From IMG/VR virus record IMGVR_UViG_3300028886_000029, positions 46,007 through 110,006 of that record: a DNA stretch of 64,000 nt; one strand, given 5' to 3'. A program made the position numbers and the translations under genes. This document shows, in pieces, positions 1 to 64,000 of the stretch. Source of the DNA: a virus. Taxonomy: Duplodnaviria; Heunggongvirae; Uroviricota; Caudoviricetes. A model generated the notes under the pieces. The model did not search any database. It saw only the letters and a list, made by a program, of their open reading frames with translations, and was not told the DNA's origin. Within the stretch, counting starts at the first letter, position 1. Every line of letters begins with the position of its first letter.

Positions 1-889
1 CTGACCATTTATACCACCTGTTAAAATAGTATTTAACTACTTGCTGATAGTTAGTAAAGTTTTTGTTTGCCACACTATTAGTATATTTAATAATTAAGTG
101 TTGATAATCTTCACGTTCAACATTGTTAACAATATAAGATATTTCGTCCTCTAAAAACTTGTATGTTTTTTGGTATGATGAAGTTTCTTTTATTGCTTTA
201 AATGCTGTTTTAGCATCTTGTATTTTTGTTGCAACAAATTTTAACTCTGTTCTTAATTGCCCTAAATATGCATTTAATTCTTTTTGTGACAACCTGTACA
301 TTATGTCACCAATTACTCTTTCAATACTGTGATTTCCACGCATGGCATCCGTGAATCTTTTAGTACCACTTTTTTCAATATCATCCACTGATTGTGGGAA
401 ACCATTTTTTTGAAAATACATATAATAGTCATACGCATGTGTCAGTTCATGCGATAACGCTATAGACAATTTGTTCACAACAGTTTGTATTGATTCCCCT
501 TCTATATGTAAAACTATATATGGTCTAAAAACAAAACCATCACCATTTTTGTTTATAATAAAAGACTTAATGGGATACATACCGCCATGATATGTAACTT
601 CGTTGTTTTTCTCAATACTTATTTTCAAATAAAATTGGTTAAAAAAGCAATCTTTTGGCAATGGTATTTCTTTTTCTGTGTATTCAGAAGTCACAACATT
701 TGAAAAGTAATTTTCATCATTGAACGCCGAATAAATTTGCATACCAATATTAGACACAAATGTTTTCACTATATTATCAATATTAGGTACAATACCTCTT
801 GTTTCAGACAAGATTTTCTTGCTTACATTTCCGTAAGTAAACTCATGTATTAAGTGAAACAATAAAAGTTTATCGTAAAAATTAGTCAT
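1..889 (-). CDS. Partial CDS (3' end off-window) with an HExxH motif; putative zinc metallopeptidase-like protein
   Basis: Open frame from ATG at 889 running off position 1 (begins MTNFYDKLLLFHLIHEF...). Contains ...ALSHELTHAYDYY... (HELTH). Start overlaps the stop of the upstream gene (ATGACTAA arrangement). Confidence 0.5.
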   Translation of the reverse strand, partial: MTNFYDKLLLFHLIHEFTYGNVSKKILSETRGIVPNIDNIVKTFVSNIGMQIYSAFNDENYFSNVVTSEYTEKEIPLPKDCFFNQFYLKISIEKNNEVTYHGGMYPIKSFIINKNGDGFVFRPYIVLHIEGESIQTVVNKLSIALSHELTHAYDYYMYFQKNGFPQSVDDIEKSGTKRFTDAMRGNHSIERVIGDIMYRLSQKELNAYLGQLRTELKFVATKIQDAKTAFKAIKETSSYQKTYKFLEDEISYIVNNVEREDYQHLIIKYTNSVANKNFTNYQQVVKYYFNRWYKWS

Positions 890-1592
890 TACAACCTCCT
901 TTTTCTTCTTCTTTTTTGTCAAACCTCACAGTTTTAATACCATAAAAAGGTATGTCATAATAAAATTTATCGGCACTTTCTTTGGCCTTTTCAGGAATAC
1001 ATTTCTCACAATAAGGTAATATATAACCGGATGTTATATAATCAGCAGGTCTACCACAATTCACACAAGTATGTTCTGAGATATACCCATATTTTTCCAC
1101 TATTTTATTAACATCTTTAGGCGCACCTTGGTCATACCACCTTAAAGAACCATATTTCTCTTTAATCTGCATTATCCTATATCTATGTAACGCTTTTCTT
1201 CCACCTGCGTCCAACAAGGCTCTCTTAATCTCTTTACACATCTGTATTCCAAATGCCTTTCTCCAACCACCATCCATACCATTTAACTCAGTATATGTTG
1301 GAACACAATGGAAAATCTGTAACACCCAATCATTTAGAAAATCAGCGACCTTTATCTTAAATGCCCACCATTTGTCAATACAAATCGCTTTAAAACCCTC
1401 ATCTTTACCGCCAAATCTGTATGCCTTTTGATAATTATCTCTATGATAGTCAACTAAAGCCCAACAATCGTAATGGTTACCCGTAAATCTGTTTCTTGGA
1501 TATAGAAACGGAAATCTAATACATAAATAACTTGACTTAGTTGCCCTGTAAGGCCAAGTCAAAAACCTTTTTAATTTGTAATTCATTTTCAA
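882..1592 (-). CDS. Hypothetical protein with C-terminal CxxC...CxxC zinc ribbon
   Basis: 236-aa ORF. Contains CVNCGRP...CEKC. Translationally coupled to the downstream gene. Confidence 0.5.
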   Translation of the reverse strand: MKMNYKLKRFLTWPYRATKSSYLCIRFPFLYPRNRFTGNHYDCWALVDYHRDNYQKAYRFGGKDEGFKAICIDKWWAFKIKVADFLNDWVLQIFHCVPTYTELNGMDGGWRKAFGIQMCKEIKRALLDAGGRKALHRYRIMQIKEKYGSLRWYDQGAPKDVNKIVEKYGYISEHTCVNCGRPADYITSGYILPYCEKCIPEKAKESADKFYYDIPFYGIKTVRFDKKEEEKGGCND

Positions 1593-1602
1593 AATCTTTT
1601 TA

Positions 1603-1610
1603 CAAAAATA
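1603..1610 (-). promoter_or_regulatory. Bacteroides-type -7 element (TAnnTTTG) upstream of 882..1592
   Basis: Minus strand reads TATTTTTGTAAAAAG about 10-20 nt upstream of the ATG. The same motif recurs before many genes in this window. Confidence 0.35.
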
Positions 1611-1836
1611 CTAATTATATTTCCTAAAAACAAAAATTTTATAATGAAATTTCTGTTAATAAGTAACTTATAGGTCCTGGTAATTAATTTTATTAAATAA
1701 AAAATTTCTTTTAAAAAATATATAAATTGTTAATAATAAATTACTTATATTAATTACTAGTTATTTGTTTTTTGTATATTTTTTCGTTTTGGTTTTGTTT
1801 TTTATTTTTTTTATGTGTATGTTTGCAAAAAAAAAG

Positions 1837-2550
1837 ATGAAAAATCAGTATTTAATACCATATAATAGGTATGGTGATGTGAACATTTTAAAAAAAGTTA
1901 AAAAAAACCAATACGAATTAGTTTTAGGTAACACGGAGATGCCTTACAGGTTAATCGGTTCTTATGATAACCCAACTGCGATTGACCCATCAGGTGGACC
2001 TTTTTTATCTGTTGGGTTTAAATGTAATGATTTTTACATTATAAATATAAAAAGAGAAAACAAAAAACTATTGTTTGAACTGGGTGAACCGGTAAAAAAC
2101 ACGGTTAATGATATAACTCATTGTATTGATTCAATACGTTTTTGTGAGAACGAGATAAAAAAACAACAAGATTTGAAGGAAAGATTCAAAGAAACATTAT
2201 CTGAAATTCTCAAAAACGAAAAAGAGTTTGTCTCAATGCTCAGAAATGAAATTTATGATACTCTGACCGACAAGGAAAAAGACCTTATTAAAGAAGATGA
2301 AAAAAGAAAAAGTTCATCCGATTTTAATACTGCGACATATTACAACAATTTTATCAATCCATTTATTGATGATTTCAACATTGTCTCTTATGAATATAAT
2401 GATGACAAAACCCAAATAAGGTTTATTTTGGACTTTCCGCATGAACATCATTATTTAGGTATTACAGGTTGTAGTATTGTAAATTACAGAAAAACAAACT
2501 ATATTGATGTGACCAAAATAAATAATATTTTAAAATATATAAAGCCGTGA
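1837..2550 (+). CDS. Hypothetical protein (ORF 1765..2550; the internal ATG at 1837, MKNQYL..., is the more likely start)
   Basis: The first 24 codons of the long ORF are poly-Phe/Leu translated from a T-rich promoter region, so the start was moved to the first plausible N-terminus. Confidence 0.45.
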   Translation: MKNQYLIPYNRYGDVNILKKVKKNQYELVLGNTEMPYRLIGSYDNPTAIDPSGGPFLSVGFKCNDFYIINIKRENKKLLFELGEPVKNTVNDITHCIDSIRFCENEIKKQQDLKERFKETLSEILKNEKEFVSMLRNEIYDTLTDKEKDLIKEDEKRKSSSDFNTATYYNNFINPFIDDFNIVSYEYNDDKTQIRFILDFPHEHHYLGITGCSIVNYRKTNYIDVTKINNILKYIKP

Positions 2551-3092
2551 AAAAGATTCTAATAGTCATTGACCCACAAGTTGACTTCATAAACGGGTCA
2601 TTAGCCAATGAAGAAGCTGACAAGAAAGTCCCAAACATAGTCAAAAAAATAACTGACTTTGATGGTGATTATATTTTTGTAACAAGAGACACACATGATG
2701 AGGATTATCTTGACACAATTGAAGGTAAGCATTTACCTATTGAACACTGTATATTCAAAACAAACGGTTGGTTTATTGATAAACGAATAACAGAGGCATT
2801 GCACAAACATGAGTTATCTGAATCAGGTGTGATAATTCACTATGTGAATAAACCTACATTCGGTTCAACTGAATTAATGGAAAAAATAAGAAATATCCAA
2901 GGTAATTTGGACATTGAGATTGTTGGTTTTGTTAGCAGTATCTGTGTTGTTACCAACGCTTTGTTACTTAAAACAGCGTTATTTGACAGGGCTGAAATTT
3001 CAGTTGATTCAAATTGTATCGCAGGTTTAAGTAAAGAAAATAATGACGCTGCGATTGAGGTCATGAAATCATGTCATATTAAAATTTCTTAA
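2547..3092 (+). CDS. Isochorismatase-family cysteine hydrolase, nicotinamidase (PncA)-like
   Basis: ILIVIDPQVDF N-terminus with Asp, a Lys near aa 100 and Cys in VGFVSSICVVTNA (D-K-C triad spacing as in PncA). DTHDED...H...H resembles the PncA metal site. GTG start overlaps the upstream stop (GTGA). Confidence 0.6.
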   Translation: MKKILIVIDPQVDFINGSLANEEADKKVPNIVKKITDFDGDYIFVTRDTHDEDYLDTIEGKHLPIEHCIFKTNGWFIDKRITEALHKHELSESGVIIHYVNKPTFGSTELMEKIRNIQGNLDIEIVGFVSSICVVTNALLLKTALFDRAEISVDSNCIAGLSKENNDAAIEVMKSCHIKIS

Positions 3093-3137
3093 AAAATATT
3101 TGACTTTTTAAAATAAAAATATTAGATTTGCAAAACC

Positions 3138-3551
3138 ATGGAAGTAAAGTTTGATTTAAATGAAGAAAAATTCGCCGCACTATTAAATGATGAGATTAGT
3201 AAAATAACATCAGAAGACATACGCCAAATAATACTTGACGCAATGAAACAATATCTGATAGATGAGAACAACATAAAAAATTTATTAGTTACTTGTGACA
3301 GTTGGGGTAACAAAAAACCCTCTTATCTATTAGAAAGCACAATAAACAAAATAGATTTTAAGGAAGAATTTAATGAAGTGACGAATACCATTAAAGAATA
3401 TCTAAAGAAAGATGAAAATATTGAAAAACTAATGAAAAGTCTTTTTATGGACATATTACTTAATGGTATGAATAATATTATATGGGGTTCTTCTTTTAGA
3501 GATTCAATAAAGGATGAAATTAAAAATGAGTTATTTAATAAAAGATACTAA
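3138..3551 (+). CDS. Hypothetical protein
   Basis: 137-aa ORF in a co-directional gene string. Confidence 0.45.
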   Translation: MEVKFDLNEEKFAALLNDEISKITSEDIRQIILDAMKQYLIDENNIKNLLVTCDSWGNKKPSYLLESTINKIDFKEEFNEVTNTIKEYLKKDENIEKLMKSLFMDILLNGMNNIIWGSSFRDSIKDEIKNELFNKRY

Positions 3552-3579
3552 ATAAAAATCAAAAAAAAGAAAAGAAAAA

Positions 3580-4668
3580 ATGAAGAAAATTATTAGTTTA
3601 ATTATCGCATTTACCATAGGGATTATGGGATTTGCACAGAATCAGAATTATGAGTATGTAGGCTCATTTGGAATGCCTTATTTTAGCGTTAATTTTGGTG
3701 GAGCGTCACCTTTGAGTGCTGACAGTTTCGGTGATTTTATTGACGCTTTCAGACCAACCGCATCAGTTGAGATTGGTACTTGGGTTACCCCTGTTTACGG
3801 TTTCAGCGTTGTTGGTAGAGGCTTCTTTAACACCACAGGTTCATACACTTTCTTTGATGAGAGTAATGTTATCGCCAACGCAAAGGTTAATATGTCCAAT
3901 TTCTTTGGCGGTTATAAGGGCGCACCAAGAAGGGTAGAGGTTGTTGCTGTTCCTGGTTTTGGTTGGGGACATGGTTATGGCAAGCCTGTCACACATCACA
4001 ATACCTTGAACTATAACCTTGGTGGTGAACTTAATGTTAATCTTGGAAAGGCAAGGGCTGCACAGATTAATTTCAAGCCTACCGTTACTTGGTTGACTTA
4101 CGACAATTTCTATAATCTTAACAGAACAAGGGCTATCTTTGTTTGTGAGGTTGGTTTTACTTACAAGTTTAAGAACCATAGGGTCAATTCCCATAATTTT
4201 GTGACCAACGACTATAGGTACAGTCAGGCCGATTATGACGCTCTTCAGGCTAAGCTTAATGAGGCTTTGAATAAGGAGCCTGTTGTTAAGGAAGTTGTGA
4301 CTGAGAGGGTTGTTGAGAAGCAGGTAGAGACCCCTATCCCCACATTTGTTGGTAAGACTTTCATTACTTTTGACTTGAACAGTGATGTGCTTTCACCTAC
4401 CGAACATGCTAAGATTGTTGAGTTCTCAAAGCAGATTAAGGACAATATGGTTGTCCATATCGTTGGCTCAGCAGACAGTGGAACAGGTACTGAGAGCAGA
4501 AACACCACACTTGCTGAGAACAGGGCTAAGGCAGTTAAGGATGTGCTTATTTATGAACTTAATGTCCCTGCGAGTACTTTTAGACTTTCAACAAGTTTTG
4601 ATGCAGGTAACAGTGTTCAGACATCAAGAGCCGCTGTTCTTACTATCGAAGAGTTTGATGTTGATTAA
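3580..4668 (+). CDS. OmpA-family outer-membrane protein (signal peptide, beta-barrel-like N-domain, C-terminal OmpA peptidoglycan-binding domain)
   Basis: N-terminal MKKIISLIIAFTIGIMGFAQ signal peptide. C-terminus TFDLNSDVLSPTEHAKIVEFS...VGSADSGTGTESRNTTLAENRAKAVKDVL matches the OmpA_C pattern (NxxLSxxRAxxV). Flanked by a terminator; looks like a host-like moron. Confidence 0.65.
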   Translation: MKKIISLIIAFTIGIMGFAQNQNYEYVGSFGMPYFSVNFGGASPLSADSFGDFIDAFRPTASVEIGTWVTPVYGFSVVGRGFFNTTGSYTFFDESNVIANAKVNMSNFFGGYKGAPRRVEVVAVPGFGWGHGYGKPVTHHNTLNYNLGGELNVNLGKARAAQINFKPTVTWLTYDNFYNLNRTRAIFVCEVGFTYKFKNHRVNSHNFVTNDYRYSQADYDALQAKLNEALNKEPVVKEVVTERVVEKQVETPIPTFVGKTFITFDLNSDVLSPTEHAKIVEFSKQIKDNMVVHIVGSADSGTGTESRNTTLAENRAKAVKDVLIYELNVPASTFRLSTSFDAGNSVQTSRAAVLTIEEFDVD

Positions 4669-4690
4669 AATATGCTATGTTAATAAAAAA

Positions 4691-4719
4691 AGCCACTGAA
4701 TATTCAGTGGCTTTTTTTA
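4691..4719. terminator. Bidirectional rho-independent terminator between convergent genes
   Basis: Perfect palindrome AGCCACTGAATATTCAGTGGCT flanked by A-run/T-run (AAAAAAA...TTTTTTT). Confidence 0.65.
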
Positions 4720-5433
4720 TACTCTCATAAACTCATCTAATCGAACTGTCCCATTCTCAGTCTCAACATATGCGACACCGTTTTCATCAAACTGAATCTC
4801 CATCCAATCAGTAGGTGTTCCTGGTGTACCGTGATTGTCTCTAAGTCTTGCGGCATCACCGTTTTTGTTTATCTGTATTTCAGTACCTCCCCAATTGGAA
4901 TCAGTTTTGTACCCCTGAGGTGTGAATGTATCGTCTTCGTCATCAAAATCCCATTGTTCTTTAAGAACTCTTTTTATTGATTCAGCAATTAAACTATGTA
5001 ACTGGTTTTCATTGATTCTAACCACATTCTTGTTTTCTTGTAAAGGTAAAGAGACAACTGATGCGCCAAAGTCATCACCAAGATTTTCTTCCATATATTG
5101 CTGTGCTTGTTCAGGTGTTCTGAACTTTATGGCATCCTCAGGAAATGATGTAAATGTCGGTCCCCATCCACCTTTTTTGATGAATTGTCCTTTATAACCA
5201 ATTCCATAGCTTTCATTAACTTTATTTTTACCCATATTCCTTTCCTCATTTTTCTTGGTTTTAACCTTGTTTGGTAAACCTTTATGTTTTGTTTCCGCAA
5301 AATCTTCCGCGTCTTTTTTGGATATTGATTTCGCAATTGACTTTATCTCTGACGATGGATTTTTCAACTCACCTTTTTGATAAGCATGTACCATTCCGAA
5401 CAACCTTTGTTGTGATTTGCTTTTCGCTGGCAT
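4717..5433 (-). CDS. Hypothetical protein (N-terminus MPAKSKSQQRLFG...); carries an internal copy of the shared SIKRVLKE-type motif
   Basis: 238-aa ORF. Internal ...NENQLHSLIAESIKRVLKEQWDFDDEDD... Confidence 0.5.
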   Translation of the reverse strand: MPAKSKSQQRLFGMVHAYQKGELKNPSSEIKSIAKSISKKDAEDFAETKHKGLPNKVKTKKNEERNMGKNKVNESYGIGYKGQFIKKGGWGPTFTSFPEDAIKFRTPEQAQQYMEENLGDDFGASVVSLPLQENKNVVRINENQLHSLIAESIKRVLKEQWDFDDEDDTFTPQGYKTDSNWGGTEIQINKNGDAARLRDNHGTPGTPTDWMEIQFDENGVAYVETENGTVRLDEFMRV

Positions 5434-5440
5434 GATATTA

Positions 5441-5893
5441 CTATTTTAATTGACTCTTATATAACAATTGATTTGATTTCTCAATAATCTCATCCAAAAC
5501 AGCACATATACTGTCATATTCCTTGTTATCTGAAATATTGTCTTTAATTGTGCTTGCCTTATTGATTAATTCCTCCATTAATGTTTTGTAATCTGATGAA
5601 GGTTTCACATCACTAATAGTTAATTCAATATTAGTGTTACTGACAAAGGCTTCAGCTAATGTGTCTTCCCATTCAATGACATCATCAATGGTCTCATCAG
5701 TTACCATATGTGTGGAATACTCATTGGTATTCCAATGAATTTCCCTTAAAGGTTTTTGCATATTGTGTAAATATGATATTAGTTCAATAATATCATTATC
5801 TATGTTTTCACTTCTTTCTTCTCTCAATATCTTTACTATTGATTCAGATATTATCGAATACAATTGTTTCTCACTAATTTTAACTGACTCCAT
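5441..5893 (-). CDS. Hypothetical protein with shared N-terminal motif (EKQLYSIISESIVKILREE)
   Basis: 150-aa ORF. Member of the N-terminal motif family described in findings. Confidence 0.5.
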   Translation of the reverse strand: MESVKISEKQLYSIISESIVKILREERSENIDNDIIELISYLHNMQKPLREIHWNTNEYSTHMVTDETIDDVIEWEDTLAEAFVSNTNIELTISDVKPSSDYKTLMEELINKASTIKDNISDNKEYDSICAVLDEIIEKSNQLLYKSQLK

Positions 5894-6037
5894 AATAATA
5901 AAAACTTTTTTGTTATATTATAAATAGTTAAATAAAAGAAAAAACACCACTAAATGTTAGTATTTTATAGTCATACTTAGTCAGATTAAGTGTTACCTTA
6001 AAAAAAATATTCTCATTCTAATTTTTTGGTTTTGTAA

Positions 6038-6180
6038 ATCCTATCTTTTGGTAACAATTCACTCAAAATACTATAATCTTCTATTGTGTACCAACCGTTT
6101 CTTCCTTTAACATGTATTTGCGCTATCACATCCCTACCCTTATCAGACATAAGAAATTCACAATCTTTCTTATTGTTGTT
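6038..6180 (-). pseudogene. Remnant 3' fragment of an N-acetylmuramoyl-L-alanine amidase gene (paralog of 12767..13567)
   Basis: About 85% nt identity to 12806-12870. Translates ...NNKKDCEFLMSDKGRDVIAQIHV... against amidase ...DNKKDCEFLMSDEGRDVIAQIHV.... No in-frame start; a different C-terminal tail follows. Confidence 0.5.
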
Positions 6181-6247
6181 CTGTTAGTTTAATTTGTGTC
6201 ATAAAAATCTATATTTAACAATTTAGTTTTATTATAAATAGTGTCAA

Positions 6248-8190
6248 TTATTTAAAAGTGAATGTGTCATTAATTGAACCACCTTCAACTCTAACCACAT
6301 CACCTGCACTGAAAGTTCTTGCAGTAAATGTTGCAATATTGTCAGTTACGGAAACAGTCTCAACAAAAGTATCATTTACATAAAGTGATAAACTATTATT
6401 ATAGTTAGTATAACATTTAATAACCCTATCTGTCATCTTGGTATAGTCTTTACCACAAATATGTACAAATATATCTGTTGTGTTCCACCATGCCTTGTAA
6501 AGATAGAAAACATCCTTCTTTGTACGATGGTCTCTTTCAACAAGACCCTTGTCATTTAATCTCCTTAAATTATCATTTGTAGATGTAATAACACCGTCAA
6601 GACATACAGTATAACCTTCATTTCTGTTAGACACTGCGATATCAAATAATTGCCATTGTGAAGTGAATAATAGTTGAGGATAGTTCTTAATTGCCGCTAT
6701 ATGACCTTCATGTAACCACATCATATACTCAATATCATGCCTTTCACGATTACCCCTTGTTGTTGTTGTCATATAATCGTCAGAGTGACAATGTTGCGTA
6801 CCGCCACAACCATACTCTGAATAAGCAAGAGCCTTACTCTTATTGGTTATAACGTTCTTAACACGAGTGTTTATCTGAGTTGATGGATTATTTGAATTGG
6901 GGCTACTATACCAACCTTCGTAAATGTTACAACCGAACCAATCAGCATCTGGATTATTATAATATGCACTTGGGTCAGAACCAGGACCTTGAGCCATAAC
7001 ATAACCTACCATACGCTCTGAATCTAAGGCTTTAATTTGTGCAATATAACCATTTATCTTTTCTTTTGCAAAAGCCTTATCATCAGTTGTGGTTTCGTTA
7101 CTTAATCCCCAGAAGCAAATACATGGGTGATTATAATGCTGATTTACCATGTCATTATATTGTCCAATAAGGTGTGTATAATAATCAGCTGGCATTGTTG
7201 ACTGCATTTTATTAACACAAGGTCCTTCTGTCTGTACAATAATACCTAATCTATCACACCAATCATAGGTTTCCTTTGGATGTGGATAGTGTGCAAGGCG
7301 TAGGAAATTAGCACCAAGTTCTTGAATAATGCTGAATGTCTGTGTATAATCATCATCATCCAATGCGTTAGCCTTTCCATCAATATCATCATGCATACAG
7401 CAACCCCTTAACAAATATGGTTGCCCATTAAGTAAGAAGCCTGTATATGTGTCTCCATTGACAGTTTCATTGATTACATAACTATAGAATCTCAAACCAT
7501 AAGGTCTTTGATATGTGTGATACAAATCACCATTATGATAAACATTAAGTGTTATGTTATATAAGTGAGGGTCAGTTGTACCATTCCATAGATGAGGATT
7601 GGTAACAGTTGCACTAAATATCATTTCTTCACCTGTACTACTACCTGACGCACCATAATGATATGTACCATCACTTATCTCACAAGTTACGGTTGCACCT
7701 GTAGGAACACTTGTTTTAACTTCAATGGTTGCGGAAGATAACGCCACATCCGAAGTGACATGGAATCCGTCATATCCATAAATCATATCAGGTACTACAG
7801 GACTTGTATAAAGTTTAACATTACCAAGTGTGGCGTTGAAGTTAAAGTCAGCAATCGCAGGAGCAAGGTTGTTTCCCTCATTATTTTTAAGAGCAACCTT
7901 TACTCTGTTTGTTCCGCTATGAACAAACTCTGATATGTCAACTGAAAACGCAGCATAACCACCCCAGTGTTTTTCCACTAAAACATCATCCACATATATT
8001 GTGGCAGATTGGTCTGCATGTTGGAACCATAAATATGTTGGCTGTACCTCACGCAAAGCGAAACTTGTCTCAAAATTGAATGTTCCCTTTGCATAACTTG
8101 CACTATGGCCATCTATTCTATTAACAGAATATGGTGTTGTTATTTCCTGATTGCTGTAAGTCCATTTGGTTAAATCCCTGTTACATGCTT
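6248..8190 (-). other. GH2 (beta-galactosidase/glucuronidase-like) sugar-binding, Ig-like and TIM-barrel region of the giant fibre protein
   Basis: Motifs N.R.xHYP, WxLxNE and EYG in LacZ order and spacing; FSVDISEFVHSGTNRVKVALKN resembles the GH2 N-terminal sugar-binding domain. Confidence 0.7.
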
Positions 8191-11100
8191 CCAAAGGAAC
8201 ATCACTTATGTATTCGCAAGTTTGTGAAACAACTCTACTTTCTTGGCCATCTTTTTCAGAATATGCCTCTACAACAGTGGTTGCAGATATGACTATTGGT
8301 GTGTTATATGTGGCATAATTATCTTCGCCATTAAGTTTGTAATAAATTGTAGCACCTGTTGTATCACAAGTAATGGTTACGTTGTTATATCCGTCACAGG
8401 AAATGACAGGAGCATCAATTGCCACATCATCATATACTAACCAACCTGTAGGAATGCCGCTTGCACCTTTAGACCAAGTGGATGTGGATGCAGAACTGTC
8501 TTTAACAAATGTACCTGTAGCGGAAACACCACTTGTCCATGATGCTTTACAATTATTTGCGGTAAATCCTGTAGTTGCCATACATTTAATATAATTAAGA
8601 CTTGTACATTCCTCGAACATATGTCCATAACATTCCGCAACAAGTGTTGTGGCAGGTAATTCAGGTGCTACCTCAAATGATGCTGATTTGTCAAACATAT
8701 ACCAATAACAACCTTTTGCTAACGTTGTTGCCGGTAATTCGACAACTTTAACTAACTCATAACATCTACTAAACATTGCACGATAGCAATACTCTTTTAA
8801 TGTGGTTGCAGGTAAGACGAGGTTTTCTGCTGATACAACATTTGTTAATTTAAACAATGAACAGAAGTTATATGTTCCTGTAAGTGCGGTGTTTCCAACA
8901 AAGTTATCACCGTAAACAAGACTCATTATGTTACCTTCTATATTAAATGTTGCGCCGGTTCCACCACCTACATTGGCTTCGGATGAACCAAACGCTGAAT
9001 AATTTGATTTATCATTTGCGTATGATATGTTAGTTCCTTTGAACCTTATAACATCTCCTGTTACAACCGATATTGTAGTTGAAGTACTTGGTGTTAAAGT
9101 TGTCCATGCACCATCATTTTTACTATATTGAATTGTTTTAGAAAAACCGGTTCCAACTAAATTCCAACCGATTGTACCATCTGAAAGAACTCTGAACGTA
9201 AGATAATCAAGGGAATAGTCATGAACATCACTATATTCACAAAATGCACTTACGATAGTACTTACTACACTATCTTTCTCAGAATATGCCTCAACTATTG
9301 TGTCTGCTGAAATAACTATTGGTGCATTATATAAGGAATATGTTCCTTCTTCGTTTAATCTATAGTTTATATCAGCACCTACTGTGTGACATGTAATTGT
9401 AACTACAGTTCCATTGCATTCAATGATAGGTGCTTTAAGTGAATCATCATAAACACAAGTGGCTGAGACAACTTCACTTTGTCTACCGTCAATTTCAGAA
9501 TATGCATAACATACTGTGTCTGCTGAAATCGCAATTGCTGAATCATATGGATTATAAATAGGGTCTAAATCAAACTTATAATAGATTGACGCACCTCCTG
9601 TTGCACAAGATATGGTGACATACTCACCATCACAATATATAACAGGTTCATCAATTCCATCATCATATATACAAGTTTCACTGACAACCTCACTTGTTTC
9701 CTCATCTAACATAGAGTATGCTTCAATGAAAGTATCAGCAGAAATTGATATAGGTGTGGAATATAATGCGTAATCACCTTGACTATTCAATTTGTAATAA
9801 ATGCTTGCACCTTGTGTTGAACATACCAAAGTTATATGGAGACCATCACAAGATATGACAGGTGCTTGAAGTCCCTCATCAATAACATCCCATCTTGTAG
9901 GAATACCACTAATACCAAGAACCCATTCTGTACTGGCATTTTTAATAAATGTACCTGATGATGCCACACCTGTAACCCAATTAGCAGTTGCTGCTGATGC
10001 AGAAATATCAGTGGCTAAACATTTAATATAATTCAAGTTATGACAATTGTTAAACATTCCTTCATAACAATCATAAACCAACACAGGTGCAAGAAGTTCA
10101 GGTGCGGTTCTTATTGCATTATATTGGAACATATAACGATAGCAACCTTCCGCAAGTGTTGTTGCCGGTAACGCAGGTGCAATTGCTACTGTTTCACTAT
10201 TGGCAAATAATGCACGATAACAGTATGGTGTCAAAGTGGTTGCTGGTAAGACGAGGTTTTCTGCTGATATAACATTTGCTTGCTTAAACAATGAACAGAA
10301 GTTAAATGTTCCTGTAAGTGCGGTATTTCCAACAAAGTTATCACCGTAAACAAGACTCATTATGTTACCTTCGACATCAAACACCGCAGTTCCACCACTG
10401 AATCCCATGTAATCCTCATTGGTTGTACCATAAGATGCATTAGAACCCTTGATTCTTACCACATCATCCTCAGACACAGTTATTGAAACAGATGAACCAA
10501 CAGATGATGGCACTAAATATGTCCATGAACCATTGTTTAGACTATACTGAATTGCCTTCACTTGTTGTGTGCCAACAGAATTCCAAGAAATTGTTCCGCC
10601 AGATTTAACCCTAAAGGTAAGATAGTCAAGAGAATAATCATGTGTTTCACTATAAATACACATTTCACTGACAACCTGACTTGTTTCCTCATCTAACATA
10701 GAGTATGATTCCACAAAAGTATCGGCAGTTATTGGGAATGTTTGTGTATATGCACTGTATCCACCAACATGGTTACATTTATAATAAATGGTTGCACCTT
10801 CGGTTTCACAAGTAATGGTAACACCTGTTCCGTCACAAGTAATAACAGGTGCTTTCACGCCTTCTTCTTCATATCTACAAACCTCAGTGACAGTATCACT
10901 ATTAACATCACAATATACCGCATAAGCATCAACAATTGTGTCAGCACTTATTGTGAATGCTGATGTATATTGCATAAAACTTCCGGTTTGATTTAGTTTG
11001 TAATATATATCAGCACCTGTTGTTTCACAAGAAATGGTAACAACATTATGACTACAAGATATAACAGGAGTATAAAGTTGCTCAAGTCTTCTGATTGAGA

Positions 11101-12355
11101 AATTTTTCACATCAATATCCGAATATCTGAACGGGTCTCCATTCTCATCCATAGCATAACCAATTGTGACCTTAATATATCTAAGGTCATCAATGTCTGG
11201 GAATTTTCCATTACTTGTATATACATTTTGTCCTGTTGCCATGTTTCTACAAATAAAAGAATTTGTTGAAACGGTAGGGTTGTATATAATTCTAAGGTTA
11301 TATTCAAGGTTATTACCTGTTGTAGGCATTGGTTGTATTGTAGTATTAATATTACTTCCAGTAGAGAACTGTGTACCCAACGTAATTGTTTTTGCTGTGA
11401 GTGTTTGTCTTAATTGGAATCCGTACCAAGGTGAAGGTGAACTTCTTTTCGCTGTCAGTATATTATGGTGATTTTCGTTTTGTCCAGTTGGACTGTTATT
11501 ACAATTGATAACAAAATGTATGTCAGCGATAAATCCTTGTGTCACATCAAAAGCATAGTATTCAGTGTTGACACCATCACCGTTAAATTCTTTAGTACCA
11601 TCTGGATTACCTGAAGTGTCAATTTGATAACCTGTCACAGTTGTATTACCACTTTCATCGTACTCAACTTCCTGACTACTCACATTACCGCTTGTATCAC
11701 CACTTTGATTAATACCATCGGTGGCATTACCTTCACTATCATAGTTGGTTGTTGTGGCATTAAATGAACCATCAGAATTAATATCTTTATTACTTTCACT
11801 TGAACCGATTGTGTTACCACTTTCATCTGTGACAACTGTTGTTGTGATAACAGATGATGAACCATCCTCGTTTGTTGTGGTGGTTGTTGTGGTTGTGGTT
11901 GTGTTACCACTTTCATCTATATCAATTTCAGTTTCAGTCTCACTTGTTGAACCTGTATAATAAGTTAATGTTAATTCTTGTGTGGTTGCCACATTAAGAT
12001 ATGATGCCTGTATAATAACATTGCTTTCATTTGCTGTAGACAAAATTTCAACTTCACCTGTATGTGCGCTTATTGTGGCATAAGAAGAACCACTAACAAT
12101 ACTCCAAGTCGCAGCAGTTGTCACGTTTGTCATATTATCATATATTGCGGTAAAAGAACATGACACACCACTTATGCTTGTGATACCACCTATAGTCAAG
12201 GTGTGGTTTCCGTCAACAGAACCACCAAACATTACCACATTTGATGATACAAAATTTTCAAATGTGGTAGCATCTATTGTTTCCCAAACGCCATTATTTT
12301 TTCTATAATAACCGGAAACAGGTTTCCATGTATTATTTACTTTCTGATAATCCAT
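6248..12355 (-). CDS. Giant multidomain tail fibre/tailspike-like protein (2035 aa): Thr-rich N-region, Fn3-associated/CHB_HEX_C-like repeats, two LRR-like paralogous fibre domains, C-terminal glycoside hydrolase family 2 (GH2) catalytic module
   Basis: At least 7 copies of APVI(T/S)CDG..VTI.C.T.GA.IYYKLN...Y..Y..PI.ISADT.VEAYS. Two copies of the GNIMSL...LPATTL..CY..MF..C..L...NYIKCLATDISA...GIP.GW domain. C-terminal LLRGCCMHDD, NFLRLAHYPHP...CDRLGIIVQTE, CFWGLSNE (acid/base Glu), YSEYGCGG (nucleophile Glu) match LacZ-type GH2 signatures. Confidence 0.8.
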   Translation of the reverse strand: MDYQKVNNTWKPVSGYYRKNNGVWETIDATTFENFVSSNVVMFGGSVDGNHTLTIGGITSISGVSCSFTAIYDNMTNVTTAATWSIVSGSSYATISAHTGEVEILSTANESNVIIQASYLNVATTQELTLTYYTGSTSETETEIDIDESGNTTTTTTTTTTNEDGSSSVITTTVVTDESGNTIGSSESNKDINSDGSFNATTTNYDSEGNATDGINQSGDTSGNVSSQEVEYDESGNTTVTGYQIDTSGNPDGTKEFNGDGVNTEYYAFDVTQGFIADIHFVINCNNSPTGQNENHHNILTAKRSSPSPWYGFQLRQTLTAKTITLGTQFSTGSNINTTIQPMPTTGNNLEYNLRIIYNPTVSTNSFICRNMATGQNVYTSNGKFPDIDDLRYIKVTIGYAMDENGDPFRYSDIDVKNFSIRRLEQLYTPVISCSHNVVTISCETTGADIYYKLNQTGSFMQYTSAFTISADTIVDAYAVYCDVNSDTVTEVCRYEEEGVKAPVITCDGTGVTITCETEGATIYYKCNHVGGYSAYTQTFPITADTFVESYSMLDEETSQVVSEMCIYSETHDYSLDYLTFRVKSGGTISWNSVGTQQVKAIQYSLNNGSWTYLVPSSVGSSVSITVSEDDVVRIKGSNASYGTTNEDYMGFSGGTAVFDVEGNIMSLVYGDNFVGNTALTGTFNFCSLFKQANVISAENLVLPATTLTPYCYRALFANSETVAIAPALPATTLAEGCYRYMFQYNAIRTAPELLAPVLVYDCYEGMFNNCHNLNYIKCLATDISASAATANWVTGVASSGTFIKNASTEWVLGISGIPTRWDVIDEGLQAPVISCDGLHITLVCSTQGASIYYKLNSQGDYALYSTPISISADTFIEAYSMLDEETSEVVSETCIYDDGIDEPVIYCDGEYVTISCATGGASIYYKFDLDPIYNPYDSAIAISADTVCYAYSEIDGRQSEVVSATCVYDDSLKAPIIECNGTVVTITCHTVGADINYRLNEEGTYSLYNAPIVISADTIVEAYSEKDSVVSTIVSAFCEYSDVHDYSLDYLTFRVLSDGTIGWNLVGTGFSKTIQYSKNDGAWTTLTPSTSTTISVVTGDVIRFKGTNISYANDKSNYSAFGSSEANVGGGTGATFNIEGNIMSLVYGDNFVGNTALTGTYNFCSLFKLTNVVSAENLVLPATTLKEYCYRAMFSRCYELVKVVELPATTLAKGCYWYMFDKSASFEVAPELPATTLVAECYGHMFEECTSLNYIKCMATTGFTANNCKASWTSGVSATGTFVKDSSASTSTWSKGASGIPTGWLVYDDVAIDAPVISCDGYNNVTITCDTTGATIYYKLNGEDNYATYNTPIVISATTVVEAYSEKDGQESRVVSQTCEYISDVPLEACNRDLTKWTYSNQEITTPYSVNRIDGHSASYAKGTFNFETSFALREVQPTYLWFQHADQSATIYVDDVLVEKHWGGYAAFSVDISEFVHSGTNRVKVALKNNEGNNLAPAIADFNFNATLGNVKLYTSPVVPDMIYGYDGFHVTSDVALSSATIEVKTSVPTGATVTCEISDGTYHYGASGSSTGEEMIFSATVTNPHLWNGTTDPHLYNITLNVYHNGDLYHTYQRPYGLRFYSYVINETVNGDTYTGFLLNGQPYLLRGCCMHDDIDGKANALDDDDYTQTFSIIQELGANFLRLAHYPHPKETYDWCDRLGIIVQTEGPCVNKMQSTMPADYYTHLIGQYNDMVNQHYNHPCICFWGLSNETTTDDKAFAKEKINGYIAQIKALDSERMVGYVMAQGPGSDPSAYYNNPDADWFGCNIYEGWYSSPNSNNPSTQINTRVKNVITNKSKALAYSEYGCGGTQHCHSDDYMTTTTRGNRERHDIEYMMWLHEGHIAAIKNYPQLLFTSQWQLFDIAVSNRNEGYTVCLDGVITSTNDNLRRLNDKGLVERDHRTKKDVFYLYKAWWNTTDIFVHICGKDYTKMTDRVIKCYTNYNNSLSLYVNDTFVETVSVTDNIATFTARTFSAGDVVRVEGGSINDTFTFK

Positions 12356-12374
12356 TTTGCTTTTGTTTTAGAAA

Positions 12375-12749
12375 TTATGAAGTTTGTAAGAAAATATCAC
12401 CATCTTTTCCCAAGTTTTGTGCCGGTGTACCTGAACCGGTATAAATTGTTGAAGGTGTTGCCAATATCCACTCACCTTCGGAAACAATCAATATTTTACC
12501 GTTATCCTCAGTTGTAACAGCCGGCAAACCACTAACATGAGCAAGCCAATCTTTAACTTGACTATCAGATGAGAATGTGGCAATTTCATTGTTGTCATTA
12601 ATGGTTGAAATTGTCTCATAGCCATTATGATAATTAATAGCTAACTCACCCACCTCAATTTGGCTTGTAGTAGGCAGTTTAGCTTTTCCTCCAACTAACT
12701 GATTACTTTTAATCAAAAGTGTTTTACCAATTCTTTCTATTATTCCCAT
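12375..12749 (-). CDS. Hypothetical small protein adjacent to the giant fibre gene (possible fibre adaptor/assembly protein)
   Basis: 124-aa ORF, 20 nt upstream of the fibre gene, co-directional. Confidence 0.4.
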   Translation of the reverse strand: MGIIERIGKTLLIKSNQLVGGKAKLPTTSQIEVGELAINYHNGYETISTINDNNEIATFSSDSQVKDWLAHVSGLPAVTTEDNGKILIVSEGEWILATPSTIYTGSGTPAQNLGKDGDIFLQTS

Positions 12750-12766
12750 AATATATTGTTATTTTT

Positions 12767-13567
12767 TTATTCAAAACATATTCTTTTTATTGCATTGACA
12801 TGTATTTGAGCAATAACATCTCTACCCTCGTCAGACATAAGAAACTCACAATCTTTCTTATTGTCGAAAAATAAATTTTCAGTTAATATCGCAGGACATA
12901 ATGTCTTATATATCACAGTGAAATTAGCCTCATAATCTGGGTCACCATCGGTCATATCTTTTCTCATGGTCATACCATACTCAGGTAACAATTTGTTTGC
13001 CTCATTCCAGAACACGGTCGCTATATCATCTGATTTGGTTATACCCTTGGTTGTATATACTGACCAACCCCTTGCGTTTTTCCATTCCTTTCCATTTCCA
13101 GCCGCATTTGAATGAACAGATATGAACAAACAATTATTTTTCCCATATTGGTTACAATATTTGTTTGCTCTGTTCGCTCTTGTGGACAACGGTATATCCT
13201 CTTCCAACTCAGGTACTATAACATGATATTTAACACCTAATTTATCTAATTTTTCGGTAATCCTTTTAACAATGTCCCTATTAAACTCATACTCATAGAA
13301 TCTTGTTCCATCTTCAAAAAAAGGTCCTTTTTTCCCCACTGTTGACCTCGCGTGACCATTGTCTAAAAGAATCACTTTACCATTATAATTGTACATATCT
13401 TCCTTACTATTTTCCACAATACCGGCATTAGACTCAACTGTCTCTTCAATTGTCTCATTTTTTTTGTTTTCTGAAAATGAAAAACCTAAAAAAACAAGTA
13501 TTTTATTAAAAATTTCCTGTATTGTCATTATTAAACATTTTACATATAAATAGTCTATTGAATTCAT
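12767..13567 (-). CDS. N-acetylmuramoyl-L-alanine amidase (Amidase_3 family) endolysin
   Basis: VILLDNGHARSTVGKKGP...E...N....IA..L..L.....V..........R...AN......FISVHSNAAG......GWSVYT matches the Amidase_3/AmiC-like pattern. Confidence 0.75.
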   Translation of the reverse strand: MNSIDYLYVKCLIMTIQEIFNKILVFLGFSFSENKKNETIEETVESNAGIVENSKEDMYNYNGKVILLDNGHARSTVGKKGPFFEDGTRFYEYEFNRDIVKRITEKLDKLGVKYHVIVPELEEDIPLSTRANRANKYCNQYGKNNCLFISVHSNAAGNGKEWKNARGWSVYTTKGITKSDDIATVFWNEANKLLPEYGMTMRKDMTDGDPDYEANFTVIYKTLCPAILTENLFFDNKKDCEFLMSDEGRDVIAQIHVNAIKRICFE

Positions 13568-13603
13568 TTTTTTTTTTGATTTTTATGTTTTTTTTCAGTA
13601 TTT

Positions 13604-14500
13604 TTGGAAAAAGACAAAATAATGGGAATCCTTAAAAAAACTATATATACGGAAGAATTAATACAAAAAAGATTGTCTAATTATTTCATGTCACCTAACA
13701 ATATTAAGTACATTGCTGAGAATCTTTATCTATATGGATGGGAATCTGACTTGTGGATAATGACAAAATCTGACGTGACTTATGAGTTTGAGATTAAAAT
13801 ATCCAAAGCGGACTTTAAAAACGATTTCAAACATAAGACTGACAAGCATCAATTGTTTGAAGGCAAATATAAAAACTTGGATGGGTACACACCAAAATAT
13901 TATAGTATGTTGGAAAAATACAAGAATTATTCAATATACGATGAGGAAATGTTTACAAAATTTGTTGATAAACATCCTGAACAATATAAGTACAGTGAGA
14001 TAATGTTACCCACATATTTTTATTATGCCGTACCTGAGAACTTGGTTACAGAAGATGAGGTTCCTGAATACAGCGGTTTGATATATATGATTTCCTATTA
14101 TCCATATTTTAAGATAGTTAAAACAGCACCCAAACTCACGACTAAGAAAAACACTGTTGAGGGTCTTAATCTCACAGACAAATTTTATTACAATTACAGA
14201 GATTGGAGAACTAAAGCCGGTGATGAAAAAGAAAAAACAGACAAAGTAAAAGAACAATTAAACGAAGTGGTGAACAAACCTGAAAATGAGAAATTGTCTT
14301 ATTTTGATTTAATGAAAAAATATGAAAAAGAAAAGGAAAGTCATGAATATTGGGAAGAATGTTGGAGCAAAAAAAGTAAAGAGTTAGATTATGCCAACGA
14401 AACAATAAGGGAAAATTTAGCGTACACAAGAAAACTTATTAAAATTTTACAAGAACACAATATTGATTTTAGAAACATTATAGAAAATGACGAAAAATAA
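13604..14500 (+). CDS. Hypothetical protein; possible PD-(D/E)xK nuclease fold
   Basis: GWESDLWIMTKSDVTYEFEIKISKADF has the D...ExK arrangement after a hydrophobic strand. Confidence 0.4.
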   Translation: MEKDKIMGILKKTIYTEELIQKRLSNYFMSPNNIKYIAENLYLYGWESDLWIMTKSDVTYEFEIKISKADFKNDFKHKTDKHQLFEGKYKNLDGYTPKYYSMLEKYKNYSIYDEEMFTKFVDKHPEQYKYSEIMLPTYFYYAVPENLVTEDEVPEYSGLIYMISYYPYFKIVKTAPKLTTKKNTVEGLNLTDKFYYNYRDWRTKAGDEKEKTDKVKEQLNEVVNKPENEKLSYFDLMKKYEKEKESHEYWEECWSKKSKELDYANETIRENLAYTRKLIKILQEHNIDFRNIIENDEK

Positions 14501-15080
14501 AATAACATTCGCAATTGATTGTGATGAAGTACTTAGGGCACTATTAAGTAATATGGTGTCTTTGTACAACAAAGAATTTAAAGATAACCTTACTTATGAT
14601 GACATCACGGACTTTGTGGTAGATAACTCATTCCCAAGAATAAAATCAGAAACAGGAATGACTGGCTCTCAATGGTTTTTTCAAAAACATAGCACGGAAC
14701 TGTTTCTTGAATCGGAGGCATTACCAAAAATAAAAGAGGCTATTGACATTTTGAAAGAATATGGTGATGTTATTATAGTGACATATCAAAAAAGTTACAA
14801 AAACAAGAAGGACACATTGGAATGGTTGGAAAAACATGACATTATACCTAACGGCATTTGTTTTTTAAAAGACAAAACATTGTTACACCCAACATATTTT
14901 GTTGATGACAATGATTGGAACTTTGAAGGATGTAACGCAAAATATGGTGTGATAATAGATGCCCCATATAACAAGAACATTTCTTTAGAAGAGTTGAAGG
15001 TAAAAAGCAATTGCGAAAAAATAATGAGATATCCTTCCTTATATGATTTTGCTATAAACATTAGCGGAAAACAACAATAA
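14487..15080 (+). CDS. HAD-superfamily 5'(3')-deoxyribonucleotidase (NT5C-like)
   Basis: N-terminal ITFAIDCDEVL (DxDxV phosphoryl-acceptor motif) and overall size/pattern of NT5C-family phage nucleotidases. Confidence 0.6.
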   Translation: MTKNKITFAIDCDEVLRALLSNMVSLYNKEFKDNLTYDDITDFVVDNSFPRIKSETGMTGSQWFFQKHSTELFLESEALPKIKEAIDILKEYGDVIIVTYQKSYKNKKDTLEWLEKHDIIPNGICFLKDKTLLHPTYFVDDNDWNFEGCNAKYGVIIDAPYNKNISLEELKVKSNCEKIMRYPSLYDFAINISGKQQ

Positions 15081-15102
15081 TAACTAAAACATAAATAGAA
15101 AA

Positions 15103-15555
15103 ATGGCTAAAACACTTAAAGACAAGTATTATGAAAGATACTTAGACAAAAAAAACGAAGCATTTGAAGAAGAAGGTAATGAACCAGAACCATTTAGGGT
15201 CTTAAAAACAATTGACGACTACATCTCAACACCTGAAGGTGAAAGACAAATGCTTGATTGTATAAAAGAGATAATGAACACCATTGATTTTCAGAAAATA
15301 CATGACACAATGGAAGCACTTGATTGGCATTGGTATTGTACGGGTGACCAAGTGCCAACGATTAAACAAATCAAAGAAAACCTATTAAATTTGCTTTGTG
15401 AACTGTTTGAAGATAGATGTAATGAAATCAGTTCAGGTGGCTTTACTGTGTCATATAAAATTTATGAGCCTATGGATGACGAACCTGATGACTTTAACCA
15501 TTGTGTTGAGGTCAATGTTTACTTCGCAGTCGAAGAATATAACAACATGCTCTAA
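15103..15555 (+). CDS. Hypothetical protein
   Basis: 150-aa ORF. Confidence 0.45.
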   Translation: MAKTLKDKYYERYLDKKNEAFEEEGNEPEPFRVLKTIDDYISTPEGERQMLDCIKEIMNTIDFQKIHDTMEALDWHWYCTGDQVPTIKQIKENLLNLLCELFEDRCNEISSGGFTVSYKIYEPMDDEPDDFNHCVEVNVYFAVEEYNNML

Positions 15556-15565
15556 ACAAAAAAGG

Positions 15566-15600
15566 TGATAGATTAATCTGTCACCTTTTCTGTTTTATAT
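15566..15600. terminator. Rho-independent terminator between convergent genes
   Basis: GGTGATAGATTAATCTGTCACC hairpin followed by TTTTCTGTTTT. Confidence 0.55.
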
Positions 15601-15612
15601 ACTTTTGTTGTG

Positions 15613-16254
15613 TCAAATATATTTCTTGAAATACTCTTCAACAACAATATCACCAACATTATCTGTTTCTATTTTAACAGTACCATCACCACCTTCAAAT
15701 ATCTCTTGTGAAGCAGGTTCAATTGTTGCCAAATCAGTTTCACTTGAAGTTGTGATTTCGTACATTGTACCGTTTACTGAGTAGTTTACTGTCAAGGTTG
15801 CGCCATAAAAATAAAAATAACGGTTTTGCCTTGTAGTTACATTAACTGTATTTATGTACAACCTTGCATTTTGTAATTCGGATAAAGTCCAAGAGCCAAC
15901 ATTGAGGTTAACAACATTACTTGTAGATGTACTTGTTATGCTTGTTGCAGAACCTTTCGCTGTTGTGTTTGTGTATAGTTGAACGGACGGGTAATATGAT
16001 GTGTTTTGTACATACCCTTTTACTTGACATGTAACAGAGTTTATTGTCGCAATTTCCGGAATATCAGTTACTGAAAAATCATAATAAATATGATAATCAG
16101 TATTTCGCATTGTAAACCTTGCATAATTGTTGGTACCATCATGCGAATTCAAACCATTATCAAGATTTTGATAATAGCTTGATGTAAAAGTATTATCACT
16201 ATATGATGTTGGCGCAAATGTCGCGGCACTCTGTATATCAACTACTCTACTCAT
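15613..16254 (-). CDS. Hypothetical beta-rich protein, probably structural
   Basis: 213-aa ORF, Thr/Asn/Ser-rich, on the structural-gene strand. Confidence 0.45.
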   Translation of the reverse strand: MSRVVDIQSAATFAPTSYSDNTFTSSYYQNLDNGLNSHDGTNNYARFTMRNTDYHIYYDFSVTDIPEIATINSVTCQVKGYVQNTSYYPSVQLYTNTTAKGSATSITSTSTSNVVNLNVGSWTLSELQNARLYINTVNVTTRQNRYFYFYGATLTVNYSVNGTMYEITTSSETDLATIEPASQEIFEGGDGTVKIETDNVGDIVVEEYFKKYI

Positions 16255-16321
16255 AAAAACATTATATAACCATAAATATCAAAATCTTAATAAAAGTATT
16301 GTTTAATTCCGTAATAATTTG

Positions 16322-16329
16322 TATTTTTG
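16322..16329 (+). promoter_or_regulatory. Bacteroides-type -7 element TATTTTTG (TAnnTTTG) just upstream of 16336
   Basis: TATTTTTGTAAAAAATG; family of TTTGTAAAAAA-containing upstream sequences. Confidence 0.4.
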
Positions 16330-16335
16330 TAAAAA

Positions 16336-16707
16336 ATGATTAACATCATAAACATAAACACAGATAAAACAACTTATCCGAACTATTATTATATAGGGAG
16401 GCCAAGTATTTTATCCAATCCTTACACTTATTTGGATGTTGAGAAAACACTTGCTTTGTTTCAGTGTTCTGATAGGGAAGAAACAATAGAAAAATATGGT
16501 GAATATTTTGACATTATGTATGGCCATAACAAGGAGTTTACTGATATTGTTGATGAGATTTTTGAAAAATACAAAAACGGTGAGGAAGTTTATCTTGGTT
16601 GTTTCTGTAAGCCCAAAACTTGTCATGGGGATGTGATAAAGAAAAAATTAGAGGAACGCTTAATAAAAGAAAAAATAAAAGCAATACGTAAAAGAAATGA
16701 AAGATAG
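16336..16707 (+). CDS. DUF4326-like protein
   Basis: YYIGRPSILSNPY and CFCKPKTCHGDVI resemble the DUF4326 pattern (YIGR...GNPF, CWCxPxxCHGD). Confidence 0.5.
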   Translation: MINIININTDKTTYPNYYYIGRPSILSNPYTYLDVEKTLALFQCSDREETIEKYGEYFDIMYGHNKEFTDIVDEIFEKYKNGEEVYLGCFCKPKTCHGDVIKKKLEERLIKEKIKAIRKRNER

Positions 16708-17029
16708 TAGTTTGAAATATGTGTCTGACGAAGAACTTCTGATGATACTTAACAGTAGAGCCACAGGTAGAACAACAAGAATTGTTGACGAACTTATACA
16801 AGATTTTTTTTCTTCACCTGTCGGAACAAAAATACATTTTGCTGACCATTATCCATACGAAGTCGGTAACCGTTTCTTATTGGATGTTTTTGCGAAGAGA
16901 CTTGAAATGGAACACCATTGTAAGCCTATACACGGAAAAGACCAATTTGGCCATTATGTCATGAGGGAAGAAAAAACATTTCATGAGTTGGTTGTCGAAG
17001 AAATAAATAGGAGAAAAAAGAAAGCATAA
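16697..17029 (+). CDS. Hypothetical protein
   Basis: 110-aa ORF overlapping its neighbours by a few nt (operon-like). Confidence 0.4.
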   Translation: MKDSSLKYVSDEELLMILNSRATGRTTRIVDELIQDFFSSPVGTKIHFADHYPYEVGNRFLLDVFAKRLEMEHHCKPIHGKDQFGHYVMREEKTFHELVVEEINRRKKKA

Positions 17030-17877
17030 TGAAAAGAGAAAAAACACTTTTTAGTGAAATAGTTAAAGAAACATTTGGTAACAAAAAATATAAAAAGAAA
17101 CCAATTTTAGTGGAAACAAAAATAATGGATTCCATTATTTTTGACGTACCGTTTTTTATTAATGAAGGTTTAATTGAAACATATGATATTGAGAAAGTTG
17201 TTACCACATTAGCCGACATTTACAATTTAGAACTTGGACTGTGTTATTTAGGTGATTTTTTAACTAACAAAACAAAATATGACGGTTTAATAGATAAAAC
17301 TACCGTACCTACAACAAAAGAAGATGTTATCGTCATTATCCTGCCCAATAATGAGTATCTTGATGTTAACAAAGAACAAATTGATAAAAAAATGAACAAA
17401 TATGGATGGTTTTATAGTGCTTCCAAAACATTAACATTTAAAGGAAAACCATATAATGATTGGATTATATTACAGTACGAAGAAAAATACGGTACGGATG
17501 TAACTGAATATATTTTTAATGACAAAAGTATAAAATTTCTTTATCATTTAACAAATAGTAAAAATATAAAAAAGATACTTAAAAATGGCATAGTGCCTAA
17601 ATATACAGAAAGAAATGATTTCACAAATCCTGACAGAATTTATTTTTTCATTAAAGAAATTGATAATTACACCGCTTCTATAATTTCAAATAGTTTTAAT
17701 AACTCAAGAGACGACAAACAACAAACAAATGAATATTGCTTGTTAGAAATTGATAAAACTAAACTAGACAAAAACATTAAACTGTACATTGACCCAAGGA
17801 TGAAAAACGCTGTTTATACATTTGACAATGTTTCACCATCCGTAATAACAATAAAGAACAAATTTAAAATTCAATGA
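17029..17877 (+). CDS. Hypothetical protein; C-terminal region weakly resembles the Tpt1/KptA RNA 2'-phosphotransferase / ADP-ribosyltransferase fold
   Basis: LYHLTNSKNIKKILKNGIVPKY...R.IYFF compared with the Tpt1 pattern YHGT-x6-I-x3-GL...R.HVHL. Speculative. Confidence 0.35.
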   Translation: MKREKTLFSEIVKETFGNKKYKKKPILVETKIMDSIIFDVPFFINEGLIETYDIEKVVTTLADIYNLELGLCYLGDFLTNKTKYDGLIDKTTVPTTKEDVIVIILPNNEYLDVNKEQIDKKMNKYGWFYSASKTLTFKGKPYNDWIILQYEEKYGTDVTEYIFNDKSIKFLYHLTNSKNIKKILKNGIVPKYTERNDFTNPDRIYFFIKEIDNYTASIISNSFNNSRDDKQQTNEYCLLEIDKTKLDKNIKLYIDPRMKNAVYTFDNVSPSVITIKNKFKIQ

Positions 17878-18056
17878 GTGTTGATGACAAAAGATTTACC
17901 GCTGCTGTAAACGCAATGCAAGGTATTTTGGAAAGTGGTACATTTGGTACCGCATTGGAGGCCGCTCCAAAAATTGTTGCCAAATTATCAATTAGAATGG
18001 CTGACGCATTAATAACTGAATTGGAAAAAGGAGAACAGAATGCCGTTAAGGAATGA
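17874..18056 (+). CDS. Small hypothetical protein
   Basis: 60-aa ORF, overlapping start/stop with neighbours. Confidence 0.3.
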   Translation: MSVDDKRFTAAVNAMQGILESGTFGTALEAAPKIVAKLSIRMADALITELEKGEQNAVKE

Positions 18057-18903
18057 AGATAAATATAGGGTAAAGGTTATTGGTGAACCACAGGAAGTGA
18101 CTGATATCAGAAACAAGATATTAGACACTTTCGATAATTTGGTGTTTATAGATGAGGGACACAAATATTTTTTGGGTGATAAGGAACTAATTTCTGTCTC
18201 ATTATTTGTGTCACAATTTGAGGAAGAATTTGATTCGGTACAAAAAGCAATCGCCTATGCCGAAAAAAACGGTGAGACACCTGAATACTGGTTAGACCAA
18301 TGGAAATTCACGAATTTAAAAGCGACTATTTCCGGAACACAAGTACATAGTTACGGTGAGTCACTTGCTTGGCTTCATATGGGTCATCCTGAAAACATTA
18401 CTGATGATAATAAGTATAAGTACATTGCCGATAAAAATTGGTTAATACCGACAAGAACAAAAGAAGAAGCGGCATTAAAATTCTGGAACGAATTTCCTGA
18501 CAATATGTGGGTTGTTTTGCCTGAGACAAAAGTTTACACAAGTGCTAATCCAAATATACAATATAGTAAAAACTTTGCAGGTACATTTGATTTGTTGGTT
18601 TATTTTAAACATCCAACTGATGATAGTAAAAGCGGTTTAATCATCATGGATTGGAAAACCAATAGGGAACTATATAAAGAATATTCAAGAACCAATCATA
18701 AAATGTTATATTATCCGTTCGATGATTTGTATGATGAACCGTTCGGAGGATATACAATACAGTTGTCCGCATATAATCTATGTCTCAAAGATATTGGTTT
18801 AAAGGTCTTGGGGAGAAGGATTATTTGGCTTAAAGATGACGGGACTTATGAGATAATCCCAACAACAGATAAAACTGATTTAATTAAAAAAATAATAAAA
18901 TAA
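18040..18903 (+). CDS. PD-(D/E)xK-superfamily nuclease-like protein
   Basis: ...AGTFDLLVYF...GLIIMDWKTN... fits the hhhD...(D/E)xK core. Confidence 0.45.
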   Translation: MPLRNEDKYRVKVIGEPQEVTDIRNKILDTFDNLVFIDEGHKYFLGDKELISVSLFVSQFEEEFDSVQKAIAYAEKNGETPEYWLDQWKFTNLKATISGTQVHSYGESLAWLHMGHPENITDDNKYKYIADKNWLIPTRTKEEAALKFWNEFPDNMWVVLPETKVYTSANPNIQYSKNFAGTFDLLVYFKHPTDDSKSGLIIMDWKTNRELYKEYSRTNHKMLYYPFDDLYDEPFGGYTIQLSAYNLCLKDIGLKVLGRRIIWLKDDGTYEIIPTTDKTDLIKKIIK

Positions 18904-18923
18904 CAAATTAAATTTAAATTATT

Positions 18924-19565
18924 ATGGATGACAAAAGATTTATAAAAAAGATGAATGACACAATTCGTAACAAAAACAATCACGAAAACACAAGTGACAG
19001 TATTAAAATCAGGCATATTGGAACTAATATTGCTAAAGATAAAACAGCCAAAAATAACATAGAAACAACTATAGATGAAAATCTATTAACCAACAATATC
19101 TCAAAAGAAAAGTTTGAAAACAAGGAAAACTGCACTTACACTAAACCTGAGACTTATGATGTTTCTGACGATACCATCACCGAAATACTTAAAGACAACA
19201 AGGAAAAAAAGTACAAATGTAAGGTGTATTTTGACGACACGCCAACAATGGATATAAACACATATCCGTCAATTGACGAAATACATGACATCAGTTTCAA
19301 GTACGAGAACAATTTAAGAAGAAAAATGATGTTTACCGTATCCCCCCATTATAATCTTTACAACGAGTTTTTTGGACTTCTTTTGACTAATACCCCCACC
19401 GTTCAGGACAGATTTTTCAAAACAATATTGATGGATGTTTATGTTGATGACAAATTGTTAAACACATATGTCATAGCTAACTCATTTAAAATTGATAGTG
19501 TTGAGATGGATATTTCACACACAGGAAAACCTCAATATTATGTGACTTTGATATTGGTTGATTAA
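18924..19565 (+). CDS. Hypothetical protein
   Basis: 213-aa ORF. Confidence 0.45.
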   Translation: MDDKRFIKKMNDTIRNKNNHENTSDSIKIRHIGTNIAKDKTAKNNIETTIDENLLTNNISKEKFENKENCTYTKPETYDVSDDTITEILKDNKEKKYKCKVYFDDTPTMDINTYPSIDEIHDISFKYENNLRRKMMFTVSPHYNLYNEFFGLLLTNTPTVQDRFFKTILMDVYVDDKLLNTYVIANSFKIDSVEMDISHTGKPQYYVTLILVD

Positions 19566-19603
19566 ATGCTTCACGAATAATAAAAAAATAAAAACAAAAA
19601 AGC

Positions 19604-19834
19604 ATGAAAAAAGATTGTCAATTTATTGTAGTGAAAGAAATTCCCCTTAATGAAGGTGGAAGCATCAGAGTAAACACTGATATTTACAGAATACACGGAA
19701 ACTATTATATGGACGGTGGACTTCTTCCACCTGCTTATCAGGAGGACTTTGATAAACTTGTGGAAACAGAGGAAAAAAACGGATGGAAATACCTGAGTCC
19801 AATAAAAACAAATGTCGGTAATAGTATTATTTAA
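19604..19834 (+). CDS. Small hypothetical protein
   Basis: 76-aa ORF followed by a terminator. Confidence 0.35.
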   Translation: MKKDCQFIVVKEIPLNEGGSIRVNTDIYRIHGNYYMDGGLLPPAYQEDFDKLVETEEKNGWKYLSPIKTNVGNSII

Positions 19835-19839
19835 TAAAA

Positions 19840-19868
19840 ATTCCCTCCTAATTTTAGGAGGGAATTAA
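19840..19868. terminator. Bidirectional terminator hairpin
   Basis: TTCCCTCCTAATTTTAGGAGGGAA perfect inverted repeat between convergent genes. Confidence 0.55.
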
Positions 19869-19879
19869 CATTAAAATCA

Positions 19880-22800
19880 TTATACGCCACTTGGTTGGCT
19901 ACAAGAAACATTTTCATGTGAATAATATGCAGTTGAACTTACTGTATGGTTACTTCTTAAAAATATAGAATTGCCCTTTCTTTTGTGGGATAAAAAATCA
20001 CCACTTGCATCGTCAATAACCACTTGTTCCGTATCATCACAATGACCAGTAACATTAAAGTAACCACTGTAAGGATAATCATTACCACCATCAGTAATTG
20101 TTACTTGGTACGAACCGCCACAAGTCCATGAAACACCTGTAGTTGCGTCCAAAGCATCAAAAATTAAATTTACACCCCAATAACCATCGGCTATGTACAT
20201 AGAAGCTGATACTGTTGGATAAACTGTACTTGTGGCACCAGAGTAATACAAATTAATTCTATTACTGCATGAACCGGAAGGACTTGAAAATTCCACATTT
20301 CCTAATGTAACTACACTTTCAGTTGATAAATTTGGACAAGTAATTGTATAAGTGTAACTACTTGTACTTACAGTAGGATTACTGACACTAATACTGCTAC
20401 TGTATGAACCGTATTTTGTTACTGTCGGTTGAATAGGCACATAATATTGATTAACAGTATTTGCTGATACCACCATATCATTATGAGTTAACGCACTTGC
20501 GTTAGATGAGTAAACATCATATCTATCAGCGGTAACACCTGTAATTCTTTGGGTATCAATAGAAGATTTAACAACCACACTTGTTGACAAATTACCTGTT
20601 TTAGCGGTAAATGAATTAGAATTTAATTCAAAATGACAATTGGTTGCGGTCGCCGCACTGATTTCAACACCACTTCTAATATCAATGTATTTCTCACCAA
20701 CAACTTCATTCGCTTGTTGTGTAACAGTCTTGCTGTCTGATACACTGCTATCACCCGATGCCGTAACTTTATATGTCGCACTTCTTGCTGAACCTACCGT
20801 TGTAAATCTACTTGGAACAGTAATTTTTCTTGGGTTATCACTGGTTGAAGAAATACTAAAATTACTATTACCACTACTTTTGGAAATATCACTTGTCCTA
20901 TCAAGCGTATAAGTAGATGTGACTGTTTTATCAGATAACGATTCTGTGCTACTGCTTGTGGCGTTTGAAGTGTAAGTATATGCGGTTGTTCGTGTCACCT
21001 TATAGTGGTTAACAGCGTTACCTGTTTCTGTTGCGGTCGCAGTCACAGCAGTGTTTCCATTTAAAGTATTACCATCAGCCTTAAATGTGTTTTCTGATAA
21101 TGTAAGAACAATGTTCACATTACTATATGTTGTGTTATATGGTGTTGTTGCGGTGGTTGGGGTAACACCACTATTTATAACTTCGTTTTTCTGTTGTGTA
21201 ATTGTTTCACTGTCGGACACACTACTATCATGAAGTGCTGTAACTTTGTACGTTGCACTTCTTGCCGAACCTACCGTTGTACCTCTATTCGGTGCCGTAA
21301 TCCTTCTTGGACTAGTTGAAGAAATAGTAAAACTGCTTGTGGGGTTACTACTTTCAGTAATCGAACTTGTTCTATCAAGTGTATAAGGTGAGGTGACAAG
21401 TTTATCTTCAATACGTACGCCTGTTATGTCAGTTTTTGTTCCTGCACTTATCTCACCTGAATCAAATGTATATGTATAACCTGTGTCTGTGTATCTTGTT
21501 TGTACATAATGTTTAATTTCCGCGCCTGTTTCAGTCGCTGTACCTGAAATGGAAGACTTACCGTTGGGCGTGTTACCATCAGCGTTAATATTATGCTCAG
21601 TCAAAACAAGGTCAATTGTCACACCACTATATGTTGTTGAATCAACTGTAGTTCCAGAGACAACTCTTGTTGAAGTGGATGTTGAAGTCTCATAGTAGTT
21701 TTGTAACTGTGTGATTGTGACACCGGTTGTTTTAGAAGAATCTTTGGTGCTTTTGAATTTTAATTCCTTGCTCCTTTCATCACCTGTTGTTGTACCTCTA
21801 TTTAGAGCCGTTATATTATACTTATCAGTACCTTTGGTTGAAACAGTAAGCCAACTTGGTTTTGATGTGGTGTCAAATGTCGCCCTATTGGAATAATTCG
21901 GACCTTCTGTTGTAATGCTATCAGTCCAAGCATCTGTTGTGGTGTCATTACCTTTAGCACCTGAAGTATAACTTAGGGTAAATGCACTTGTACTATTGTA
22001 TTGATAAGTTTGTGTAACATTTGTTTTACCGGTCTCAGTGACGGTTAAGTCAATTGAACTCCAAGTTTTACCCACAACCTTTCCTGCCGCGTCAAAAGTA
22101 TTACCTGGTGAATCTGTTGACACAGTAAAACCAATATCGGAATAGGTTGTTGTTGGTGAGCCTGTGGCCGCACTTGTAACGGTACTTGCGCTTTCCACAT
22201 AAGTTCTTTGTACTCTGTTTGCTTCCTGTGTGAAAGTGATTGGTGTCACAGTACCGCTAAGTGTCCGTCCTAAAACAGTGAAGGACACACCTGTAATAGT
22301 TAAAATGTTTCTTGGGTCACCTGTTGTTGTACCTCTATTGGCGGCATAAACCTTATAAGTATCACGAATACCGCCTCTTCCAGTGGCCGCAAGTGTATAT
22401 TTAATTTCATTTATTAAATTGTTACCATATGTACTACCTGCTTCTGTTCTTGTGGTGCTGTCAAAACTATTGCTGTATGTCGCCGTATAATTTACACTAA
22501 ACAATTCTGGTGTACAGTACATAGATGATGTTGACGCTGAACCATTGGCAAGGAAATCAGTGTCACTATATCGTAATGTTATGCTATCAGCCACTACATT
22601 GGTAAGGGTCTCACTATAAGGTGTGACTGTACCCTTGTTATATGTTATAACATACAATTTACTTGCCGCCGTGTCAAGATATGATGACACACCACCGACA
22701 ATGTTGGGGTTGTTGTTACCCACACTGTTTTTAAAACCGGTACTCACATATGTGTTTGACACACTACTTATGTTACTACTTGTGGTAGAGCCTGATTTGA

Positions 22801-24616
22801 AATTGACAGGAATACTGACATTAGGTGATGAAGATGTCTGCACATACCAAATACCGTCACTGTCTTGTTTTAAGTTATAAGTGACTGTGATATCTTCCCT
22901 GACTGCGGTGTAAGTTACATATGCGTCATTATATGTTAAGATATAAACATAGTCAGCGGCACTATACCTGTCTGGTGAAAATGTCAACAGTCCTTCTATG
23001 GAAGTACCTGTTGCTGTATTGACCCCCATAACTTTCGTTGATGATGTTGTGTTTTCAGTAATTACAGTGGTATATGAGTTATATCTTATAGTAACAGATA
23101 TTGTGTCACTTATATCTGAACTTGATGTCACATACCAATCACCATTACTGTCTTGTTCGAAAAGAAGATTAATGGTTTTATATAATATCTCTTTACCCGT
23201 TTGCGTTAACGTTGTCTCAACAACAACAGGCTCACCATTTGAGCCGTTATGTTGTGTGGTTATCCTTATCCTTGCTACTCTTTCATCAGTACCCGTATTT
23301 TCTTGTACAGTGAAATTTGCTTTACCATTAGACACATTTTTAAATGTAAGCCAGTCACCACCACTCAAAATCTCAACAGTGACATCATCATTAGTTGAGA
23401 TTGGAATGTAGGTAGACCCGTAATTTTTATTTGTTGTGCTGGCTGTCGCTGTTAAATATGCGGTTTTAGCGTCTCTTGTTATTGAAATGTCCTTTCTTAT
23501 CGCAGGACCGACAGTACCTGTGGTGGCAACTCTTAATGTATATGTTTGCGCAGTCCATGCAGGTGCCTCACTTATTGTAAAAGAAACATTGTTGTTGTTT
23601 ACTGTCACATTACTTAGATTTGGGTCAGACAGTGTAATAACAAGACCATAGTTACTGCTAAAAGGTATATTACCTGATGTTGTTGCGCTGTTAACCGTAA
23701 GATTTGTTATATCCAAATAAGGATAAGCCTCTTGTGTGATTTGCAGTGTGTCTTGTGCTATACCGTCAACAATACTGTAATCACTTGTATTACCGGTAAC
23801 GGTGTATGTGATATCACTTGTCTGTGCTGTTGTCAACGCAGGAACAGTCATTGTGATTGTGTCACTTGATGACACACTTGTTTTATCCAAACTGATATTG
23901 CTTGGAACAGTCAATGTGCTTTCAATATTTGTGTCAACCGTAAATGTTGTTGTTCCACCGTTGTAAGGTATTTTGGCGGTGGCGGTTCTGTTTAAGTCAA
24001 TATAGGATTGAGGTGCTTGTGTTATAGTGATTGTCCTTACTATACTGTTGTCGGTTTTATTTGTAAGAACCGCTGTAAGCGTCTTAGTTGATGCGGTGTC
24101 AGTGTTTTGGTTATATGTTATAATAATAGGTGTTGTTGTCACGGCGGTTTCCGTCACCTCGTCAACATCGCATTCACAGTTTGTGCATACAATGTCCCAA
24201 CCGCCTTTAGCAACAATGTTAAACGCGCTGCTGACACTTCTGAAATCGGTCTCAACCTGTTTGTCACCGTCAACACCATCAATAAGGATATAAGGTACAT
24301 TGGCGTTTTGTGACACATGGGCGATTGCGTTGTACCTACCGTCAATAGTTCTTATGATGATGTCACCCTCTTTGATATCTGTTTCAGGATTAACACCCAC
24401 AGAGACATTAACAGTTGTCTCACCTTTTCCACCCTCATTGGCTGATAATGTGACCCACTCAGGTTTACTTACCAATACCCAAGGTTTACTTGATGTCACT
24501 GAAAAAACCGCGTTATCACCGTCCTCACTAAACGGTAATATCGTGAACTCAGCACCATATTTCTGATTGTTATATGTTAAATAAAAATATGAGAACAATA
24601 ACCTTCTTCTTGCCAT
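19880..24616 (-). CDS. Giant BACON-domain repeat protein (1578 aa), probable tail/fibre-associated carbohydrate-binding structural protein
   Basis: N-terminal FSVTSSKPWVLVSKPEWVTLSANEGGKGETTVNVSVGVNPETDIKEGDIIIRT matches the BACON pattern (W..S..W....GxG....V.N....R.a.I). Further BACON-like units include SKPSWLTVSTKG...ALNRGTTTGDERS, FTISSTSPRRITAPNRGTTVGSARSATYKV, FSISSTSDNPRKITVPSRFTTVGSARSATYKV. Confidence 0.75.
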   Translation of the reverse strand: MARRRLLFSYFYLTYNNQKYGAEFTILPFSEDGDNAVFSVTSSKPWVLVSKPEWVTLSANEGGKGETTVNVSVGVNPETDIKEGDIIIRTIDGRYNAIAHVSQNANVPYILIDGVDGDKQVETDFRSVSSAFNIVAKGGWDIVCTNCECDVDEVTETAVTTTPIIITYNQNTDTASTKTLTAVLTNKTDNSIVRTITITQAPQSYIDLNRTATAKIPYNGGTTTFTVDTNIESTLTVPSNISLDKTSVSSSDTITMTVPALTTAQTSDITYTVTGNTSDYSIVDGIAQDTLQITQEAYPYLDITNLTVNSATTSGNIPFSSNYGLVITLSDPNLSNVTVNNNNVSFTISEAPAWTAQTYTLRVATTGTVGPAIRKDISITRDAKTAYLTATASTTNKNYGSTYIPISTNDDVTVEILSGGDWLTFKNVSNGKANFTVQENTGTDERVARIRITTQHNGSNGEPVVVETTLTQTGKEILYKTINLLFEQDSNGDWYVTSSSDISDTISVTIRYNSYTTVITENTTSSTKVMGVNTATGTSIEGLLTFSPDRYSAADYVYILTYNDAYVTYTAVREDITVTYNLKQDSDGIWYVQTSSSPNVSIPVNFKSGSTTSSNISSVSNTYVSTGFKNSVGNNNPNIVGGVSSYLDTAASKLYVITYNKGTVTPYSETLTNVVADSITLRYSDTDFLANGSASTSSMYCTPELFSVNYTATYSNSFDSTTRTEAGSTYGNNLINEIKYTLAATGRGGIRDTYKVYAANRGTTTGDPRNILTITGVSFTVLGRTLSGTVTPITFTQEANRVQRTYVESASTVTSAATGSPTTTYSDIGFTVSTDSPGNTFDAAGKVVGKTWSSIDLTVTETGKTNVTQTYQYNSTSAFTLSYTSGAKGNDTTTDAWTDSITTEGPNYSNRATFDTTSKPSWLTVSTKGTDKYNITALNRGTTTGDERSKELKFKSTKDSSKTTGVTITQLQNYYETSTSTSTRVVSGTTVDSTTYSGVTIDLVLTEHNINADGNTPNGKSSISGTATETGAEIKHYVQTRYTDTGYTYTFDSGEISAGTKTDITGVRIEDKLVTSPYTLDRTSSITESSNPTSSFTISSTSPRRITAPNRGTTVGSARSATYKVTALHDSSVSDSETITQQKNEVINSGVTPTTATTPYNTTYSNVNIVLTLSENTFKADGNTLNGNTAVTATATETGNAVNHYKVTRTTAYTYTSNATSSSTESLSDKTVTSTYTLDRTSDISKSSGNSNFSISSTSDNPRKITVPSRFTTVGSARSATYKVTASGDSSVSDSKTVTQQANEVVGEKYIDIRSGVEISAATATNCHFELNSNSFTAKTGNLSTSVVVKSSIDTQRITGVTADRYDVYSSNASALTHNDMVVSANTVNQYYVPIQPTVTKYGSYSSSISVSNPTVSTSSYTYTITCPNLSTESVVTLGNVEFSSPSGSCSNRINLYYSGATSTVYPTVSASMYIADGYWGVNLIFDALDATTGVSWTCGGSYQVTITDGGNDYPYSGYFNVTGHCDDTEQVVIDDASGDFLSHKRKGNSIFLRSNHTVSSTAYYSHENVSCSQPSGV

Positions 24617-24639
24617 AATATTTTAAATTTCTTTTGCAT

Positions 24640-24686
24640 AATTCTTTTAAAAAAACAAAAATCACATCCTTAAATTATGATGTGAT
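24640..24686 (-). terminator. Rho-independent terminator overlapping the stop of 24675..25274
   Basis: ATCACATCCTTAAATTATGATGTGAT hairpin (8-bp stem) followed on the minus strand by TTTTGTTTTTTT. Confidence 0.5.
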
Positions 24687-25274
24687 AATGTAGATGGTGT
24701 AAGTTCCGTTGTCATTAATGACAAGGGCGTTTAACTCACCTATACCACCTGCCTCAACAGAAAATGTCGTGCCGTTGGTTGTCCTGACCCTACTGTCAGA
24801 CCCAATTGTTATGGCAATGTTTGACGCACCGGTATTGTTTATAAGCAAGTGTCCTTCCCTGACACAGCCGTTAGGCACTGAAACCAAACTGTCTGTTGAT
24901 ATGGTCAAAGTTGTGTCTGTGTTTATTGTGGCTATTGTTAAAAATGTGTTGAAAGTTAAGTTGGAAAGGGTGTTGACCTTAGTGAATTTTCTATTTTCCG
25001 CACCATTGGCTACTTTTGACAAAGCATTGAAAACAGTGTCACCTGCCGCCACATCACCGGTGGCTGTATTGTCTAACGCGCTGTCCACTACCATGTTTTT
25101 AATATCATTAAGTTTGAACGGTGTGGGAGTACCGCCAAGAAGTTTTGTCATCCACAAACCAGGCGCGTTTGAATTGTTATCAAGTACTATTTCACCTAAC
25201 TGATATCCAGGTTCAAACATACCACTAATCTCACTTGAGGTTCTTGTATTTTTGTTGTAAATTACCTTGCTCAT
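24675..25274 (-). CDS. Hypothetical structural (fibre-like) protein
   Basis: 199-aa, Thr/Asn/Gly-rich, between two large structural genes. Confidence 0.45.
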   Translation of the reverse strand: MSKVIYNKNTRTSSEISGMFEPGYQLGEIVLDNNSNAPGLWMTKLLGGTPTPFKLNDIKNMVVDSALDNTATGDVAAGDTVFNALSKVANGAENRKFTKVNTLSNLTFNTFLTIATINTDTTLTISTDSLVSVPNGCVREGHLLINNTGASNIAITIGSDSRVRTTNGTTFSVEAGGIGELNALVINDNGTYTIYIITS

Positions 25275-25484
25275 AATCCAATATTAATTTTATACAATAT
25301 TTTAATATAAATAGTTATAGAATAGAAAAAAATGGTGGATTTTGCGTTTCCACCATAAAAAACTGTTAGAAATGGGACTCAGTAACCGAAAAATATATCC
25401 TCAAATCAAATTGTTTTCCTATAATTAGTATCAAGGTTTGGAAAGTACAAGTTATTTTCGTATTTTTGGAAAAAGTTTTTATGA

Positions 25485-27125
25485 ATGATTGACAAAAATA
25501 ATGAGATATTCAAACGCGTTTGCGGTGACGGTTTTGAACCGTCACCCTCACAGTTGGAAATATTCAATTTCGTGAAATACGGAATAGGTAACGGTTCCAT
25601 TGAGTCAAGGGCAGGAAGTGGCAAATCCAAAACCATAGAACTGTCAACTTATTTCATACCGTCAAGTAAAAAAGTCTTGATATTGGCATATAATGTCCAT
25701 ATAGCGAACAATCTGAAACAAAAACTAAAACCACTGAGTAATGTGGTGGTTTACACATATCACAGTTTGGGCTACAGATTGTTGACATCAACATTAAACA
25801 AGGAAATTAAAGTGGATGAAAACAAATACATAAGATATATCAACACACATATTAGTGAACTCCTTGGAAATTTTGACGATTTTTCAAATGCGGAAAAAGG
25901 TAGATATATTAAAAATTTGGAAAAGCTATTGGACTACTCAAGGTACAACCTGATGCAATCAGAAAAAGAAATCGCTAAAATGGCTGTAAAATACGGTGTG
26001 AAAACCTTTTCAAACGAATGTGAAGTTGTGAGAAAACTAATGAAATGGGGATGTGAGAATACGGATTGTGTTGACTATACGGATATGATTTGGCTTCCAT
26101 ACGAAAAAGGCATAGTCACCGCCAATTATTTCAAATTTGATTATCTTTTTATTGATGAGGCACAAGACTCATCTTTGGCTCAACAACACCTTATTGATTT
26201 CTGTATGAAAAGAAACTCAAGGTTTTTCCTGTTCGGTGACAGTTTCCAAATGATTAACGCTTGGGCAGGAAGTGATGAGGATGCTTTCAAAACCTTTAAC
26301 AAAAGAGCCAATGTCAAGAAATTCGTGTTGAACATATCTTATAGATGTCCTAAGACAATCGCTGAGAAAGCAAGGGAAATCGTGCCTGATTTTGAGGCAT
26401 ATTCCAATGCCATAGAAGGAAGCATTAATTATAATGTGAGCCTGTCTGAAATCAAACCAGGTGACATGGTTTTATGTAGACTTACGGCACCATTGGTTAA
26501 ACTCTATCTTAACCTGATTGACAAGAATGTCCCTGTATATATAAAAGGTGTGGAAATCGGAAAAGAATTCATTAACAGCATCAACTCTTTCCAAACCGAT
26601 GACTTGGATAAAGTTAAATTGTCACTTAAAGAAAACCTGGTGAAAACATGGGAAGATGTCGCTGAACTATACCAAACCGACTTGAAAAGTGTTGTGGGTG
26701 AGTCAGATGTAGTGACAATATATGATGAGATTCTTACATTGGATTTGTTGTCGGAAGGTGTTAATGACAAAAATGAACTGATAAACAAAATCAAGACACT
26801 ATTTATTGACAAACCAAAAAATATCAGTTCTGAAGATAAAAACTTCGTGCATTTGTCCACAGTCCATAGGGCGAAAGGTTTGGAGAATGACAATGTGTTC
26901 ATATTATGTCCATCTTTGATGCCAAACAAACTGGCCAAAAAAGATTGGGAAATAATATCTGAAAAGAACTTGGTGTATGTGGCTTGGACAAGGGCGAAAA
27001 AAACATTGAATTTTATTAGTGAGAAAGAATTTCCACCGGATAAAAGTTATTCAGGTACTGATGTGCTTTATAAGGAATTAAACGCTATAAGAGAAAATGT
27101 CAAAGAACAGATTTATGAGACCTGA
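25485..27125 (+). CDS. Superfamily 1 (UvrD/PcrA-like) DNA helicase
   Basis: Walker A GNGSIESRAGSGKSKTI; FDYLFIDEAQDSS (motif II); ISYRCPKTIAEKA; LSTVHRAKGLENDNVFIL; VYVAWTRAKKTL (motif VI). Confidence 0.8.
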   Translation: MIDKNNEIFKRVCGDGFEPSPSQLEIFNFVKYGIGNGSIESRAGSGKSKTIELSTYFIPSSKKVLILAYNVHIANNLKQKLKPLSNVVVYTYHSLGYRLLTSTLNKEIKVDENKYIRYINTHISELLGNFDDFSNAEKGRYIKNLEKLLDYSRYNLMQSEKEIAKMAVKYGVKTFSNECEVVRKLMKWGCENTDCVDYTDMIWLPYEKGIVTANYFKFDYLFIDEAQDSSLAQQHLIDFCMKRNSRFFLFGDSFQMINAWAGSDEDAFKTFNKRANVKKFVLNISYRCPKTIAEKAREIVPDFEAYSNAIEGSINYNVSLSEIKPGDMVLCRLTAPLVKLYLNLIDKNVPVYIKGVEIGKEFINSINSFQTDDLDKVKLSLKENLVKTWEDVAELYQTDLKSVVGESDVVTIYDEILTLDLLSEGVNDKNELINKIKTLFIDKPKNISSEDKNFVHLSTVHRAKGLENDNVFILCPSLMPNKLAKKDWEIISEKNLVYVAWTRAKKTLNFISEKEFPPDKSYSGTDVLYKELNAIRENVKEQIYET

Positions 27126-27369
27126 TACTCTTTACAGAAATGTGAGATATAACGAAGAAAATGGTGATTTTGTCACTGAAGGTTATTCCTGTGACATATG
27201 GAACCTTCAATATTATCATCATTATGAGGACGATTACAGGGACGATATTAATAATTGGGAAAGTGTTGTCTATACCAGTGAGTTCACTGACAGAACATAT
27301 GTTCCAGAAGAAGACCCATGGTACACGGCATCTGTTGACTGTATTAAATCTGATTTTGATAAAATTTAG
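27115..27369 (+). CDS. Small hypothetical protein (start ATG overlaps the helicase stop, ATGAGACCTGA)
   Basis: Track ORF 27097..27369; the internal ATG at 27115 gives the coupled arrangement. Confidence 0.35.
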   Translation: MRPDTLYRNVRYNEENGDFVTEGYSCDIWNLQYYHHYEDDYRDDINNWESVVYTSEFTDRTYVPEEDPWYTASVDCIKSDFDKI

Positions 27370-27430
27370 TTTTGTTTTTTAATTTTTTTGTCATATATTT
27401 GCAACAGAAAAATCAATAATTTGTTAAAAT

Positions 27431-28594
27431 ATGAAGGATAGTAATTTTAAAAATTTGAGGCTTGACCAAACAATGTCAAGCGTTTACAATGAGGTTGACG
27501 GTCTGTCATTGCAGAACCTTTTCTACACCAACAACGGCTACTTCCCCAATTGTTATATGTTCACCAAAGACTATAAGAACAATGACAAGTATTTTGATGT
27601 GGCAAAGTTCTTCGATTTTCTGAAAGAGAAATATAATGAAGAAGAGATGTCTTACATTCAATATGTGACACATAACATTGACACTAAGGAAGATAATTTC
27701 GGTTTCTGTATCCAACTGCTCAAAGAAAACATCTACGCAAGGTTTGAGAAACAGATAAATGAGTCTTATATTCTTTATGGCCATGACAATGTTGAGTCAC
27801 TTAAAAACTTCACGAACTTGCTGTATGACTTTTATGTCTCACCTGAGGAGGAAAAAGGTAACATTTGGAAAATCGCGCAGTCTTCCGCTGGTTTTTACCT
27901 TCAAAAAAGCAAAATCAAGGAAGTTAAGAACTTTTCCATAGAAAGACAATATAATGATGATTTCGCCCATGAGGATGAGAAAATCAGAAGGTTTGTCGCT
28001 GATAAGGATAAAAGTGGTCTGATTATCCTTCATGGAGAAAAAGGCACAGGAAAAACAACTTATATCAGGAACCTTATTAACACGAACCCAGATAGAAAAT
28101 TTGTGTATGTCACACCTGACTTGGTTCCCCTTCTTGGACAACCTGCCTTTACGACCTTCATTAACACACTTAATGACCATATCGTGATTCTTGAGGACTG
28201 TGAGGAAGTTATCAGGGACAGGAAAAACACAGGCATGACCTCAGGTGTGTCAACCATACTTAATATGTCTGACGGTCTCCTTGCTGATGACCTTGGCATT
28301 AAATTCATTTGCACGTTTAACGCTGATGTCAATGATATTGACAGTGCCCTTATGAGGAAAGGCAGACTTGTGAGCAAGTATGAGTTCAAACCACTTACTG
28401 TTGAGAAAACAAACAATCTTCTTGAATTTATTTATAGTGAAAAAGCGAAGGAGGAGGATAATGAGGATGAGAACGGAATACCTGAACTTCCTAAGGATTT
28501 TGTCGCACCACACTCAAATAAGGGTCTTACCCTTGCCGACATTTATAACTATGAGGATGACTCATATATTAAGGAAAGAAAAAAGATTATTTAA
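27431..28594 (+). CDS. AAA+ ATPase
   Basis: Walker A GEKGTGKTT, Walker B HIVILEDCEE, Arg finger region ALMRKGRL. Confidence 0.75.
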   Translation: MKDSNFKNLRLDQTMSSVYNEVDGLSLQNLFYTNNGYFPNCYMFTKDYKNNDKYFDVAKFFDFLKEKYNEEEMSYIQYVTHNIDTKEDNFGFCIQLLKENIYARFEKQINESYILYGHDNVESLKNFTNLLYDFYVSPEEEKGNIWKIAQSSAGFYLQKSKIKEVKNFSIERQYNDDFAHEDEKIRRFVADKDKSGLIILHGEKGTGKTTYIRNLINTNPDRKFVYVTPDLVPLLGQPAFTTFINTLNDHIVILEDCEEVIRDRKNTGMTSGVSTILNMSDGLLADDLGIKFICTFNADVNDIDSALMRKGRLVSKYEFKPLTVEKTNNLLEFIYSEKAKEEDNEDENGIPELPKDFVAPHSNKGLTLADIYNYEDDSYIKERKKII

Positions 28595-28602
28595 CTAATC
28601 AA

Positions 28603-28640
28603 AAGAAAAGAGAGGTAATTACTTACCTCTCTTTTTACTA
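28603..28640. terminator. Bidirectional terminator
   Basis: AGAGAGGTAATTACTTACCTCTCT hairpin followed by TTTTTACT, between convergent genes. Confidence 0.55.
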
Positions 28641-28644
28641 TATA

Positions 28645-29562
28645 CTAAGCATCAACCCTTGTCCAACCATTTGGAATACCACTTGTACCTGTTTTTGATG
28701 ACCAATCGGTAGTTGATGGGGTGACAAATGTACCTGTTGATGTTTGGACACCTTGTACCCAATACATTGTATAATCACTTGCTGATATATCTGTGGCAAG
28801 ACATTTAATATAATTAAGATTAGTACAACCTTGGAACATACTACTATAACAATAATTTGCCAATGTAGTAGCAGGAAGTTCAGGCGCGGTGGTAAGGCTT
28901 GTACAACCATAGAACATACTACTATAACAAATCTTTGCTAATGTTGTTGCAGGTAACTGTGGTGCTGTTGTTAGACTTGTACAATCTTGGAACATACCAT
29001 TATAACAACTTTCTGTTAATGTAGTTGCAGGTAACAGTAGTTTACTTGCATCAGTTAAACCGGTACAAGCAGCAAATAAGATATAAAATGTATAATCACT
29101 TTCGAATGTGGTCAGTCCACTGAAATTAGTTGAGTTAATCAAAGACATTATATTACCCTTAACCTTGAATTGTGCAGTACTACCGCTGAATGTGTTATAA
29201 TAAGATGATGTGCCATATGTGGTGTTATTTCCACGGAACTGTAAGGTGTCACCTGACACAACTGATATACTTGGTACTGATGAGCCGGTATTACTTGTAA
29301 TGGATGTCCATGTCGCACCATTATCTTTACTATATTCAATGGTTTTAGTTAATGCGGTGTTACGTGCATTCCAAACAATATTACCGCCACCCGTTATCTC
29401 AAATGTAAGTGGTGTCTCAAGTAAACCAAAAGGCCACTTTTCTTTATTATAATCAACTTTGGTATTTTCCTCAGTATAAGATACCCAAGGCTCAAGATAA
29501 TTATTATTTCTTGCCGTTGTATATTCGGTAACTGTGTCAAATTTGTGGATGTATCTACTCAT
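28645..29562 (-). CDS. Tail-fibre paralog with LRR-like (BspA/DUF285-like) LPATTL-CY..MF..C repeat domain; start moved to MSRYIHKF
   Basis: Start MSRYIHKFDTVTEYTTARNNNYLEPWVSYTEENTKV aligns with the N-terminus of 36035..37309. Repeats LPATTLTESCYNGMFQDCTSLTTAPQ / LPATTLAKICYSSMFYGCTSLTTAPE / LPATTLANYCYSSMFQGCTNLNYIKCLATDISA. The track ORF's extra 24 hydrophobic codons are probably not translated. Confidence 0.65.
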   Translation of the reverse strand: MSRYIHKFDTVTEYTTARNNNYLEPWVSYTEENTKVDYNKEKWPFGLLETPLTFEITGGGNIVWNARNTALTKTIEYSKDNGATWTSITSNTGSSVPSISVVSGDTLQFRGNNTTYGTSSYYNTFSGSTAQFKVKGNIMSLINSTNFSGLTTFESDYTFYILFAACTGLTDASKLLLPATTLTESCYNGMFQDCTSLTTAPQLPATTLAKICYSSMFYGCTSLTTAPELPATTLANYCYSSMFQGCTNLNYIKCLATDISASDYTMYWVQGVQTSTGTFVTPSTTDWSSKTGTSGIPNGWTRVDA

Positions 29563-29689
29563 AATTAATTTAGTAATTTTACTTGTTATTATAATAATAA
29601 ATATTTTAACAATAAGGAAAATCATCATCCTCACGAAAAATATTCCTTATTATTTTTACCATTGTTTTTGTTTTTCTGCATGATTTTTA

Positions 29690-29697
29690 TATATTTG
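29690..29697 (+). promoter_or_regulatory. TATATTTG -7-like element
   Basis: TTTTTATATATTTGTAAAAAAG in the divergent intergenic region; near-identical to the motifs before 30988 and 32736. Confidence 0.3.
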
Positions 29698-29945
29698 TAA
29701 AAAAGTAAAAATATTATTATGAAAACATTTAACGACATCGGTTACCGTTATTGTGGGCAGTCTGTGTGTGGTGTACTTTGTAGTGACTAAAAACATAATT
29801 AAAAAAGAAAAATAAATTATGGACAAAACAGAAGACAACATTAAAATTCTTGATGGAATTGATTTCACAAAATATATTAACAATATTAAAAAAGGTTACA
29901 ATGTCCGAAATTTTTTTGATGCCATTGAAAACAGAAGCCCCCAAC

Positions 29946-29963
29946 TTTAAGTGGGGGTAGTTC
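29946..29963. other. GC-rich hairpin (GCCCCCAACTTTAAGTGGGGGT) in an AT-rich intergenic region
   Basis: CCCCCA/TGGGGG stem. Contains the stop of a 43-codon ORF (29820..29951). The C5 run is also where an alternate frame continues. Confidence 0.35.
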
Positions 29964-30114
29964 ACATAACACAGAAATAACTAATAATGACATACTTGAA
30001 GGTTATATTTTCAATTGGCTGTCAGAAATGGAACAAATTGAATATTTTGAGAAAAGATATCCTGAAAGTTTTAAGGTTACCGAGTATACACAATACATAT
30101 TTTGTTAGAAACAA

Positions 30115-30963
30115 ATGAGAAAAATAAACACATTGATAATACCTGATGTCCATTGCAGGGATTTTTGGAGAAAACCTGTATATGACACACTGTCTAATCA
30201 CCCTGAGTCCGATATAGTGTTTTTGGGTGATTATCTGTCACCATACCCATTTGAATGGGATGGTTACGACACATTTACCGGTACATGGGACAACAAATTA
30301 AGAAAAGAGTGTTTGGACAATGGTTTTGAATATCTTAAGGAAATAATTGATTTAAAGAAACAAAATCCAGAAAGAATCCATTTGTTAGTTGGTAATCATG
30401 ATGGTTGTTGTATTGGACCCCTTAGTGTTTGTGAATGCCGTTATGACTATGAGAACCAAGGAAGAAATATCAGTCTTTACTGTAAAAATCAGGAACAGTT
30501 TCAAATTTGTTTTCAGAAAAAAATAGGTGGTAAGGATTTTTTGTTCTCACACGCAGGTATAACTGACGGTTGGCTAAAGTCCCATGATTTAAAGGCTGAT
30601 AATATATGTGACTTTATTAACAACAAATACTTTTTATCATTTAAAGATGATGAGGAATACCTACAATTTTGGGCTTTAATGAAAGAAATGTCATATAGCA
30701 GGGGTGGTTATGACCGTTATGGTAGTCTAATATGGGCTGATGTAAATGAGCACTATTTTGAGTTGTCCAATCCTGATTTTGAAAGCAAATTGAATTATGT
30801 GCAAGTTTTTGGTCACACATATTTGAAAAATTTTGCCATTAACCTTAAAAACCAAAGATACTGTGTTGATTTGAGAACAGCTTTTTATTGTGATGACGAA
30901 GGTAATGTGAAATACTATGACAACAACGAAATTGTTCTTGATTATTTTGCTTTAAAAAAATAG
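30115..30963 (+). CDS. Calcineurin-like metallophosphoesterase
   Basis: IPDVHCR (DxH), FLGDYLS (GDxxD), VGNHDG (GNHD/E), FSHAG, FGHT motifs in canonical order. Confidence 0.75.
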   Translation: MRKINTLIIPDVHCRDFWRKPVYDTLSNHPESDIVFLGDYLSPYPFEWDGYDTFTGTWDNKLRKECLDNGFEYLKEIIDLKKQNPERIHLLVGNHDGCCIGPLSVCECRYDYENQGRNISLYCKNQEQFQICFQKKIGGKDFLFSHAGITDGWLKSHDLKADNICDFINNKYFLSFKDDEEYLQFWALMKEMSYSRGGYDRYGSLIWADVNEHYFELSNPDFESKLNYVQVFGHTYLKNFAINLKNQRYCVDLRTAFYCDDEGNVKYYDNNEIVLDYFALKK

Positions 30964-30968
30964 TTTTA

Positions 30969-30976
30969 TATATTTG
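30969..30976 (+). promoter_or_regulatory. TATATTTG (TAnnTTTG) -7 element 12 nt upstream of ATG 30988
   Basis: TTTTATATATTTGTAAAAAAAAAGATG. Confidence 0.4.
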
Positions 30977-30987
30977 TAAAAAAAAAG

Positions 30988-31566
30988 ATGAAAACAGTAC
31001 TTACAAGTGATTTTGAAAAAGAATGGACTACCTTTTATAATAATATAAGAGAGGTAGGTCTTGACAGGTTCTATGACATTGAGACACTGAAAGCACAATT
31101 GAAAATTGCGTCATGTGCCTTAAGTGATGACACAGGATGCGCATATCCTGGTGCGTTAATTGTTCACATTAATCTGATAACTGCGTTGGCAACAAGAATT
31201 GCGAAAATGATTAGTGGGACATTTAATATAAACACCATCTCATTGTTAAGGGTATGTTTGCTTATGCATTTGTCAAAAATAGAGATGTTTGAGCCTAATG
31301 ACAACCAATGGGAAATTGACAAGAGAGGTTTGAATTACAAATTCGCCGAAACTGAGGGTAAGTTGAAGTTCGGTGAGAGAAGTATCCTTAACGCCATGAA
31401 CAGGGGCATAACCTTGTCAGCGGAAGAATTTGAAGCTATCAGATGTCTTGACAAGGAAAATGAAGAAAAAGGTGGTAAATATTTTGAATGCGTATTGGCT
31501 ACAGTTGTGAGACAGGCAAACGAGCTTGCGTATGCCATTGAAAAGGAAAAGTACAAAAGAATTTAA
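30988..31566 (+). CDS. Hypothetical protein, possibly a divergent HD-like domain
   Basis: GALIVHINLITALATRIAKM ... LLMHLSKIEMFEPND loosely resembles the H...HD...D arrangement but with HL in place of HD. Confidence 0.35.
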   Translation: MKTVLTSDFEKEWTTFYNNIREVGLDRFYDIETLKAQLKIASCALSDDTGCAYPGALIVHINLITALATRIAKMISGTFNINTISLLRVCLLMHLSKIEMFEPNDNQWEIDKRGLNYKFAETEGKLKFGERSILNAMNRGITLSAEEFEAIRCLDKENEEKGGKYFECVLATVVRQANELAYAIEKEKYKRI

Positions 31567-31586
31567 ATTTTTAAAAAACATTTATT

Positions 31587-32429
31587 ATGAAGAGAATTTT
31601 TTGCTTTTTGGCCATGGTTATGGCGATGTTTACAGTAAACAGTTGTTCTTTGTCAACTGTTGATGGTGATGAGGAAGGTGTGTTTATCATGAAGCCCATG
31701 TTTTTCGGACATGGTGGTGTTCAGGAAAGGGCACTTACGCAAGGTTCGGAGTGGAGAGTATGGACAACAAGTTTTGTCAGGTACAAGAAAATCCCTGTCA
31801 AATATACCGAACAGTTTGATGATGTTTTCTGTGATGACAACACACCACTTGATTTGAGCGCGCATATCACACTTAAAATTAAGGACGGTAAGTCACCGAT
31901 TCTACACAAGAATTACGGTACTGATTGGTATAACAATAATGTTAAAGAAAATTTCAGAGAAATTGTTAGAAACTTTATCAGTACATACAATATGTATACA
32001 CTTGTTTCTGATAGGGAAGTATATGACCAAGTAAAACTTGATATTACTCAGAAGATGCAAGCATATTTTGACAAACTTAACGGTATCGCTGAATTTCCAA
32101 TTGAGATTGTGAACGTTGTTGTGGACAAGGCTAAGCCGAACGATATGGTTCTTGAGGAACTTAACAAGACCGCTGCCATGGCTCAGCAGAAAATCACTCA
32201 GGAAAGACAACAGGAAATGGAGGAGCAACGTGCCATTACCGAACAAAAAAGGGCTTATGCTGATAAGTCATATATGAACTCAATGGGATTGTCCTCTGAC
32301 GCTTTTATCAAACTAAGATATGCTGAGATTGAGTTGGAGAAAGTTGAGATGATTAAGAACAAGGAAAATGTGAATGTGGATGTTCTTCTTGGCAATTCCA
32401 CACAAATGTGGGACATTAAGCAAAAGTAA
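31587..32429 (+). CDS. SPFH/band-7 (stomatin/HflKC-like) lipoprotein
   Basis: Lipoprotein signal MKRIFCFLAMVMAMFTVNSC. C-terminal LEELNKTAAMAQQKITQERQQEMEEQRAITEQKRAYADK is typical of SPFH coiled-coil tails. Confidence 0.55.
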   Translation: MKRIFCFLAMVMAMFTVNSCSLSTVDGDEEGVFIMKPMFFGHGGVQERALTQGSEWRVWTTSFVRYKKIPVKYTEQFDDVFCDDNTPLDLSAHITLKIKDGKSPILHKNYGTDWYNNNVKENFREIVRNFISTYNMYTLVSDREVYDQVKLDITQKMQAYFDKLNGIAEFPIEIVNVVVDKAKPNDMVLEELNKTAAMAQQKITQERQQEMEEQRAITEQKRAYADKSYMNSMGLSSDAFIKLRYAEIELEKVEMIKNKENVNVDVLLGNSTQMWDIKQK

Positions 32430-32435
32430 AATATA

Positions 32436-32669
32436 TTGATTATGTTTTGGATTGTTCTTTTTATTGTTATTTTGATTGTGGGGTGTTTTACCACATGGCA
32501 CTATGCTGAGCACCATGAGTTACATAAGGTGAGAGCGGAGTTCGAACATCGTTTGGTTGACTTGGGACCAAGTAGCAGATTCAGACAGGGACTTGAACTT
32601 GCTGAACATGTTGTTGAGGAAATGGACAAGGACTTTAACGGTGACTATGTTGAAAATGTCTCAGAATAA
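32436..32669 (+). CDS. Small single-TM membrane protein (possible NfeD-like partner of the SPFH protein)
   Basis: MIMFWIVLFIVILIVGCF hydrophobic N-terminus; immediately downstream of the SPFH gene. Confidence 0.35.
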   Translation: MIMFWIVLFIVILIVGCFTTWHYAEHHELHKVRAEFEHRLVDLGPSSRFRQGLELAEHVVEEMDKDFNGDYVENVSE

Positions 32670-32692
32670 TCTGAGACATTTTTGTTTTTCGG
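32655..32692 (+). terminator. Rho-independent terminator
   Basis: ATGTCTCAGAATAATCTGAGACAT hairpin followed by TTTTGTTTTT. Confidence 0.55.
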
Positions 32693-32703
32693 CACGATTT
32701 TTG

Positions 32704-32711
32704 TATATTTG
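32704..32711 (+). promoter_or_regulatory. TATATTTG -7 element upstream of 32736
   Basis: TTTTGTATATTTGTAATTGTAACAAAAGTAAAAAAACATG. Confidence 0.4.
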
Positions 32712-32735
32712 TAATTGTAACAAAAGTAAAAAAAC

Positions 32736-32960
32736 ATGAAAACATTTACACTTGACGCGTTTAAAGAAACACTTATTAATAACAGTGAGTTTAAAAATGA
32801 CATTATCTCTCATCAGGATTTCATTGATTTGGACAATGGCGTTATGAGAATTTATTCAGAAAATGTCAACAAGTACCTTGAGAAGTACTCATGCAAAAAC
32901 ATAGAAGACCTTGAGGATACTTTGTATTATGACTACGGTATTTTTTGTCAGGTTATTTAA
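32736..32960 (+). CDS. Small hypothetical protein
   Basis: 74-aa ORF. Confidence 0.35.
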   Translation: MKTFTLDAFKETLINNSEFKNDIISHQDFIDLDNGVMRIYSENVNKYLEKYSCKNIEDLEDTLYYDYGIFCQVI

Positions 32961-32970
32961 AGAAAAAAAA

Positions 32971-34164
32971 ATGAAAGCATCAGATTTAATTGATTTTACC
33001 AATTGTTCTATAAATTGGGAAGCGGTAGAGCAGGTTCCTGAATTTGCCGTTTTGAAAAACTGTGAGCAAAATCCTAAATGGCATAGTGAAGGCGATGTCA
33101 TGACACATACTATGAAGGTTTGTGATGTTGTCATTGACATGATACTAAATTGGAGGGGAAGATGTTTAGCCGCTGAGATTGAGGACGCTGATGTTCTTTT
33201 GACTGCCGCCCTTTTTCATGACATCGGTAAAGGCGTAACCACAAAAATAGGTAAGGATGGTAATTGGCACAGTTATGGTCACGAATTTGAGGGTGAGAAA
33301 ATAACAAGAAGATTGTTATGGGATGAGGATTTGTCTTTTAGGGAAAAAGTATGCGCGTTAGTTAAATACCACATGCTTCCACTTAATATAATCAAACATA
33401 AGAACTATATAGAGGAGATTATAAGGTTGTCTTGTCAAGTCAATCTGTTGCAACTATATAGACTTAAATATGCTGACTGTATGGGGTCTGAACATAGTTC
33501 TGAAATCAAGTGCGATGAAATGAGAATTTTAAACCATTTCACTAGGTTGGTTGATTTTTTAAAACTTTCAGAGACTAAGCCATATTTTTGTAACAAGTAT
33601 CTTTTTAATCTTAATGATTATGAACTTAACATCAAAAAACCAAGTGTTAATTTGTTCATGATGATTGGTTTGCCTGGTTCAGGAAAAAACACCCTTATTG
33701 ATGATTTGTTTGATGATAATAAAACAATAACGTTGTATGACGGTGATGAGTTTCTATATAGGTTCCAAGAAGGGAAGACTGAAATCCTGTCAAGGGATGA
33801 TATTAGAGCAGAATTGGGATTTTGCGCTGATGGTCAAAAAATTGTCGGCACAAAGGAACAGGAAGATAAGGTAACCGAAATTTTCAACCAAAGAATGTTA
33901 CATGCGGCATCATGTGGCCATGATATTGTTATCAATAACATAAACCTTAAAAAGAAATACAGGGAAGAAATAGTTAACACACTCTCAAAAGAGTATAACG
34001 TTATAACCGATTACTTATATGTTGAGGCTAAGGGTATCGAAAAAAACATTGAAAGAAGAAAAAATGACGGTTTCAGTAAAGAGACATTTGAAAAAATGAT
34101 TGAGAACTTTGACTGGCCAGATTTTTTTGAGTGTGGTAATAATTTATACATTTTTAGAAATTAA
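32971..34164 (+). CDS. Bifunctional HD-domain phosphohydrolase / P-loop (AAA_33, polynucleotide-kinase-like) kinase; start moved to MKASDL
   Basis: N-terminal domain: HSEGDVMTHT...ALFHDIGKG...GH...KYHMLP (HD motifs as in CCA-enzyme/cyclic-phosphodiesterase HD domains). C-terminal domain: MMIGLPGSGKNTLIDDLF Walker A. Confidence 0.6.
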   Translation: MKASDLIDFTNCSINWEAVEQVPEFAVLKNCEQNPKWHSEGDVMTHTMKVCDVVIDMILNWRGRCLAAEIEDADVLLTAALFHDIGKGVTTKIGKDGNWHSYGHEFEGEKITRRLLWDEDLSFREKVCALVKYHMLPLNIIKHKNYIEEIIRLSCQVNLLQLYRLKYADCMGSEHSSEIKCDEMRILNHFTRLVDFLKLSETKPYFCNKYLFNLNDYELNIKKPSVNLFMMIGLPGSGKNTLIDDLFDDNKTITLYDGDEFLYRFQEGKTEILSRDDIRAELGFCADGQKIVGTKEQEDKVTEIFNQRMLHAASCGHDIVINNINLKKKYREEIVNTLSKEYNVITDYLYVEAKGIEKNIERRKNDGFSKETFEKMIENFDWPDFFECGNNLYIFRN

Positions 34165-34219
34165 CTATGGACAGTTTAAATACAGAATGATTTATTCCGA
34201 AGATTTTTATTAATGAAAA

Positions 34220-34227
34220 TATTTTTG
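34220..34227 (+). promoter_or_regulatory. TATTTTTG -7-like element upstream of 34271
   Basis: ATATTTTTGTTTATTTGTAAAAAAAAAATG. Confidence 0.3.
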
Positions 34228-34270
34228 TTTATTTGTAAAAAAAAAATGAGTACAATTAAAATTTTGAAAC

Positions 34271-35488
34271 ATGACAATTGACTATCTTAGAGAAAATAAC
34301 CTAATCGCATACGAATATATTAGAGGTTCACATGCATATGGTACATTTACTGAAACCAGTGACAAGGACATTGGTGGCGTTTTTATTTGCCCTGAGACCG
34401 ATTTGTACGGTTTAAGAGACAAATATGTTGAACAAGTCAATGATGAAAAATCTGATGTCGTTTTTTATGAGTTGGGAAGGTGGGTTGAGTTACTTCTTAA
34501 ATCAAACCCCACATCCATGGAGTCATTGTTTATTCCTGATGATTGCATTATAGGTGATATACATCCTGCCGTGCAACATATTCTTAATCATAAGGAAGCC
34601 TTTTTAACTAAACAATGCCTCAATCCTATTTTGGGATACGCGTTTCAACAACTGCAAAAAGCAAGTGGATATAACAAGAAATGTAACATACCTGAGGATT
34701 TCCAAAGAAAAGATATTCTTGATTTTTGTTATACCTTTAAAAATCAAGGTAGCCAACCAATAAAGGAATTTCTTGATGAATACCATCTTGACCAAAGATA
34801 TTGTGGCCTTGTTAACATACCCAACATGAAAGACACCTATGGTGTGTACTATGATTTTGCTGCTTATTTTAAATTTGAGGGTATTGATTGGTACTGCGCT
34901 GATTTTCAGATTGAAGGTGTTAAGTATCCTTTTTGTAGAATAATTGGTGAAGGTATGGACAAACAGTCCATCATAGACAGAATCAACAATAAAGAGTTTT
35001 TCCATTACTCAGGTATTGTTTATCCGGATGAGATTACCAAATCAAATGAGGTTAGATTGTCATCAATACCTAAGGGTGAACTGCCCATTTGTTATATGGT
35101 ATATAATAAGGACGCATATACCAAACACTGTAAAGATTACAAGGATTGGACAGAGTGGAAAAAACATAGAAATCCTGTGAGATATGAAAACAATAGAGGT
35201 TATAACTATGACAGCAAAAACTTCCTTCACATGATTAGACTAATGGAAATGGGTGTTGAACTTGCTGAGGGTAAGGGATTTAATGTCAGAAGAACAGGTG
35301 ATGATGTCAAACACCTTCTTGCCATAAGAAATCATGAGTTCTCTTACGATGAGGTGATGGCTGAGGCGACATTGTTAAAAAACAAGTTTGATGAAGCCGT
35401 GAAAACAACAAAACTTCCAAGTGAAATTAATGTTGACTTCGTTAATAATCTTTTGCTGGAAGCAAGAAAAATAGCATACAAAAAATAA
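34271..35488 (+). CDS. Pol-beta-superfamily nucleotidyltransferase, RlaP-like (RNA-ligase-associated predicted NTase)
   Basis: YIRGSHAYGTFTETSDKDIGGVFICP matches the GS..YG....SDxD NTase signature at the N-terminus of a ~400-aa protein. Confidence 0.55.
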   Translation: MTIDYLRENNLIAYEYIRGSHAYGTFTETSDKDIGGVFICPETDLYGLRDKYVEQVNDEKSDVVFYELGRWVELLLKSNPTSMESLFIPDDCIIGDIHPAVQHILNHKEAFLTKQCLNPILGYAFQQLQKASGYNKKCNIPEDFQRKDILDFCYTFKNQGSQPIKEFLDEYHLDQRYCGLVNIPNMKDTYGVYYDFAAYFKFEGIDWYCADFQIEGVKYPFCRIIGEGMDKQSIIDRINNKEFFHYSGIVYPDEITKSNEVRLSSIPKGELPICYMVYNKDAYTKHCKDYKDWTEWKKHRNPVRYENNRGYNYDSKNFLHMIRLMEMGVELAEGKGFNVRRTGDDVKHLLAIRNHEFSYDEVMAEATLLKNKFDEAVKTTKLPSEINVDFVNNLLLEARKIAYKK

Positions 35489-35494
35489 AAGCAT

Positions 35495-35944
35495 ATGGAT
35501 ATTTTAGAGAAAAAAGAAATTAAGGAAATAATGGAGAAAATAGAAAATTTGACTCCATGGGACAAAGCCGACTTTTTAGATGTGTTAACTGACAACATCA
35601 TTGATGATTATGAGTTTGACGAACAAACCACATTAAAAGAACGCGGTTATCTTAACGTGAATGATACTGACGAAATCGAAGATTACATCAAAGAAAACTA
35701 TACCGATGGTGAATTGCTTGATTTGGTTAATTCTGACTACGATGTAGTCGAATATGTGTTGAGTAATGGCCTTGCGTCTGATGTTTTCGATGAACTTGAT
35801 GCTGATGACATTGTGGATTTGGTTTCGAAAAAAAGACATGGTGTTGGTGACTGTCTTGACGAATTATTCGACAACTACAAGACAAGAGAAGAAGCTGTGG
35901 ACTGGCTTTCTAAAAGAATAGAGAGGACTTTTTTGAAGGACTAA
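35495..35944 (+). CDS. Highly acidic hypothetical protein (possible DNA-mimic/anti-restriction-type protein)
   Basis: 149 aa with very high Asp/Glu content throughout. Confidence 0.4.
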   Translation: MDILEKKEIKEIMEKIENLTPWDKADFLDVLTDNIIDDYEFDEQTTLKERGYLNVNDTDEIEDYIKENYTDGELLDLVNSDYDVVEYVLSNGLASDVFDELDADDIVDLVSKKRHGVGDCLDELFDNYKTREEAVDWLSKRIERTFLKD

Positions 35945-36034
35945 AAGTTTTAAAAAAACCAAAGAATATTTTTCGTGAGAGTAGTGATTTTTCCTTATTA
36001 TTGTAATATTTAATATTATAATAATAAGGAAAAA

Positions 36035-37309
36035 TTGTTAAATTATATGGGAGAAGTAAAAGAATACATCCATTTATTTGAAACTGAAAACGAATATAAT
36101 ACAAAAAGAAATTTTGATTATCTTGAGCCTTGGGTAAGTTATACTGAGGATAACACCAAGGTTAATTATAATATGACTGAGGAAGAAAGAAAATTCTCAA
36201 CACCGCTTACATTTGAAATAACAGGTGATGGTGATATTTATTGGAAAGCAAAATCAGATAACAGTTTACGAACAATAGAATACAAAAAAAACGATGAGGA
36301 TTGGGTAACAATCACCTCAAGCACTGGTGGTACCTCTATCACGGTGTCGTCAGGCGATACAGTGCTTTTTAGAGCACCGCAAGGTGTTACATATACAACA
36401 TTAAGTGACACATATGAAAAAGCTAATTTTTTTAGCGGTTGTACTTGCACTTTCAACGTTAAAGGTAATGTTATGTCACTGCTTGACGCAAATAATTTCA
36501 GCACGATGTCCTCGTTGACAGCTTCCTTGGTTTTTACTTGTTTGTTCAGGTATTGTACGGGTTTGACTGATGCAAGTAAACTTATTTTACCGGCAGATAA
36601 CTTGACCGTTGAATGTTATAGGGAAATGTTCGCAAATTGTTCAAACCTTGTTGGTGTGCCTAAACTACCTGCAATGAACCTCGGTGAAGGTTGTTACAAC
36701 GGTATGTTCCATGATTGTACAAATCTTACCACAGTACCTGAACTACCTGCGACAACATTAGCAAGTAACTGTTATGATTTTATGTTTGCGTCTGACACTG
36801 GTTTAACTGACGCAAGTGGGTTAGTATTACCTGCAACAACATTAGCAAATAATTGTTATAGTCAGATGTTCAGGGGTTGTACAAGTCTAACAACAACACC
36901 TGAATTACCTGCGACCACATTAGCTAATAGATGTTATTATTATATGTTCAGGGAATGTACAGGCTTAACCACTGCACCTGAGTTACCTGCGACTACATTA
37001 GCTGATGGTTGTTATTATAGGATGTTCTATGGTTGCACAAGTCTTACAACCGCACCTGAGTTACCTGCAACAACATTAGTAAATGAATGTTATAGAGGTA
37101 TGTTCGGATGGTGTACTGAACTTAATTATATTAAATGTCTTGCTACTGATATATCAGCAACTGATTGTACATTGGATTGGGTAGAAAGTGTGGCATCATC
37201 AGGTACATTTGTTGCGGCAAATGACGGTGTTGATTGGACAATAGGTGTTAACGGTATACCTGTTAATTGGAATAGAATAAATGAAAAATCCCAACCTTTA
37301 ACATTTTAG
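36035..37309 (+). CDS. Tail-fibre paralog with LRR-like LPATTL repeat domain (7 repeats); ends at an in-frame TAG
   Basis: Domain GNVMSL...LPADNLTVECYREMFANCSNL.../LPATTL...CY..MF..C..L.../NYIKCLATDISA...GIPVNW shared with 28645..29562 and both copies in the giant fibre. Confidence 0.65.
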   Translation: MLNYMGEVKEYIHLFETENEYNTKRNFDYLEPWVSYTEDNTKVNYNMTEEERKFSTPLTFEITGDGDIYWKAKSDNSLRTIEYKKNDEDWVTITSSTGGTSITVSSGDTVLFRAPQGVTYTTLSDTYEKANFFSGCTCTFNVKGNVMSLLDANNFSTMSSLTASLVFTCLFRYCTGLTDASKLILPADNLTVECYREMFANCSNLVGVPKLPAMNLGEGCYNGMFHDCTNLTTVPELPATTLASNCYDFMFASDTGLTDASGLVLPATTLANNCYSQMFRGCTSLTTTPELPATTLANRCYYYMFRECTGLTTAPELPATTLADGCYYRMFYGCTSLTTAPELPATTLVNECYRGMFGWCTELNYIKCLATDISATDCTLDWVESVASSGTFVAANDGVDWTIGVNGIPVNWNRINEKSQPLTF

Positions 37310-38071
37310 ATAACTAATGACGGTATAATCTATTGGGGGACACTGGGCACCGGTTTTACCAGAACTATTGAGTATAGTAAAGATAATGGCTCAACATGGA
37401 CATCCATAACTTCCACAAGAGGTGAAACACTTATACAAGTTGTTTCAGGTGACACCTTACAATTCCGTGGAAATAACGCAAATTATGCAACATATCCTTC
37501 AGGGGGAAAAAAAATATCATTTAACGGATTCATGAGTAGTACGGCAGGATTCAAAGTAAAAGGTAATATAATGTCGTTGATTAATAGTATTAATTTTGGT
37601 ACATTAACCACATTGGAAAATGCTTATACATTTTATGGATTATTTACTCATTGTACAGGTTTAACCGATGCAAGTGAACTACTGTTACCTGCAACAACAT
37701 TGACACAGAGTTGTTATGGTAGTATGTTCCAAGGTTGTGAAAGTTTAACTACAGCACCTTCGTTACCTGCAACTACATTAACAGAAGGCTGTTATTATGA
37801 AATGTTCATTGGTTGTACAAATCTAACCACAGCACCTGAATTACCTGCAACAACATTAACAGATTATTGTTATTATCAGATGTTCGAAGGTTGTACAAAT
37901 CTTAACTATATTAAATGTCTTGCAACTGATATATCAGCAAGTAATTGTACATATAATTGGGTAAATAGTGTAGCAAGTACAGGTACATTTGTTAAACACT
38001 CATCAATGGCATCTTGGACAACAGGTACAAGTGGTATTCCGACAGGTTGGACAGTACAGGATAATGTTTAG
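37310..38071 (+). CDS. Second tandem fibre-domain unit continuing in the same frame after TAG 37307-37309 (first ATG only at 37532); split gene, readthrough product or pseudogene
   Basis: Frame is open from 37310. ITNDGIIYWGTLGTGFTRTIEYSKDNGSTWTSITS... aligns to the N-terminal part of the paralog domain (PLTFEITGGGNIVWNARNTALTKTIEYSKDNGATWTSITS). The TAG sits at the conserved Glu of PLTF-E-ITG. Confidence 0.5.
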   Translation: MTNDGIIYWGTLGTGFTRTIEYSKDNGSTWTSITSTRGETLIQVVSGDTLQFRGNNANYATYPSGGKKISFNGFMSSTAGFKVKGNIMSLINSINFGTLTTLENAYTFYGLFTHCTGLTDASELLLPATTLTQSCYGSMFQGCESLTTAPSLPATTLTEGCYYEMFIGCTNLTTAPELPATTLTDYCYYQMFEGCTNLNYIKCLATDISASNCTYNWVNSVASTGTFVKHSSMASWTTGTSGIPTGWTVQDNV

Positions 38072-38097
38072 GTTAACAAACAATAAAAGACAAAAAA

Positions 38098-38135
38098 AGA
38101 GAGATAGGTATCTATCTCTCTTTTTCTTTTCTTTT
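38098..38135. terminator. Bidirectional terminator
   Basis: AGAGAGATAGGTATCTATCTCTCT palindrome followed by TTTTTCTTTTCTTTT. Confidence 0.6.
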
Positions 38136-38847
38136 AGATTTCAAATTCAAGTGGCAGATATTTTGGCTTATAATGTTCATCAATATATGAGACATTTGCC
38201 ATCATAGTGCCATTGACATCCTCAAAGTTATGGTTTCCACTATGGATATGGCCGCTGAAAAAATATTTCGGTTTTCGTTGTTTTATGTACTCATCAAGCA
38301 CCTCATTTCCAGCGTCATAACCATTGTTCCAACCTTGGTTAATGGTTCCCAATCCATTTATTGATGGGGAGTCATGTGAAATCACAATATCACAATCGTA
38401 AGGCATTTCGTTATAATAATATCCAAGTTGCTCATCATTAACCATGAAAGCCCAATTACCGAATATTTTACAATACGGTGTCCCAAATATTTTTAGTGTC
38501 TCAATACCGTTATCGGTCAGATACTCATAATCGTATGTGTTATTGTTCAATATAACAACCCTGTTTTTTGTTTTTTCGTTGAATATATGCAAATCCTCCT
38601 CATGAAGTCTTTTGCCAACGTAATCATGGTTACCCCAAATCATCACAACTTTACTCCATTCGTTTTTAAATGGAAGTGTGTTTATCCAATCAGCGAAATC
38701 AGTTTTAAACCACTCTGATTGAAATGAGTAGTAATGACTATGTGCTGGACAATTATCACCACATATAAGAAACAAATCAAATGGTGATATAATCACCGGT
38801 AAATTTCCGTGTAAATCACTGGTAACGATTACCTTTAATTTTCCCAT
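38134..38847 (-). CDS. Calcineurin-like metallophosphoesterase (second copy of the family in this window)
   Basis: TSDLHGN (DxH), CGDN (GD), WGNHD, ISHDSP, SGHIHSG (GHxH). Confidence 0.75.
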   Translation of the reverse strand: MGKLKVIVTSDLHGNLPVIISPFDLFLICGDNCPAHSHYYSFQSEWFKTDFADWINTLPFKNEWSKVVMIWGNHDYVGKRLHEEDLHIFNEKTKNRVVILNNNTYDYEYLTDNGIETLKIFGTPYCKIFGNWAFMVNDEQLGYYYNEMPYDCDIVISHDSPSINGLGTINQGWNNGYDAGNEVLDEYIKQRKPKYFFSGHIHSGNHNFEDVNGTMMANVSYIDEHYKPKYLPLEFEI

Positions 38848-38980
38848 ATACTAATATTTTTTTTTCTTTATACTTTTTTAGGGAATGATATACTTGTTTG
38901 CACAAGATTTACTATCTTAACGTTTACTTTCGATTCCGTTCATAGCCCCACTTCCCGATGGGGATTCCATTTATTTATTA
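38848..38980. ncRNA. Putative guide-RNA scaffold (tracrRNA/omegaRNA-like) region at the 3' end of the TnpB/Cas12f-like gene
   Basis: GC hairpin CCCCACTTCCCGATGGGG (38946-38963) immediately followed by ATTCCATTTATTTATT (38964-38979), which is complementary to the ATAAATTAAATGGAAT part of the CRISPR repeat. Overlaps the gene's stop codon. Strand and extent unknown. Confidence 0.3.
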
Positions 38981-40131
38981 TTAATTTCTTCTATTTTTTG
39001 TTCAATGCCAATTAATGCCTGTGGATGTAACCCCATGTTCTTAATATTAATTGCTGCATTTACATCTCTATCATGATGTTCACCACATATTGGACATATC
39101 CATTCTCTATCAGATAACTTCAGTTCCTTGTCAATGTATCCACATTTGTTACATGTCTTACTACTTGGTTCATATCTACCAATGAATACAATGTTCTTTC
39201 CACACCATTCACACTTGTATGTCAATTGTCTAACAAATTCATTCCATGCAACACTATTTATACTCTTTGCAAGATTATGATTCTGTGTCATACCAGTAAT
39301 GTTAAGATTCTCCATACAAAATGTGTCATATTCACCATTAATCAACATGGTTGTTAACTTATGAAGAAAATCATTTCTTCTGTTAGCAATTTTTCTATGT
39401 AACTTTGCTACATATAATTTTGCTTTTTCATGACGTTTACTATTTTTTTGTGTTCTGGAAAGCCATTGTTGTGCTTTTGCTAACTGTTGTTGTTTTGCTT
39501 CAAGATACTTAGGATTTCCGTACTTTGTACCGTCAGATAGAATTGCATAATCTTTAACACCTAAGTCAATGCCAACAGTTTTTTCCTCACATATCTTGGT
39601 TTTCGATACGTTTGGTTTATTGTCATCAACTACTATGGTACACCAATAATCACCACATTTATCTTTTGTAACAGTTAAAGTACCCAATTTTACTGTGTTT
39701 ACATCAAATTCGCAATTTTTAAGAAATTTAACTTTACCTATACATGGCACTGATACTCTCATGGTTTCAAAATCAAAGTGAACAGCAGCAATGTATTTAA
39801 CAGAATCAACACTATTTTTCTTTGATTTAAATTTAGGAAAGCCTTTTTTTGCTTTAAAGAATCTGGTATAGGCATTATCAAGGTTTCTAAGTGATTGTTG
39901 TAGACAAACGTTAGCACATTGTTTCAGCCAATCATGTTCACCGTCTTTTTTAAGTAAAGTAAGTTCTTTGGCCAGTTGTATATATGTAACATTTTTATGT
40001 TCCTTTTCCCAGGTTTCTTTTTTACGATTAAGTCCCCAATTATAGATAAAGCGAGCATTACCAAAGGCTTGTGAAAACAATTTTTGTTGTTTCACAGTTG
40101 GTTTAAGTTTATATTTATATGCTCTTGTCAT
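38971..40131 (-). CDS. TnpB / Cas12f-like RuvC-fold RNA-guided endonuclease candidate (IS605 OrfB family), 386 aa
   Basis: N-terminal MTRAYKYKLKPTVKQQKLFSQAFGNARFIYNWGL (TnpB hallmark). RuvC-I GIDLGVKDYAILSDG, RuvC-II TFCMENLNITGM, zinc finger CNKCGYIDKELKLSDREWICPICGEHH, RuvC-III DRDVNAAINI. Catalytic D/E/D all present. Confidence 0.75.
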   Translation of the reverse strand: MTRAYKYKLKPTVKQQKLFSQAFGNARFIYNWGLNRKKETWEKEHKNVTYIQLAKELTLLKKDGEHDWLKQCANVCLQQSLRNLDNAYTRFFKAKKGFPKFKSKKNSVDSVKYIAAVHFDFETMRVSVPCIGKVKFLKNCEFDVNTVKLGTLTVTKDKCGDYWCTIVVDDNKPNVSKTKICEEKTVGIDLGVKDYAILSDGTKYGNPKYLEAKQQQLAKAQQWLSRTQKNSKRHEKAKLYVAKLHRKIANRRNDFLHKLTTMLINGEYDTFCMENLNITGMTQNHNLAKSINSVAWNEFVRQLTYKCEWCGKNIVFIGRYEPSSKTCNKCGYIDKELKLSDREWICPICGEHHDRDVNAAINIKNMGLHPQALIGIEQKIEEINNK

Positions 40132-40170
40132 AAGATGAATAGATTTTTATTTTTTCTATTTATAAATAGT

Positions 40171-40333
40171 TTATTAATGTAAAAAAGTAAATAAAATTAC
40201 AACTTCTGTTCTTGTCAAGATGCCTCATGGCAGATGTTAGTCAACCATAAATTAAATGGAATTACAACCTGTCAGGCTTTTTAGGTTTGTTAGACTAGGT
40301 GTTAGTCAACCATAAATTAAATGGAATTACAAC
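40171..40333. CRISPR. Mini CRISPR-like array: degenerate repeat (40171-40203), spacer 1 (40204-40235), repeat (40236-40268), spacer 2 (40269-40300), repeat (40301-40333)
   Basis: Two identical 33-bp repeats GTTAGTCAACCATAAATTAAATGGAATTACAAC separated by a unique 32-bp spacer and preceded by another 32-bp unique segment plus a degenerate repeat (3' 22 nt 18/22 identical). Lies 40 bp from the TnpB/Cas12f-like gene start. A possible third spacer and a decayed repeat follow (40334-40398). Confidence 0.55.
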
Positions 40334-40398
40334 TTTCTCGTTCTATCAAATTGATTTTCCGAGCATTAACCCACACACCAATGGGTAATATTTCTTAT

Positions 40399-40857
40399 TT
40401 AGTATAAACAAGTATATTTTTTTATCCATTCCTCTTGGTTAGGATACCACTCAGGATATTTTTTGATATTTTCAATTATTCCGTCAAGTATTTTTTCATC
40501 CACATCAAGTGTACCACCTTGCCACCAGTTTTGTATATTCATGCTGAACCATCCCCCATCCCTTGTCCTCACGAACCAAAGGTTATTCTCATCATATTTT
40601 GGACATGAACACTCAACGAAATAATCTGTCTCTTTGGCATATAGCCAATCATGTTCAGGCATTTCTGACTCAAGCCAATGGTCATACAATGTTGTCTCTA
40701 TTGTCAGGTCATCATCATAAGGAACATTAACCATAATGTTTTTCGCCTCATCAGGTGTGATGACCCTTTCACATTTACAAATGTAATGTCTTGAGGGTGA
40801 TGACTTACCATCGTCCCAAAAATAATAATATTTTCCGATTTCAGGTATTGTTTCCAT
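40399..40857 (-). CDS. Hypothetical protein
   Basis: 152-aa ORF. Confidence 0.45.
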   Translation of the reverse strand: METIPEIGKYYYFWDDGKSSPSRHYICKCERVITPDEAKNIMVNVPYDDDLTIETTLYDHWLESEMPEHDWLYAKETDYFVECSCPKYDENNLWFVRTRDGGWFSMNIQNWWQGGTLDVDEKILDGIIENIKKYPEWYPNQEEWIKKYTCLY

Positions 40858-40868
40858 ATATTTTATTT

Positions 40869-41270
40869 TTAAATCTCATAAAGAAAAGGGTGTTCTCTGT
40901 CTGGTAATTCAGGCCAATGTTCTTTAGATGCTTCTTCGGTATTTTCAACCAATTTGATAATACTCATATTAGAATCGGTACAAGGGCACCATACACCATA
41001 AGGAATACTACCTTTAATTCCATCAGCACCAACAGTGAATTCATCTACATCAGTAAGATTATGTTCCTTACAAAAATTGATTACAAGGTTAACTATTTGC
41101 TCATGCAAATCAGAAAACGCGTCATGAAGTTCAGGGTCACGATTAGTTTCTGTTTCAAAAACAGCCTCATAATAATCCCTACTTCCAACCCAAATCTCAG
41201 GTTTAGTATCGTCATACTTGGGATATTTCTCAAGGAGTTTCTTCTCTTCTTCTGTCAGTTTCTTATACAT
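40869..41270 (-). CDS. Hypothetical protein
   Basis: 133-aa ORF. Confidence 0.45.
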   Translation of the reverse strand: MYKKLTEEEKKLLEKYPKYDDTKPEIWVGSRDYYEAVFETETNRDPELHDAFSDLHEQIVNLVINFCKEHNLTDVDEFTVGADGIKGSIPYGVWCPCTDSNMSIIKLVENTEEASKEHWPELPDREHPFLYEI

Positions 41271-41282
41271 TTTAGCGTTGTT

Positions 41283-41591
41283 TTAATAAACCACCTTATT
41301 TCTTTTTTTATACCTTACCTCAGACAAAATATATTCTCTTCTCAACTCATTACAATAATCTTTGGCTTTGTTAAGGTTGTTACCGAAAAATATTGTCTCT
41401 TCCGCATACTGTCTTCCACTGTCATCAATCACATTTCTTGCCACATAGTATCCATTTGGCTTTTTCCAAATTTGTATGTTTTTAATGGCTTCTTCTCTAA
41501 ACTGTTTGTACCATTTGGGATTAAGAGACCTTACACCATAATGCACACCGCGATTGTCAACAAAAAAAGTTTTTTTTCTATAATTATCCAT
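41283..41591 (-). CDS. Hypothetical protein
   Basis: 102-aa ORF. Confidence 0.4.
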   Translation of the reverse strand: MDNYRKKTFFVDNRGVHYGVRSLNPKWYKQFREEAIKNIQIWKKPNGYYVARNVIDDSGRQYAEETIFFGNNLNKAKDYCNELRREYILSEVRYKKRNKVVY

Positions 41592-41592
41592 A

Positions 41593-42273
41593 TTAAAAAT
41601 TTTTGTATTTTTTTACAATTTCATCAATCTTTTCTTGGGTAAATTCTTCCGGTTTATAAGAATCGTATAAAGAAAATTCAGACTTAAGAAGACTAACTTC
41701 CATTTCGACTTTATCAATCTCCTTATTAATCCTGTCAATTTCTTTCCTTCTCATTTCGTTTTTCTGATTCACATAATCCTTCAAATTGACTATACCTCTT
41801 TTTGGTAAAAAATCTTTTGAGGGATTATCCATAAACTGAAGAAGATTTTCAAGGCATACAATTGATTTACCAATAACTTCATTGAACGAAACACGAACTG
41901 TTTTAATCAGAACAGTTTTATGATTTCCAAGTTCCCATGTTGGAACATTACAATAGTTTGGCCAGTGGTAATCCTCCTCTCCAATATACGGTTTTCCAAC
42001 CACAATATTAAGACACTTGTCACTCCCATCATCACTATCAATAAGTGTGCCAATTGGAAAAAGTTTCGTACATCTATCTAATTTTTCCTTAAGTTCCTTT
42101 TCCCTGTTTTTTACAACAATATTGTGTTGTTCTTTTTCCACATTTTGCAGTTCTTTTTTAAGTTTGTCCTCATCATACAGTTCAAGTGCCGCTTTTCTAT
42201 AGTCACCACCTTTAGAGTACCAAATCACCGCTTTCTTAAAAACATCCTCTTTGTTTTTCATATGTTTTTTCAT
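41593..42273 (-). CDS. Hypothetical protein
   Basis: 226-aa ORF. Confidence 0.45.
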   Translation of the reverse strand: MKKHMKNKEDVFKKAVIWYSKGGDYRKAALELYDEDKLKKELQNVEKEQHNIVVKNREKELKEKLDRCTKLFPIGTLIDSDDGSDKCLNIVVGKPYIGEEDYHWPNYCNVPTWELGNHKTVLIKTVRVSFNEVIGKSIVCLENLLQFMDNPSKDFLPKRGIVNLKDYVNQKNEMRRKEIDRINKEIDKVEMEVSLLKSEFSLYDSYKPEEFTQEKIDEIVKKYKNF

Positions 42274-42927
42274 TTAAAATTGGGGTACATCTTTCCTGTC
42301 ATCATAGTAGCCTTCATCACCAACCAAAGGAGACAACGCACCATGCAGATATGGAAAGATTTCAGGTTTAAACAAAAGGCAATTTGCAAACATCACAGCC
42401 ATACCACCACTGTTACCACTGTGTCCCTCGTCCCACTCATTGTACCCATCGTTTTTCATCTTTTTAACAAACGTAAACGCGTCAACATAATCACCGTTAC
42501 TGCCCTTGGCATACCTGTCCCAAGCATAATCCAAATCCACACCAAGTTCATCTGGTAAATCCTCACTAAGTTCATTAAACTTTTTGAGAATAAAATTGGC
42601 GATACTTTCCGCTTGGTTAATTACGGCCATTTCATAATGATACAAACCGCCACTATATCTTGGCCTGATGTTTTCAAGCGCGTCTAACTCATCAATTGAT
42701 TCGCATGGGTCATCGTCATACTTACAGTCAAGGTAATCCTCAAATGAACCAAAACCATGGTTTTTGGCGGCTTCATTAGCCTTTACCAACCACCCCTCAT
42801 TTTCTTCATTGAATTTCTTTTTGAGAATATCATCACTGTCCTCAAATGAATAACCAACAGCGGTGTTCCAAAGATTGTTAAATCTATCAATCCTTTTCCT
42901 AATTATTTCCTTAAAATTATTTTCCAT
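42274..42927 (-). CDS. Hypothetical protein
   Basis: 217-aa ORF, abuts the upstream gene. Confidence 0.45.
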   Translation of the reverse strand: MENNFKEIIRKRIDRFNNLWNTAVGYSFEDSDDILKKKFNEENEGWLVKANEAAKNHGFGSFEDYLDCKYDDDPCESIDELDALENIRPRYSGGLYHYEMAVINQAESIANFILKKFNELSEDLPDELGVDLDYAWDRYAKGSNGDYVDAFTFVKKMKNDGYNEWDEGHSGNSGGMAVMFANCLLFKPEIFPYLHGALSPLVGDEGYYDDRKDVPQF

Positions 42928-42931
42928 GTTT

Positions 42932-43792
42932 TTATGCTGTTTTCAAATAAGTATTAGCCAAAGCAAACATATCGGTATTAAGATTTATGTCCTTAATAGG
43001 ACTGGTAATCACCCTCATTTTTCTTGCCTTAGAATTGTCGTCCTTGGCATATGAGAACCCACCTTTCATCACCTTCTCTTGCAGGATATTAAACACATTC
43101 CACAATGAGTTCCCCTCATCTTCTTTACGGACAGGTGTGAGAATATCACGAATAGTGTTACTGCTTATTTCAAGCGTCTTCTCAAAAGGAACATTCTTTC
43201 TGAGTTTAACTATCTTTGTAGCAAAATCAATCTTCTGCTCTTCAGACAAATTTGTCATTCTCATGGCGTTAATAACATTAATCTTATTGGGAAGTTCATC
43301 AATCATCTTAATGACAACAGTCCTTAGTTCCTCAAACTCATAGTTAATATGTCTAATTGACAGTTTGGCAAACTCAGCGTCAGCAATGATGAGTCCATTG
43401 CCACAAATAACGCGATAGATGCCGCACATAAACTTAAAACTATTGAAACCGTCATGACTGTTTTGAAGAATGATTCTTGGAAACGCCTCTACATTATTTG
43501 TCTTGTCGTTCAAAATCTTGATGTTCGGATTCTGAAACGCAATCATATGGAAAGATTTAATTCCGCTTGAATTCTTTTTTGTCTTGCACTGCTTAGCCTC
43601 AACAGGATACCAACCAAGTTTCTCCATGTCATTGACAACATCAATTGTTGTGGCCATAGTGTACCTGTTAGAAACATTTGGGTTGGTCGGTTCGGTCATG
43701 AACGCATAAGGACATTTAGCCCTAAGCTCATCATTGGAAAGAAAATGTGTACTGATGTCATTTGACCTGAAAGAAATTATTGTGTCCGTCAT
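42932..43792 (-). CDS. DUF932 (phage/plasmid-related) family protein
   Basis: ...FRSNDIS...ILQNSHDGFNSFKFMCGIYRVICGNGLI... matches the DUF932 core (ILxNSHDGSxAF...G.FRxVCxNG). Confidence 0.6.
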   Translation of the reverse strand: MTDTIISFRSNDISTHFLSNDELRAKCPYAFMTEPTNPNVSNRYTMATTIDVVNDMEKLGWYPVEAKQCKTKKNSSGIKSFHMIAFQNPNIKILNDKTNNVEAFPRIILQNSHDGFNSFKFMCGIYRVICGNGLIIADAEFAKLSIRHINYEFEELRTVVIKMIDELPNKINVINAMRMTNLSEEQKIDFATKIVKLRKNVPFEKTLEISSNTIRDILTPVRKEDEGNSLWNVFNILQEKVMKGGFSYAKDDNSKARKMRVITSPIKDINLNTDMFALANTYLKTA

Positions 43793-43843
43793 AATAAAAT
43801 AAAATTTATAAAAACAAAAATTTAAAATTACATCTTTTTATCT

Positions 43844-43860
43844 TACAACAACCGTGCCAA
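43844..43860 (-). promoter_or_regulatory. Sigma-54-like motif TTGGCACG-GTTG-TTGTA upstream of 42932..43792
   Basis: Minus strand reads TTTTGGCACGGTTGTTGTAAGAT, 52 nt upstream of the ATG; -24/-12 spacing as in TGGCACG-N4-TTGCW. Confidence 0.4.
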
Positions 43861-43863
43861 AAA

Positions 43864-44565
43864 TTAAAAATTTTGAATAAAATCATAAATTTTTTCCAAA
43901 GTTCCGCTCCACCTCATCCATTGTCTTGCGTTTTTTTCCAAAACCATCAGGTTTTCGTTCATATATATACGCTTATTAACCTCAATCATTACAGAACAAT
44001 ATGAGAAATTTTTTTCAGGTGTAATGGAATTAGAATAAGGTATATTTTCCTCAACTGAATAACCTTGCTTTTTAAATTTTTTTACAATACCATCAACAAG
44101 TTTCTTGTTATATGACCAGTCTTCATTATACCCAATGCAAATGTCATTGTTAGCCAAGTAACTTGGAAAAGAGTGACAATCAATAAGAACTGTATTTTCG
44201 TCCTTAATCGCTGTCTGAAGATTTGCCTGGTGTTCTTCCCAAAGTTCCATTATGTTTTTCTTTTGTTCTTCAGTCAAGTTACGTTTATAACCGTCAAATT
44301 CGGTATATATAATGCCCTGACCAATATTTTCCAAAGGGTCATTCTTAAGTTTTTCGACATCACAAACAAAGCGTGAGTAAGGAAAAACAATGGTTTCCAC
44401 GTTTTCTTTTCTTGACAGAGGGTTAAACAGCATATCAGTATACCAATCTGTCCATTTCTTAAGACAATCATCCATAAAATATGGGTTACATTGCCATTTA
44501 CCAAAGTTCTTGTCATACACACCGTTAATTGAACTATGTGGTATGTTCAAAACAATATTTCTCAT
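43864..44565 (-). CDS. N-formylglutamate amidohydrolase (FGase)-family protein
   Basis: LNIPHSSINGV at the N-terminus and VLIDCHSFPS resemble the FGase-family signatures (hIPHsG..iP, vDlHSm). Confidence 0.5.
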   Translation of the reverse strand: MRNIVLNIPHSSINGVYDKNFGKWQCNPYFMDDCLKKWTDWYTDMLFNPLSRKENVETIVFPYSRFVCDVEKLKNDPLENIGQGIIYTEFDGYKRNLTEEQKKNIMELWEEHQANLQTAIKDENTVLIDCHSFPSYLANNDICIGYNEDWSYNKKLVDGIVKKFKKQGYSVEENIPYSNSITPEKNFSYCSVMIEVNKRIYMNENLMVLEKNARQWMRWSGTLEKIYDFIQNF

Positions 44566-44571
44566 GTTATA

Positions 44572-45312
44572 TTATTTAAATTTACTACCAATTCTATCAT
44601 CAAATTTTTTTCTATATGCTCTTTGCGGGTTATTATATTTCGCTCTATGTCTTGACAATTCCAAACCTTCCACATCAGGACCTTTTCCATTTTGGAAATT
44701 TGATTTGTCTAACTGCCATTCTTCGTCAGCAGGTTGAAATTCAGGATTAAACTCATCATGCCATGTTTGTTTATTGAAACCGTTTCTCCTATATAGATTT
44801 CCAAGTTTGCCATGTCCTTCAGGGTCTTTTTCAGATGGAAAGCCCCTATAGTTGTCCATTTGTGTCGCACCTTGGTTTTTGGCAAATTGCAGAACCAAAT
44901 CACCAATTCCTTTTAAATCGGAGTTGTTAACAAAATTACACAAATCAATTTTTCCTGGTTCTATGTAATGTAAAGCAAAAGCGACATTATGTCCTTTCAA
45001 TGTGTATGTTATCCAATCATTACCTTTAATCTCATCTAAACCATGATATGTGAGATAACCTTTATATTTTTTAGGTGTCATATTAACAATTGAAAGAAAT
45101 CTCTCATAATTGTTCTTTTCCCAATTTTTAGATTTTAATATCCAGTTACTTTCTTCGTTTATTTGTGTGGATTTATTGTTTTGGTAAGTAATGGTGGAAA
45201 TTTTATCAAAAGTTAATTTCACAAAACAACCGCTATTTTCTTTTAAAATTTTCGCTAAAGAATCTGTAATTATTTTGTTTAATTGTTTTTCTGTTAGTAT
45301 AATGCGTTGCAT
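44572..45312 (-). CDS. Hypothetical protein with shared N-terminal motif (TEKQLNKIITDSLAKILKEN); possible GNAT-like C-terminal region
   Basis: KGIGDLVLQFAKNQGATQM...NLYRRNGF loosely resembles the GNAT motif A/B. Confidence 0.4.
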   Translation of the reverse strand: MQRIILTEKQLNKIITDSLAKILKENSGCFVKLTFDKISTITYQNNKSTQINEESNWILKSKNWEKNNYERFLSIVNMTPKKYKGYLTYHGLDEIKGNDWITYTLKGHNVAFALHYIEPGKIDLCNFVNNSDLKGIGDLVLQFAKNQGATQMDNYRGFPSEKDPEGHGKLGNLYRRNGFNKQTWHDEFNPEFQPADEEWQLDKSNFQNGKGPDVEGLELSRHRAKYNNPQRAYRKKFDDRIGSKFK

Positions 45313-45351
45313 TGTTTCGGTTTTTTTGTCGCTTATTTTTTAATAAATAGT

Positions 45352-46215
45352 TTAGACTTTAACAAAACTAAGTGCCCTATGCAACTTTTTAGTCACATCA
45401 TTAATAACTTGCCTAATCCTTTCCGATGTCAGTCCAAGTTCCTCACCGATTTCATAGTTATTATACTCTTTGTCATAACCAATGCCAAAGTACATTTTGA
45501 CTATTGTTCTATCTCTTTCATTAAGCATGGACAACAATTTGCTGACAAGTGTTTTGGTATATTCCTTGTCAATTGTCTCCTCATACTCATTATAACTTGC
45601 GGTTTTGTCAGTAAATGCTTTAGTGTCTTCCAAAGTGTTCTGGTCTTCGTCAATGTACTCATTAACTGACTCAGTTGTGATGTCAAACACATCACTCTGT
45701 TTGAGTATTGTGATGTCAAAATCTTTTTTCAACATATCAATTATCTCATCTTCGGTTGGATACCTGCCATTAAGACCAAAATACTTGTTTTTAACCTTGG
45801 TCATTTTGTTACCCAATTTAATGTTGTTTGTTCTTCTGACAAACATATTGGTGTTCATTATGTAATACTGAATACTTCTCCTGATGTACCAAACAGCATA
45901 TGACAAAAACCTTGTTCCCTTAGTAGTATCATATTTGTCAATATCATTTATGACTGACATAAGACCGAGGTTACCCTCGTCAATTAAATCCATGATGTTA
46001 TCGTTGTTGGCATACCTTTTCGCAATAGCCACAACAAATCTCTGATTACTGTTTATGAGTTTTTCTTTCGCCTCATTGTCCCCATTTTTTATTTTAAGTA
46101 TAAGGTCATACTCCTCCTCCGCTGAAAGTACGGGATATTTATTGATTTCCCTAAAATACCTTGCAAGTGTGTCACTCCTCTCAATAAGATTCCCTTTAAT
46201 AGTCTTAATGTCCAT
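45352..46215 (-). CDS. Sigma-70-family RNA polymerase sigma factor
   Basis: Region 2 (LINSNQRFVVAIAKRY...DLIDEGNLGLMSVINDID...FLSYAVWYIRRSI) and region 4 HTH (ERDRTIVKMYFGI...EIGEELGLTSERIRQV). Confidence 0.75.
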   Translation of the reverse strand: MDIKTIKGNLIERSDTLARYFREINKYPVLSAEEEYDLILKIKNGDNEAKEKLINSNQRFVVAIAKRYANNDNIMDLIDEGNLGLMSVINDIDKYDTTKGTRFLSYAVWYIRRSIQYYIMNTNMFVRRTNNIKLGNKMTKVKNKYFGLNGRYPTEDEIIDMLKKDFDITILKQSDVFDITTESVNEYIDEDQNTLEDTKAFTDKTASYNEYEETIDKEYTKTLVSKLLSMLNERDRTIVKMYFGIGYDKEYNNYEIGEELGLTSERIRQVINDVTKKLHRALSFVKV

Positions 46216-46233
46216 ATATAAAAATTTAAAAAA

Positions 46234-46593
46234 TTATTTACTTAAATTAAACAAAATTTTGCCATAAGAGGTTTGGCCTTCTCTGATGTAATTTCCATCT
46301 ATATTATATAAAATTTTACCATAAGGGTTTTGACCCTTTCTAATATATTTTCCATCTATATTATATAAAATTTTACCGTAAGAAGTCTGTCCCTCTCTAA
46401 TATATTTTCCGTCTATATTATACTCTATTTTTCCCCAAATTGTTTCACCTTTTCTAATAAAATTACGGTCAATCGTATAAACAATTTTACCATAAGGATT
46501 TTGACTTTCCCTTATCCAATGATAATTATTAGGGAAAAATAGAGATATAACAATTAAACTACCGCAAAAACTATACCAGCGCATCAAACTCAT
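46234..46593 (-). CDS. Secreted/membrane-anchored protein made of ~19-aa tandem repeats (YGKILYNIDGKYIREGQTS), MORN-like
   Basis: Hydrophobic N-terminus followed by 5 tandem repeats; the underlying DNA has ~57-bp tandem repeats. Confidence 0.5.
   Translation of the reverse strand: MSLMRWYSFCGSLIVISLFFPNNYHWIRESQNPYGKIVYTIDRNFIRKGETIWGKIEYNIDGKYIREGQTSYGKILYNIDGKYIRKGQNPYGKILYNIDGNYIREGQTSYGKILFNLSK
46254..46538. repeat. About 5 tandem copies of a 57-bp repeat (TTTTACCATAAGGGTTTTGACCCTTTCTAATATATTTTCCATCTATATTATATAAAA-like)
   Basis: Direct inspection; the copies diverge toward the 3' end of the block. Confidence 0.6.
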
Positions 46594-46870
46594 CCAAAAC
46601 TTTTTGCTTGTCTATTGACCACCTCTTACATTTTTTTGTGATGTCTTTCAGCGCAAGTGGTTTAAGTTCAACATTTTCTATTGCATAACCAGGTGGAACA
46701 TTCGCTTTAAGTTTTTCAACAGCATCACTTAAATTCTGTTCGTTAGCACAGAAATGTTCACCTTCACTTGTGCAATCACATGAAATACAGTTAATACACA
46801 TTTTCTTCAAATGGGATTCAGCATTAGGGCATTTTCCCTCAATTTTTTCACTTCCACAAATTTCACTCAT
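46571..46870 (-). CDS. Cys-rich small protein (possible zinc-binding)
   Basis: CPNAESHLKKMCINCISCDC...EHFC cysteine cluster. Confidence 0.4.
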   Translation of the reverse strand: MSEICGSEKIEGKCPNAESHLKKMCINCISCDCTSEGEHFCANEQNLSDAVEKLKANVPPGYAIENVELKPLALKDITKKCKRWSIDKQKVLDEFDALV

Positions 46871-47282
46871 GTTTATCTTCTTTTATTAAATTATTAAAAT
46901 CAAACTTTATTGGTTCTGTCTCAGCGATTTCTTTAACATACATCTCTTTTACCAATACTCTATTTAGTCCTTTTTGTTCTTGTGTTATCCTTCTGTTGAT
47001 ATTATCAACATGTTTTTTAATATCAAACAAAATGTCTCCCTTTTCGTCTTTTTCCTTGTCATATGTTTGAATCAGATATTCCACTTTTTTATATTCTAAC
47101 CTAAAAGATGTTAGTTCCGAATTATTATTGGTCAAACCATTAATTGTAAAACCAAAAACGAAAAAAGAGATAATACAAAAATACATTAAAAAAGGTATAG
47201 CACCGTCATTATCTTTACACACTTTGATTAGCCCCCAAAGGCAAAACAAAGCAAAAACAATTAAAATTATCAGTAATATCAT
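46863..47282 (-). CDS. Membrane protein (two N-terminal TM helices)
   Basis: MILLIILIVFALFCLWGLI...FLMYFCIISFFVFGFTI. Confidence 0.4.
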   Translation of the reverse strand: MILLIILIVFALFCLWGLIKVCKDNDGAIPFLMYFCIISFFVFGFTINGLTNNNSELTSFRLEYKKVEYLIQTYDKEKDEKGDILFDIKKHVDNINRRITQEQKGLNRVLVKEMYVKEIAETEPIKFDFNNLIKEDKHE

Positions 47283-47283
47283 G

Positions 47284-47799
47284 TTAGTTCACCACTTTTT
47301 TCCAAGAATAACTTTTATTGTCAAACACATACTCACCTGGTGTCAAACCACCCTTATTAACATATTCCAATATTAAAGACAATATGTTTTTCATGTTGGC
47401 AACAATATAAAGATATAACTCCCACCAGTGGTCTTCCAATTCCTTGGGATATTGCTTGCCCATGGGACTTTCCTCTGTGCCTTCAATAAAATCCTCATAA
47501 TGTCCAAGAATCATAGCCACATCTTCCATGACATATGTACCACCAAAAAGGTTCCATTGGTCAACACCCCACGCATGACACTCCTTCAAATCAGATATGG
47601 TTTTCATCTTGTCCCTTGCCCTAATCAGTTGGTCTCTTAACTGACCATACTTTTTCATGTTTTCAGGTGTGGACTCAATCTCTTCTATTGAATTGGTGAT
47701 GAACTCAGTGTTAAAATTCTCACCCATGTCAAACTCATCAAATTTAATCGCCTTGATTAATTTGATATGCTCATCTGTAAGTATTAGTTTTTGTCGCAT
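47284..47799 (-). CDS. Hypothetical protein
   Basis: 171-aa ORF; N-terminus LILTDEHIKLIKAI loosely resembles the shared motif. Confidence 0.45.
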   Translation of the reverse strand: MRQKLILTDEHIKLIKAIKFDEFDMGENFNTEFITNSIEEIESTPENMKKYGQLRDQLIRARDKMKTISDLKECHAWGVDQWNLFGGTYVMEDVAMILGHYEDFIEGTEESPMGKQYPKELEDHWWELYLYIVANMKNILSLILEYVNKGGLTPGEYVFDNKSYSWKKVVN

Positions 47800-47801
47800 T
47801 G

Positions 47802-47850
47802 CTTTTATTAGTTTTTATTGTTTTAGTTTTATTAGTTTTTATTGTTATTT
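47802..47850. repeat. Tandem duplication of a ~24-bp unit (TTTTATTAGTTTTTATTGTTTTAG) immediately upstream of 47284..47799
   Basis: TTTTATTAGTTTTTATTGTTTTAGTTTTATTAGTTTTTATTGTTATTTTTAG. Confidence 0.45.
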
Positions 47851-47859
47851 TTAGTACAT

Positions 47860-48063
47860 TCAAAAATCATGACAGAAAATTTCAGAATTGTCAAAAATTA
47901 TTTCTAATTTATATATCATTGACAAACTACAATGTTCCCTTGCCATGTGTTTTTCGGTTTCAAATTGAATATTATCAATTTCTTCGGCGTTCGAACCAAT
48001 ATAAGTCAATGTTTGGTCACTATAATAAGGGTCAACTGCGGTATATTTAACTATTCTCTTCAT
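47860..48063 (-). CDS. Small hypothetical protein
   Basis: 67-aa ORF, start adjacent to the stop of the ligase gene. Confidence 0.3.
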   Translation of the reverse strand: MKRIVKYTAVDPYYSDQTLTYIGSNAEEIDNIQFETEKHMAREHCSLSMIYKLEIIFDNSEIFCHDF

Positions 48064-49655
48064 TACGCTGTCTCCTCAATATCAACTTCACCTGCATCAT
48101 GTTGTGCACATTCAACTAATCCGTAGTGGAGATTAGTTTTAACTTTAAAAGCCTCAGACTTAGGGTCATCATCAATCCTAATGACAACACCCTCTCTTGG
48201 TGCCCTCATTGACTCATATTTCTCATAGTCCTTGGTCAATTTTGAAATCACTTTCTTACTTTCGCCTTTCTTTTTGGCATTGTCAAGAACAGCCTTAGCC
48301 GCAAGTGCTTCCTTTTCATACAAATGACACATAGGCTCTTTTTGCTCCATATAGAAATTGTCATCGTTGTGCAGTCTTGTAAGGAAATTGTCGTACCACA
48401 TGTCGTCAACCACAATGTCAGGATACAAATCACAAAGTTTACCGTGGTAAAGCACTTCAAGATTAAGAACCTTGTCACTAAGTTCAGGGTGTTCGGCAAC
48501 AAGGTTTCTTGTCCACTTGTCAACATCAAGCACATTCCATTCCTTAACATTACCATTGGCATCCGTCTCAGTTATACGATAAGGCATAAACTTCCAATGT
48601 CCAACCTCACAACCATAGTCATGACGTTTCTGTATCATCTTGTCCGACCCTTCAAGATAACCTGCAATCTCACCATACACAGTCATACCCTCTGAAAGAT
48701 AAGGTGAAAAATCCCTGTTCACACAACCCCAAATATCAACACCGTAGAAATCATTACTGTCCTTACCTGTTATATATCTGTTCTTAATTACAGACCTACT
48801 TGAATAAATGTTACCATATTCAGTTGTTTTTACATTCATACCGAAAAACTTCTTAACTCTTTCAAAAAAAGTAAGTTTTTTATTAACAAGAATATTGGAC
48901 AAAATTACTGATGTTCCATGGACCTTGACTGTTATGGTAACAATATCCTCCGGTGAAAGCAATCCCTTAATATTGGTTGAATCAATACGCTGTGTGTCAT
49001 AATGATAGGTGAATTGACCTTCGACCAGTTTATCAAACCTCTTAATTTTCTTCATCCTCTTATTAAAACCTTTCTGTCCTGTATTCTGTTCAGAAGTCTT
49101 AATTGGTGGAATATACTTTTTACAAAATTCATCATCACCAATATAATTAAATGAGGTTCCAACCATTTCCTCCCAATTAACATCAGCAAGGTCAGGATTA
49201 TAGTTGACAAGTGAGTTAACACCTGCGATAAAACCGTTGGAAACACAACCCCTAAGAGTGATAATCCTTACCCTGTTCCTTTTGTTAAAGTAACCGACTT
49301 GTGACTTAATTTCCTTGTAAAGTTCGTCAGCCTCATCGGTTTTTCCGGTGTTTTTGAGGTCATTGTATTTCGCCATCATAATACCAATTTCAGGAGCGTT
49401 AGCATTTTTCTCCCATTCACCAATCTCATAAAGATTGTTGGCCGACAAAAACTTTTCAGAAAGCGCGCTTTCCACAGGTACATAAACCACAATATCATTG
49501 GTTTTCATTGTGTTACCAATAACAATGTCAGCACCGTTAACAGTGGTTCTGAGAAGTCTGTCAGCACCCTCAATAGGGAACGTTTCACCAATACGGCAAA
49601 TGGTTGCCAGATAGTTAGGATTACTACCTTCCGATATTTTAAACAAATTTTTCAT
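48063..49655 (-). CDS. ATP-dependent RNA ligase, Rnl2-like nucleotidyltransferase domain with ~230-aa N-terminal extension
   Basis: Motif I KVHGTS (compare T4 Rnl2/REL1 KIHGTN) at about aa 236; downstream FYGVDIWG (III-like), EGMTVYGEI and EGVVIRIDD (IV-like), KVKTNLHY (V, KxK). Confidence 0.55.
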   Translation of the reverse strand: MKNLFKISEGSNPNYLATICRIGETFPIEGADRLLRTTVNGADIVIGNTMKTNDIVVYVPVESALSEKFLSANNLYEIGEWEKNANAPEIGIMMAKYNDLKNTGKTDEADELYKEIKSQVGYFNKRNRVRIITLRGCVSNGFIAGVNSLVNYNPDLADVNWEEMVGTSFNYIGDDEFCKKYIPPIKTSEQNTGQKGFNKRMKKIKRFDKLVEGQFTYHYDTQRIDSTNIKGLLSPEDIVTITVKVHGTSVILSNILVNKKLTFFERVKKFFGMNVKTTEYGNIYSSRSVIKNRYITGKDSNDFYGVDIWGCVNRDFSPYLSEGMTVYGEIAGYLEGSDKMIQKRHDYGCEVGHWKFMPYRITETDANGNVKEWNVLDVDKWTRNLVAEHPELSDKVLNLEVLYHGKLCDLYPDIVVDDMWYDNFLTRLHNDDNFYMEQKEPMCHLYEKEALAAKAVLDNAKKKGESKKVISKLTKDYEKYESMRAPREGVVIRIDDDPKSEAFKVKTNLHYGLVECAQHDAGEVDIEETA

Positions 49656-49682
49656 GTTTTATATTTTTTGCTGTTTTTATTT

Positions 49683-49697
49683 ACAAAAAACATGCCA
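49683..49697 (-). promoter_or_regulatory. Sigma-54-like motif TTGGCATG-TTTT-TTGTA upstream of the RNA ligase gene
   Basis: Minus strand: CCTTTGGCATGTTTTTTGTAAATAAAAACAGCAAAAAATATAAAAATG. Confidence 0.4.
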
Positions 49698-49806
49698 AAG
49701 GCATTTTATTTTTAGCAAAAATACAAAATAAAACTCAAAAAAACAACTATTTTATGTTCTTTTTCAAACCATTGGACTATTTATCATAGTAAAAATATAT
49801 TGTTTT

Positions 49807-50058
49807 ATGGCAAAAAAAATAATAATATCTGAATCAATGGCAAAAAGATTGGTATCTGAGGGTATCATAAATGAATCTGGTGTTGATGACATCCTTAAAA
49901 ACAGGGAATTTAAAAAAGAAGTCAAAGACATCACTCTTGATGCTGTCAAAAAAGATAAGGACATTGAAAAAGAGATTAAGAAAATTGTCGCCAAATCAGT
50001 TGAGAACCTATTCAAGACATTGTGGCAAAGAAGTCAAACTTGGAACAATAATATTTAA
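49807..50058 (+). CDS. Small hypothetical protein
   Basis: 83-aa ORF, Lys/Glu-rich. Confidence 0.35.
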   Translation: MAKKIIISESMAKRLVSEGIINESGVDDILKNREFKKEVKDITLDAVKKDKDIEKEIKKIVAKSVENLFKTLWQRSQTWNNNI

Positions 50059-50060
50059 TT

Positions 50061-51308
50061 ATGGAAAAGTTGTTAATAGAGACATATTATCCTGAGGACG
50101 AGATGACAAGATACGGTTTCATATCACATATGGAATCGTATATCAAACAACTCTTGACTGACCCCAAAACAGCCAAGGTTGACTCATATCTCACAAAACA
50201 CAACATTGATTCCCCCAAGGCGTTGTCTTTGTTACTTAAAAGAACAGACCCATCCGATGAGACAAGCGCGGTTCTTATCAGAACTGAGAAAATCAGACCT
50301 CAGAAACTGTCAGAGGAAGATATTAACAACGGCGTTAAACCCAAAGACAGATTTGTCATCAAATACAAGTTACCAAGGAAAGATTATATGAAAAAGATGA
50401 GAAACCTTTACATTAACGCTTTCGAATCACATATTATTGACGGTAACACTTTAAATGAGATGAACGCCAACACTCTTGACTCAAAAATCATAAAAAAAAC
50501 AAACAACAATAAAATTACCTATGAGTTTGGAAAAAACGGTTGGGGGTTGTCAGATGAACTTATCAAAATCGGAAAAGACATAAAGAAACTATCCAAAAAC
50601 AATAATGTTTATATTGACAAGACTAATATTGACACACTTGATGATGTCTATGATTTAACGGTGTCAACAGAACCTATAACGGAAGGAGCGTGGGGAACAG
50701 GAATATTACAAAATGACTCCGCACTTGATTACCAAAGTGCTTTTGGCATTGAAAGTCTCAAAAAAATGATGGCTGACATACAACAAGAACAGGACGCTAA
50801 TAATATTTGGGCTAAACTGGGTGTATTAATTGATTTTATTACGAAATATAAGGAAGATGAACTGATTTTTAGTGATGAGTGTAGTCAGGCAATTGATTTT
50901 GCGAAAGAACAGTTAAAAGGATTGTACCACAACAATGACTGGTTGAATCAATGGGATAACAAAAAAGAAATGAAGTCAACTTTGAAAAAAGCGTTCAATG
51001 ATTTGTCTGATATTAAATATAAAAAAGACATTATGCCCGTACAACAAGAGGACATGATGACAGAAGAGGATGGTGGTGGTGCCACATCCGCTGATGCCTC
51101 AGGTGCTTTTGTACAACCTCTCTTTGGTAAACCCATAAAAAGAAAAACGGTTTATTTAACGCAAGAGCAAGTTGACAAACTGAAAGAAGCGGTTGAGATG
51201 GATACGGCCTTCGGTGATTTTGGATATGACGCACCGCCTCTCAAAAGGAAAAAAGACCCTGCGTATGACCATAAGAACATGATTAAAAAAAGTATTGAAA
51301 ATGAATAA
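50061..51308 (+). CDS. Hypothetical protein (415 aa)
   Basis: Long ORF with no recognisable motif. Confidence 0.5.
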   Translation: MEKLLIETYYPEDEMTRYGFISHMESYIKQLLTDPKTAKVDSYLTKHNIDSPKALSLLLKRTDPSDETSAVLIRTEKIRPQKLSEEDINNGVKPKDRFVIKYKLPRKDYMKKMRNLYINAFESHIIDGNTLNEMNANTLDSKIIKKTNNNKITYEFGKNGWGLSDELIKIGKDIKKLSKNNNVYIDKTNIDTLDDVYDLTVSTEPITEGAWGTGILQNDSALDYQSAFGIESLKKMMADIQQEQDANNIWAKLGVLIDFITKYKEDELIFSDECSQAIDFAKEQLKGLYHNNDWLNQWDNKKEMKSTLKKAFNDLSDIKYKKDIMPVQQEDMMTEEDGGGATSADASGAFVQPLFGKPIKRKTVYLTQEQVDKLKEAVEMDTAFGDFGYDAPPLKRKKDPAYDHKNMIKKSIENE

Positions 51309-51495
51309 CTATGGTGATTTTAACCCTGATGTTTTAAAAGATTTGTCGAAAATCCATGAAAAAATGGAAGAGGAAAGAAACTCAGACAAACCAGATAAGA
51401 AAAAATTGTTGGAATTGGAAATGCAACAACTTTACAGGGGAATGGAACTAAATAGCGGAACATATAATAATTGGAGAAGAAATATACCTTGGTAA
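51295..51495 (+). CDS. Small hypothetical protein
   Basis: 66-aa ORF overlapping its neighbours. Confidence 0.3.
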   Translation: MKMNNYGDFNPDVLKDLSKIHEKMEEERNSDKPDKKKLLELEMQQLYRGMELNSGTYNNWRRNIPW

Positions 51496-51947
51496 AAATG
51501 AAACTGACAGTTGAAGACATACAATATATGGTTAACGAATCTGTTAAGAAGATTCTTAAGGAACTAAGAAAACCCATTTACAGAAGATTACCCAACGGTG
51601 ATTATGACTATGACGGTGACGAATGGGACGATGAGGAGGAAGAAGAAAACCCTGTTGATGAGAGACAGAGAAGGATTGAGAACGAAGAATTTGATTCATA
51701 TGTCGTCATCAATGACTCTGATGGCTCTTTGATTGGGTCTTTCAGTGTTGATACAGTAACGGATTTGGACAAACAAAGACAAACATCAAGCGATGCTGAA
51801 GACTTGGCAATAGAAGCCGCAGCCAAAGACAAATACGGCACATACAGTGTGTTCGGAACAATAGATGGTAAATATGATGATGACACATTGGTGTTAACAT
51901 ATAATCACCAGGAAGCGGTAAATTACCTTAATAGCGAAAATAACTAA
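51471..51947 (+). CDS. Hypothetical protein with shared N-terminal motif (LTVEDIQYMVNESVKKILKELRK; the true start may be ATG 51498) and a poly-acidic tract
   Basis: Motif family member; DYDGDEWDDEEEEENPVDE acidic run. Confidence 0.45.
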   Translation: MEKKYTLVKMKLTVEDIQYMVNESVKKILKELRKPIYRRLPNGDYDYDGDEWDDEEEEENPVDERQRRIENEEFDSYVVINDSDGSLIGSFSVDTVTDLDKQRQTSSDAEDLAIEAAAKDKYGTYSVFGTIDGKYDDDTLVLTYNHQEAVNYLNSENN

Positions 51948-51962
51948 TAAAAATGTAATAAA

Positions 51963-52847
51963 ATGGAAATGACTTATACTAAAAGTGAGATGAATAAACT
52001 TATCAGGGAAAGTTCAAACGAGTTCAAGGCAAAACTTGGACAAGGTGTTGAAGAAAAAGATAAGGAAATCAACGGTAAGGCTTACAAAGAGTCAGAAAAG
52101 AGAGCCAAGGACTTTGACGGTGGTTTGGCTGATGAGGTTTTGGAAAAGAAACCGAAATACGAAAAACAGGATGAGAACAAGACCACTTTGGACTATGAAC
52201 CTGAAAATGTCACGCCTGAGTACAAAAAAAGAGTACACGCGCAAGTTAAAGGTTATACATCTGAACAGGAAATGAACAACGGTCTTGAAAAATCCAATGA
52301 CTACTCTGACGGTGAGAACATTTATCAGGGTCTTAAAAAATCAGGTGAGGAAATGCAGAAAAACATGAAAGACTTCAGAAAATCAGGTTTACAGGCAAGA
52401 GAACTTCCTGATGAGACATTTGATAGGGACAACATGTACGAAAGTAAAGAGGGTTTTAACATGAGACAGATGATGAACCACCTTAAATCAATTGAGGTGG
52501 AGGCTAACAAGCCAATAAATGAGAACATCAAAACCGTCTTCTATAAAAGGACAAAATTTATCACCGAAAACCATATGATTGACAAAATTCCTGATGACTT
52601 TAAAGTTAATGGCCTTAAGTTCAAAATGAAGGATATGGACGGTAACATATATCTTGTTGAGTGGAAAAACAACAAAGCGAATGTCCTTCTGCATGAAAAC
52701 AAGACACAGACAAACAATGAGTTCAACAGAATGAAAGAACTTATGTCTTATCAGGTGAAAGACACAAAAACAAGTGTTTCTGGAAGATTAAACGAAAATG
52801 ATGAGAAATTCCAAGAAACTTTAAATAAAATTAGAAAACTGATGTAA
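51963..52847 (+). CDS. Hypothetical protein (294 aa), Lys/Glu-rich
   Basis: N-terminus TKSEMNKLIRESSNEF weakly similar to the shared motif. Confidence 0.45.
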   Translation: MEMTYTKSEMNKLIRESSNEFKAKLGQGVEEKDKEINGKAYKESEKRAKDFDGGLADEVLEKKPKYEKQDENKTTLDYEPENVTPEYKKRVHAQVKGYTSEQEMNNGLEKSNDYSDGENIYQGLKKSGEEMQKNMKDFRKSGLQARELPDETFDRDNMYESKEGFNMRQMMNHLKSIEVEANKPINENIKTVFYKRTKFITENHMIDKIPDDFKVNGLKFKMKDMDGNIYLVEWKNNKANVLLHENKTQTNNEFNRMKELMSYQVKDTKTSVSGRLNENDEKFQETLNKIRKLM

Positions 52848-52848
52848 T

Positions 52849-53085
52849 ATGAAGAGATTTTTTAAATTTTTGGTTGGTTTTTTTAAAGGTATCGGTTGGA
52901 AAAAGTTTTTGAGAAACCTTTTAATCTGTGTGGCGACACTTGGCATTATTTTCACGTTGTTTTTCTTGGTGGGTATGCTTATAAGTGCTAAACCTGTTTT
53001 GGGCATAATAGTGTTGGTAGCCCTTATTTTAACAATAATTGGTATACAAGCATTAATAGTTAAGAAATATGGAAGAGATTTATAA
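52849..53085 (+). CDS. Small two-TM membrane protein
   Basis: LLICVATLGIIFTLFFLVGMLI and VLGIIVLVALILTIIGIQALIV hydrophobic segments. Confidence 0.35.
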   Translation: MKRFFKFLVGFFKGIGWKKFLRNLLICVATLGIIFTLFFLVGMLISAKPVLGIIVLVALILTIIGIQALIVKKYGRDL

Positions 53086-53785
53086 CAAAATGAAAACCAC
53101 CAATGAGCAAATGGACGAGCAAATTGGTAACATGAGAAGCTTCAGGGGTTTTATTGACAAACATGGTTTGAAAGGCACATTCTCAACATTACTCATAATG
53201 TTTGTGGCCGCTTGTATAGGTTTTTTCGTTCTTAATCCTGGCGTTGTTTTTGAGAAATTCCAAGAGTACAATATCGAAAAACACGAGGAAGGAATAAAAC
53301 AAAGATTGGAGGCAGACCCACATATACGTGTTCTTCTTGCTGATTTCAGGACATCAGTCAACGCTGACAGGGCATATATTCTTGAGGCACACAATGGTGG
53401 CACAAACCTTAACAATCTTCCGTTTTTATATGCAGACCTTACTTATATGGACCCAAGAAACAGATATGACTATATTGAGTCCGAATATAAGAATTTCAGA
53501 CTATCAAGATACCCATGGGCATCATATGTCATAGAACACGGTTATTGGTTCGGTCCTATTGAGGACTGTATGGAAAGTGACCCTGAACTGTATTACAGGC
53601 TTAAAAATGAGGATGTCGCCTACATGGGTATGTTTGTCATGCATGGTAAAAACGGTTTGCCAACCGCTTGTTTGGGTGTGATTTTCAAAACCAATGAAGA
53701 TGGGATAACACCAACATCAAGGGATGTTATCAAACAAATGCAAATCTACGCGTCACAAATAAATGTTTATTTAATGGGTAACTAG
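53069..53785 (+). CDS. Hypothetical membrane-anchored protein
   Basis: One N-terminal TM (LLIMFVAACIGFFVL) then a 200-aa soluble domain. Confidence 0.45.
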   Translation: MEEIYNKMKTTNEQMDEQIGNMRSFRGFIDKHGLKGTFSTLLIMFVAACIGFFVLNPGVVFEKFQEYNIEKHEEGIKQRLEADPHIRVLLADFRTSVNADRAYILEAHNGGTNLNNLPFLYADLTYMDPRNRYDYIESEYKNFRLSRYPWASYVIEHGYWFGPIEDCMESDPELYYRLKNEDVAYMGMFVMHGKNGLPTACLGVIFKTNEDGITPTSRDVIKQMQIYASQINVYLMGN

Positions 53786-53786
53786 T

Positions 53787-54497
53787 ATGGCAAAGTTCAC
53801 TGAAAACGATATACAATATATGGTAATGGAATCCGTCAAAAAAATCCTAAAAGAATCTTTAGTGAGATATTATGTGGTGGATGACGGTGGCACTTATAAT
53901 GTCTTGTCATCTGATATGTTTGACGCTAACGGCAGATATATTGAGAACAAATCCTATACCATAGACGATTTTGATATCATCAAAACAACAAACAACGAGG
54001 AAATCGCTTGGAAATATGCCGACAAATTGAACAGGGAATACCAAGAACAATACGGAAATTTCCAACCCTCTGACGGTTACTTTAATGAGTCTAAAATCAG
54101 GGTGTCTGAGTCTAAACTTAACTCGCTTATCAAGGAATGTCTCACTGAGGTGATTAATGAGGATTTCCTTAGTGGAAACCAATTTGATAACATCTCAGAT
54201 GAGGAACTTTCAAAATTCGGTGAAAACTATTATGATGTCATTGTCCCTGAGTGGGCATTAAACGCACTTGTCAACGGTGATTACAGCGGTCTTGACGATG
54301 AGGACATCGCTGATGTGAAAGCATTTGAGAGAAACTTTGTTAAAGGCGGAACTTGTGAGTTGTATAATGGACTTACAGCAGGTGACTTCTGCGTTCCAAT
54401 GGAAGGCACATCACCTTCTTTCTATGAGAAAAACGACATCAATCACAAAGGTGCCAATTGTTATAGGTTCGCTTTTATTGCTAAACAGGATAACTAG
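53787..54497 (+). CDS. Hypothetical protein with shared N-terminal motif (FTENDIQYMVMESVKKILKES)
   Basis: Motif family member. Confidence 0.45.
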   Translation: MAKFTENDIQYMVMESVKKILKESLVRYYVVDDGGTYNVLSSDMFDANGRYIENKSYTIDDFDIIKTTNNEEIAWKYADKLNREYQEQYGNFQPSDGYFNESKIRVSESKLNSLIKECLTEVINEDFLSGNQFDNISDEELSKFGENYYDVIVPEWALNALVNGDYSGLDDEDIADVKAFERNFVKGGTCELYNGLTAGDFCVPMEGTSPSFYEKNDINHKGANCYRFAFIAKQDN

Positions 54498-54561
54498 GTG
54501 TAAACGAGTATACTGTTTTCCCCAAAATAATATATAGCATTTGTAGAGTCCCTTTTAAAAA

Positions 54562-54598
54562 TAAAGCCGTAGAATAAACATCTACGGCTTTTATTATT
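54562..54598. terminator. Terminator hairpin between convergent genes
   Basis: AAGCCGTAGAATAAACATCTACGGCTT followed by TTATTATT. Confidence 0.5.
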
Positions 54599-54612
54599 AA
54601 ATAGTAATATTT

Positions 54613-54960
54613 TTAATCAAACATAACATAGTAGTTTTTAAATCTATCAAATTCAGGTGAACCCGTTTCCCATCTTTCTTCGGAAATAACGATTTTAGCG
54701 ATTTCAAACAACTCTTCTTTGTTGTCAGAAACAATTATAACAGGATTACTTGAATTTGATATATAAGGAGCGTCAATAACACGAAATGCCCTTGATTCCC
54801 AAGAACCTGGTTCCATTGATTCATAACATTTCCAAAGTTCAAATGGTGGTTTACTAATAGGCAGTGTGACATCATTAAAAGAGTAAAATCTTACACCATA
54901 CTTACCAAAATTTTTTTCAAGATATTCTCTTGCAATTCTTCTTCTTTGTTCTTCTTTCAT
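54613..54960 (-). CDS. Hypothetical protein
   Basis: 115-aa ORF co-directional with and just downstream of the GmrSD-like gene. Confidence 0.4.
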   Translation of the reverse strand: MKEEQRRRIAREYLEKNFGKYGVRFYSFNDVTLPISKPPFELWKCYESMEPGSWESRAFRVIDAPYISNSSNPVIIVSDNKEELFEIAKIVISEERWETGSPEFDRFKNYYVMFD

Positions 54961-54974
54961 ATGCTTTATTGTTT

Positions 54975-56360
54975 TTAATTTTTGGTGGATTTTATCCTTT
55001 CAATAAGTTCATCTCGTTTCTGACGAATCTGTTCAGCATTATATGTCAGTTCTGCATGAAGAACCTTCTTGTGGTTGGTTTTGGAAATCATTACGCCGTT
55101 TGAAATTTCAGTTTTACCCCCATTTTCCCACGCAACAATGTGATGTGCATCCATATCTTCAAATTTATATTTACAACCATCAATGGGGTCAATTCCGCCC
55201 TGCATCTTATACATCTTCATCTTTTCGGGTACTTTGAAAGAACGGAGAACAAGCATACTGCGCTTCTCTATAGGGCAGCCCATCAATGCATACTCAAAAA
55301 CAGCTGAGTTAGCAGTAACTTCCTCATCCATAATATATTTGTCAACATCAGCATTGAGTTTCACGATGTCATATTCATTTTCACCATATGTTGCATAAAG
55401 ACGACCCCATTCAACGTTCTTTGCACATTTTTGGTCAAGATACTCAGAACAAAACATCTTTCTTGCCCAATCTATAACCGCCTTATAACGATTAACGAGG
55501 TCAGTTCCATTATCTTCAACATTTACAGATATTTCAGGGTTCGCATACATAGCCATATAAGACTCAATTCGTTCATCTTTTGTAAGGTCAGCATTAACAC
55601 CGAATACTTGCATAGATGCCCAATCGAGTGCCATTTCAAGAACATCCTGTCTTGTAGGGTCAAGAGGGAGGGAAAAATCACCATAAAAATATTCGCCACC
55701 CTTATAGAGAAAATCTGCATTATATTCAGTTGCAGTTGCAGATGCCTTGACTTTTGAGAAATACATCTTGATATGTTCACACCACATTCCATTGAAAGCA
55801 GCATTACGCAGTTCTTGTGGGGTAAGAACAGTTGTGGGTTGATTGATAGTCTTGAACCACTCTAGGAGTGCTTTTTCTGTACCTCTACAAATCTTGATAG
55901 ACGGTCGATACAGTTTAAACCTTCTCTGCATTTTATCAGAAAGTTCTTCAAACATCACATCTTTATCTTTTGTTCCATCAAACATTTTAATGGTATCTTG
56001 ACCGTTAATGAATGATAGAAGGGTCATAAGCCTCTGTTGGCCATCAATATTGATATACTTTTTACCCTCTTCAGTTTCACCAAAATAGATTGTACCTATT
56101 GGTTGACCGTTAACAACACTCCTCGCAAGAGCTGCCTTCCACACCTCATTATTTTCAACAACATAAGCTCTTTGAAATTTCGGACGAATATTGAGTTTGC
56201 CATTCCACGCAAAAACGCCTCCTTCAATGTTTTCGGAATTGTCAATGTACCCTTCTGCAAGTTCCTCAAGGGTAATGTCATTCCTATCTTCAATAGCAAC
56301 GGAATCAGTGTTAAAATCTTCATAAACATAAAAACCAATGTTTTTTCTTCTCTTTGTCAT
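54975..56360 (-). CDS. DUF262 (ParB-like NTPase, DGQQR) + C-terminal HNH/DUF1524 nuclease: GmrSD-family type IV (modification-dependent) restriction-like endonuclease
   Basis: INIDGQQRLMTL (DGQQR signature) near aa 110. C-terminal DAHHIVAWENGGKTEISNGVMISKTNHKK (His-Me finger HH...N...N.K). Confidence 0.7.
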   Translation of the reverse strand: MTKRRKNIGFYVYEDFNTDSVAIEDRNDITLEELAEGYIDNSENIEGGVFAWNGKLNIRPKFQRAYVVENNEVWKAALARSVVNGQPIGTIYFGETEEGKKYINIDGQQRLMTLLSFINGQDTIKMFDGTKDKDVMFEELSDKMQRRFKLYRPSIKICRGTEKALLEWFKTINQPTTVLTPQELRNAAFNGMWCEHIKMYFSKVKASATATEYNADFLYKGGEYFYGDFSLPLDPTRQDVLEMALDWASMQVFGVNADLTKDERIESYMAMYANPEISVNVEDNGTDLVNRYKAVIDWARKMFCSEYLDQKCAKNVEWGRLYATYGENEYDIVKLNADVDKYIMDEEVTANSAVFEYALMGCPIEKRSMLVLRSFKVPEKMKMYKMQGGIDPIDGCKYKFEDMDAHHIVAWENGGKTEISNGVMISKTNHKKVLHAELTYNAEQIRQKRDELIERIKSTKN

Positions 56361-56418
56361 AATAATAAATTTTAATTGTTAATATTGATAAAGTATATTG
56401 CAATTATCGTACCAAATT

Positions 56419-57681
56419 TTATGATTCCATCAGAGGTTTTACTTTTTCCTCTGTAGGGAGTTCTTTGACCTTACGAATGAGAAGCCTTGCAGTCATTCTT
56501 TTGCCATTTAGATATGGCCTATCATATTTTTCGTTACCTTCTATATATAGAGACTTCATATCTTCAGACTTTTCGGTAATTCCAATGACTTCAAATTGAT
56601 TGGGATTGTGTTTGCCAAAATAAGTAATAGGAACACCTATCACCCCATCATAGTCCTTCGGAATATCCTCAACCCTGCCAACCTCAATAGCATCATAGTT
56701 ATCGTATTTAGGATAGTCAGTAGGGTTGTACTTCTTTGTCAGGCCGATGAACGCCCTTCTTTTGCTATGCTCAAGGTTGGTAAACCAACAAGCTTGTGTA
56801 ACCCTCGCCATAACTTCTCCGCCAATCTCTACCCAACCAGTTCCTTCTTTCTTCGTCTTGACGATTTCTTCCTTGTACTCGTCAGTAATGTGGAAATACA
56901 TTTCTCCACCGAGAGGTTTGTAGCCGAGCCACATCTTATTGTCTTTAAGGTAAGGGAAAATCTCCTTATAGGTGATTGCGGAGTGGTTGCCGACAATGAT
57001 GAATTTCTTACCCATCGTCATAATCTGTTCCACAAACTGACGGAACAGACTGAACGGAGGATTCGTTACTACGATGTCGCAGTTCCTCATAATCTCCTTG
57101 CACTCGTCGCTATCAAACGAGCCGTTGCCCTTGAGGAAATAGGTATCAATGTCGCTTTCATCAACATATTCACTATCCTCTTTCTCTCCGTTGTATTCCC
57201 ACTTGATTCCGCACTTCTCAAAATCGTACTCCTTTACCACACCGACACCATTGGGATTCCATTGGGTACAGATAAGTTTCTTAACCCCAAGTTTATGAAA
57301 CTTGCAGATAAAATACCTGCCGAAATTGCTCTGTCCCTCATTGAACAACTTGTCGCAAGGGCAATAGATTACTTTACCCTTAAAGTGTTCTTCATAATGT
57401 TTGAGTTCATCCACGATGTCGGCAAGACGAGTGTAAAATTCGTCATTCTTTGCTTTCTTTGCCTTTGTAAGATTGGAGTTCCTTGTGCTCTTCTCCTCTA
57501 CTTCTTCTTCGGAAAAGATTTTCGCCCCTTCTTCTTTCTTCTTCGGAACAAATGTATCCTTCTTATAGTAGATGGTAGAATAACCCTTCACGGGGCGGAG
57601 TGCCCAATTACCCGTAAGAGTGTTGAAGAAGAGTTCAAATCCCTGCGGAACTTTGATGTTTGGGTTATTAAATGTTTTCAT
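56419..57681 (-). CDS. N6-adenine DNA methyltransferase (NPPF motif IV)
   Basis: CDIVVTNPPF catalytic motif IV. Upstream Gly-rich/acidic region consistent with AdoMet binding. 420 aa. Confidence 0.65.
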   Translation of the reverse strand: MKTFNNPNIKVPQGFELFFNTLTGNWALRPVKGYSTIYYKKDTFVPKKKEEGAKIFSEEEVEEKSTRNSNLTKAKKAKNDEFYTRLADIVDELKHYEEHFKGKVIYCPCDKLFNEGQSNFGRYFICKFHKLGVKKLICTQWNPNGVGVVKEYDFEKCGIKWEYNGEKEDSEYVDESDIDTYFLKGNGSFDSDECKEIMRNCDIVVTNPPFSLFRQFVEQIMTMGKKFIIVGNHSAITYKEIFPYLKDNKMWLGYKPLGGEMYFHITDEYKEEIVKTKKEGTGWVEIGGEVMARVTQACWFTNLEHSKRRAFIGLTKKYNPTDYPKYDNYDAIEVGRVEDIPKDYDGVIGVPITYFGKHNPNQFEVIGITEKSEDMKSLYIEGNEKYDRPYLNGKRMTARLLIRKVKELPTEEKVKPLMES

Positions 57682-57893
57682 TTTTGTTTAACATTTTTAG
57701 TATAATAATTTCAATAAAAAAAAAACGGAAAACAGTCAGTACCATAATGTGAAGGAGGGATACTATAACTGCAATCCGTTAGATTTCCATAATTCTTATT
57801 TTTATAGTCCTTCACCTCTATAAAAATACTATGTTTATATATAAATAGTATCTTTTTTACAAATATACAAAATAATTATTAATATTCCAAATT

Positions 57894-58181
57894 TTAACAG
57901 TCGATTAGTTCATCTTCATCACTTAGTTCATCTTCATCACTAATAAATAGTTGTACAAGCATATCTTCAATCATAAAATCATTAGGGTCAAACACCTCAT
58001 CAACAAAAGCCTCGTCCTCTTTACTGAAGTACTCTTTAGAAATAGTGATTGGGTAGTTTTCCAACATGTTCTTAACATCGTTTACAGTTGTTTTACTATC
58101 AAAATCATCTTTGATGAGATTGAAAGATAGGGTATTAAAATCAATACCAAAACCAAGTTCCAAAATGTCTTTAATTGTCAT
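57894..58181 (-). CDS. Small hypothetical protein
   Basis: 95-aa acidic ORF preceded by a sigma-54-like motif. Confidence 0.4.
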   Translation of the reverse strand: MTIKDILELGFGIDFNTLSFNLIKDDFDSKTTVNDVKNMLENYPITISKEYFSKEDEAFVDEVFDPNDFMIEDMLVQLFISDEDELSDEDELIDC

Positions 58182-58215
58182 AATTTATATTTTTTTTGTA
58201 AACACTTTCCATACT

Positions 58216-58232
58216 TACAAAATCCGTGCTAA
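58216..58232 (-). promoter_or_regulatory. Sigma-54-like motif (TTTAGCACG-GATT-TTGTA, imperfect -24) upstream of 57894..58181
   Basis: Minus strand GATTAGTTTAGCACGGATTTTGTAAGTAT, about 35 nt upstream of the ATG. Confidence 0.3.
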
Positions 58233-58233
58233 A

Positions 58234-58470
58234 CTAATCAATTTTCTTCAATTTTGCAATAACATCTTCAATTCGAATAGCAATTTTATCTTCATCACGA
58301 CTAAAAAGTTTGCGAAATTCTATCTCACCATCGTTACAAAGGTCTGCTGTTATCTCCTCGTCATAAATTGAACTTACAAGTTTTCCAAGTTCACCCAATG
58401 CGCCTGATAATTTGTTTTCATATTCAAGAACCTTATTATACACAGATATTAATCGCTTTTCCGTAACCAT
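58234..58470 (-). CDS. Small hypothetical protein
   Basis: 78-aa ORF. Confidence 0.4.
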   Translation of the reverse strand: MVTEKRLISVYNKVLEYENKLSGALGELGKLVSSIYDEEITADLCNDGEIEFRKLFSRDEDKIAIRIEDVIAKLKKID

Positions 58471-58507
58471 GTTTCCACATTATTTTTAAATAACACTTTT
58501 CTATACA

Positions 58508-58525
58508 TACAAAGTTCATGCCAAA
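58508..58525 (-). promoter_or_regulatory. Sigma-54-like motif TTGGCATG-AACT-TTGTA upstream of 58234..58470
   Basis: Minus strand GATTAGTTTGGCATGAACTTTGTATGTAT. The surrounding ~50 nt is about 80% identical to the 58200-58250 intergenic sequence. Confidence 0.4.
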
Positions 58526-58544
58526 CTAATCATTTTTGTGACAA

Positions 58545-58781
58545 TTACTCATATTTTTTTCTCATTTTCTCTACCCATTCAAGTGCTTCTTCCTTTGTCT
58601 CAAAGATTTCGTCATCAAGAACATCTTTTAACCATTCCTCTGTATTACAAAAAGGACATGGGTCATCACCACCAATGGTGTAGAAACCATTTTCATAAGA
58701 ATCCATGTCATACAGATAACCATCTATGCAATGGGCATCAGGATATGATGCGCCAAAATGCGGAAATTCAATATCACACAT
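58545..58781 (-). CDS. Small Cys-containing hypothetical protein
   Basis: 78-aa ORF. Confidence 0.35.
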   Translation of the reverse strand: MCDIEFPHFGASYPDAHCIDGYLYDMDSYENGFYTIGGDDPCPFCNTEEWLKDVLDDEIFETKEEALEWVEKMRKKYE

Positions 58782-58784
58782 ATT

Positions 58785-59192
58785 TTAAATCAAATTTTCT
58801 AAACAATATCTAATCGCTGCTTCACAAGCTTCCTCATAAGAAGCACCGTACATGCAAGCATTCAAACCAGGGCCTTCTTCTATTTCATGATTGTCATTTA
58901 TCTTAATAACAGATGCGACATATGTAAATCCAAGTCCACAAATATTTGCATAATTTGTCGTAATGACAATATGATGCATTTCCCTCAACCACTTCATTGC
59001 CATCTGGAGAGTTGGAATTATAGTGTCTTCTGTAGGAGTTATCCATTCCTCGTTTACTTCATATGTGTTTCCACCAAATACTTTTATTGAGGCATAACCC
59101 ATTATGTCAAACCCCTTTTCTTTAAGGAGTTTGGCTGTTTCGAAAGAAACGTAATCTTCTTCAATCATAGTCAAATCAAATTTTCTAAACAA
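58785..59192 (-). CDS. Hypothetical protein, paralog of 59171..59647
   Basis: Shared N-terminus MIEEDYVSFETAKLLKEKGF and C-terminus YEEACEAAIRYCLENLI with the adjacent gene. Confidence 0.45.
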   Translation of the reverse strand: MFRKFDLTMIEEDYVSFETAKLLKEKGFDIMGYASIKVFGGNTYEVNEEWITPTEDTIIPTLQMAMKWLREMHHIVITTNYANICGLGFTYVASVIKINDNHEIEEGPGLNACMYGASYEEACEAAIRYCLENLI

Positions 59193-59647
59193 TATCTAAT
59201 TGCCGCTTCACAGGCTTCCTCATAAGTTTGATAAAAAACCTCATCAACAGCATCTTGTAGCATCATTTCAAAATCATTGTCAGTTCTTTGAATTACAACA
59301 TAGTAACCTGTATGTCCTCCACAAGCCCAAGAATCAAGCATTACTTGAATATAGTAATGATGTATTTCCCTCAGCCATTTCATCGCCCTTTGAAGAGTAG
59401 GAGCAGCCCATGCCTTCGTGTCATCATCATTATTGTTACTACCGAAATCATAAAGATACCCACCTTCAACGTATTCAATTTCATTCTTATGACCTTTTGA
59501 TATTAGGTCATATTCTTCATCAACACTTAAAGGTACACCTTTATAATATACCGCGGTACCATAACTCTTATAACACCACCAACGTTTAAATCCTTTCTCT
59601 TTCAAGAGTTTGGCTATCTCAAAACTTACATAATCTTCTTCCATCAT
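59171..59647 (-). CDS. Hypothetical protein, paralog of 58785..59192
   Basis: MMEEDYVSFEIAKLLKEKGF ... YEEACEAAIRYCLENLI. Confidence 0.45.
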   Translation of the reverse strand: MMEEDYVSFEIAKLLKEKGFKRWWCYKSYGTAVYYKGVPLSVDEEYDLISKGHKNEIEYVEGGYLYDFGSNNNDDDTKAWAAPTLQRAMKWLREIHHYYIQVMLDSWACGGHTGYYVVIQRTDNDFEMMLQDAVDEVFYQTYEEACEAAIRYCLENLI

Positions 59648-59889
59648 TTTTGTTTTTTTATTCTATGATATTCTCCGTTTTTGGAAAAGCACATTATTCT
59701 ATCAAGATACATCTTGTGTTTCCTATTTTTACCACATACTATAATCATTTCATTGTGATGCTCAATAATTCTCCCTTTAAACCAAATAAATGGGGAACTG
59801 TCAACGACCTGACACCACTTTGTTGGCATTGCGAATTTAATTCTCAATCCAACTTTAACATCCTTATCTTTTAAATTTTTATTATTCAT
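59644..59889 (-). CDS. Small hypothetical protein preceded by a duplicated-start uORF
   Basis: 81-aa ORF; the first 10 codons are duplicated just upstream by a 32-bp tandem repeat. Confidence 0.4.
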   Translation of the reverse strand: MNNKNLKDKDVKVGLRIKFAMPTKWCQVVDSSPFIWFKGRIIEHHNEMIIVCGKNRKHKMYLDRIMCFSKNGEYHRIKKQK

Positions 59890-59922
59890 AAATCCTTATC
59901 TTTTAAATTTTTATTATTCATA
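59860..59922. repeat. Perfect tandem duplication of a 31-bp unit (ATCCTTATCTTTTAAATTTTTATTATTCATA) spanning the gene start
   Basis: Copies at 59860-59890 and 59892-59922. Creates the 11-codon uORF MNNKNLKDKDL (59886..59921, minus) whose TGA overlaps the main ATG. Confidence 0.6.
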
Positions 59923-60171
59923 ATAAGAATATCTGTCAAGAACAACATAAGGTTTATCAGTGTACATATTCTTTACTTCTTCAAACCTAGAAGTCTCATA
60001 AGCAAGTTCATCAACACTTACAGTACCATAATCAAGGTCATTATCTGTTAGAATGTCATGAATATGGGCAATCAAATCTTCCACACTCTCCGCACCAATA
60101 AGAACATAGTGCATCGCATAACCGGTGAAACAAATGTCCACACTAAATACCGGATAAAACTTTTTCTCCAT
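59914..60171 (-). CDS. Small hypothetical protein
   Basis: 85-aa ORF preceded by a sigma-54-like motif. Confidence 0.4.
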   Translation of the reverse strand: MEKKFYPVFSVDICFTGYAMHYVLIGAESVEDLIAHIHDILTDNDLDYGTVSVDELAYETSRFEEVKNMYTDKPYVVLDRYSYYE

Positions 60172-60209
60172 AATTTTCTTAGTTTTTAATTTATTGGTAG
60201 TTCACTATC

Positions 60210-60226
60210 TACAAAAAACGTGCCAA
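60210..60226 (-). promoter_or_regulatory. Sigma-54-like motif TTGGCACG-TTTT-TTGTA (perfect -24) upstream of 59914..60171
   Basis: Minus strand CATTTTGGCACGTTTTTTGTAGATAGTGAAC, 39 nt upstream of the ATG. Confidence 0.45.
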
Positions 60227-60247
60227 AATGAACAGTTGCCCCTAATT

Positions 60248-60676
60248 TTATTTTTCCCAAATTACTTCCACTGTTATTTCCCCATCACAGTCATCCCACT
60301 TGCATTGCTTGCAAATGTCAGGAAAATCGTTTGCTGTCTCAGGATACCACTCAGAAAGGATATTCCCAATCTCATACGGGTATATTTCCGCAACATGCAT
60401 CATCAAACAATTCATACTACCCATAAACCAAGCATGTTCCACATCAGGCTCATCATCAAAAGTAAAAAACATGACATTAGACCTAACATATGTGACAGTT
60501 AATTTTCTCCATGCCATTTTTTCACCGTCATAATGCCAAAACTTTCTTCCTACCTTGATGTATTGCTTGACAGCCTCATCCTGCTTACAAAATAATTCGT
60601 ATAGGCGAGTATCAAATGTAATATTGCTGTAATTGCGGTTTAGCAAGTCGAGTATTTGTTGTTCTATATCATCCAT
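60248..60676 (-). CDS. Hypothetical protein
   Basis: 142-aa ORF. Confidence 0.45.
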   Translation of the reverse strand: MDDIEQQILDLLNRNYSNITFDTRLYELFCKQDEAVKQYIKVGRKFWHYDGEKMAWRKLTVTYVRSNVMFFTFDDEPDVEHAWFMGSMNCLMMHVAEIYPYEIGNILSEWYPETANDFPDICKQCKWDDCDGEITVEVIWEK

Positions 60677-60685
60677 ACAGTTATG

Positions 60686-60874
60686 TTATTCACAAATTAT
60701 TCTGTCCACGGTAATCGTTGTATAATTGTTGAATTCTATCACGATTTCATCCGTACCCATTTCACAACCAGCACCTTCGTGAAATATCGCTTTTACTGCT
60801 TTGGCATCCAATTCGGTTTTCCAAATCATACCATCAAGTTCCTTAACACCATAAAATTTTTTCTCTTTTGCCAT
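60686..60874 (-). CDS. Small hypothetical protein
   Basis: 62-aa ORF. Confidence 0.3.
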   Translation of the reverse strand: MAKEKKFYGVKELDGMIWKTELDAKAVKAIFHEGAGCEMGTDEIVIEFNNYTTITVDRIICE

Positions 60875-60876
60875 AG

Positions 60877-61503
60877 TTATATTTTTTTTATTTGTGACTT
60901 TATATATAAACGTTGAAGAAATTTTACAAAATTTTTCTTTGTTTCACTACCTTCGTTACTGTTTTCAACAAGGAAAATAAGATTTCTAATCCTGTTTAGG
61001 TCATCCTCACTCCACTCATCATTTTCTTTCGGATATTCTAATCTAGTCCAAGCCACATTAAGCCAATTCCAAATTTCTTCTAACTCTTCTTTTGAATAAC
61101 CAAAAGTATTTTCAGAGTGCCATACTTCATCAATTATGCATTTAGTGCTCAGCAATAAATCTTTATCCTCCTCACCCCATTCTGTAGGTTTCTGCTCCAT
61201 GACATTGATGTGTTTTTTTAGCCAATTATCTATCTGATATTGTGTGATGCCGAAATGAGCAACGCCCTCCCTAATTGCATCGTCAGAGATAGTCGGTTTC
61301 TGCTCTTTCTGCTTTTTGAGCCAATCAAACATGGGTTGTGCCTTTTCATCATCGTAACAACACTTAATAGCATATGCAATGTCTCTTTTTATAATATCTT
61401 CCTTATACGTTTTAAGTTCAGGAATAAGAAACTCCAATGCTAATCTTTCTTTATCTGTTTGATAAATGTTACAAATTGTTTGTATCGCTTCTTCTCTTGT
61501 CAT
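60877..61503 (-). CDS. Hypothetical protein
   Basis: 208-aa ORF. Confidence 0.45.
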   Translation of the reverse strand: MTREEAIQTICNIYQTDKERLALEFLIPELKTYKEDIIKRDIAYAIKCCYDDEKAQPMFDWLKKQKEQKPTISDDAIREGVAHFGITQYQIDNWLKKHINVMEQKPTEWGEEDKDLLLSTKCIIDEVWHSENTFGYSKEELEEIWNWLNVAWTRLEYPKENDEWSEDDLNRIRNLIFLVENSNEGSETKKNFVKFLQRLYIKSQIKKI

Positions 61504-61522
61504 AATTATCTTGATTTAAAAA

Positions 61523-61801
61523 TTAAAATCCCCATTCAACAGACCAATATTCATATGGGTCCCAAATTTTATCAATGTCAAAACCATCTTCCTTTAGCCT
61601 TGATATTGTTTTAGGTGTTGCAACCCAATCAAAATTATCAGCATTATTTTTACCAGGAAGAAAAACATATTTATCTCCCGCAACCATTGCTTCCTTTATC
61701 CGTTTCTGTGCCTCTTCATAATTTCGCTCATTATCACCATTTGTGTAATAAGCATTCATCATTTCTTCTTTTGTCATAATCAATATCCCTCCCCAAAACA
61801 A
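61523..61801 (-). CDS. Hypothetical protein
   Basis: 92-aa ORF. Confidence 0.4.
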   Translation of the reverse strand: MFWGGILIMTKEEMMNAYYTNGDNERNYEEAQKRIKEAMVAGDKYVFLPGKNNADNFDWVATPKTISRLKEDGFDIDKIWDPYEYWSVEWGF

Positions 61802-61917
61802 ACCTCAGTTATCTTCTCTTCCCCAACAGTAAGCACAAGATAATACTTACCATCACGATAATCCCAAGACAATTTCAAATTTTCTTTGAGATATTTTTTA
61901 ATTTTATCTTCCATTTT
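61780..61917 (-). CDS. Small hypothetical protein (start moved to MEDKIKKYL; the longer track ORF 61780..62022 would read through its own promoter motif)
   Basis: The sigma-54-like motif at 61947-61963 lies inside the longer ORF; the shorter start leaves it 30 nt upstream. Confidence 0.35.
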   Translation of the reverse strand, partial: KMEDKIKKYLKENLKLSWDYRDGKYYLVLTVGEEKITEVCFGEGY

Positions 61918-61946
61918 GTTTAAAAGTTTTTTTGCTTGTTTAACCT

Positions 61947-61963
61947 TACAATTTTCGTGCCAA
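61947..61963 (-). promoter_or_regulatory. Sigma-54-like motif TTGGCACG-AAAA-TTGTA
   Basis: Minus strand TTTTTGGCACGAAAATTGTAAGG. Confidence 0.4.
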
Positions 61964-62024
61964 AAATCACTTAAGTACAAAAATCTTTTTACAAAAATAC
62001 AATAAAAAACAAAAATAAACAAAA

Positions 62025-62060
62025 AAAATCCTCAGGAGTTACCCCAAGGATTTTTTTATT
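62025..62060 (-). terminator. Rho-independent terminator downstream of the tail-fibre-like gene
   Basis: AATCCTCAGGAGTTACCCCAAGGATT hairpin flanked by A-run/T-run on both strands. Confidence 0.55.
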
Positions 62061-62080
62061 TTAAGTTTTAGGGATTTCTA

Positions 62081-64000
62081 TTAGAATGTACCGCAGTCAA
62101 CAACAAGGTTGGTGAAATCATAAGTAACACCACTATTATCGTCAGCAGCAGCAGTTTTAGTAACATGCCAGTCATTTACACCCTCTCTTGTGTTATCAAC
62201 CAACTCATGTACTAAATTTTGTTTGGCATCCCAAGAGTCAACCAACGCACTATTTGAAGAAGTTGCAGTAACAACACTGCCTGTTACAGCACTAATACCA
62301 ATAGTGGTACCGGTATCAGCGGAAATAACTTCTGTGTTAATATACTTATCATCAGTTGCACTTAATGTTAATGCGCTCTTAGCCTCATCAATTGCTTTCT
62401 TGATATCACTTATAGACTTAGCTACGGTATTACCGGTGCTAAATGTAACATCATAAGTAGTTGCAGTAGTACCATCATCATAAGAACCTATAATACTATC
62501 AAGTGTCTGAATATCTTCTTTAACAGATTTATTATCACCAGTTCCAAGATAATTACCTGTTGCATCATAAGACCTACTACCCTCATTACCGGTAATACCG
62601 ACTAAATTCGCAATTTCAGTCTCAGCAGCCTTTGCTCTTTCGATTTCAGCAGTTAAAGCACTTGCACTTGCAATGTCAGTACCTGTAAGAGTAACTGAAG
62701 TAAGTTTACCATCAGTCTCAACGATTTCGATAGCAACGTGGTCATCAGCTGTTTTACCGGTAACGGTTGCATCAAGGTTAAGAACAGTACCACTTAAGTT
62801 AGCAAGTTCCTTAGCACTTGCAACATCATATAAGCCAAACTCATAGACAGTGTGACCATCAGCAGCAGTACTTGCACTGATACCCATATGTGTCTTGGTT
62901 GCATCACCACCAACAGTTGTGTTGATTTCAGTCTTACCAGAAGCCTTAGCAGCATCAATAGCAGCCTGAACACCACTTAATTTGAAACCACCACCATCAA
63001 CAGTTAAGAACTTTTCAGAAGTTGGGTCAACAACACCACGAGCAACATGGTTTTCAACTGTTACACCACTTCCAAATTCAGTTTCAAGGATAAGTTCAGA
63101 CATGTCAATGTCAGTTGTCTGTGTAGCACCTGAAGCATCAATGTACTTATATTCAAGTGTTTGTGAACTTTGTACAAAATCAATACTTACAATATGACTG
63201 TCCTTAGGAACATCAATGTATTCACCAAGTTTAGTACCATCAGTTGCAGTAAGTTGGTATCTTTCCTTAACATATTCAGGAACACCTGTGGTTATCTTAT
63301 CAAGTTTAATGTCAGTATATAAACCAGCATTACCATCTTTTGCAAGGACTTTTTCACCTGACTTGATATTAACAGCAATATCAGTACCTGTATCAGCAGT
63401 TGTTACAGTGATTGAACCATCAGCACTTGCAACACTTGTTGCGGTCTTTGCTGATAAAATTTCTTTCTCAATCTTATCAATAGCCTGACCAACAGTATCA
63501 TTTGCTGTAACTGTACCTGTTGTACCTGTATAACCGTTAAGTTTGATAGTGGTTAAGAGTTCTTTGTTCTCAGAAACTTTACCATCAGCTTCAGTAACAT
63601 AAGTAACAACCTTACCATCCTCAGTTGTACCGGTCTTATCCATAGCATCAATCTGAGCCTGTAAGTTACCAAGAGCAGCATTAAGAGTTTGCTCAGCAGC
63701 AATCTTAGTATCAGTACCACCTGTATAACCTGCAAGCGTAAATTCACCAACATGTTTTGTGGTTGCAGTACCAATTAAACCCTCATGTTGTTTAAGGTCA
63801 ACAAGAACTTTGTCAGTACTATCAGTTACGCCTGTAACTTCAAGTTCATCAACAATACTATCATCAATTGTTTTGATTGCTTCATCAAGGTCTTTGATAG
63901 CATCAATCACATTTGTTGATGCAGAAACGTAACTTGTGCCACTAACCCAATTAACAGGAAGTTTACCTTTGTCATCTCCTTCTGTTTGTAAACCAACAGC
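62081..64000 (-). CDS. Tail-fibre-like fibrous protein, 5' end off-window (track start at 63910 is a GTG inside an open frame that continues to the window edge)
   Basis: Gly/Thr/Asp/Ala-rich fibrous sequence with repeated VTGxTDxxxVLVDL / GTxTxK units. The frame stays open from 63911 to 64000 (AVGLQTEGDDKGKLPVNWVSGTSYVSASTNV-IDAIKDL...). Confidence 0.6.
   Translation of the reverse strand, partial: AVGLQTEGDDKGKLPVNWVSGTSYVSASTNVIDAIKDLDEAIKTIDDSIVDELEVTGVTDSTDKVLVDLKQHEGLIGTATTKHVGEFTLAGYTGGTDTKIAAEQTLNAALGNLQAQIDAMDKTGTTEDGKVVTYVTEADGKVSENKELLTTIKLNGYTGTTGTVTANDTVGQAIDKIEKEILSAKTATSVASADGSITVTTADTGTDIAVNIKSGEKVLAKDGNAGLYTDIKLDKITTGVPEYVKERYQLTATDGTKLGEYIDVPKDSHIVSIDFVQSSQTLEYKYIDASGATQTTDIDMSELILETEFGSGVTVENHVARGVVDPTSEKFLTVDGGGFKLSGVQAAIDAAKASGKTEINTTVGGDATKTHMGISASTAADGHTVYEFGLYDVASAKELANLSGTVLNLDATVTGKTADDHVAIEIVETDGKLTSVTLTGTDIASASALTAEIERAKAAETEIANLVGITGNEGSRSYDATGNYLGTGDNKSVKEDIQTLDSIIGSYDDGTTATTYDVTFSTGNTVAKSISDIKKAIDEAKSALTLSATDDKYINTEVISADTGTTIGISAVTGSVVTATSSNSALVDSWDAKQNLVHELVDNTREGVNDWHVTKTAAADDNSGVTYDFTNLVVDCGTF

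Follow-up and report, generated by a model that had tools for sequence, protein, structure and literature searches.

Palindromic Amphipathic Repeat Coding ELements (PARCEL) code for the repeats of NCBIfam TIGR02167 (Liste_lipo_26), which overlap with Pfam DUF285 and the BspA-type LRR_5 (Roske et al, 2010; PMC2996958). Dyad symmetry (palindromy) has been described in the repeat-coding DNA, and PARCEL ORFs show variable repeat number, scattered paralogs, mobile elements nearby, and “untargeted” or truncated ORFs of uncertain expression (PMC2996958). A locus with similar features was found in the 64,000-nt stretch of phage DNA analysed here, which is referred to as the window. It codes for tandem 26-residue repeats of the type LPxxxLxxxCYxxMFxxCxxL, an intact ortholog of its product (P0001) scores 56.8 bits against the TIGR02167 cut-off of 30, and variation in repeat number, scattered paralogs, a TnpB gene in the vicinity and truncated ORFs are all seen. 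Unlike PARCEL, the locus is phage-borne and its repeats are framed by an N-terminal beta-sandwich and a C-terminal cap into a reusable module. The fragments in the window, scored separately, stay below the curated score (22.6 bits for module 1 and 16.3 bits for module 2), and inspection of the N-terminus revealed no lipoprotein or signal sequence.

The locus is also comparable to the ordinary nonsense and frameshift alleles of phage accessory genes. It shares with them a single premature stop, intact orthologs and other, independently broken alleles, and differs in nothing essential; the stop here falls ~4 residues past a domain boundary and the truncated product is a whole module.

Recoding of TAG to Gln (code 15) is known from gut phages such as crAss-like and Lak (Borges et al, bioRxiv 10.1101/2021.08.26.457843; Peters et al, 2022, PMC9523058), and in recoded phage clades 26–71% of the genes contain in-frame stops (bioRxiv 10.1101/2021.08.26.457843). 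Like these phages, the phage studied here has a low GC content (34%), comes from a gut or rumen-type metagenome and has an in-frame TAG within a gene that does not serve replication. Unlike them, it has one interrupted gene, gains no coding density from recoding, ends 15% of its genes with TAG, shows no suppressor tRNA in ~79 of 112 kb, and has orthologs with Glu at the site, not Gln or TAG.

The A1 protein of Qbeta is a minor, C-terminally extended protein that is produced by programmed readthrough of a leaky UGA. As in A1, a stop closes the short product here, beyond which the frame stays open into a further domain. The differences are that the stop here is not conserved, is TAG and not UGA, is not followed by a stimulatory structure, and that the extension is ancestral rather than an add-on. 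We consider it likely that the locus carries an ordinary truncating allele, in which a recent TAG cuts a two-module LRR gene, a hypervariable and dispensable accessory gene, down to its first module.

Reading frame and modules of the locus

A sequence-only reading of the window had described frame 2 as open from 36035 to 38071 except for a TAG at 37307–37309, and this was confirmed as the sole interruption. The module 1 ORF (36047–37306, plus strand, 420 codons), which would encode the product actually made, was parsed by its repeats into a leader of ~50 aa, a beta-sandwich, seven 26-residue PARCEL/LRR repeats, a C-terminal cap ending in GIPVNW, and an 11-residue tail, RINEKSQPLTF. The in-frame TAG (37307–37309, plus strand) occupies the position of the Glu421 codon (GAA) of intact alleles, in the first beta-strand of the module 2 sandwich. 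The remnant of module 2 (37310–38071, plus strand) comprises 253 sense codons and a TAG stop without a canonical start, and contains a beta-sandwich, three 26-residue repeats by count of the LPxxxL motif, and a C-terminal cap ending in GIPTGWTVQDNV. When both modules are read as one protein, the junction becomes QPLTF-X-ITNDGIIYWGTLGTGFTR, with X being the TAG at 37307–37309. The repeats are spaced at exactly 26 residues, with the pattern LPATTLxxxCYxxMFxGCTxLTTAPE, seven times in module 1 and three times in module 2.

The downstream unit had been said to lack an ATG until 37532 and hence a normal start of its own. Both statements hold, and GTG and TTG are also absent in frame between the TAG and 37532, where the only candidates are ATA, ATC, CTG and ATT codons. 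The first in-frame ATG after the TAG opens an ORF of 179 aa (37532–38071, plus strand), which begins at approximately the last strand of the sandwich. Reinitiation near the stop was rejected, as the nearby ATG at 37317 is out of frame and meets a TAA after 3 codons. A bidirectional intrinsic terminator hairpin (38092–38127; 14–16 bp stem with a T-run) lies just past the module 2 stop. No other strong terminator was found in the locus, and none after the TAG at 37307. Because the terminator comes only after module 2, this module would still be transcribed.

The module also occurs elsewhere in the window. The single-module paralog (28645–29634, minus strand) has a leader and one module starting with PLTFEITGGG, and two tandem modules (~8423–9202 and 9866–10621, together 8423–10621, minus strand) lie uninterrupted inside a 2035-aa ORF (6248–12355) with Glyco_hydro_2 and CHB_HEX_C domains, starting with YLTFRV at residues 579 and 1052. 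The latter ORF provides a precedent, in the same genome, for a polypeptide that carries more than one module. Judged by similarity, the 253 codons past the TAG are a real module, as they show 65% identity with the single-module paralog (28651–29397, minus strand; tblastn E = 6e-94) and ~46% identity with the two modules of the 2035-aa ORF. The claim that Glu is conserved at the TAG site stands for module 1 and the 28645–29634 paralog (PLTF-E-ITG, here PLTF-*-ITN) and fails for the 2035-aa protein, both modules of which have Arg. The gene had also been called tandemly duplicated. Modules 1 and 2 are only ~50% identical and the two-module tandem is the majority architecture family-wide, which together argue against a recent local duplication. 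Single-module members also exist in the family, namely the 28645–29634 paralog and P0088. Relocation of the paralog between genomes was considered and discarded, as the 329-aa gene of the related contig L003 is unrelated to the 329-aa paralog of the window.

In the AF2 model of the intact ortholog (pLDDT 92.5), each 26-residue repeat has single-residue strands spaced by ~8 and 18 residues. The best Foldseek matches were all LRR proteins, including 4h09 and 4fdw, at E values of at least 0.015. Pfam PF13306 (LRR_5) matched only module 2 (E = 0.05; 13.9 bits vs a cut-off of 27.7), and precomputed PF13306 annotation is present on many homologs. The protein is probably a PARCEL/BspA-like 26-residue LRR protein, predicted to fold as an LRR solenoid.

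The previous naming of the product as a fibre was not upheld, given the lack of fibre homology, the non-structural gene neighbourhood and the predicted LRR solenoid fold. No Pfam fibre domain was detected in the locus protein, its only match in the PHROG search was phrog_9915 (unknown function), and tblastn with module 1 and megablast with the locus against 50,697 phage records returned no match. The neighbouring genes encode a UvrD helicase, AAA, HD/AAA_33 (HD-kinase), RlaP nucleotidyltransferase, metallophosphatases/phosphoesterase and TnpB, a setting of nucleic-acid-metabolism genes; the TnpB gene is 900 nt downstream of the locus. By analogy, a host-surface-binding role is plausible, as the same module sits in the 2035-aa GH2 protein.

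Genetic code and decoding of the stop

TAG functions as a genuine stop elsewhere in the window, as had been pointed out earlier. It ends 10 of the 65 ORFs (15%), more than TGA does (8), including those that end at 16707, 53785 and 54497, where 0–5 codons separate it from the next stop. Over all the TAG-ended ORFs, the next stop comes after 0–23 further codons or the ATG of the next gene follows. The coding density was 0.872 with code 11 and 0.876 when TAG was recoded. Within the window, 1 of ~65 genes is interrupted by an in-frame TAG, at this locus only, and the genes of 1479 and 732 aa that lie beyond the window are intact. ARAGORN found no tRNA at all in the window and the contigs L007, L008 and L010, which cover ~79 of the 112 kb. 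Global recoding of TAG, which had been thought unlikely, was rejected on the basis of coding density, the use of TAG as a terminator and the absence of tRNA in the ~79 kb. Decoding as pyrrolysine or by another special TAG mechanism was considered improbable and set aside, as the orthologs have Glu, no other in-frame TAG occurs, and genes that would support it were not noticed. For a phage of gut or rumen type, a lone in-frame TAG should not lead to a recoding call without genome-wide support.

The decoding could still be local. In such a case, site-specific readthrough or a suppressor tRNA of the phage or host would give a major 420-aa protein and a minor two-module isoform of 673 aa, comparable to A1 of Qbeta or to the late-phase recoding of TAG to Gln in gut phages. 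The evolution of TAG recoding in low-GC gut phages (bioRxiv 10.1101/2021.08.26.457843) fits this reading, and so do the position of module 2 within the transcription unit, with the terminator only past it, and its undecayed state, all 48 conserved positions being present and the frame being free of other stops and frameshifts. In addition, the tRNA search covered all but ~33.6 kb of the 112-kb contig, and the base following the TAG is A. In E. coli, an A after the stop is not known to give the strongest termination. Against these stand the absence of tRNA from ~79 kb, the in-frame TAG in 1 of ~65 genes when compared with 26–71% in recoded clades, and the normal use of TAG as terminator of 10 genes. 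Moreover, no readthrough-stimulating RNA structure was found in the 126 nt around and after the TAG, where the minimum free energy was −18.7 kcal/mol vs a shuffle mean of −21.4 kcal/mol (z = +0.92). The stop is also not conserved in the relatives, whereas programmed readthrough would call for its conservation; Glu (GAA) is present in three other alleles, and two alleles carry frameshifting deletions that no readthrough could rescue. We consider local readthrough or suppression very unlikely, and we infer that no meaningful amount of the long isoform would be made. Its production would make this an unusual example of readthrough control among dsDNA phages; nothing found points there. The chance is slim that the TAG acts as a switch of the ratio between one- and two-module LRR proteins, e.g., through a late-infection suppressor tRNA encoded beyond the ~79 kb searched, or that it is the very first step on the route to TAG recoding that has been proposed for low-GC gut phages, with an in-frame TAG tolerated in a dispensable gene.

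Alleles of the locus in sister phages

Five alleles were compared, namely those of the window (TAG), L003 (ERZ28614831), L013 (ERZ27280571), L012 and L006. L003 and L013 come from other samples and are syntenic with the window, with flanking proteins 98–99% identical, and their locus is one ORF of 864 aa that reads ...QPLTFEITGDG... with Glu at the TAG codon. The codon at this site is GAA in the DNA of L003, and Glu was seen in the L013 protein P0122. L012 is 100% identical to L003, including across the TAG site, and differs only in lacking 88 nt of module 1, an out-of-frame deletion. In L006, a 259-nt out-of-frame deletion takes out the junction together with the TAG site, and module 1 ends in ...RIEVQHHSK*. 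Thus, three of the five alleles are broken, with lesions at different places, and L003, L012 and L013 read through the site with Glu (GAA). The TAG had been described as one substitution from GAG; the sense codon both in the L003 ortholog and in module 1 of the window is GAA, so that TAG is two changes away from the observed sense codon.

The TAG call rests on metagenome consensus assemblies, and the locus is rich in repeats, so that a sequencing or assembly error with a true sense codon was also weighed. The same TAG and flanks are present in a MEGAHIT contig (ENA ERZ27256887) and a Logan SRR9008757 contig (L005), both of which may come from the same or sister samples. Records of the exact 420-aa product of module 1 exist in ENA and JGI. 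The junction itself was not matched when IMG/VR and JGI metagenome contigs were scanned for its exact pattern. An error would have to affect two positions (TAG vs GAA) in non-repetitive, sandwich-coding sequence, and each of the five substitutions next to it in the patch leaves an in-frame sense codon. An error is therefore most improbable.

In the AF2 model, residue 421 (the TAG site) lies in the strand 417–422, ~4 residues past the end of module 1. As the family also has single-module members, truncation at this point would be benign. With the TAG in the first beta-strand of module 2, a complete module 1 protein of 420 aa would remain, and we infer that it would be functional. The sequence-only reading had listed four options for the TAG. 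The orthologs that read through with Glu favour the first, in which a two-domain protein has recently acquired a nonsense mutation or exists in a variant form in the population; no support was obtained for sequencing error, readthrough or suppressor tRNA. In the truncation that we favour, the ancestor would have had one gene for a two-module PARCEL/BspA-like LRR protein, each module consisting of a beta-sandwich, a 26-residue LRR array and a cap, and in this lineage TAG would have taken the place of the Glu codon within the first module 2 strand. With the standard code, which the rest of the genome uses, translation would end there and yield the single-module protein, and module 2, though transcribed, would stay untranslated above background readthrough. 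The TAG allele would stand beside other, independently arisen loss-of-function alleles of this dispensable and hypervariable accessory gene, which may diversify through repeat gain and loss and patchy exchange. The five alleles, from genomes that otherwise hardly differ, with one nonsense change, two out-of-frame deletions, a change in repeat number and patchy exchange, provide an example of the turnover of phage accessory repeat genes.

Divergence of module 2 and age of the stop

Module 1 of the window is 98.1% identical to that of L003 at the nucleotide level, with a dN/dS of 0.32. Module 2 is 88.8% identical (dS 0.15, dN 0.11, omega 0.75), the dS being 0.15 vs 0.04 in module 1, and its repeat array is 570 nt shorter than that of the ortholog, in frame. 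Module 2 retains all 48 near-invariant positions of the family that could be aligned. Under neutral accumulation of its ~85 differences, ~3.7 further stops would be expected, and the probability of finding none is 0.02. Since module 2 is otherwise undecayed, the TAG is probably young. Plain decay after inactivation was rejected as the source of the divergence, as the dS is also raised and all conserved positions are kept. The intactness of module 2 is also predicted by its continued expression or by its use as a recombination donor, which is a caveat to truncation.

The TAG lies inside a cluster of 7 differences within 24 nt (P = 0.0005). This cluster suggests patchy recombination, which may have produced the TAG patch; the TAG itself probably arrived together with a short recombined stretch or soon afterwards. 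The patchy clusters and raised dS of module 2 would also be expected if the untranslated module served as a silent reservoir that is recombined into the expressed paralogs (module 1, 28645–29634 and the 2035-aa protein) and varies the specificity of host interaction. Untranslated reservoirs have been proposed for PARCEL (PMC2996958), repeat number changes between the alleles, and four paralogous modules lie within 30 kb. Still, no donor–recipient tract was seen, and a search of the window for another copy of the 30 nt around the TAG, with up to 3 mismatches allowed, gave no hit. In addition, the paralogs, at 46–65% identity, are a poor substrate for homologous exchange, and the segment is normally translated, as judged from the intact alleles. 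This makes a reservoir role very unlikely.

A second tight cluster of differences covers the ATG at 37532, which occurs only in the TAG-bearing allele; ATT (Ile) stands at this position in the intact one. This ATG would be the start if there were two bona fide genes, with module 2 salvaged as the 179-aa protein from a Shine-Dalgarno-less, Bacteroidota-type A-rich context, the G5A8 tract 17 nt upstream. The tract lies at 37502–37514, as reported before. The LRR and cap part of module 2 is intact, and the 179-aa ORF, which needs a broken frame to exist, has been called by gene finders on 4 contigs, one of 363 kb. Nevertheless, the start would lie within the folded beta-sandwich (strand 503–508 of the AF2 model), so that ~75 residues of the domain would be missing, and no protein of the family starting at that point was found among the homologs inspected. 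Promoter-like sites were not above chance (10 found vs 11.1 expected), and the A-rich tract is unchanged in the intact allele, where it encodes SGGKKISF. We regard two genes as quite unlikely. Phase variation at the G5A8 tract was rejected as well, as the intact allele carries the identical tract, for which no role is visible. For annotation, gene callers give a 420-aa gene and a spurious-looking 179-aa gene at what would really be one two-module gene with a premature stop.

Stop codon and allelic variants of the two-module gene

The frame from 36035 to 38071 was found to be interrupted by a single TAG at 37307–37309, as the sequence-only reading had stated. The first ATG of this frame is at 36047, and the region before the stop (module 1, 36047–37306, 420 aa) and the region after it (module 2, 37310–38071) each comprise a beta-sandwich, 26-residue leucine-rich repeats (LRRs) and a cap. 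The claimed absence of an early start in the downstream unit was borne out, the next in-frame ATG/GTG/TTG past the TAG being at 37532, and the G5A8 tract was located at 37502–37514. The TAG does occupy a Glu position: module 1 and the single-module paralog (28645–29634, minus strand, 329 aa) read PLTFEITG, against PLTF-stop-ITN at the TAG site. The 253 post-stop codons showed 65% identity (E = 6e-94) with the paralog (28651–29397, minus strand) and ~46% identity with the two modules within a 2035-aa ORF (6248–12355, minus strand); this similarity clearly marks them as coding sequence from the family to which module 1 belongs. From sequence comparison, the best explanation of the TAG is that a nonsense mutation has recently arisen in an accessory gene for a two-module PARCEL/BspA-like LRR protein. 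Both the gene family and the type of lesion are already known, and the main practical value lies in correcting the annotation at this locus.

The window is contained in the ENA contig ERZ27256887:k141_2525523 (112,376 bp). The TAG and its flanks were identical in the Logan assembly of SRR9008757 (L005), and the 179-aa ORF, which is callable only when the long frame is broken, was recorded on four contigs. A sequencing error, one of the options raised earlier, is therefore very unlikely. The exact 179-aa product (37532–38071) was also present on a 363,317-bp contig (JGI/Logan/ENA) without the exact 420-aa product; the phage may have a genome far longer than 112 kb, or its sequence may be integrated into, or wrongly joined within, the 363,317-bp contig.

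The top match of the hypothetical read-through protein was an 864-aa ortholog, P0001 (91% identity over 94% of the query), encoded on L003 (ERZ28614831), a 27-kb scaffold that derives from a different sample, is fully syntenic with the window and has flanking proteins 98–99% identical to their counterparts. P0001 is uninterrupted across the stop position (...NEKSQPLTFEITGDGTIYW...). At the codon that is TAG in the window, L003 has GAA (Glu) and not GAG. A second intact allele, P0122, was found in a third sample (L013, ERZ27280571). The 90% cluster holding these two proteins had three more members, namely the 420-aa product of the window and two products of other lesions. In L012 (ERZ919318), which is 100% identical to L003 otherwise, an 88-nt out-of-frame deletion in module 1 yields ORFs of 127 and 711 aa. 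In L006 (ERZ932019), a 259-nt out-of-frame deletion starts right past the module 1 cap, so that module 1 ends in ...NWKRIEVQHHSK and a stop; its endpoint (L006 1772) lies within 1–2 nt of the ATG codon at 37532 in the window. Two of five alleles in near-identical genomes were thus intact and three were broken independently, a pattern that bears the sequence signature of a dispensable gene or of fluctuating selection and not that of a programmed stop.

Decoding and transcription of the locus

Under code 11, the window held 65 ORFs of at least 80 aa with a coding density of 0.872, which became 0.876 when TAG was recoded. Ten ORFs terminate at TAG, in several cases followed directly by another stop, and the large flanking genes (1479 and 732 aa) are intact. 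ARAGORN detected no tRNA in the window and its flanks (record positions 33639–112376, ~79 kb), which speaks against the proposed suppressor tRNA and, together with the density and the TAG terminators, agrees with the earlier view that global recoding is unlikely. Stop-codon-recoded phage clades, in contrast, carry in-frame stops in 26–71% of genes and suppressor tRNAs are common in them (bioRxiv 10.1101/2021.08.26.457843). A lone in-frame TAG should not be taken for recoding. Two adjacent plus-strand ORFs, 53069–53785 (238 aa) and 53787–54497 (236 aa), separated by 1 nt and both ending in TAG, had no PHROG match and may form a tandem pair.

Compared with shuffled controls, the RNA around and past the stop showed no excess structure and was, if anything, less structured (z = +0.92). 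A strong intrinsic terminator occurs in the locus only after module 2 (38092–38127), with none after the TAG, so the transcription unit still has the layout of the one gene from which it descends. Three rival readings, namely readthrough at a low level, a salvaged 179-aa protein initiated at 37532 and a silent recombination cassette, are, even jointly, rather unlikely, and specific evidence counts against each.

Origin and consequence of the stop

Module 1 of the window showed 98.1% nucleotide identity with that of L003 (dS 0.042, dN 0.013, omega 0.32), and the alignable part of module 2 showed 88.8% (dS 0.15, dN 0.11, omega 0.75, reaching 1.3 in the LRRs). Because dS was raised too, relaxed selection alone was ruled out as the cause of the module 2 divergence. 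By these measures, module 2 of the window is a different allele from that of L003, with a repeat array 570 nt shorter, in frame. All 48 alignable near-invariant family positions were kept in module 2, and 85 simulated neutral substitutions produced ~3.7 added stops (P of none = 0.02); most of this divergence thus arose before the stop did, or came in from an allele that was functional.

The TAG itself belongs to a 24-nt cluster of 7 differences within surroundings of 96–98% identity (P = 0.0005). A second cluster 225 nt 3' (37528–37551; 9 differences in 24 nt from the intact allele) yields the ATG at 37532, where L003 has ATT, and coincides in position with the end of the independent L006 deletion. 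These patchy clusters suggest gene conversion or recombination over short tracts; within the window, no donor for the TAG patch was found. Variable repeat number, intragenomic shuffling, mobile-element association and ORFs that are truncated or "untargeted" and whose expression is unknown have been described for PARCEL genes (PMC2996958), and the patchiness seen here matches that behaviour.

The AlphaFold2 model of the intact ortholog was confident (pLDDT 92.5, pTM 0.74) and contained the sandwich, solenoid and cap twice each. Glu421 was placed in strand 417–422, the first strand of the module 2 sandwich, ~4 residues past the last elements of module 1. The product of the TAG allele would thus consist of the leader, one complete module and an 11-residue tail, comparable to natural single-module members such as the paralog and P0088. 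This product probably folds and is functional, and module 2 of the TAG allele is probably silent.

Family and surroundings of the gene

The Pfam search gave no match at E ≤ 0.01, and at a relaxed threshold LRR_5 (BspA-type LRR) was the sole match, in module 2 (E = 0.05). The repeat was identified as the 26-residue "PARCEL" surface-protein repeat of NCBIfam TIGR02167, for which the intact ortholog scored 56.8 bits and the window fragments 22.6 and 16.3 bits (cut-off 30). The unit LPATTLxxxCYxxMFxGCTxLTTAPE recurs at exact 26-residue spacing, seven times in module 1 and three times in module 2. The read-through query had at least 8000 relatives in a large protein collection, many of 800–1170 aa with precomputed PF13306, BACON, BNR or fimbrillin domains, and the consensus of a 43-relative alignment was a two-module polypeptide (...GIPxGWTVxxxxxxxLTFxxLxDGxI...). 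Foldseek against the PDB returned LRR proteins only, including the gut-bacterial BspA-like 4h09 and 4fdw, with weak scores (E ≥ 0.015).

The earlier label of a fibre gene was not upheld, no tail-fibre link having emerged. In PHROG, the sole match was a family of unknown function, tblastn of module 1 against 50,697 phage records gave no match, and the genes nearby encode a UvrD-type helicase, an AAA protein, an HD/AAA_33 kinase-like protein, an RlaP nucleotidyltransferase, two metallophosphatases and a TnpB. The phage is uncultured and low in GC; by helicase, its closest relatives in culture are 166–179-kb Bacteroides phages (~34% identity). By analogy, the gene product may bind the host surface, because the module occurs twice, in tandem, in the 2035-aa protein, which has Glyco_hydro_2 (N, middle and TIM-barrel) and several chitobiase/Fn3-associated domains, including chitobiase-C. 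This ORF adjoins an Amidase_3 gene (12767–13567), and its product may be a virion-associated glycan-degrading or glycan-binding protein.

A 386-aa TnpB/OrfB_IS605 gene (38971–40131, minus strand; insertion ~38848–40398) without adjacent TnpA lies ~900 nt 3' of the locus, between a metallophosphatase and a 152-aa gene. This insertion was present in the TAG-bearing contigs (window and L005) and missing at that site in L003, L013 and L012; L003 carries another insertion elsewhere, with a serine recombinase and a 546-aa TnpB (IS607-like). A 329-aa gene between HD/AAA_33 and RlaP in L003 (7163–8152), also found in L012 and missing from the window, was rejected as the PARCEL paralog since it is unrelated and only the length matches. 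The block 3' of the locus includes a 287-aa sigma-70 family protein (45352–46215, minus strand; Sigma70_r1_2, r2 and r4). Directly 5' of the gene start, an AT-rich palindrome (35987–36035, ATTTTTCCTTATTATTGTAATATT / AATATTATAATAATAAGGAAAAAT; 24 nt, 96% complementary) may act as an operator or promoter element, or terminate transcription of the preceding gene. At the paralog ORF, a weaker, related inverted repeat (AACAATAAGGAAAAT / ATATTCCTTATTATT, 29608–29654) spans the upstream boundary.

An unrelated viral contig (L001, IMGVR_UViG_3300028591_000820, 21.9 kb) encodes a 656-aa protein (22–1992) with one PARCEL/LRR module, 41% identical, set between Ig-like N- and C-terminal regions. The module is thus a portable cassette among phage proteins. 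By inspection, the 656-aa gene lies directly 5' of putative small and large terminase genes.

Follow-up and report, generated by a model that had tools for sequence, protein, structure and literature searches.

A mobile TnpB element in a phage genome with two paralogous guide-RNA scaffolds and a candidate CRISPR-like array

TnpB nucleases usually play a selfish, homing role. The origin of CRISPR arrays and tracrRNAs from the guide RNAs of transposons is actively studied, and work on TranC took it up in 2025. In TranC systems (Jin et al., Cell 2025, doi 10.1016/j.cell.2025.09.004, as described in PMC13565253, PMC13639567 and bioRxiv 10.64898/2026.03.27.714800), a TnpB-like effector uses a CRISPR array that goes back to a split right-end RNA; a phage-borne example, CauTranC9, comes from a Caudoviricetes genome and has repeats of ~38 bp. 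In the solved omegaRNA of ISDra2 TnpB, the strand at -6 to -2 is paired to nucleotides at about -102 to -106, and a single A at -1 stands before the guide (PMC10097598). Symmetric inverted ends are found in TnpB elements that are solo or linked to a DDE transposase, and the 3' end of tnpB is at most 250 bp from the end of such an element; mobilisation in trans is presumed for the solo TnpBs, and conserved Cas12-array associations are almost always downstream of the gene (Altae-Tran et al. 2023, PMC10691335). Viral mini-arrays and single repeat units (Medvedeva et al. 2019; reviewed in PMC11656645) carry repeats that copy the host CRISPR repeat and need host Cas.

The locus described here lies in a 64,000-nt stretch of phage DNA, which we call the window and to which all coordinates refer. 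It occupies a mobile element of 1,537 bp (38881..40417, minus strand) with the order left end, upstream scaffold and array, tnpB, 3' scaffold, right end. The element was delimited against an empty site in a near-identical phage contig (L014, IMGVR_UViG_3300021255_003464; flanking genes 98% identical in amino acids), where the two flanking genes are adjacent and the sequence reads ...GGA TAAAAAA GTATAAAG..., and relatives in different genomic contexts share its ends. Comparison of occupied and empty sites reveals a 7-bp target-site duplication, TAAAAAA in the minus-strand reading, with its left copy at 40418..40424 and its right copy at 38874..38880, the first T of which doubles as position -1 of the 3' scaffold. 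Duplications of 8 bp flank relatives L008 (TTATATAT), L011 (TAAAAGTA), L124 (TAAAACAA) and L123 (TAAAAATA). The right terminal inverted repeat, GTGCAAACAAGTATATCATTCCC (38881..38903, minus strand), overlaps the 3' end of the 3' scaffold. The left one (ATATACTTGTTTATAC..., 40397..40417, minus strand) pairs with 38888-38908 and is truncated at its 5' end; in relatives it reads GGGAATGATATACTTGTTTACAC when untruncated, and complete 23-bp inverted ends are found in L011, L036, L008, L038, L124 and L129. Because of the empty site, the 7-bp duplication and the inverted ends, the locus is, as judged from sequence, a discrete insertion of ~1.5 kb, a non-autonomous transposable element in a large phage genome.

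The 23-bp inverted ends and 7–8-bp duplications are not of the IS200/IS605 type; ISDra2, unlike this element, has asymmetric hairpin ends and makes no duplication. No transposase, Y1 TnpA included, is present in the element or among the 25 strongest Pfam families of the 63 window ORFs, another difference from ISDra2. Symmetric ends and a tnpB 3' end close to the element end are shared with the DDE-transposase-linked and solo elements of PMC10691335, a survey that describes no internal upstream scaffold or array. The boundary falls at ...CATTCCC, as indicated by the empty site, the target duplications and covariation of a CTTG/CAAG hairpin; the same evidence excludes an IS608-like boundary with a TTAC-type target and a guide after ...GCAAAC. 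The initial annotation had set a TnpB flanked by transposon ends against its array reading. Such a flanked TnpB is what the inverted ends, the duplicated target and the empty site show, and the array reading is left standing because the array sits within the mobile element. Decayed copies also occur: L130 retains the left end, scaffold and repeat but no longer has tnpB, and in L123 the upstream module is gone. A leader-pattern search of IMG/VR identified the L130 leader as a variant with an extra nucleotide.

The tnpB gene (38971..40131, minus strand) is a 386-aa ORF matched by Pfam, NCBIfam and PDB entries. Its domain order, HTH_OrfB, OrfB_IS605 (RuvC) and zinc ribbon, and its size within ~350–420 aa are those of TnpB. 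HTH_OrfB_IS605, OrfB_IS605 and Cas12f1-like_TNB are matched with E 8e-17, 1e-24 and 7e-23; NCBIfam guided_TnpB scores 328 bits against a cutoff of 100, and IS200_TnpB scores 376, under its exception-level cutoff of 425. The RuvC triad (D189, E274, D356) and the zinc finger (C327, C330, C346, C349) align to ISDra2 TnpB and are invariant in 25 homologues, in keeping with the originally proposed full TnpB architecture and catalytically intact nuclease in a phage-like genome. The closest solved protein is ISDra2 TnpB (PDB 8H1J, 8EXA; 8bf8/8h1j at E 2e-75 over residues 3–368). Against this value, Cas12f chains reach only 1e-6 to 1e-5, and LaTranC, the only solved TranC member, reaches 9e-36 in its C-terminal part only. 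The protein is thus a canonical TnpB of the ISDra2 type by sequence, with catalytic residues and zinc finger intact, and the Cas12f-like label first given to it does not hold. Protein relatives in GenBank phages are at most 43% identical, and a DNA-level search of those phages found no relative; a protein scan of the genome collection gave relatives of at most 47% identity, none with the leader/repeat motif.

Two regions of the element are built alike: each has two hairpins, followed by a closing helix plus small hairpin, then by a pseudoknot strand of 5 nt and a single linker nucleotide. The 85-nt 3' omegaRNA (right-end RNA) scaffold (38880..38964, minus strand) begins directly past the tnpB stop codon and stops exactly at the element boundary. 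It comprises hairpin 1' (CCCCA-UCGGGAAG-UGGGG), hairpin 2' (GAACG..CGUU) and a last module with closing helix GAUA:UAUC, small hairpin CUUG..CAAG, pseudoknot strand UUCCC and U at -1. Its position 3' of the gene, its end at the transposon boundary and a pseudoknot beside the guide are features of TnpB-type scaffolds; in ISDra2, too, the scaffold runs from the gene 3' end to the transposon boundary and the pseudoknot strand is the 5 nt before a single linker nucleotide and the guide (PMC10097598). The window scaffold, with ~85 nt outside the ORF, is shorter than that of ISDra2, and the element, unlike ISDra2, adds a second, internal scaffold with an array. This upstream omegaRNA-like scaffold, leader plus repeat 1 (40297..40387, minus strand), has hairpin 1 at 40386-40369 with loop UUGGUGUG, hairpin 2 (GCUCG...CGAG) and a last module with closing helix AGUU:GACU, small hairpin CCAU..AUGG, pseudoknot strand ACACC and U at -1. 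The pseudoknots differ, being GGUGU:ACACC in the upstream and GGGAA:UUCCC in the downstream scaffold; an array-less relative, L125, has GGUAA:UUACC.

We built covariance model R1 from 11 upstream scaffolds only and R2 from 13 3' scaffolds only; on their own window copies they score 113.7 and 103 bits. R1 matches the 3' scaffold over its full length in 13 of the 13 loci that contain one (E 4e-7 to 4e-3; in the window 35.2 bits, E 2e-6). Conversely, R2 matches every upstream scaffold (E 1.5e-6 to 8e-4, and 0.026 for a copy cut by a contig end), including that of the window at full length (38.1 bits, E 2.3e-5). Since models from each copy find the other, these comparisons identify leader plus repeat 1 as a paralogue of the 3' scaffold and the repeat unit as the scaffold's last module. 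The repeat is a duplicated module of this TnpB's own omegaRNA scaffold, which agrees with the earlier suggestion of a TnpB in transition to CRISPR association. Helices are paired in 95.5% of cells, compared with 72% in shuffles and ~40% with slid partners, and 20 of 25 scaffold base pairs are altered on both sides. The pseudoknot and closing helix, which lie outside the model, are 95% paired, with three and four doubly changed pairs, respectively. Helix cells contain 30 G.U and 4 A.C, therefore the RNA runs on the tnpB strand. The folding energies of single sequences do not stand out (z -0.7 to -1.1), which counts against the reading favoured below, and an Rfam scan of 38000-41000 returned nothing relevant. 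A closing helix GUUG:UAAC suggested by RNAalifold for the repeat was replaced by AGUU:GACU: this helix has compensatory changes and a parallel in the other paralogue, and it does not occupy the pseudoknot strand. Plus-strand terminator calls at both first hairpins were discarded; no plus-strand gene ends there, and the hairpins covary as scaffold.

The array begins with two exact 33-nt repeats (40301-40333 and 40236-40268), a match that none of 100 shuffles reproduced, with no further exact copy in the 64,000-nt window. In relatives the repeat extends over 4 more nt, ACCT (ATCT in repeat 2 of the window), therefore the unit is a 37-nt repeat plus a 28-nt spacer; the two identical repeats and degenerate third first reported stand, and the 33/32 division is better drawn as 37/28. 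On the minus strand, repeat 1 (GTTGTAATTCCATTTAATTTATGGTTGACTAACACCT, 40297..40333) is followed by spacer 1 (AGTCTAACAAACCTAAAAAGCCTGACAG, 28 nt, 40269..40296), repeat 2 (37 nt, 40232..40268; R1 34.6 bits), whose pseudoknot strand ACAUC introduces one G.U pair, and spacer 2 (GCCATGAGGCATCTTGACAAGAACAGAA, 28 nt, 40204..40231). Both spacers are unique. The array ends in a truncated repeat (GTTGTAATTTTATTTAC, 40187..40203, minus strand) that shares the first ~17 nt of the unit (82–86% over 22 nt) and lacks the 3' hairpin half, closing helix and pseudoknot strand; the same truncated terminal repeat is found in L026, L002, L035, L037, L038 and L129. Two exact repeats and a truncated third thus make an array in the sense of at least two near-identical repeats with unique, uniform spacers.

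The window element and its relatives L026 and L002 have retained leader (96–100% identical), repeat (97–100%) and tnpB (94–97% at the nucleotide level), and their spacers are unrelated, the best identities of 45–66% being those expected by chance. Complete replacement of spacers between elements that are otherwise 94–97% identical is the turnover that the array interpretation had called for. A 9-mer, AGCCTGACA, is common to spacer 1 of the window and spacer 1 of L002; with so many spacer pairs compared, we take this overlap for a coincidence. Arrays of relatives contain one to three spacers, and full-length spacers measure 28–30 nt in six lineages. The module is kept, always inside the element, across a clade at 68–97% TnpB identity, and is missing from the sister clade at 62–66%; within the former, an effector is stably tied to an array in the absence of other cas genes, as in TranC. 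Three lineages (L011, L036, L042) have a single repeat only, and at some single-repeat loci the repeat is followed by AT-rich sequence that is possibly not a guide. Some spacers are short (13–21 nt), and decay is seen in L026 repeat 3 and L002 spacer 2. The small size of the arrays, the short spacers and the single-repeat loci weigh against the reading favoured below. A degenerate-repeat pattern search of IMG/VR yielded two true relatives and otherwise only chance coding matches.

Spacer 1 has no match in the window, the compared loci, GenBank phages, plasmids or IMG/VR (20-mer), and spacer 2 none in any collection searched. For ~15 spacers in all, no protospacer was found in the window or compared loci, in GenBank phages, in the plasmids of PLSDB, in genomes of E. 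coli or in IMG/VR (two 20-mers, without mismatches). The phage or plasmid targets anticipated for the spacers thus did not turn up in GenBank phages, PLSDB and IMG/VR (20-mers), nor with them any flanking motif, and this counts against the reading favoured below. Among the 25 families listed for the 63 window ORFs, cas1, cas2 and cas4 have no strong match, a further point against it. None of 185,579 species genomes contains the 24-nt core of the repeat, therefore this is not a host array; these searches turned up neither linked cas1/cas2 nor a cognate host repeat that would constitute an adaptation module.

We regard as very improbable the original proposal of a minimal type V/Cas12f-like system whose tracrRNA would pair with the repeat core through an anti-repeat 3' of the gene. 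Both parts of the proposed element exist: the hairpin CCCCACTTCCCGATGGGG (38946-38963, plus strand), which does belong to a guide-RNA scaffold, being hairpin 1' of the conserved 3' scaffold, and the flanking ATTCCATTTATTT, which is complementary to the repeat over 13 nt with one mismatch, a length matched in just 7 of 300 shuffled versions of the 200-nt region. The anti-repeat, however, falls outside the conserved scaffold and is not conserved in relatives. It is mutated in L026 (AATTAGAGT; 95% amino acid identity, repeat identical bar one base), L035 (AAATAGAAT; repeat 34/37 identical) and L032 (AAATAGATT; repeat not on the contig), and absent at L008, L011 and L038; on these comparisons the complementarity is probably chance. 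The protein is also far closer to TnpB than to Cas12f. The supposed Cas12f-like 3' handle, ...GGAATTACAAC, is the reverse complement of the repeat 5' end, and the likeness does not apply as stated because the RNA runs on the tnpB strand. A phage mini-CRISPR array that uses a host Cas effector and Cas1-Cas2 against related phages, with tnpB adjacent by coincidence, also seems improbable. The element has no cas genes, its fixed spacer length suggests an integrase ruler, and viral mini-arrays with one or two spacers aimed at related viruses are known (PMC11656645); like the window array, they are virus-borne, have one to three spacers and no adjoining adaptation genes, and presumably serve inter-virus competition. 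Their repeats, however, are those of the host (PMC11656645), whereas the core found here matches none of the 185,579 species genomes, the repeat is paralogous to the scaffold of this very TnpB, and the array always moves within the tnpB element, whatever the insertion site.

Two further explanations dispense with an adaptive array. That the repeats are inert debris of nested or tandem right-end insertions, giving rise to no guide RNA, we regard as rather unlikely. That the repeat is homologous to the module closing the right-end scaffold, and that the element is mobile and has decayed copies (L130 without tnpB, L123 without the upstream module), would fit such an origin, but the inverted-end sequence (TATATCATTCCC) is missing from the upstream copy, and the module keeps its position and orientation inside the element. 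Nor is debris expected to maintain RNA pairing; the upstream pseudoknot pair stays complementary down to 68% protein identity, all helices show compensatory changes, and spacer length is uniform. An upstream module that acts as a second, fixed-guide omegaRNA deserves somewhat more credit, though we still doubt it: only the leader-joined unit would work, and extra repeats would be non-adaptive by-products of slippage or recombination. The three single-repeat lineages, the lack of hairpins 1 and 2 in later units, the missing adaptation-gene matches among the families listed for the window ORFs, and the truncated spacers and decaying repeats all favour it. Slippage, however, copies spacers rather than making new ones, and every spacer is unique; full-length spacers are precisely 28–30 nt across independent lineages, and repeats within a locus remain identical, pseudoknot strand included.

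We consider it probable that the locus is a TranC-like intermediate between transposon and CRISPR with an unusual layout, in which one TnpB is served by two paralogous scaffolds. The 3' scaffold occupies the canonical omegaRNA position and would take flanking DNA as its guide because it ends at the transposon boundary. The upstream scaffold is a diverged duplicate with the same architecture, a different pseudoknot and a guide encoded inside the element, its last 37-nt module having been reiterated together with a 28–29-nt guide to give a mini-array. Transcription would proceed on the tnpB strand from the left end through leader and array, and unit 1 may enter TnpB directly, being by nature a single-guide RNA. 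Later units consist of the last module and pseudoknot strand only and may receive leader hairpins 1 and 2 in trans through GGUGU:ACACC, so that the leader would act as a built-in tracrRNA with no classical repeat:anti-repeat duplex. The lack of both hairpins in units 2 and beyond speaks against assembly in trans, for which a 5-bp pseudoknot alone is a weak basis. The resulting complexes would cut spacer-matching DNA, presumably of competing phages, other mobile elements or the host.

By published descriptions of TranC, the locus resembles those systems in having a TnpB-sized, TnpB-like RuvC nuclease beside a short CRISPR array with no cas1/cas2, repeats homologous to the 3' part of right-end RNA, and a retained canonical right-end scaffold. 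By the same descriptions it differs in several respects. Its array lies upstream of the gene, whereas characterised TranC and Cas12 arrays lie downstream and the 2026 screen took only that layout; the source of its array is a duplicate scaffold that has a pseudoknot sequence of its own, that of TranC arrays the right-end RNA itself. The split point precedes the last stem, with no repeat:anti-repeat duplex, and the whole system is still part of a mobile element, bounded by inverted ends and by duplicated target sites. The protein is distant from LaTranC; other TranC were compared by description.

A more far-reaching interpretation, which we hold only tentatively, is the independent birth of a CRISPR-type array inside a still-mobile transposon. 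It joins several claims: that one TnpB tells two orthogonal scaffolds apart by their pseudoknot sequences; that one scaffold homes on flanking DNA and the other is a reprogrammable array; that the leader doubles as tracrRNA, pairing through the pseudoknot only; and that new 28–29-nt spacers are gained without element-encoded Cas1-Cas2. If all of this were true, the transposon would be a portable weapon carried between rumen or gut phages. On the probable reading set out above, the locus marks a different route to an array, in which a whole scaffold was duplicated, the pseudoknot of the copy diverged and the last module alone was then reiterated, within an element still transposing between phage genomes. 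It also offers a 386-aa nuclease that possibly accepts short guides (~37-nt repeat), two naturally orthogonal scaffolds of the same protein and a case of spacer acquisition without linked cas1/cas2 that needs explaining. Should the array be inactive, the locus still documents that a TnpB element can give rise to array-like structures as a by-product.

A perfect 14-bp palindrome, CTATTTATAAATAG (40156..40169, minus strand), lies between the array and the start of tnpB. It is exact in most array-module loci examined; L011, L124 and L129 have it with a single substitution, and L026 and L042 lack it. It may be an operator or promoter element.

The 386-aa ORF at 40131-38971 (minus strand) is a TnpB, with matches to the Pfam families HTH_OrfB_IS605, OrfB_IS605, and Cas12f1-like_TNB and a 328-bit match to NCBIfam guided_TnpB. 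Its best solved relative is the Deinococcus enzyme ISDra2 TnpB (E 2e-75, residues 3-368), to which it is much closer than to LaTranC, the solved member of the transposon-CRISPR intermediates (TranC). The catalytic residues D189, E274, and D356 and four zinc-finger cysteines are invariant in 25 homologues.

Upstream of tnpB and on the same strand, a short AT-rich stretch is followed by hairpin 1, ACCCA-TTGGTGTG-TGGGT (40386-40369), hairpin 2 (GCTCG...CGAG), and two exact copies of the 33-mer GTTGTAATTCCATTTAATTTATGGTTGACTAAC (40333-40301 and 40268-40236) with unique sequence between them. The repeats reported in the initial annotation are confirmed, as is the TnpB gene: 0/100 shuffles gave a match, and the window holds no copy of the 33-mer elsewhere. 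Since every locus has ACCT or a close variant of it in the four positions 3' of the 33-mer, the true unit is a 37-nt repeat plus a 28-30-nt spacer. A truncated third copy lies between the second repeat and a conserved AT-rich stretch that contains a perfect 14-bp palindrome, CTATTTATAAATAG (40156-40169, minus strand), which lies 25 nt before tnpB begins. Most of the array-module loci examined preserve the palindrome exactly and three carry one substitution in it, whereas L026 and L042 lack it; a role as an operator or promoter element is possible.

The repeats behave as an array. In the closest relatives, TnpBs 94-97% identical on two IMG/VR contigs and one metagenome contig (L001/L026 and L002), nucleotide identity to the window is 96-100% in the leader, 97-100% in the repeats, and 94-97% in tnpB, while the three spacers of each are unrelated to the window's two and to one another. 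Spacer 1 (40269-40296) and spacer 1 of L002 have the 9-mer AGCCTGACA in common at a 5-nt offset; among about 100 spacer pairs such a match probably arose by chance, although a shared target region is a possible alternative. Protospacers for any spacer were absent from the window, all fetched loci, and GenBank phages, plasmids, and E. coli genomes, and an IMG/VR search with two exact spacer 20-mers found none. The repeat core did not occur in 185,579 species genomes, and Cas1, Cas2, and Cas4 gave no strong match among the 25 families listed per search for 63 window ORFs. Both L001 and L002, viral contigs from IMG metagenome 3300021426, stop inside tnpB, which suggests assembly breaks from several element copies or variants in that metagenome.

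About 90 nt of structured non-coding sequence lie 3' of tnpB, where the initial annotation had placed a GC hairpin and an anti-repeat. The hairpin is genuine: it is stem 1 of a conserved structure of 85 nt whose 3' end coincides exactly with the right end of the element and which sits at the canonical position of the omegaRNA (right-end RNA). Covariation supports stem 1 (CCCA/TGGG, CCCG/CGGG, CCCAG/CTGGG), stem 2 (AACG/CGTT, CTCA/TGAG), and the small hairpin (CTTG/CAAG, CCTG/CAGG, CCAG/CTGG). The anti-repeat at the stop codon did not hold up. Its 13-nt complementarity, with one mismatch, is mildly unusual (7/300 shuffles gave one as long) and is not conserved in relatives: the segment is destroyed in L026 (AATTAGAGT; repeat differing at one base), in L035 (AAATAGAAT; repeat 34/37 identical), and in L032 (AAATAGATT; a contig without the repeat), and the complementarity is missing in more distant loci. 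In a simple terminator scan both first hairpins (38946-38963 and 40369-40386) appeared terminator-like on the plus strand, each having a T-rich run after it; we rejected this role because no plus-strand gene ends there.

Comparison of the two non-coding regions identifies the array leader plus repeat 1 as a paralogue of the 3' scaffold. Both begin with hairpin 1 (8-nt loop), a linker of ~4 nt, hairpin 2, and AAG/AAA, continue with a 4-bp closing helix around a small hairpin and one A, and end in a 5-nt strand complementary to the hairpin-1 loop, one U, and variable sequence. A covariance model built from 11 upstream scaffolds only finds a full-length 3' scaffold in 13/13 loci containing one, including the window (38964-38880, 35.2 bits, E 2e-6). 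The reciprocal model, from 13 3' scaffolds, finds every upstream scaffold (window: 40387-40297, 38.1 bits, E 2.3e-5) and has no match on the locus with an empty insertion site.

In a joint alignment, which was fitted to the model's helices and so favours them, 95.5% of pair cells hold standard pairs vs 72% in shuffles and 36-44% with partners slid by 1-3 columns, and 20/25 pairs show changes on both sides. The pseudoknot and a revised closing helix were left out of the model and thus provide independent tests: pairing reaches 95% in the pseudoknot, with three doubly changed pairs, and 96% in the helix, with four. The pseudoknot reads GGUGU:ACACC in the upstream copy, with wobble or single-base variants in a few cases (window repeat 2, L036), GGGAA:UUCCC in the 3' copy, and GGUAA:UUACC in the array-less relative L125. 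Its geometry of a 5-nt strand, one U, and the guide matches that of the solved ISDra2 omegaRNA, in which -1A stands just before the guide and nucleotides -6 to -2 pair with the 5' region as a pseudoknot (PMC10097598). G.U pairs outnumber A.C mismatches 30 to 4, which places the RNA on the tnpB strand. Folding energies of single sequences do not stand out (z about -1), so the evidence for the scaffolds is comparative rather than thermodynamic.

The 37-nt repeat corresponds to the final module of the scaffold, with the small hairpin, the pseudoknot strand, the -1 U, and the greater part of the closing helix; the leader supplies hairpins 1 and 2. Unit 1 would thus be a complete natural single-guide RNA. 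Units after the first are without hairpins 1 and 2, and their ACACC strand matches the hairpin-1 loop of the upstream scaffold, not that of the 3' scaffold; the leader RNA may complete them in trans via the pseudoknot. Such a split point would be unlike that of Cas12f, which falls at the repeat:anti-repeat (stem 4), and unlike that of TranC as secondary sources describe it. The initial interpretation, a TnpB/Cas12f-like nuclease with a mini CRISPR array and an anti-repeat, is partly supported, by the scaffold paralogy and the array behaviour and not by the anti-repeat. The case for the structural and homology claims is strong, and a role of the array spacers as putative guides for cleavage is plausible.

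The upstream module is present in TnpB lineages down to 68% identity. It carries two spacers in L038 (73%) and one in L035 (88%), L008 (83%; short), L037 (77%), L129 (70%), and L124 (68%); in L011, L036, and L042 (68-79%) one repeat is followed by unique sequence. These lineages form one clade in a neighbour-joining tree, whose sole member without the module, L123, has lost it, and no member of the sister clade (62-66% identity; L003, L027, L125) has it.

The TnpB locus is a discrete mobile insertion. On the minus strand it is flanked by the end of a 152-aa gene on the hairpin-1 side and by a Metallophos-family gene beyond the structured sequence 3' of tnpB. These two genes directly abut each other on an empty-site contig (L014, IMGVR_UViG_3300021255_003464), where the flanking genes are 98% protein-identical to the window's. 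The empty site, ...GGA-TAAAAAA-GTATAAAG..., corresponds to GGA-TAAAAAA-ATATACTTG ... CATTCCC-TAAAAAA-GTATAAAG in the window, which defines an insertion of 1,537 bp (40417-38881) with a 7-bp target duplication. Sequence beyond the right end, the putative right-flank guide of the 3' scaffold, begins AAAAAAGTATAAAG. Relatives occupy unrelated genomic contexts, with 23-bp inverted ends on either side, GGGAATGATATACTTGTTTACAC and GTGTAAACAAGTATATCATTCCC; 8-bp duplications occur in four, TTATATAT (L008), TAAAAGTA (L011), TAAAACAA (L124), and TAAAAATA (L123). Within the window the end motif is unique to this element. The ends are unlike those of IS200/IS605 and resemble the symmetric ends described for solo TnpBs that are moved in trans and for TnpBs associated with DDE-type (cut-and-paste) transposases (Altae-Tran et al., PMC10691335). 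No transposase was found inside the element or among the strong family matches listed for window ORFs.

At the same insertion site as L038, L130 (IMGVR_UViG_3300038345_000251, 392.8 kb; reverse strand, locus positions ~3444-3534) still has one repeat, both hairpins, and the inverted end on the left but lacks tnpB and the right end; ~190 nt of other sequence precede the right flank found in L038. Two readings fit: a decayed copy, or a guide module that stands alone. L125, L126, and L127 (66% identity, no upstream module) have an identical left flank including two genes in 3/3 and three unrelated right flanks, each starting directly after ...TATATAGTTACC. Either a larger mobile unit has tnpB at its right edge, or the guide flank turns over with the left junction fixed.

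TranC, according to secondary accounts of Jin et al. (2025), are TnpB-like nucleases using CRISPR arrays derived from split right-end RNA; a phage-borne member of ~414 aa with 38-bp repeats is reported in such accounts. Unlike TranC as so described, the present array lacks an anti-repeat duplex, arose from a duplicated scaffold whose pseudoknot sequence is distinct, and is carried within an element that is still mobile and has inverted ends and target duplications. It is also upstream of the gene, whereas arrays linked to Cas12 or TnpB are almost always downstream in surveys (PMC10691335) and a 2026 screen retained the downstream layout only.

The window appears to come from a large phage: PHROG matches include helicase, RNA ligase, and methyltransferase, Pfam matches include BACON, sigma-70 factor, and EcoRI-like methylase, the closest contigs are IMG/VR viral contigs, and TnpB relatives were found on contigs of 190-414 kb. 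Gene products encoded across the window (e.g. at 56419-57681, minus strand) include an EcoRI-like adenine methyltransferase, a type II restriction enzyme match, a UvrD-type helicase, a sigma-70 factor, a GmrSD_N protein, and one with a BACON domain, which hints at Bacteroidota as the host. Adjoining the insertion site, two adjacent paralogous proteins (36035-37309 and 37532-38071, plus strand) consist of repeated LPATTL..CY..MF..CT.LT units resembling leucine-rich repeats.

Follow-up and report, generated by a model that had tools for sequence, protein, structure and literature searches.

A sigma-54-type promoter motif recurs in a probable Bacteroidales phage and suggests borrowing of the host sigma-54 RNA polymerase

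Eight textbook sigma-54 promoter sequences were found in the phage DNA analyzed here, suggesting that the phage borrows the sigma-54 RNA polymerase of its host. The window, a stretch of 64,000 nt, represents about a quarter of a genome of ~260 kb, with about three quarters (~200 kb) lying outside it; the source is probably a jumbo phage of gut or rumen Bacteroidales. Judged from their sequence, the eight sites are probably sigma-54-class (-24/-12) promoters read by host RpoN polymerase. No description of phages borrowing the host enhancer-dependent sigma-54 RNA polymerase was found in the literature that we searched. The sites are listed below with their PWM scores, and "exact" denotes a match to TTGGCAYG-N4-TTGTA.

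61947..61963, minus strand: sigma-54-type site TTGGCACGAAAATTGTA, exact, 21.0 bits, also present in the strain variants L233 and L234; putative first promoter of the small-gene cluster, with the ATG at 61914 (44-aa ORF) 33 nt on
60210..60226, minus strand: sigma-54-type site TTGGCACGTTTTTTGTA, exact, 27.4 bits (the top score); heads the gene run from 59914-60171 through 58545-58781, with the ATG at 60171 39 nt on
58508..58524, minus strand: sigma-54-type site TTGGCATGAACTTTGTA, exact, 20.0 bits; ATG at 58470 (78-aa ORF) 38 nt on
58216..58232, minus strand: weaker sigma-54-type site TTAGCACGGATTTTGTA (AG for GG), one mismatch, 19.8 bits; ATG at 58181 (95-aa ORF) 35 nt on
56399..56415, minus strand: sigma-54-type site TTGGTACGATAATTGCA with the canonical -12 GC, 23.5 bits; ATG at 56360 39 nt on, gene 54975-56360 encoding a GmrSD_N + HNH protein (Pfam)
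49682..49698, minus strand: sigma-54-type site TTGGCATGTTTTTTGTA, exact, 20.6 bits; ATG at 49655 27 nt on, heading a same-strand run that starts with RNA ligase (48063-49655), includes the phage sigma gene (45352-46215), and extends to 43864
43844..43860, minus strand: sigma-54-type site TTGGCACGGTTGTTGTA, exact, 25.1 bits; ATG at 43792 52 nt on, beginning a DUF932 protein gene (42932-43792, Pfam) and then downstream genes
32689..32705, plus strand: sigma-54-type site TCGGCACGATTTTTGTA, 22.7 bits; ATG at 32736 (74-aa ORF) 31 nt on, then an HD/polynucleotide-kinase gene (32911-34164, Pfam/PHROG)

The motif is genuine and occurs far more often than chance would give. Five exact matches to TTGGCAYG-N4-TTGTA were detected, every one of them on the minus strand (43844, 49682, 58508, 60210, and 61947), versus 0.01 expected from 100 dinucleotide-preserving shuffles. 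A scan with a PWM trained on 55 sites, taken only from other phage contigs with the window left out, returned eight sites at 19.8-27.4 bits and a runner-up at 12.2 bits; mononucleotide shuffles yielded 0-1 match at or above 14 bits with the same PWM. All eight sites are intergenic (intergenic DNA makes up 7.5% of the window), and all are oriented toward the gene that follows, whose ATG lies 27-52 nt beyond the -12 base. A sequence-only reading of this DNA had listed six minus-strand sites. Five are the exact matches above, one of them shifted from 49683 to 49682; the sixth, at 58216, reads TTAGCACG, with A as the first G of the GG. The sites at 56399 (minus, TTGGTACGATAATTGCA) and 32689 (plus, TCGGCACGATTTTTGTA) had been overlooked.

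The extended consensus, A-g-TTTGGCAC(G/A)aT(t/a)TTTG(T/C)A, agrees with the Barrios-type sigma-54 consensus YTGGCACGrNNNTTGCW. Sigma-54 promoters have a GG and a G(C) at an interval of exactly ten bases, and the spacing TxGCAC/TGGYAY-N5-TTG(T/C)A is fixed in all eight sites. The GG is intact at seven, the exception being 58216 (AG). The sequence-only reading was right that the motif matches a sigma-54 promoter both in sequence and, exactly, in geometry. That reading had also described a uniform C-to-T change at -12 and a motif absent from plus-strand genes; neither description holds, because the 56399 site has the canonical GC and the 32689 site lies on the plus strand upstream of 32736. The -12 base is T at seven of the eight sites and C at one. 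Among the sites of relatives, TTGT and TTGC are mixed at 37:18, and the Escherichia coli pspA promoter has T, so that this base is no departure from sigma-54 promoters as had been supposed. Nevertheless, T at -12 is rare among bacterial sigma-54 promoters, and its presence in 7/8 sites counts against the sigma-54 reading, although it is functional at pspA.

The Bacteroidetes sigma-A -7 consensus is TANNTTTGY (PMC12632263). Boxes of this type were enriched in the window (10 vs 1.4 expected) and formed a set separate from the sigma-54-like sites. Assignment of the sites themselves to Bacteroidetes sigma-A promoters, which have TAnnTTTG (-7) ~5-7 nt ahead of the start site and TTTG (-33) ~19-21 nt before that, was rejected, as seven of the eight contain no TAnnTTTG; only the site at 32689 overlaps one, its -12 end running into the box TAtaTTTG at 32704-32711. 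Sigma-70-family -35/-10 promoters were likewise rejected, since the interval between TGGCAC and TTG(T/C) is only 5 nt, versus 16-19 bp for the two hexamers of that class, and no conservation was detected 17 bp downstream of TTGGCA at the sites. The boxes had been assigned to plus-strand genes in the sequence-only reading, but minus-strand copies occur at 1598, 57855, and 61987. Two of the sigma-54-type sites are preceded by such a box, and a hairpin lies upstream of one of these pairs:

61992..61999, minus strand: TATTTTTG, a sigma-A type -7 box that makes a tandem promoter with the 61947 site ~30 nt downstream
49716..49723, minus strand: TATTTTTG, a sigma-A type -7 box that makes a tandem promoter with the 49682 site ~18 nt downstream
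62022..62057, minus strand: strong intrinsic-terminator-like hairpin, with a 16-pair stem and then a T tract

The hairpin is a putative terminator that would close the upstream gene 62081-63910 and insulate the promoter pair 61999/61963. A third motif, ACTATTTAT(A), precedes lysis and structural genes, and one ACTATTTAT site, at 45351, falls within the gene run from RNA ligase to 43864. That run includes the sigma gene of the phage:

45352..46215, minus strand: phage sigma-70-family factor, 287 aa (Pfam, PHROG; PDB matches SigA/RpoS)

This ORF had been called a sigma-70-family factor in the sequence-only reading, and the Pfam, PHROG, and PDB matches bear this out. Regions 1.2, 2, and 4 are present, region 1.1 is absent, and the protein falls in a phage-specific clade on contigs of 200-363 kb. 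It is unlikely to read the sigma-54-like sites, because the two conserved blocks of these sites lie closer together than a -35/-10 or -33/-7 promoter allows; more plausibly, it serves the ACTATTTAT(A) motif.

The motif upstream of the RNA-ligase ortholog was retained in related phages at 96% (L001) and 67% (L002) amino acid identity, while the flanks diverged. Ahead of DUF932 orthologs, either this motif or a sigma-A box is present, or the two together, as expected for interchangeable promoters. Its position, orientation, conservation at orthologous sites, and interchangeability with sigma-A boxes support the view that the motif behaves as a promoter class. Three additional sites were found in a strain variant that carries extra small genes. 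Dense sets were also detected in other large phage contigs; for instance, a 302-kb contig has 14 sites within 8.4 kb, a 361-kb contig has 7 within 7.8 kb, and the locus L238 has 6 within 20 kb. In complete 11-kb phi29-like genomes, the inverted terminal repeats carry the motif in tandem arrays, which point inward from the genome ends with no other evident promoter ahead; these genomes encode no sigma factor or AAA+ activator. One motif common to unrelated phages, including phi29-like phages without room for sigma-54 and an activator, points to a host reader. We tentatively extend this to unrelated Bacteroidales phages (jumbo phages of ~200-360 kb and 11-kb phi29-like podoviruses), in which the sigma-54 promoter might be a main promoter class despite the lack of an own sigma-54 or a recognizable AAA+ activator. 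In that case, infection itself may activate a host enhancer-binding protein, a stress sensor exploited by the phages; alternatively, the phages may have a new kind of activator, or a mechanism that bypasses the activator, for sigma-54 polymerase.

A reader of this kind is available in the presumed host group. At least 569 genomes encode canonical RpoN with the ARRTVAKYR box, and nearly all of the 80 matches listed belong to Alistipes, Rikenellaceae, and other Bacteroidales; this places RpoN in Bacteroidales at large rather than in the particular host of this phage. Flavobacterium psychrophilum has one sigma-54, and typical -24/-12 promoters have been mapped there, including those of groESL and envelope-stress genes (PMC9723704). 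In the mechanism that we propose, host RNA polymerase with host RpoN would bind TGGCAC (-24)-N5-TTG(T/C) (-12), and transcription would start ~12 nt downstream of the -12 element, leaving leaders of ~15-40 nt. The genes served would be the small-gene cassettes, the GmrSD/HNH gene, DUF932, the RNA-repair genes, and the operon containing the phage sigma gene. At operon heads a host sigma-A type box accompanies the site in tandem, and these operons could therefore be read by two holoenzymes; within operons, a site alone would act as an internal promoter. It is plausible that the genes with the motif form a distinct temporal class, as had been proposed. The data establish the motif, its statistics, placement, and conservation, and its identity to a proven sigma-54 promoter, and from there on sigma-54 as the reader, the start point, the activator requirement, and the expression timing are inferred.

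Canonical sigma-54 promoters are strictly activator-dependent, and opening of the phage promoters should require an ATP-driven activator. However, no sigma-54 or enhancer-binding protein was found among the ~80 ORFs of the window, and tblastn gave no match to sigma-54, PspF-like, or other enhancer-binding proteins in the window and ~1.3 Mb of related loci. The activator is usually bound 80-150 bp upstream of such promoters; a search for an enhancer-like upstream element, suggested earlier, revealed no shared element or k-mer within 200 nt of the sites. The missing enhancer does not exclude the sigma-54 class, because sigma-54 activators without a DNA-binding domain exist. Since the window holds no activator and the sites share no enhancer, the activator would come either from the host, as one of its enhancer-binding proteins, or from a phage gene elsewhere in the ~260-kb genome, and would work with no upstream site of its own. 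The failure to find an activator or a shared upstream element counts against the sigma-54 reading, as do the number and spacing of the promoters: eight or more activator-dependent ones, some only ~290 bp apart, would be unusual.

The AAA+ ATPase at 27431-28594 had been likened, with reserve, to enhancer-binding proteins on account of a QPAFTTF segment. This candidate was rejected: it has no PF00158 (Sigma54_activat) match at E <= 0.01, QPAFTTF does not align to GAFTGA, and in BLASTP/hhalign comparisons with bEBPs only Walker A aligned, at 24% probability. Among proteins of solved structure it is closest to AFG2 and proteasome Rpt ATPases, and it falls in the classical AAA clade.

Alternatively, the sites could be promoters whose reader is specified by the phage and has either converged on sigma-54 specificity or copied it. 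Such a reader could be a sigma-54-like protein of divergent sequence, a specificity factor of another kind encoded outside the window, or the 287-aa phage sigma. The phage does encode a sigma factor, ~200 kb of its genome lie beyond the window, and sigma homologs and the motif occur together in the window, on a 217-kb contig (L024, L035), and in L238; a phage reader that requires no activator or enhancer would also explain why none was found. We nevertheless consider this unlikely. When 2.9 million viral contigs were searched with RpoN-box and core patterns, only nine sigma-54 genes were found, none on a contig above 53 kb, and PHROGs contains no RpoN family. Sigma-70 regions 2 and 4 call for elements ~17-19 bp apart rather than 5 nt. 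Moreover, three sigma-bearing relatives (L237, L239, and L240) lack such sites in 14-21 kb, L237 having the ACTATTTAT motif, whereas the 11-kb phi29-like phages have the motif and no sigma gene.

It is less probable still that the sites are not promoters but either operators of a DNA-binding regulator or, in the 5' leaders of transcripts from upstream sigma-A promoters, RNA-level signals for processing or translational control. The motif does lie just 3' of a sigma-A type box at 49682 and 61947, where it would fall inside the leader, and a small hairpin at 49692-49704 overlaps it. However, five of the eight sites have no upstream sigma-A box, the motif is asymmetric, unlike most operators, the flanking sequences show no apparent common hairpin partner, and no Rfam family matches. 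The motif also alternates with a sigma-A promoter upstream of DUF932 orthologs, and a 17-nt match to a proven sigma-54 promoter would have to be a coincidence repeated across unrelated phage lineages. We regard as very improbable a third possibility, that host sigma-54 holoenzyme binds silently, its closed complexes acting as roadblocks that modulate read-through or the sites as a sink that titrates host sigma-54. The absence of a detected activator or enhancer would fit, and one report (PMC4591121) describes transcriptionally inactive binding of sigma-54 holoenzyme to promoter DNA and many conserved non-productive sites in E. coli. Against this, all sites are promoter-like in place and orientation with a narrow range of start-codon distances, newly arrived gene cassettes bring their own copy of the site, and the phi29-like end arrays point inward with no other evident promoter ahead.

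Among the closest known counterparts of these sites is the E. coli pspA promoter (TTGGCACGCAAATTGTA), which is read by sigma-54 with PspF. Its core, TTGGCACG-CAAA-TTGTA, is identical to that of the phage sites, TTGGCACG-N4-TTGTA, including the T at -12, and it scored 20.1 bits with the phage-derived PWM, inside the range of the window. Upstream of pspA lie binding sites for PspF, and the promoter has an IHF site as well; the phage sites have no upstream element in common, and no gene for a cognate activator lies near them. Within the host phylum, the SM4 motif of F. psychrophilum has -24/-12 elements, with three PF00158 activators per genome and a regulon of chaperone, envelope stress, and gliding genes (PMC9723704). 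The phage sites resemble these Bacteroidota promoters in their typical -24/-12 form; unlike the chromosomal ones, they are dense, lie on a phage genome, and mostly have TTGT at -12.

At T4 late promoters (gp55, gp33, and the gp45 sliding clamp), opening depends on energy-dependent, enhancer-like activation in place of spontaneous isomerization. The likeness to the phage sites lies in this activation step and is functional, not homologous. The two differ in that T4 relies on gp55, a sigma-70-related factor of its own, and on a lone TATAAATA element, and the T4-like analogue in the window is more likely the ACTATTTAT(A) class. RteB of the Bacteroides conjugative transposon CTnDOT is an NtrC-type, sigma-54-dependent activator. 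In B. thetaiotaomicron, a sigma-54-dependent Fis-family regulator lies beside tra genes (PMC10434189). CTnDOT is a Bacteroides mobile element that uses a sigma-54-dependent activator, but it is conjugative and has a single regulated step rather than a phage-wide promoter class. PHROG 7998, annotated "unknown function," comprises proteins of 287-288 aa on viral contigs of ~52 kb (about 48-56 kb) that consist of a Sigma54_activat domain only, with GAFTGA. No homolog was found in the window or 1.3 Mb of related loci. TTGGCA(C/T)G-N4-TTGC sites lie nearby at the PHROG 7998 loci inspected, and these phages, although of a different group, evidently engage sigma-54 as proposed here. Because this family encodes a Sigma54_activat-only protein near canonical sites, phages can exploit sigma-54.

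The exact motif TTGGCAYG-N4-TTGTA occurred five times in the window, always on the minus strand, against 0.01 occurrences expected, and three extra sites (58216, 56399, and 32689) were recovered once mismatches were allowed.

Sigma-54-like (-24/-12) sites in the window, named by first coordinate
43844, minus strand, exact match
49682, minus strand, exact match
58508, minus strand, exact match
60210, minus strand, exact match
61947, minus strand, exact match
58216, minus strand, TTAGCACG..TTGTA, GG pair without its first G
56399, minus strand, TTGGTACGATAATTGCA, canonical GC at -12
32689, plus strand, TCGGCACGATTTTTGTA

To keep the scan non-circular, a weight matrix (PWM) was trained on 55 sites solely from other phage contigs and then run over the window. 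The eight sites scored 19.8-27.4 bits and the best remaining position 12.2 bits, and shuffled sequence gave 0-1 match of at least 14 bits with the same PWM. Intergenic DNA makes up 7.5% of the window, yet it contained all eight sites, each pointing toward the following gene with 27-52 nt between the -12 base and the start codon. The 10-kb left flank of the window contained no -24/-12 sites. The recurrent sigma-54-like motif proposed in the sequence-only reading was therefore borne out, on stronger evidence than had been offered for it. Of the six minus-strand sites described there, the recurrence stood; the sites number eight in all, and 58216 has an incomplete GG pair. The motif had also been considered limited to the minus strand and uniformly changed from C to T at -12, which site 32689 on the plus strand and the canonical GC at 56399, respectively, contradict. 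An Rfam search of the sites matched no family, and inspection of their flanking sequences revealed no common hairpin. A hairpin, ATGCC-TTT-GGCAT, at 49692-49704 overlaps the -24 element of 49682 and was present at that site alone; T runs follow it on both strands, and it was scored terminator-like both ways. A scan for E. coli-type -35/-10 promoters was uninformative for the window, with counts barely exceeding those of shuffles.

In relatives, the extended consensus was A-g-TTTGGCAC(G/A)aT(t/a)TTTG(T/C)A, in which GG and TTG never varied and the spacing was constant, and at the level of sequence it agrees with the sigma-54 consensus. The T at -12, previously taken as a departure from sigma-54 promoters, is not one: the textbook sigma-54 promoter of E. 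coli pspA (TTGGCACGCAAATTGTA) likewise has T for C and scored 20.1 bits under the phage PWM, and the relatives mix TTGT and TTGC (37:18). Five of the six sites of the GC-rich relative L238 have TTGC. One idea from outside the present evidence is that a non-consensus -12 base may relax activator dependence. Because the gap between the two conserved blocks is only 5 nt, a sigma-70-family promoter, whether -35/-10 or Bacteroidetes -33/-7, cannot fit. Judged by sequence, the sites are candidate sigma-54-type promoters. Extra conserved blocks were seen 3' of the -24/-12 sites of four large IMG/VR contigs (L116, L083, L107, and L028): tAtTATTGtAGTG, which lies about 2-14 nt past TTG(T/C)A and may extend across the start site, and AACCAATTAAAA, which lies nearer the ATG. 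A faint AGTG was the sole counterpart of these blocks at the window sites.

The sites also behaved as promoters might be expected to. Conservation upstream of orthologs, a check proposed earlier, was found at the RNA-ligase gene, where the motif was kept 5' of an ortholog with 67% protein identity and the intergenic surroundings had diverged. Upstream regions of DUF932 orthologs carried the motif alone, the motif with a sigma-A box (the Bacteroidetes TAnnTTTG -7 element), or a sigma-A box in place of the motif. A strain variant was also informative:

L233 (ENA ERZ27256887 k141_2525523), 11600-19000, matches window ~58500-60200, much longer small-gene cluster

The L233 cluster contained three additional -24/-12 sites (12984, 15612, and 17525), each ahead of one gene, and gene cassettes appear to have been gained or lost along with their own promoter. 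At the operon heads 49682 and 61947, the motif was located directly 3' of a sigma-A box, and further combinations were found.

Tandem and overlapping promoter-like motifs in the window
61992-61999 / 61947-61963, minus strand, sigma-A box and -24/-12 site, tandem
49716-49723 / 49682-49698, minus strand, sigma-A box and -24/-12 site, tandem
32689-32705 / 32704-32711, plus strand, -24/-12 site and sigma-A box, overlapping
57855-57867 / 57841-57849, minus strand, sigma-A box and ACTATTTAT, tandem

The pairing of promoter-like motifs of different classes suggests that two holoenzymes serve these operons. The start points predicted from the overlapping motifs at 32689 almost coincide.

No GenBank phage matched the 43-63 kb region in a Megablast search, so that no annotated relative could serve as a guide. 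The window encodes giant proteins with BACON and GH2 domains, an amidase, TnpB, RNA ligase, HD/polynucleotide kinase, an RlaP nucleotidyltransferase, and an EcoRI-like methylase, a repertoire indicative of a large Bacteroidales phage; TAnnTTTG boxes numbered 10 against 1.4 expected. The sigma-70-family factor reported earlier was confirmed as a 287-aa ORF (45352-46215, minus strand) without region 1.1, which is also missing from the Bacteroides primary sigma (PMC12632263). A metagenomic scaffold of 262,580 bp carries a gene for the identical protein, and homologs of it form one clade on contigs of 200-363 kb, indicating that the window represents about one quarter of a jumbo-phage genome. TnpB (38971-40131, minus strand) is of the IS605 type, with OrfB_IS605 and a Cas12f1-like TNB domain, and a ACTATTTATA motif lies ahead of it at 40170; contig L240 also has a TnpB-like gene near its sigma homolog. 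Two adjacent small paralogs (58785-59192 and 59171-59647, minus strand) share the start ..EEDYVSFE.AKLLKEKGF and have homologs in L035, a 217-kb relative, and in L105. At about 59860-59925 (minus strand), a tandem duplication of about 30 nt, ATGAATAATAAAAATTTAAAAGATAAGGAT, extends across the end of 59914-60171 and the start of 59644-59889.

The phage sigma could in principle read the -24/-12 sites; we judged this unlikely, given the geometry of the blocks and the finding that ACTATTTAT makes up a class of its own. Exact matches to ACTATTTAT(A) numbered 12 in the window against 1.5 expected, and eight copies sit 20-45 nt 5' of start codons.

ACTATTTAT copies near start codons
5920-5928, minus strand
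6234-6242, minus strand
13546-13554, minus strand
25307-25315, minus strand
40162-40170, minus strand
45343-45351, minus strand
57841-57849, minus strand
49776-49784, plus strand

The genes behind ACTATTTAT(A) include the amidase, the BACON-giant operon, TnpB, the post-sigma ORF, the plus-strand operon at 49807, and the methylase. Relatives that encode a sigma (L237, L238, and L002) kept the element ahead of structural genes, and no sigma-54-like sites were seen in L237. ACTATTTAT(A) is probably a late promoter class recognised by the phage sigma, whose role most likely lies there and not with the -24/-12 motif. A phage-encoded sigma-54 is a further candidate reader, and neither sigma-54 nor a bacterial enhancer-binding protein (bEBP) was found in the window by Pfam among about 80 ORFs or by tblastn. 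PHROGs contained no RpoN family, IMG/VR yielded nine sigma-54 genes in 2.9 million contigs and none on large contigs, and those in INPHARED phages were rejected, as every one came from an unverified, mislabelled, or fragmented record whose flanking genes were of host type. Viral collections essentially lack sigma-54 genes. The RpoN on one viral contig was identical to that of Alistipes putredinis, and close relatives of this protein were encoded in at least 569 genomes, the 80 listed being nearly all Alistipes, Rikenellaceae, and other Bacteroidales. Typical -24/-12 sigma-54 promoters have been mapped in Flavobacterium psychrophilum (PMC9723704).

The motif itself was widespread. A 302-kb contig carried 14 -24/-12 sites within 8.4 kb, and a 361-kb contig carried seven within 7.8 kb. 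Five contigs came from IMG/VR sample 3300045988 (L021, L052, L101, and the 11,689-bp L068 and L124). L068 is a complete phi29-like podovirus genome with perfect terminal repeats of 284 bp and genes for type-B DNA polymerase, gp16 ATPase, connector, and phi29-type capsid protein. Each terminal repeat has four tandem TGGCACGGTTTTTGC/GT sites pointing inward; L021 and L101 have similar arrays of 2-3 sites at both ends. The ten largest ORFs of L068 included no sigma and no AAA+ activator (Sigma54_activat, PF00158) gene. This breadth, the lack of phage sigma-54, and the presence of RpoN in Bacteroidales favour a host reader. Sigma-54 reading of the sites is the best supported account, and we hold it with moderate confidence. 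Host RNA polymerase with host sigma-54 would initiate at the -24/-12 sites, giving operons with sigma-A promoters an additional entry point and internal cassettes their sole promoter.

DNA opening by sigma-54 polymerase needs an ATP-driven activator. The AAA+ ORF (27431-28594) proposed for this role in the sequence-only reading was discarded, as it belongs to the classical AAA clade and aligns to bEBPs at Walker A alone; the check for an upstream enhancer likewise found no element common to the sites. The activator may come from the host, as an enhancer-binding protein that infection stress turns on, or from the phage, encoded in the remaining ~200 kb of its genome. The best 80 of about 325 matches in a bEBP scan were all on contigs below 90 kb, a result that leaves divergent jumbo-phage activators aside. 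A scan for GAFTGA identified a widespread phage family on 48-56 kb viral contigs encoding a bare Sigma54_activat protein of 287-288 aa with GAFTGA, without receiver domain or HTH, that matches PHROG 7998 ("unknown function").

Minimal bEBP genes
L324, 2942-3808, plus strand
L333, 2122-2985, minus strand
L352-L431, ~35 more IMG/VR contigs of 47-56 kb

The gene adjoins phage recombination genes (exonuclease, Sak4, and helicase), and the loci inspected had canonical TTGGCA(C/T)G-N4-TTGC sites close by, that of L333 directly after the gene. Judging from the domain content of the PHROG 7998 family, phages can encode sigma-54 activator-type factors; neither the window nor 1.3 Mb of related loci yielded a homolog of the family protein.

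Given the activator requirement, a sigma-54-reliant phage would either tap host signalling at infection or bring a new mode of firing. Either answer would inform sigma-54 mechanism, gene scheduling in jumbo phages that infect gut and rumen Bacteroidales, and promoter prediction in phage metagenomes. To our knowledge, the phage transcription programmes described to date rely on host sigma-70-type holoenzyme, on sigma-70-family factors of the phage, or on polymerases that the phage encodes. We found no description of a sigma-54-type phage promoter class in the searchable literature, and a jumbo-phage review from 2026 mentions sigma-70-like homologs only. Compared with these systems, the novelty is the setting, namely a dense, predicted sigma-54-type promoter class on phage genomes.
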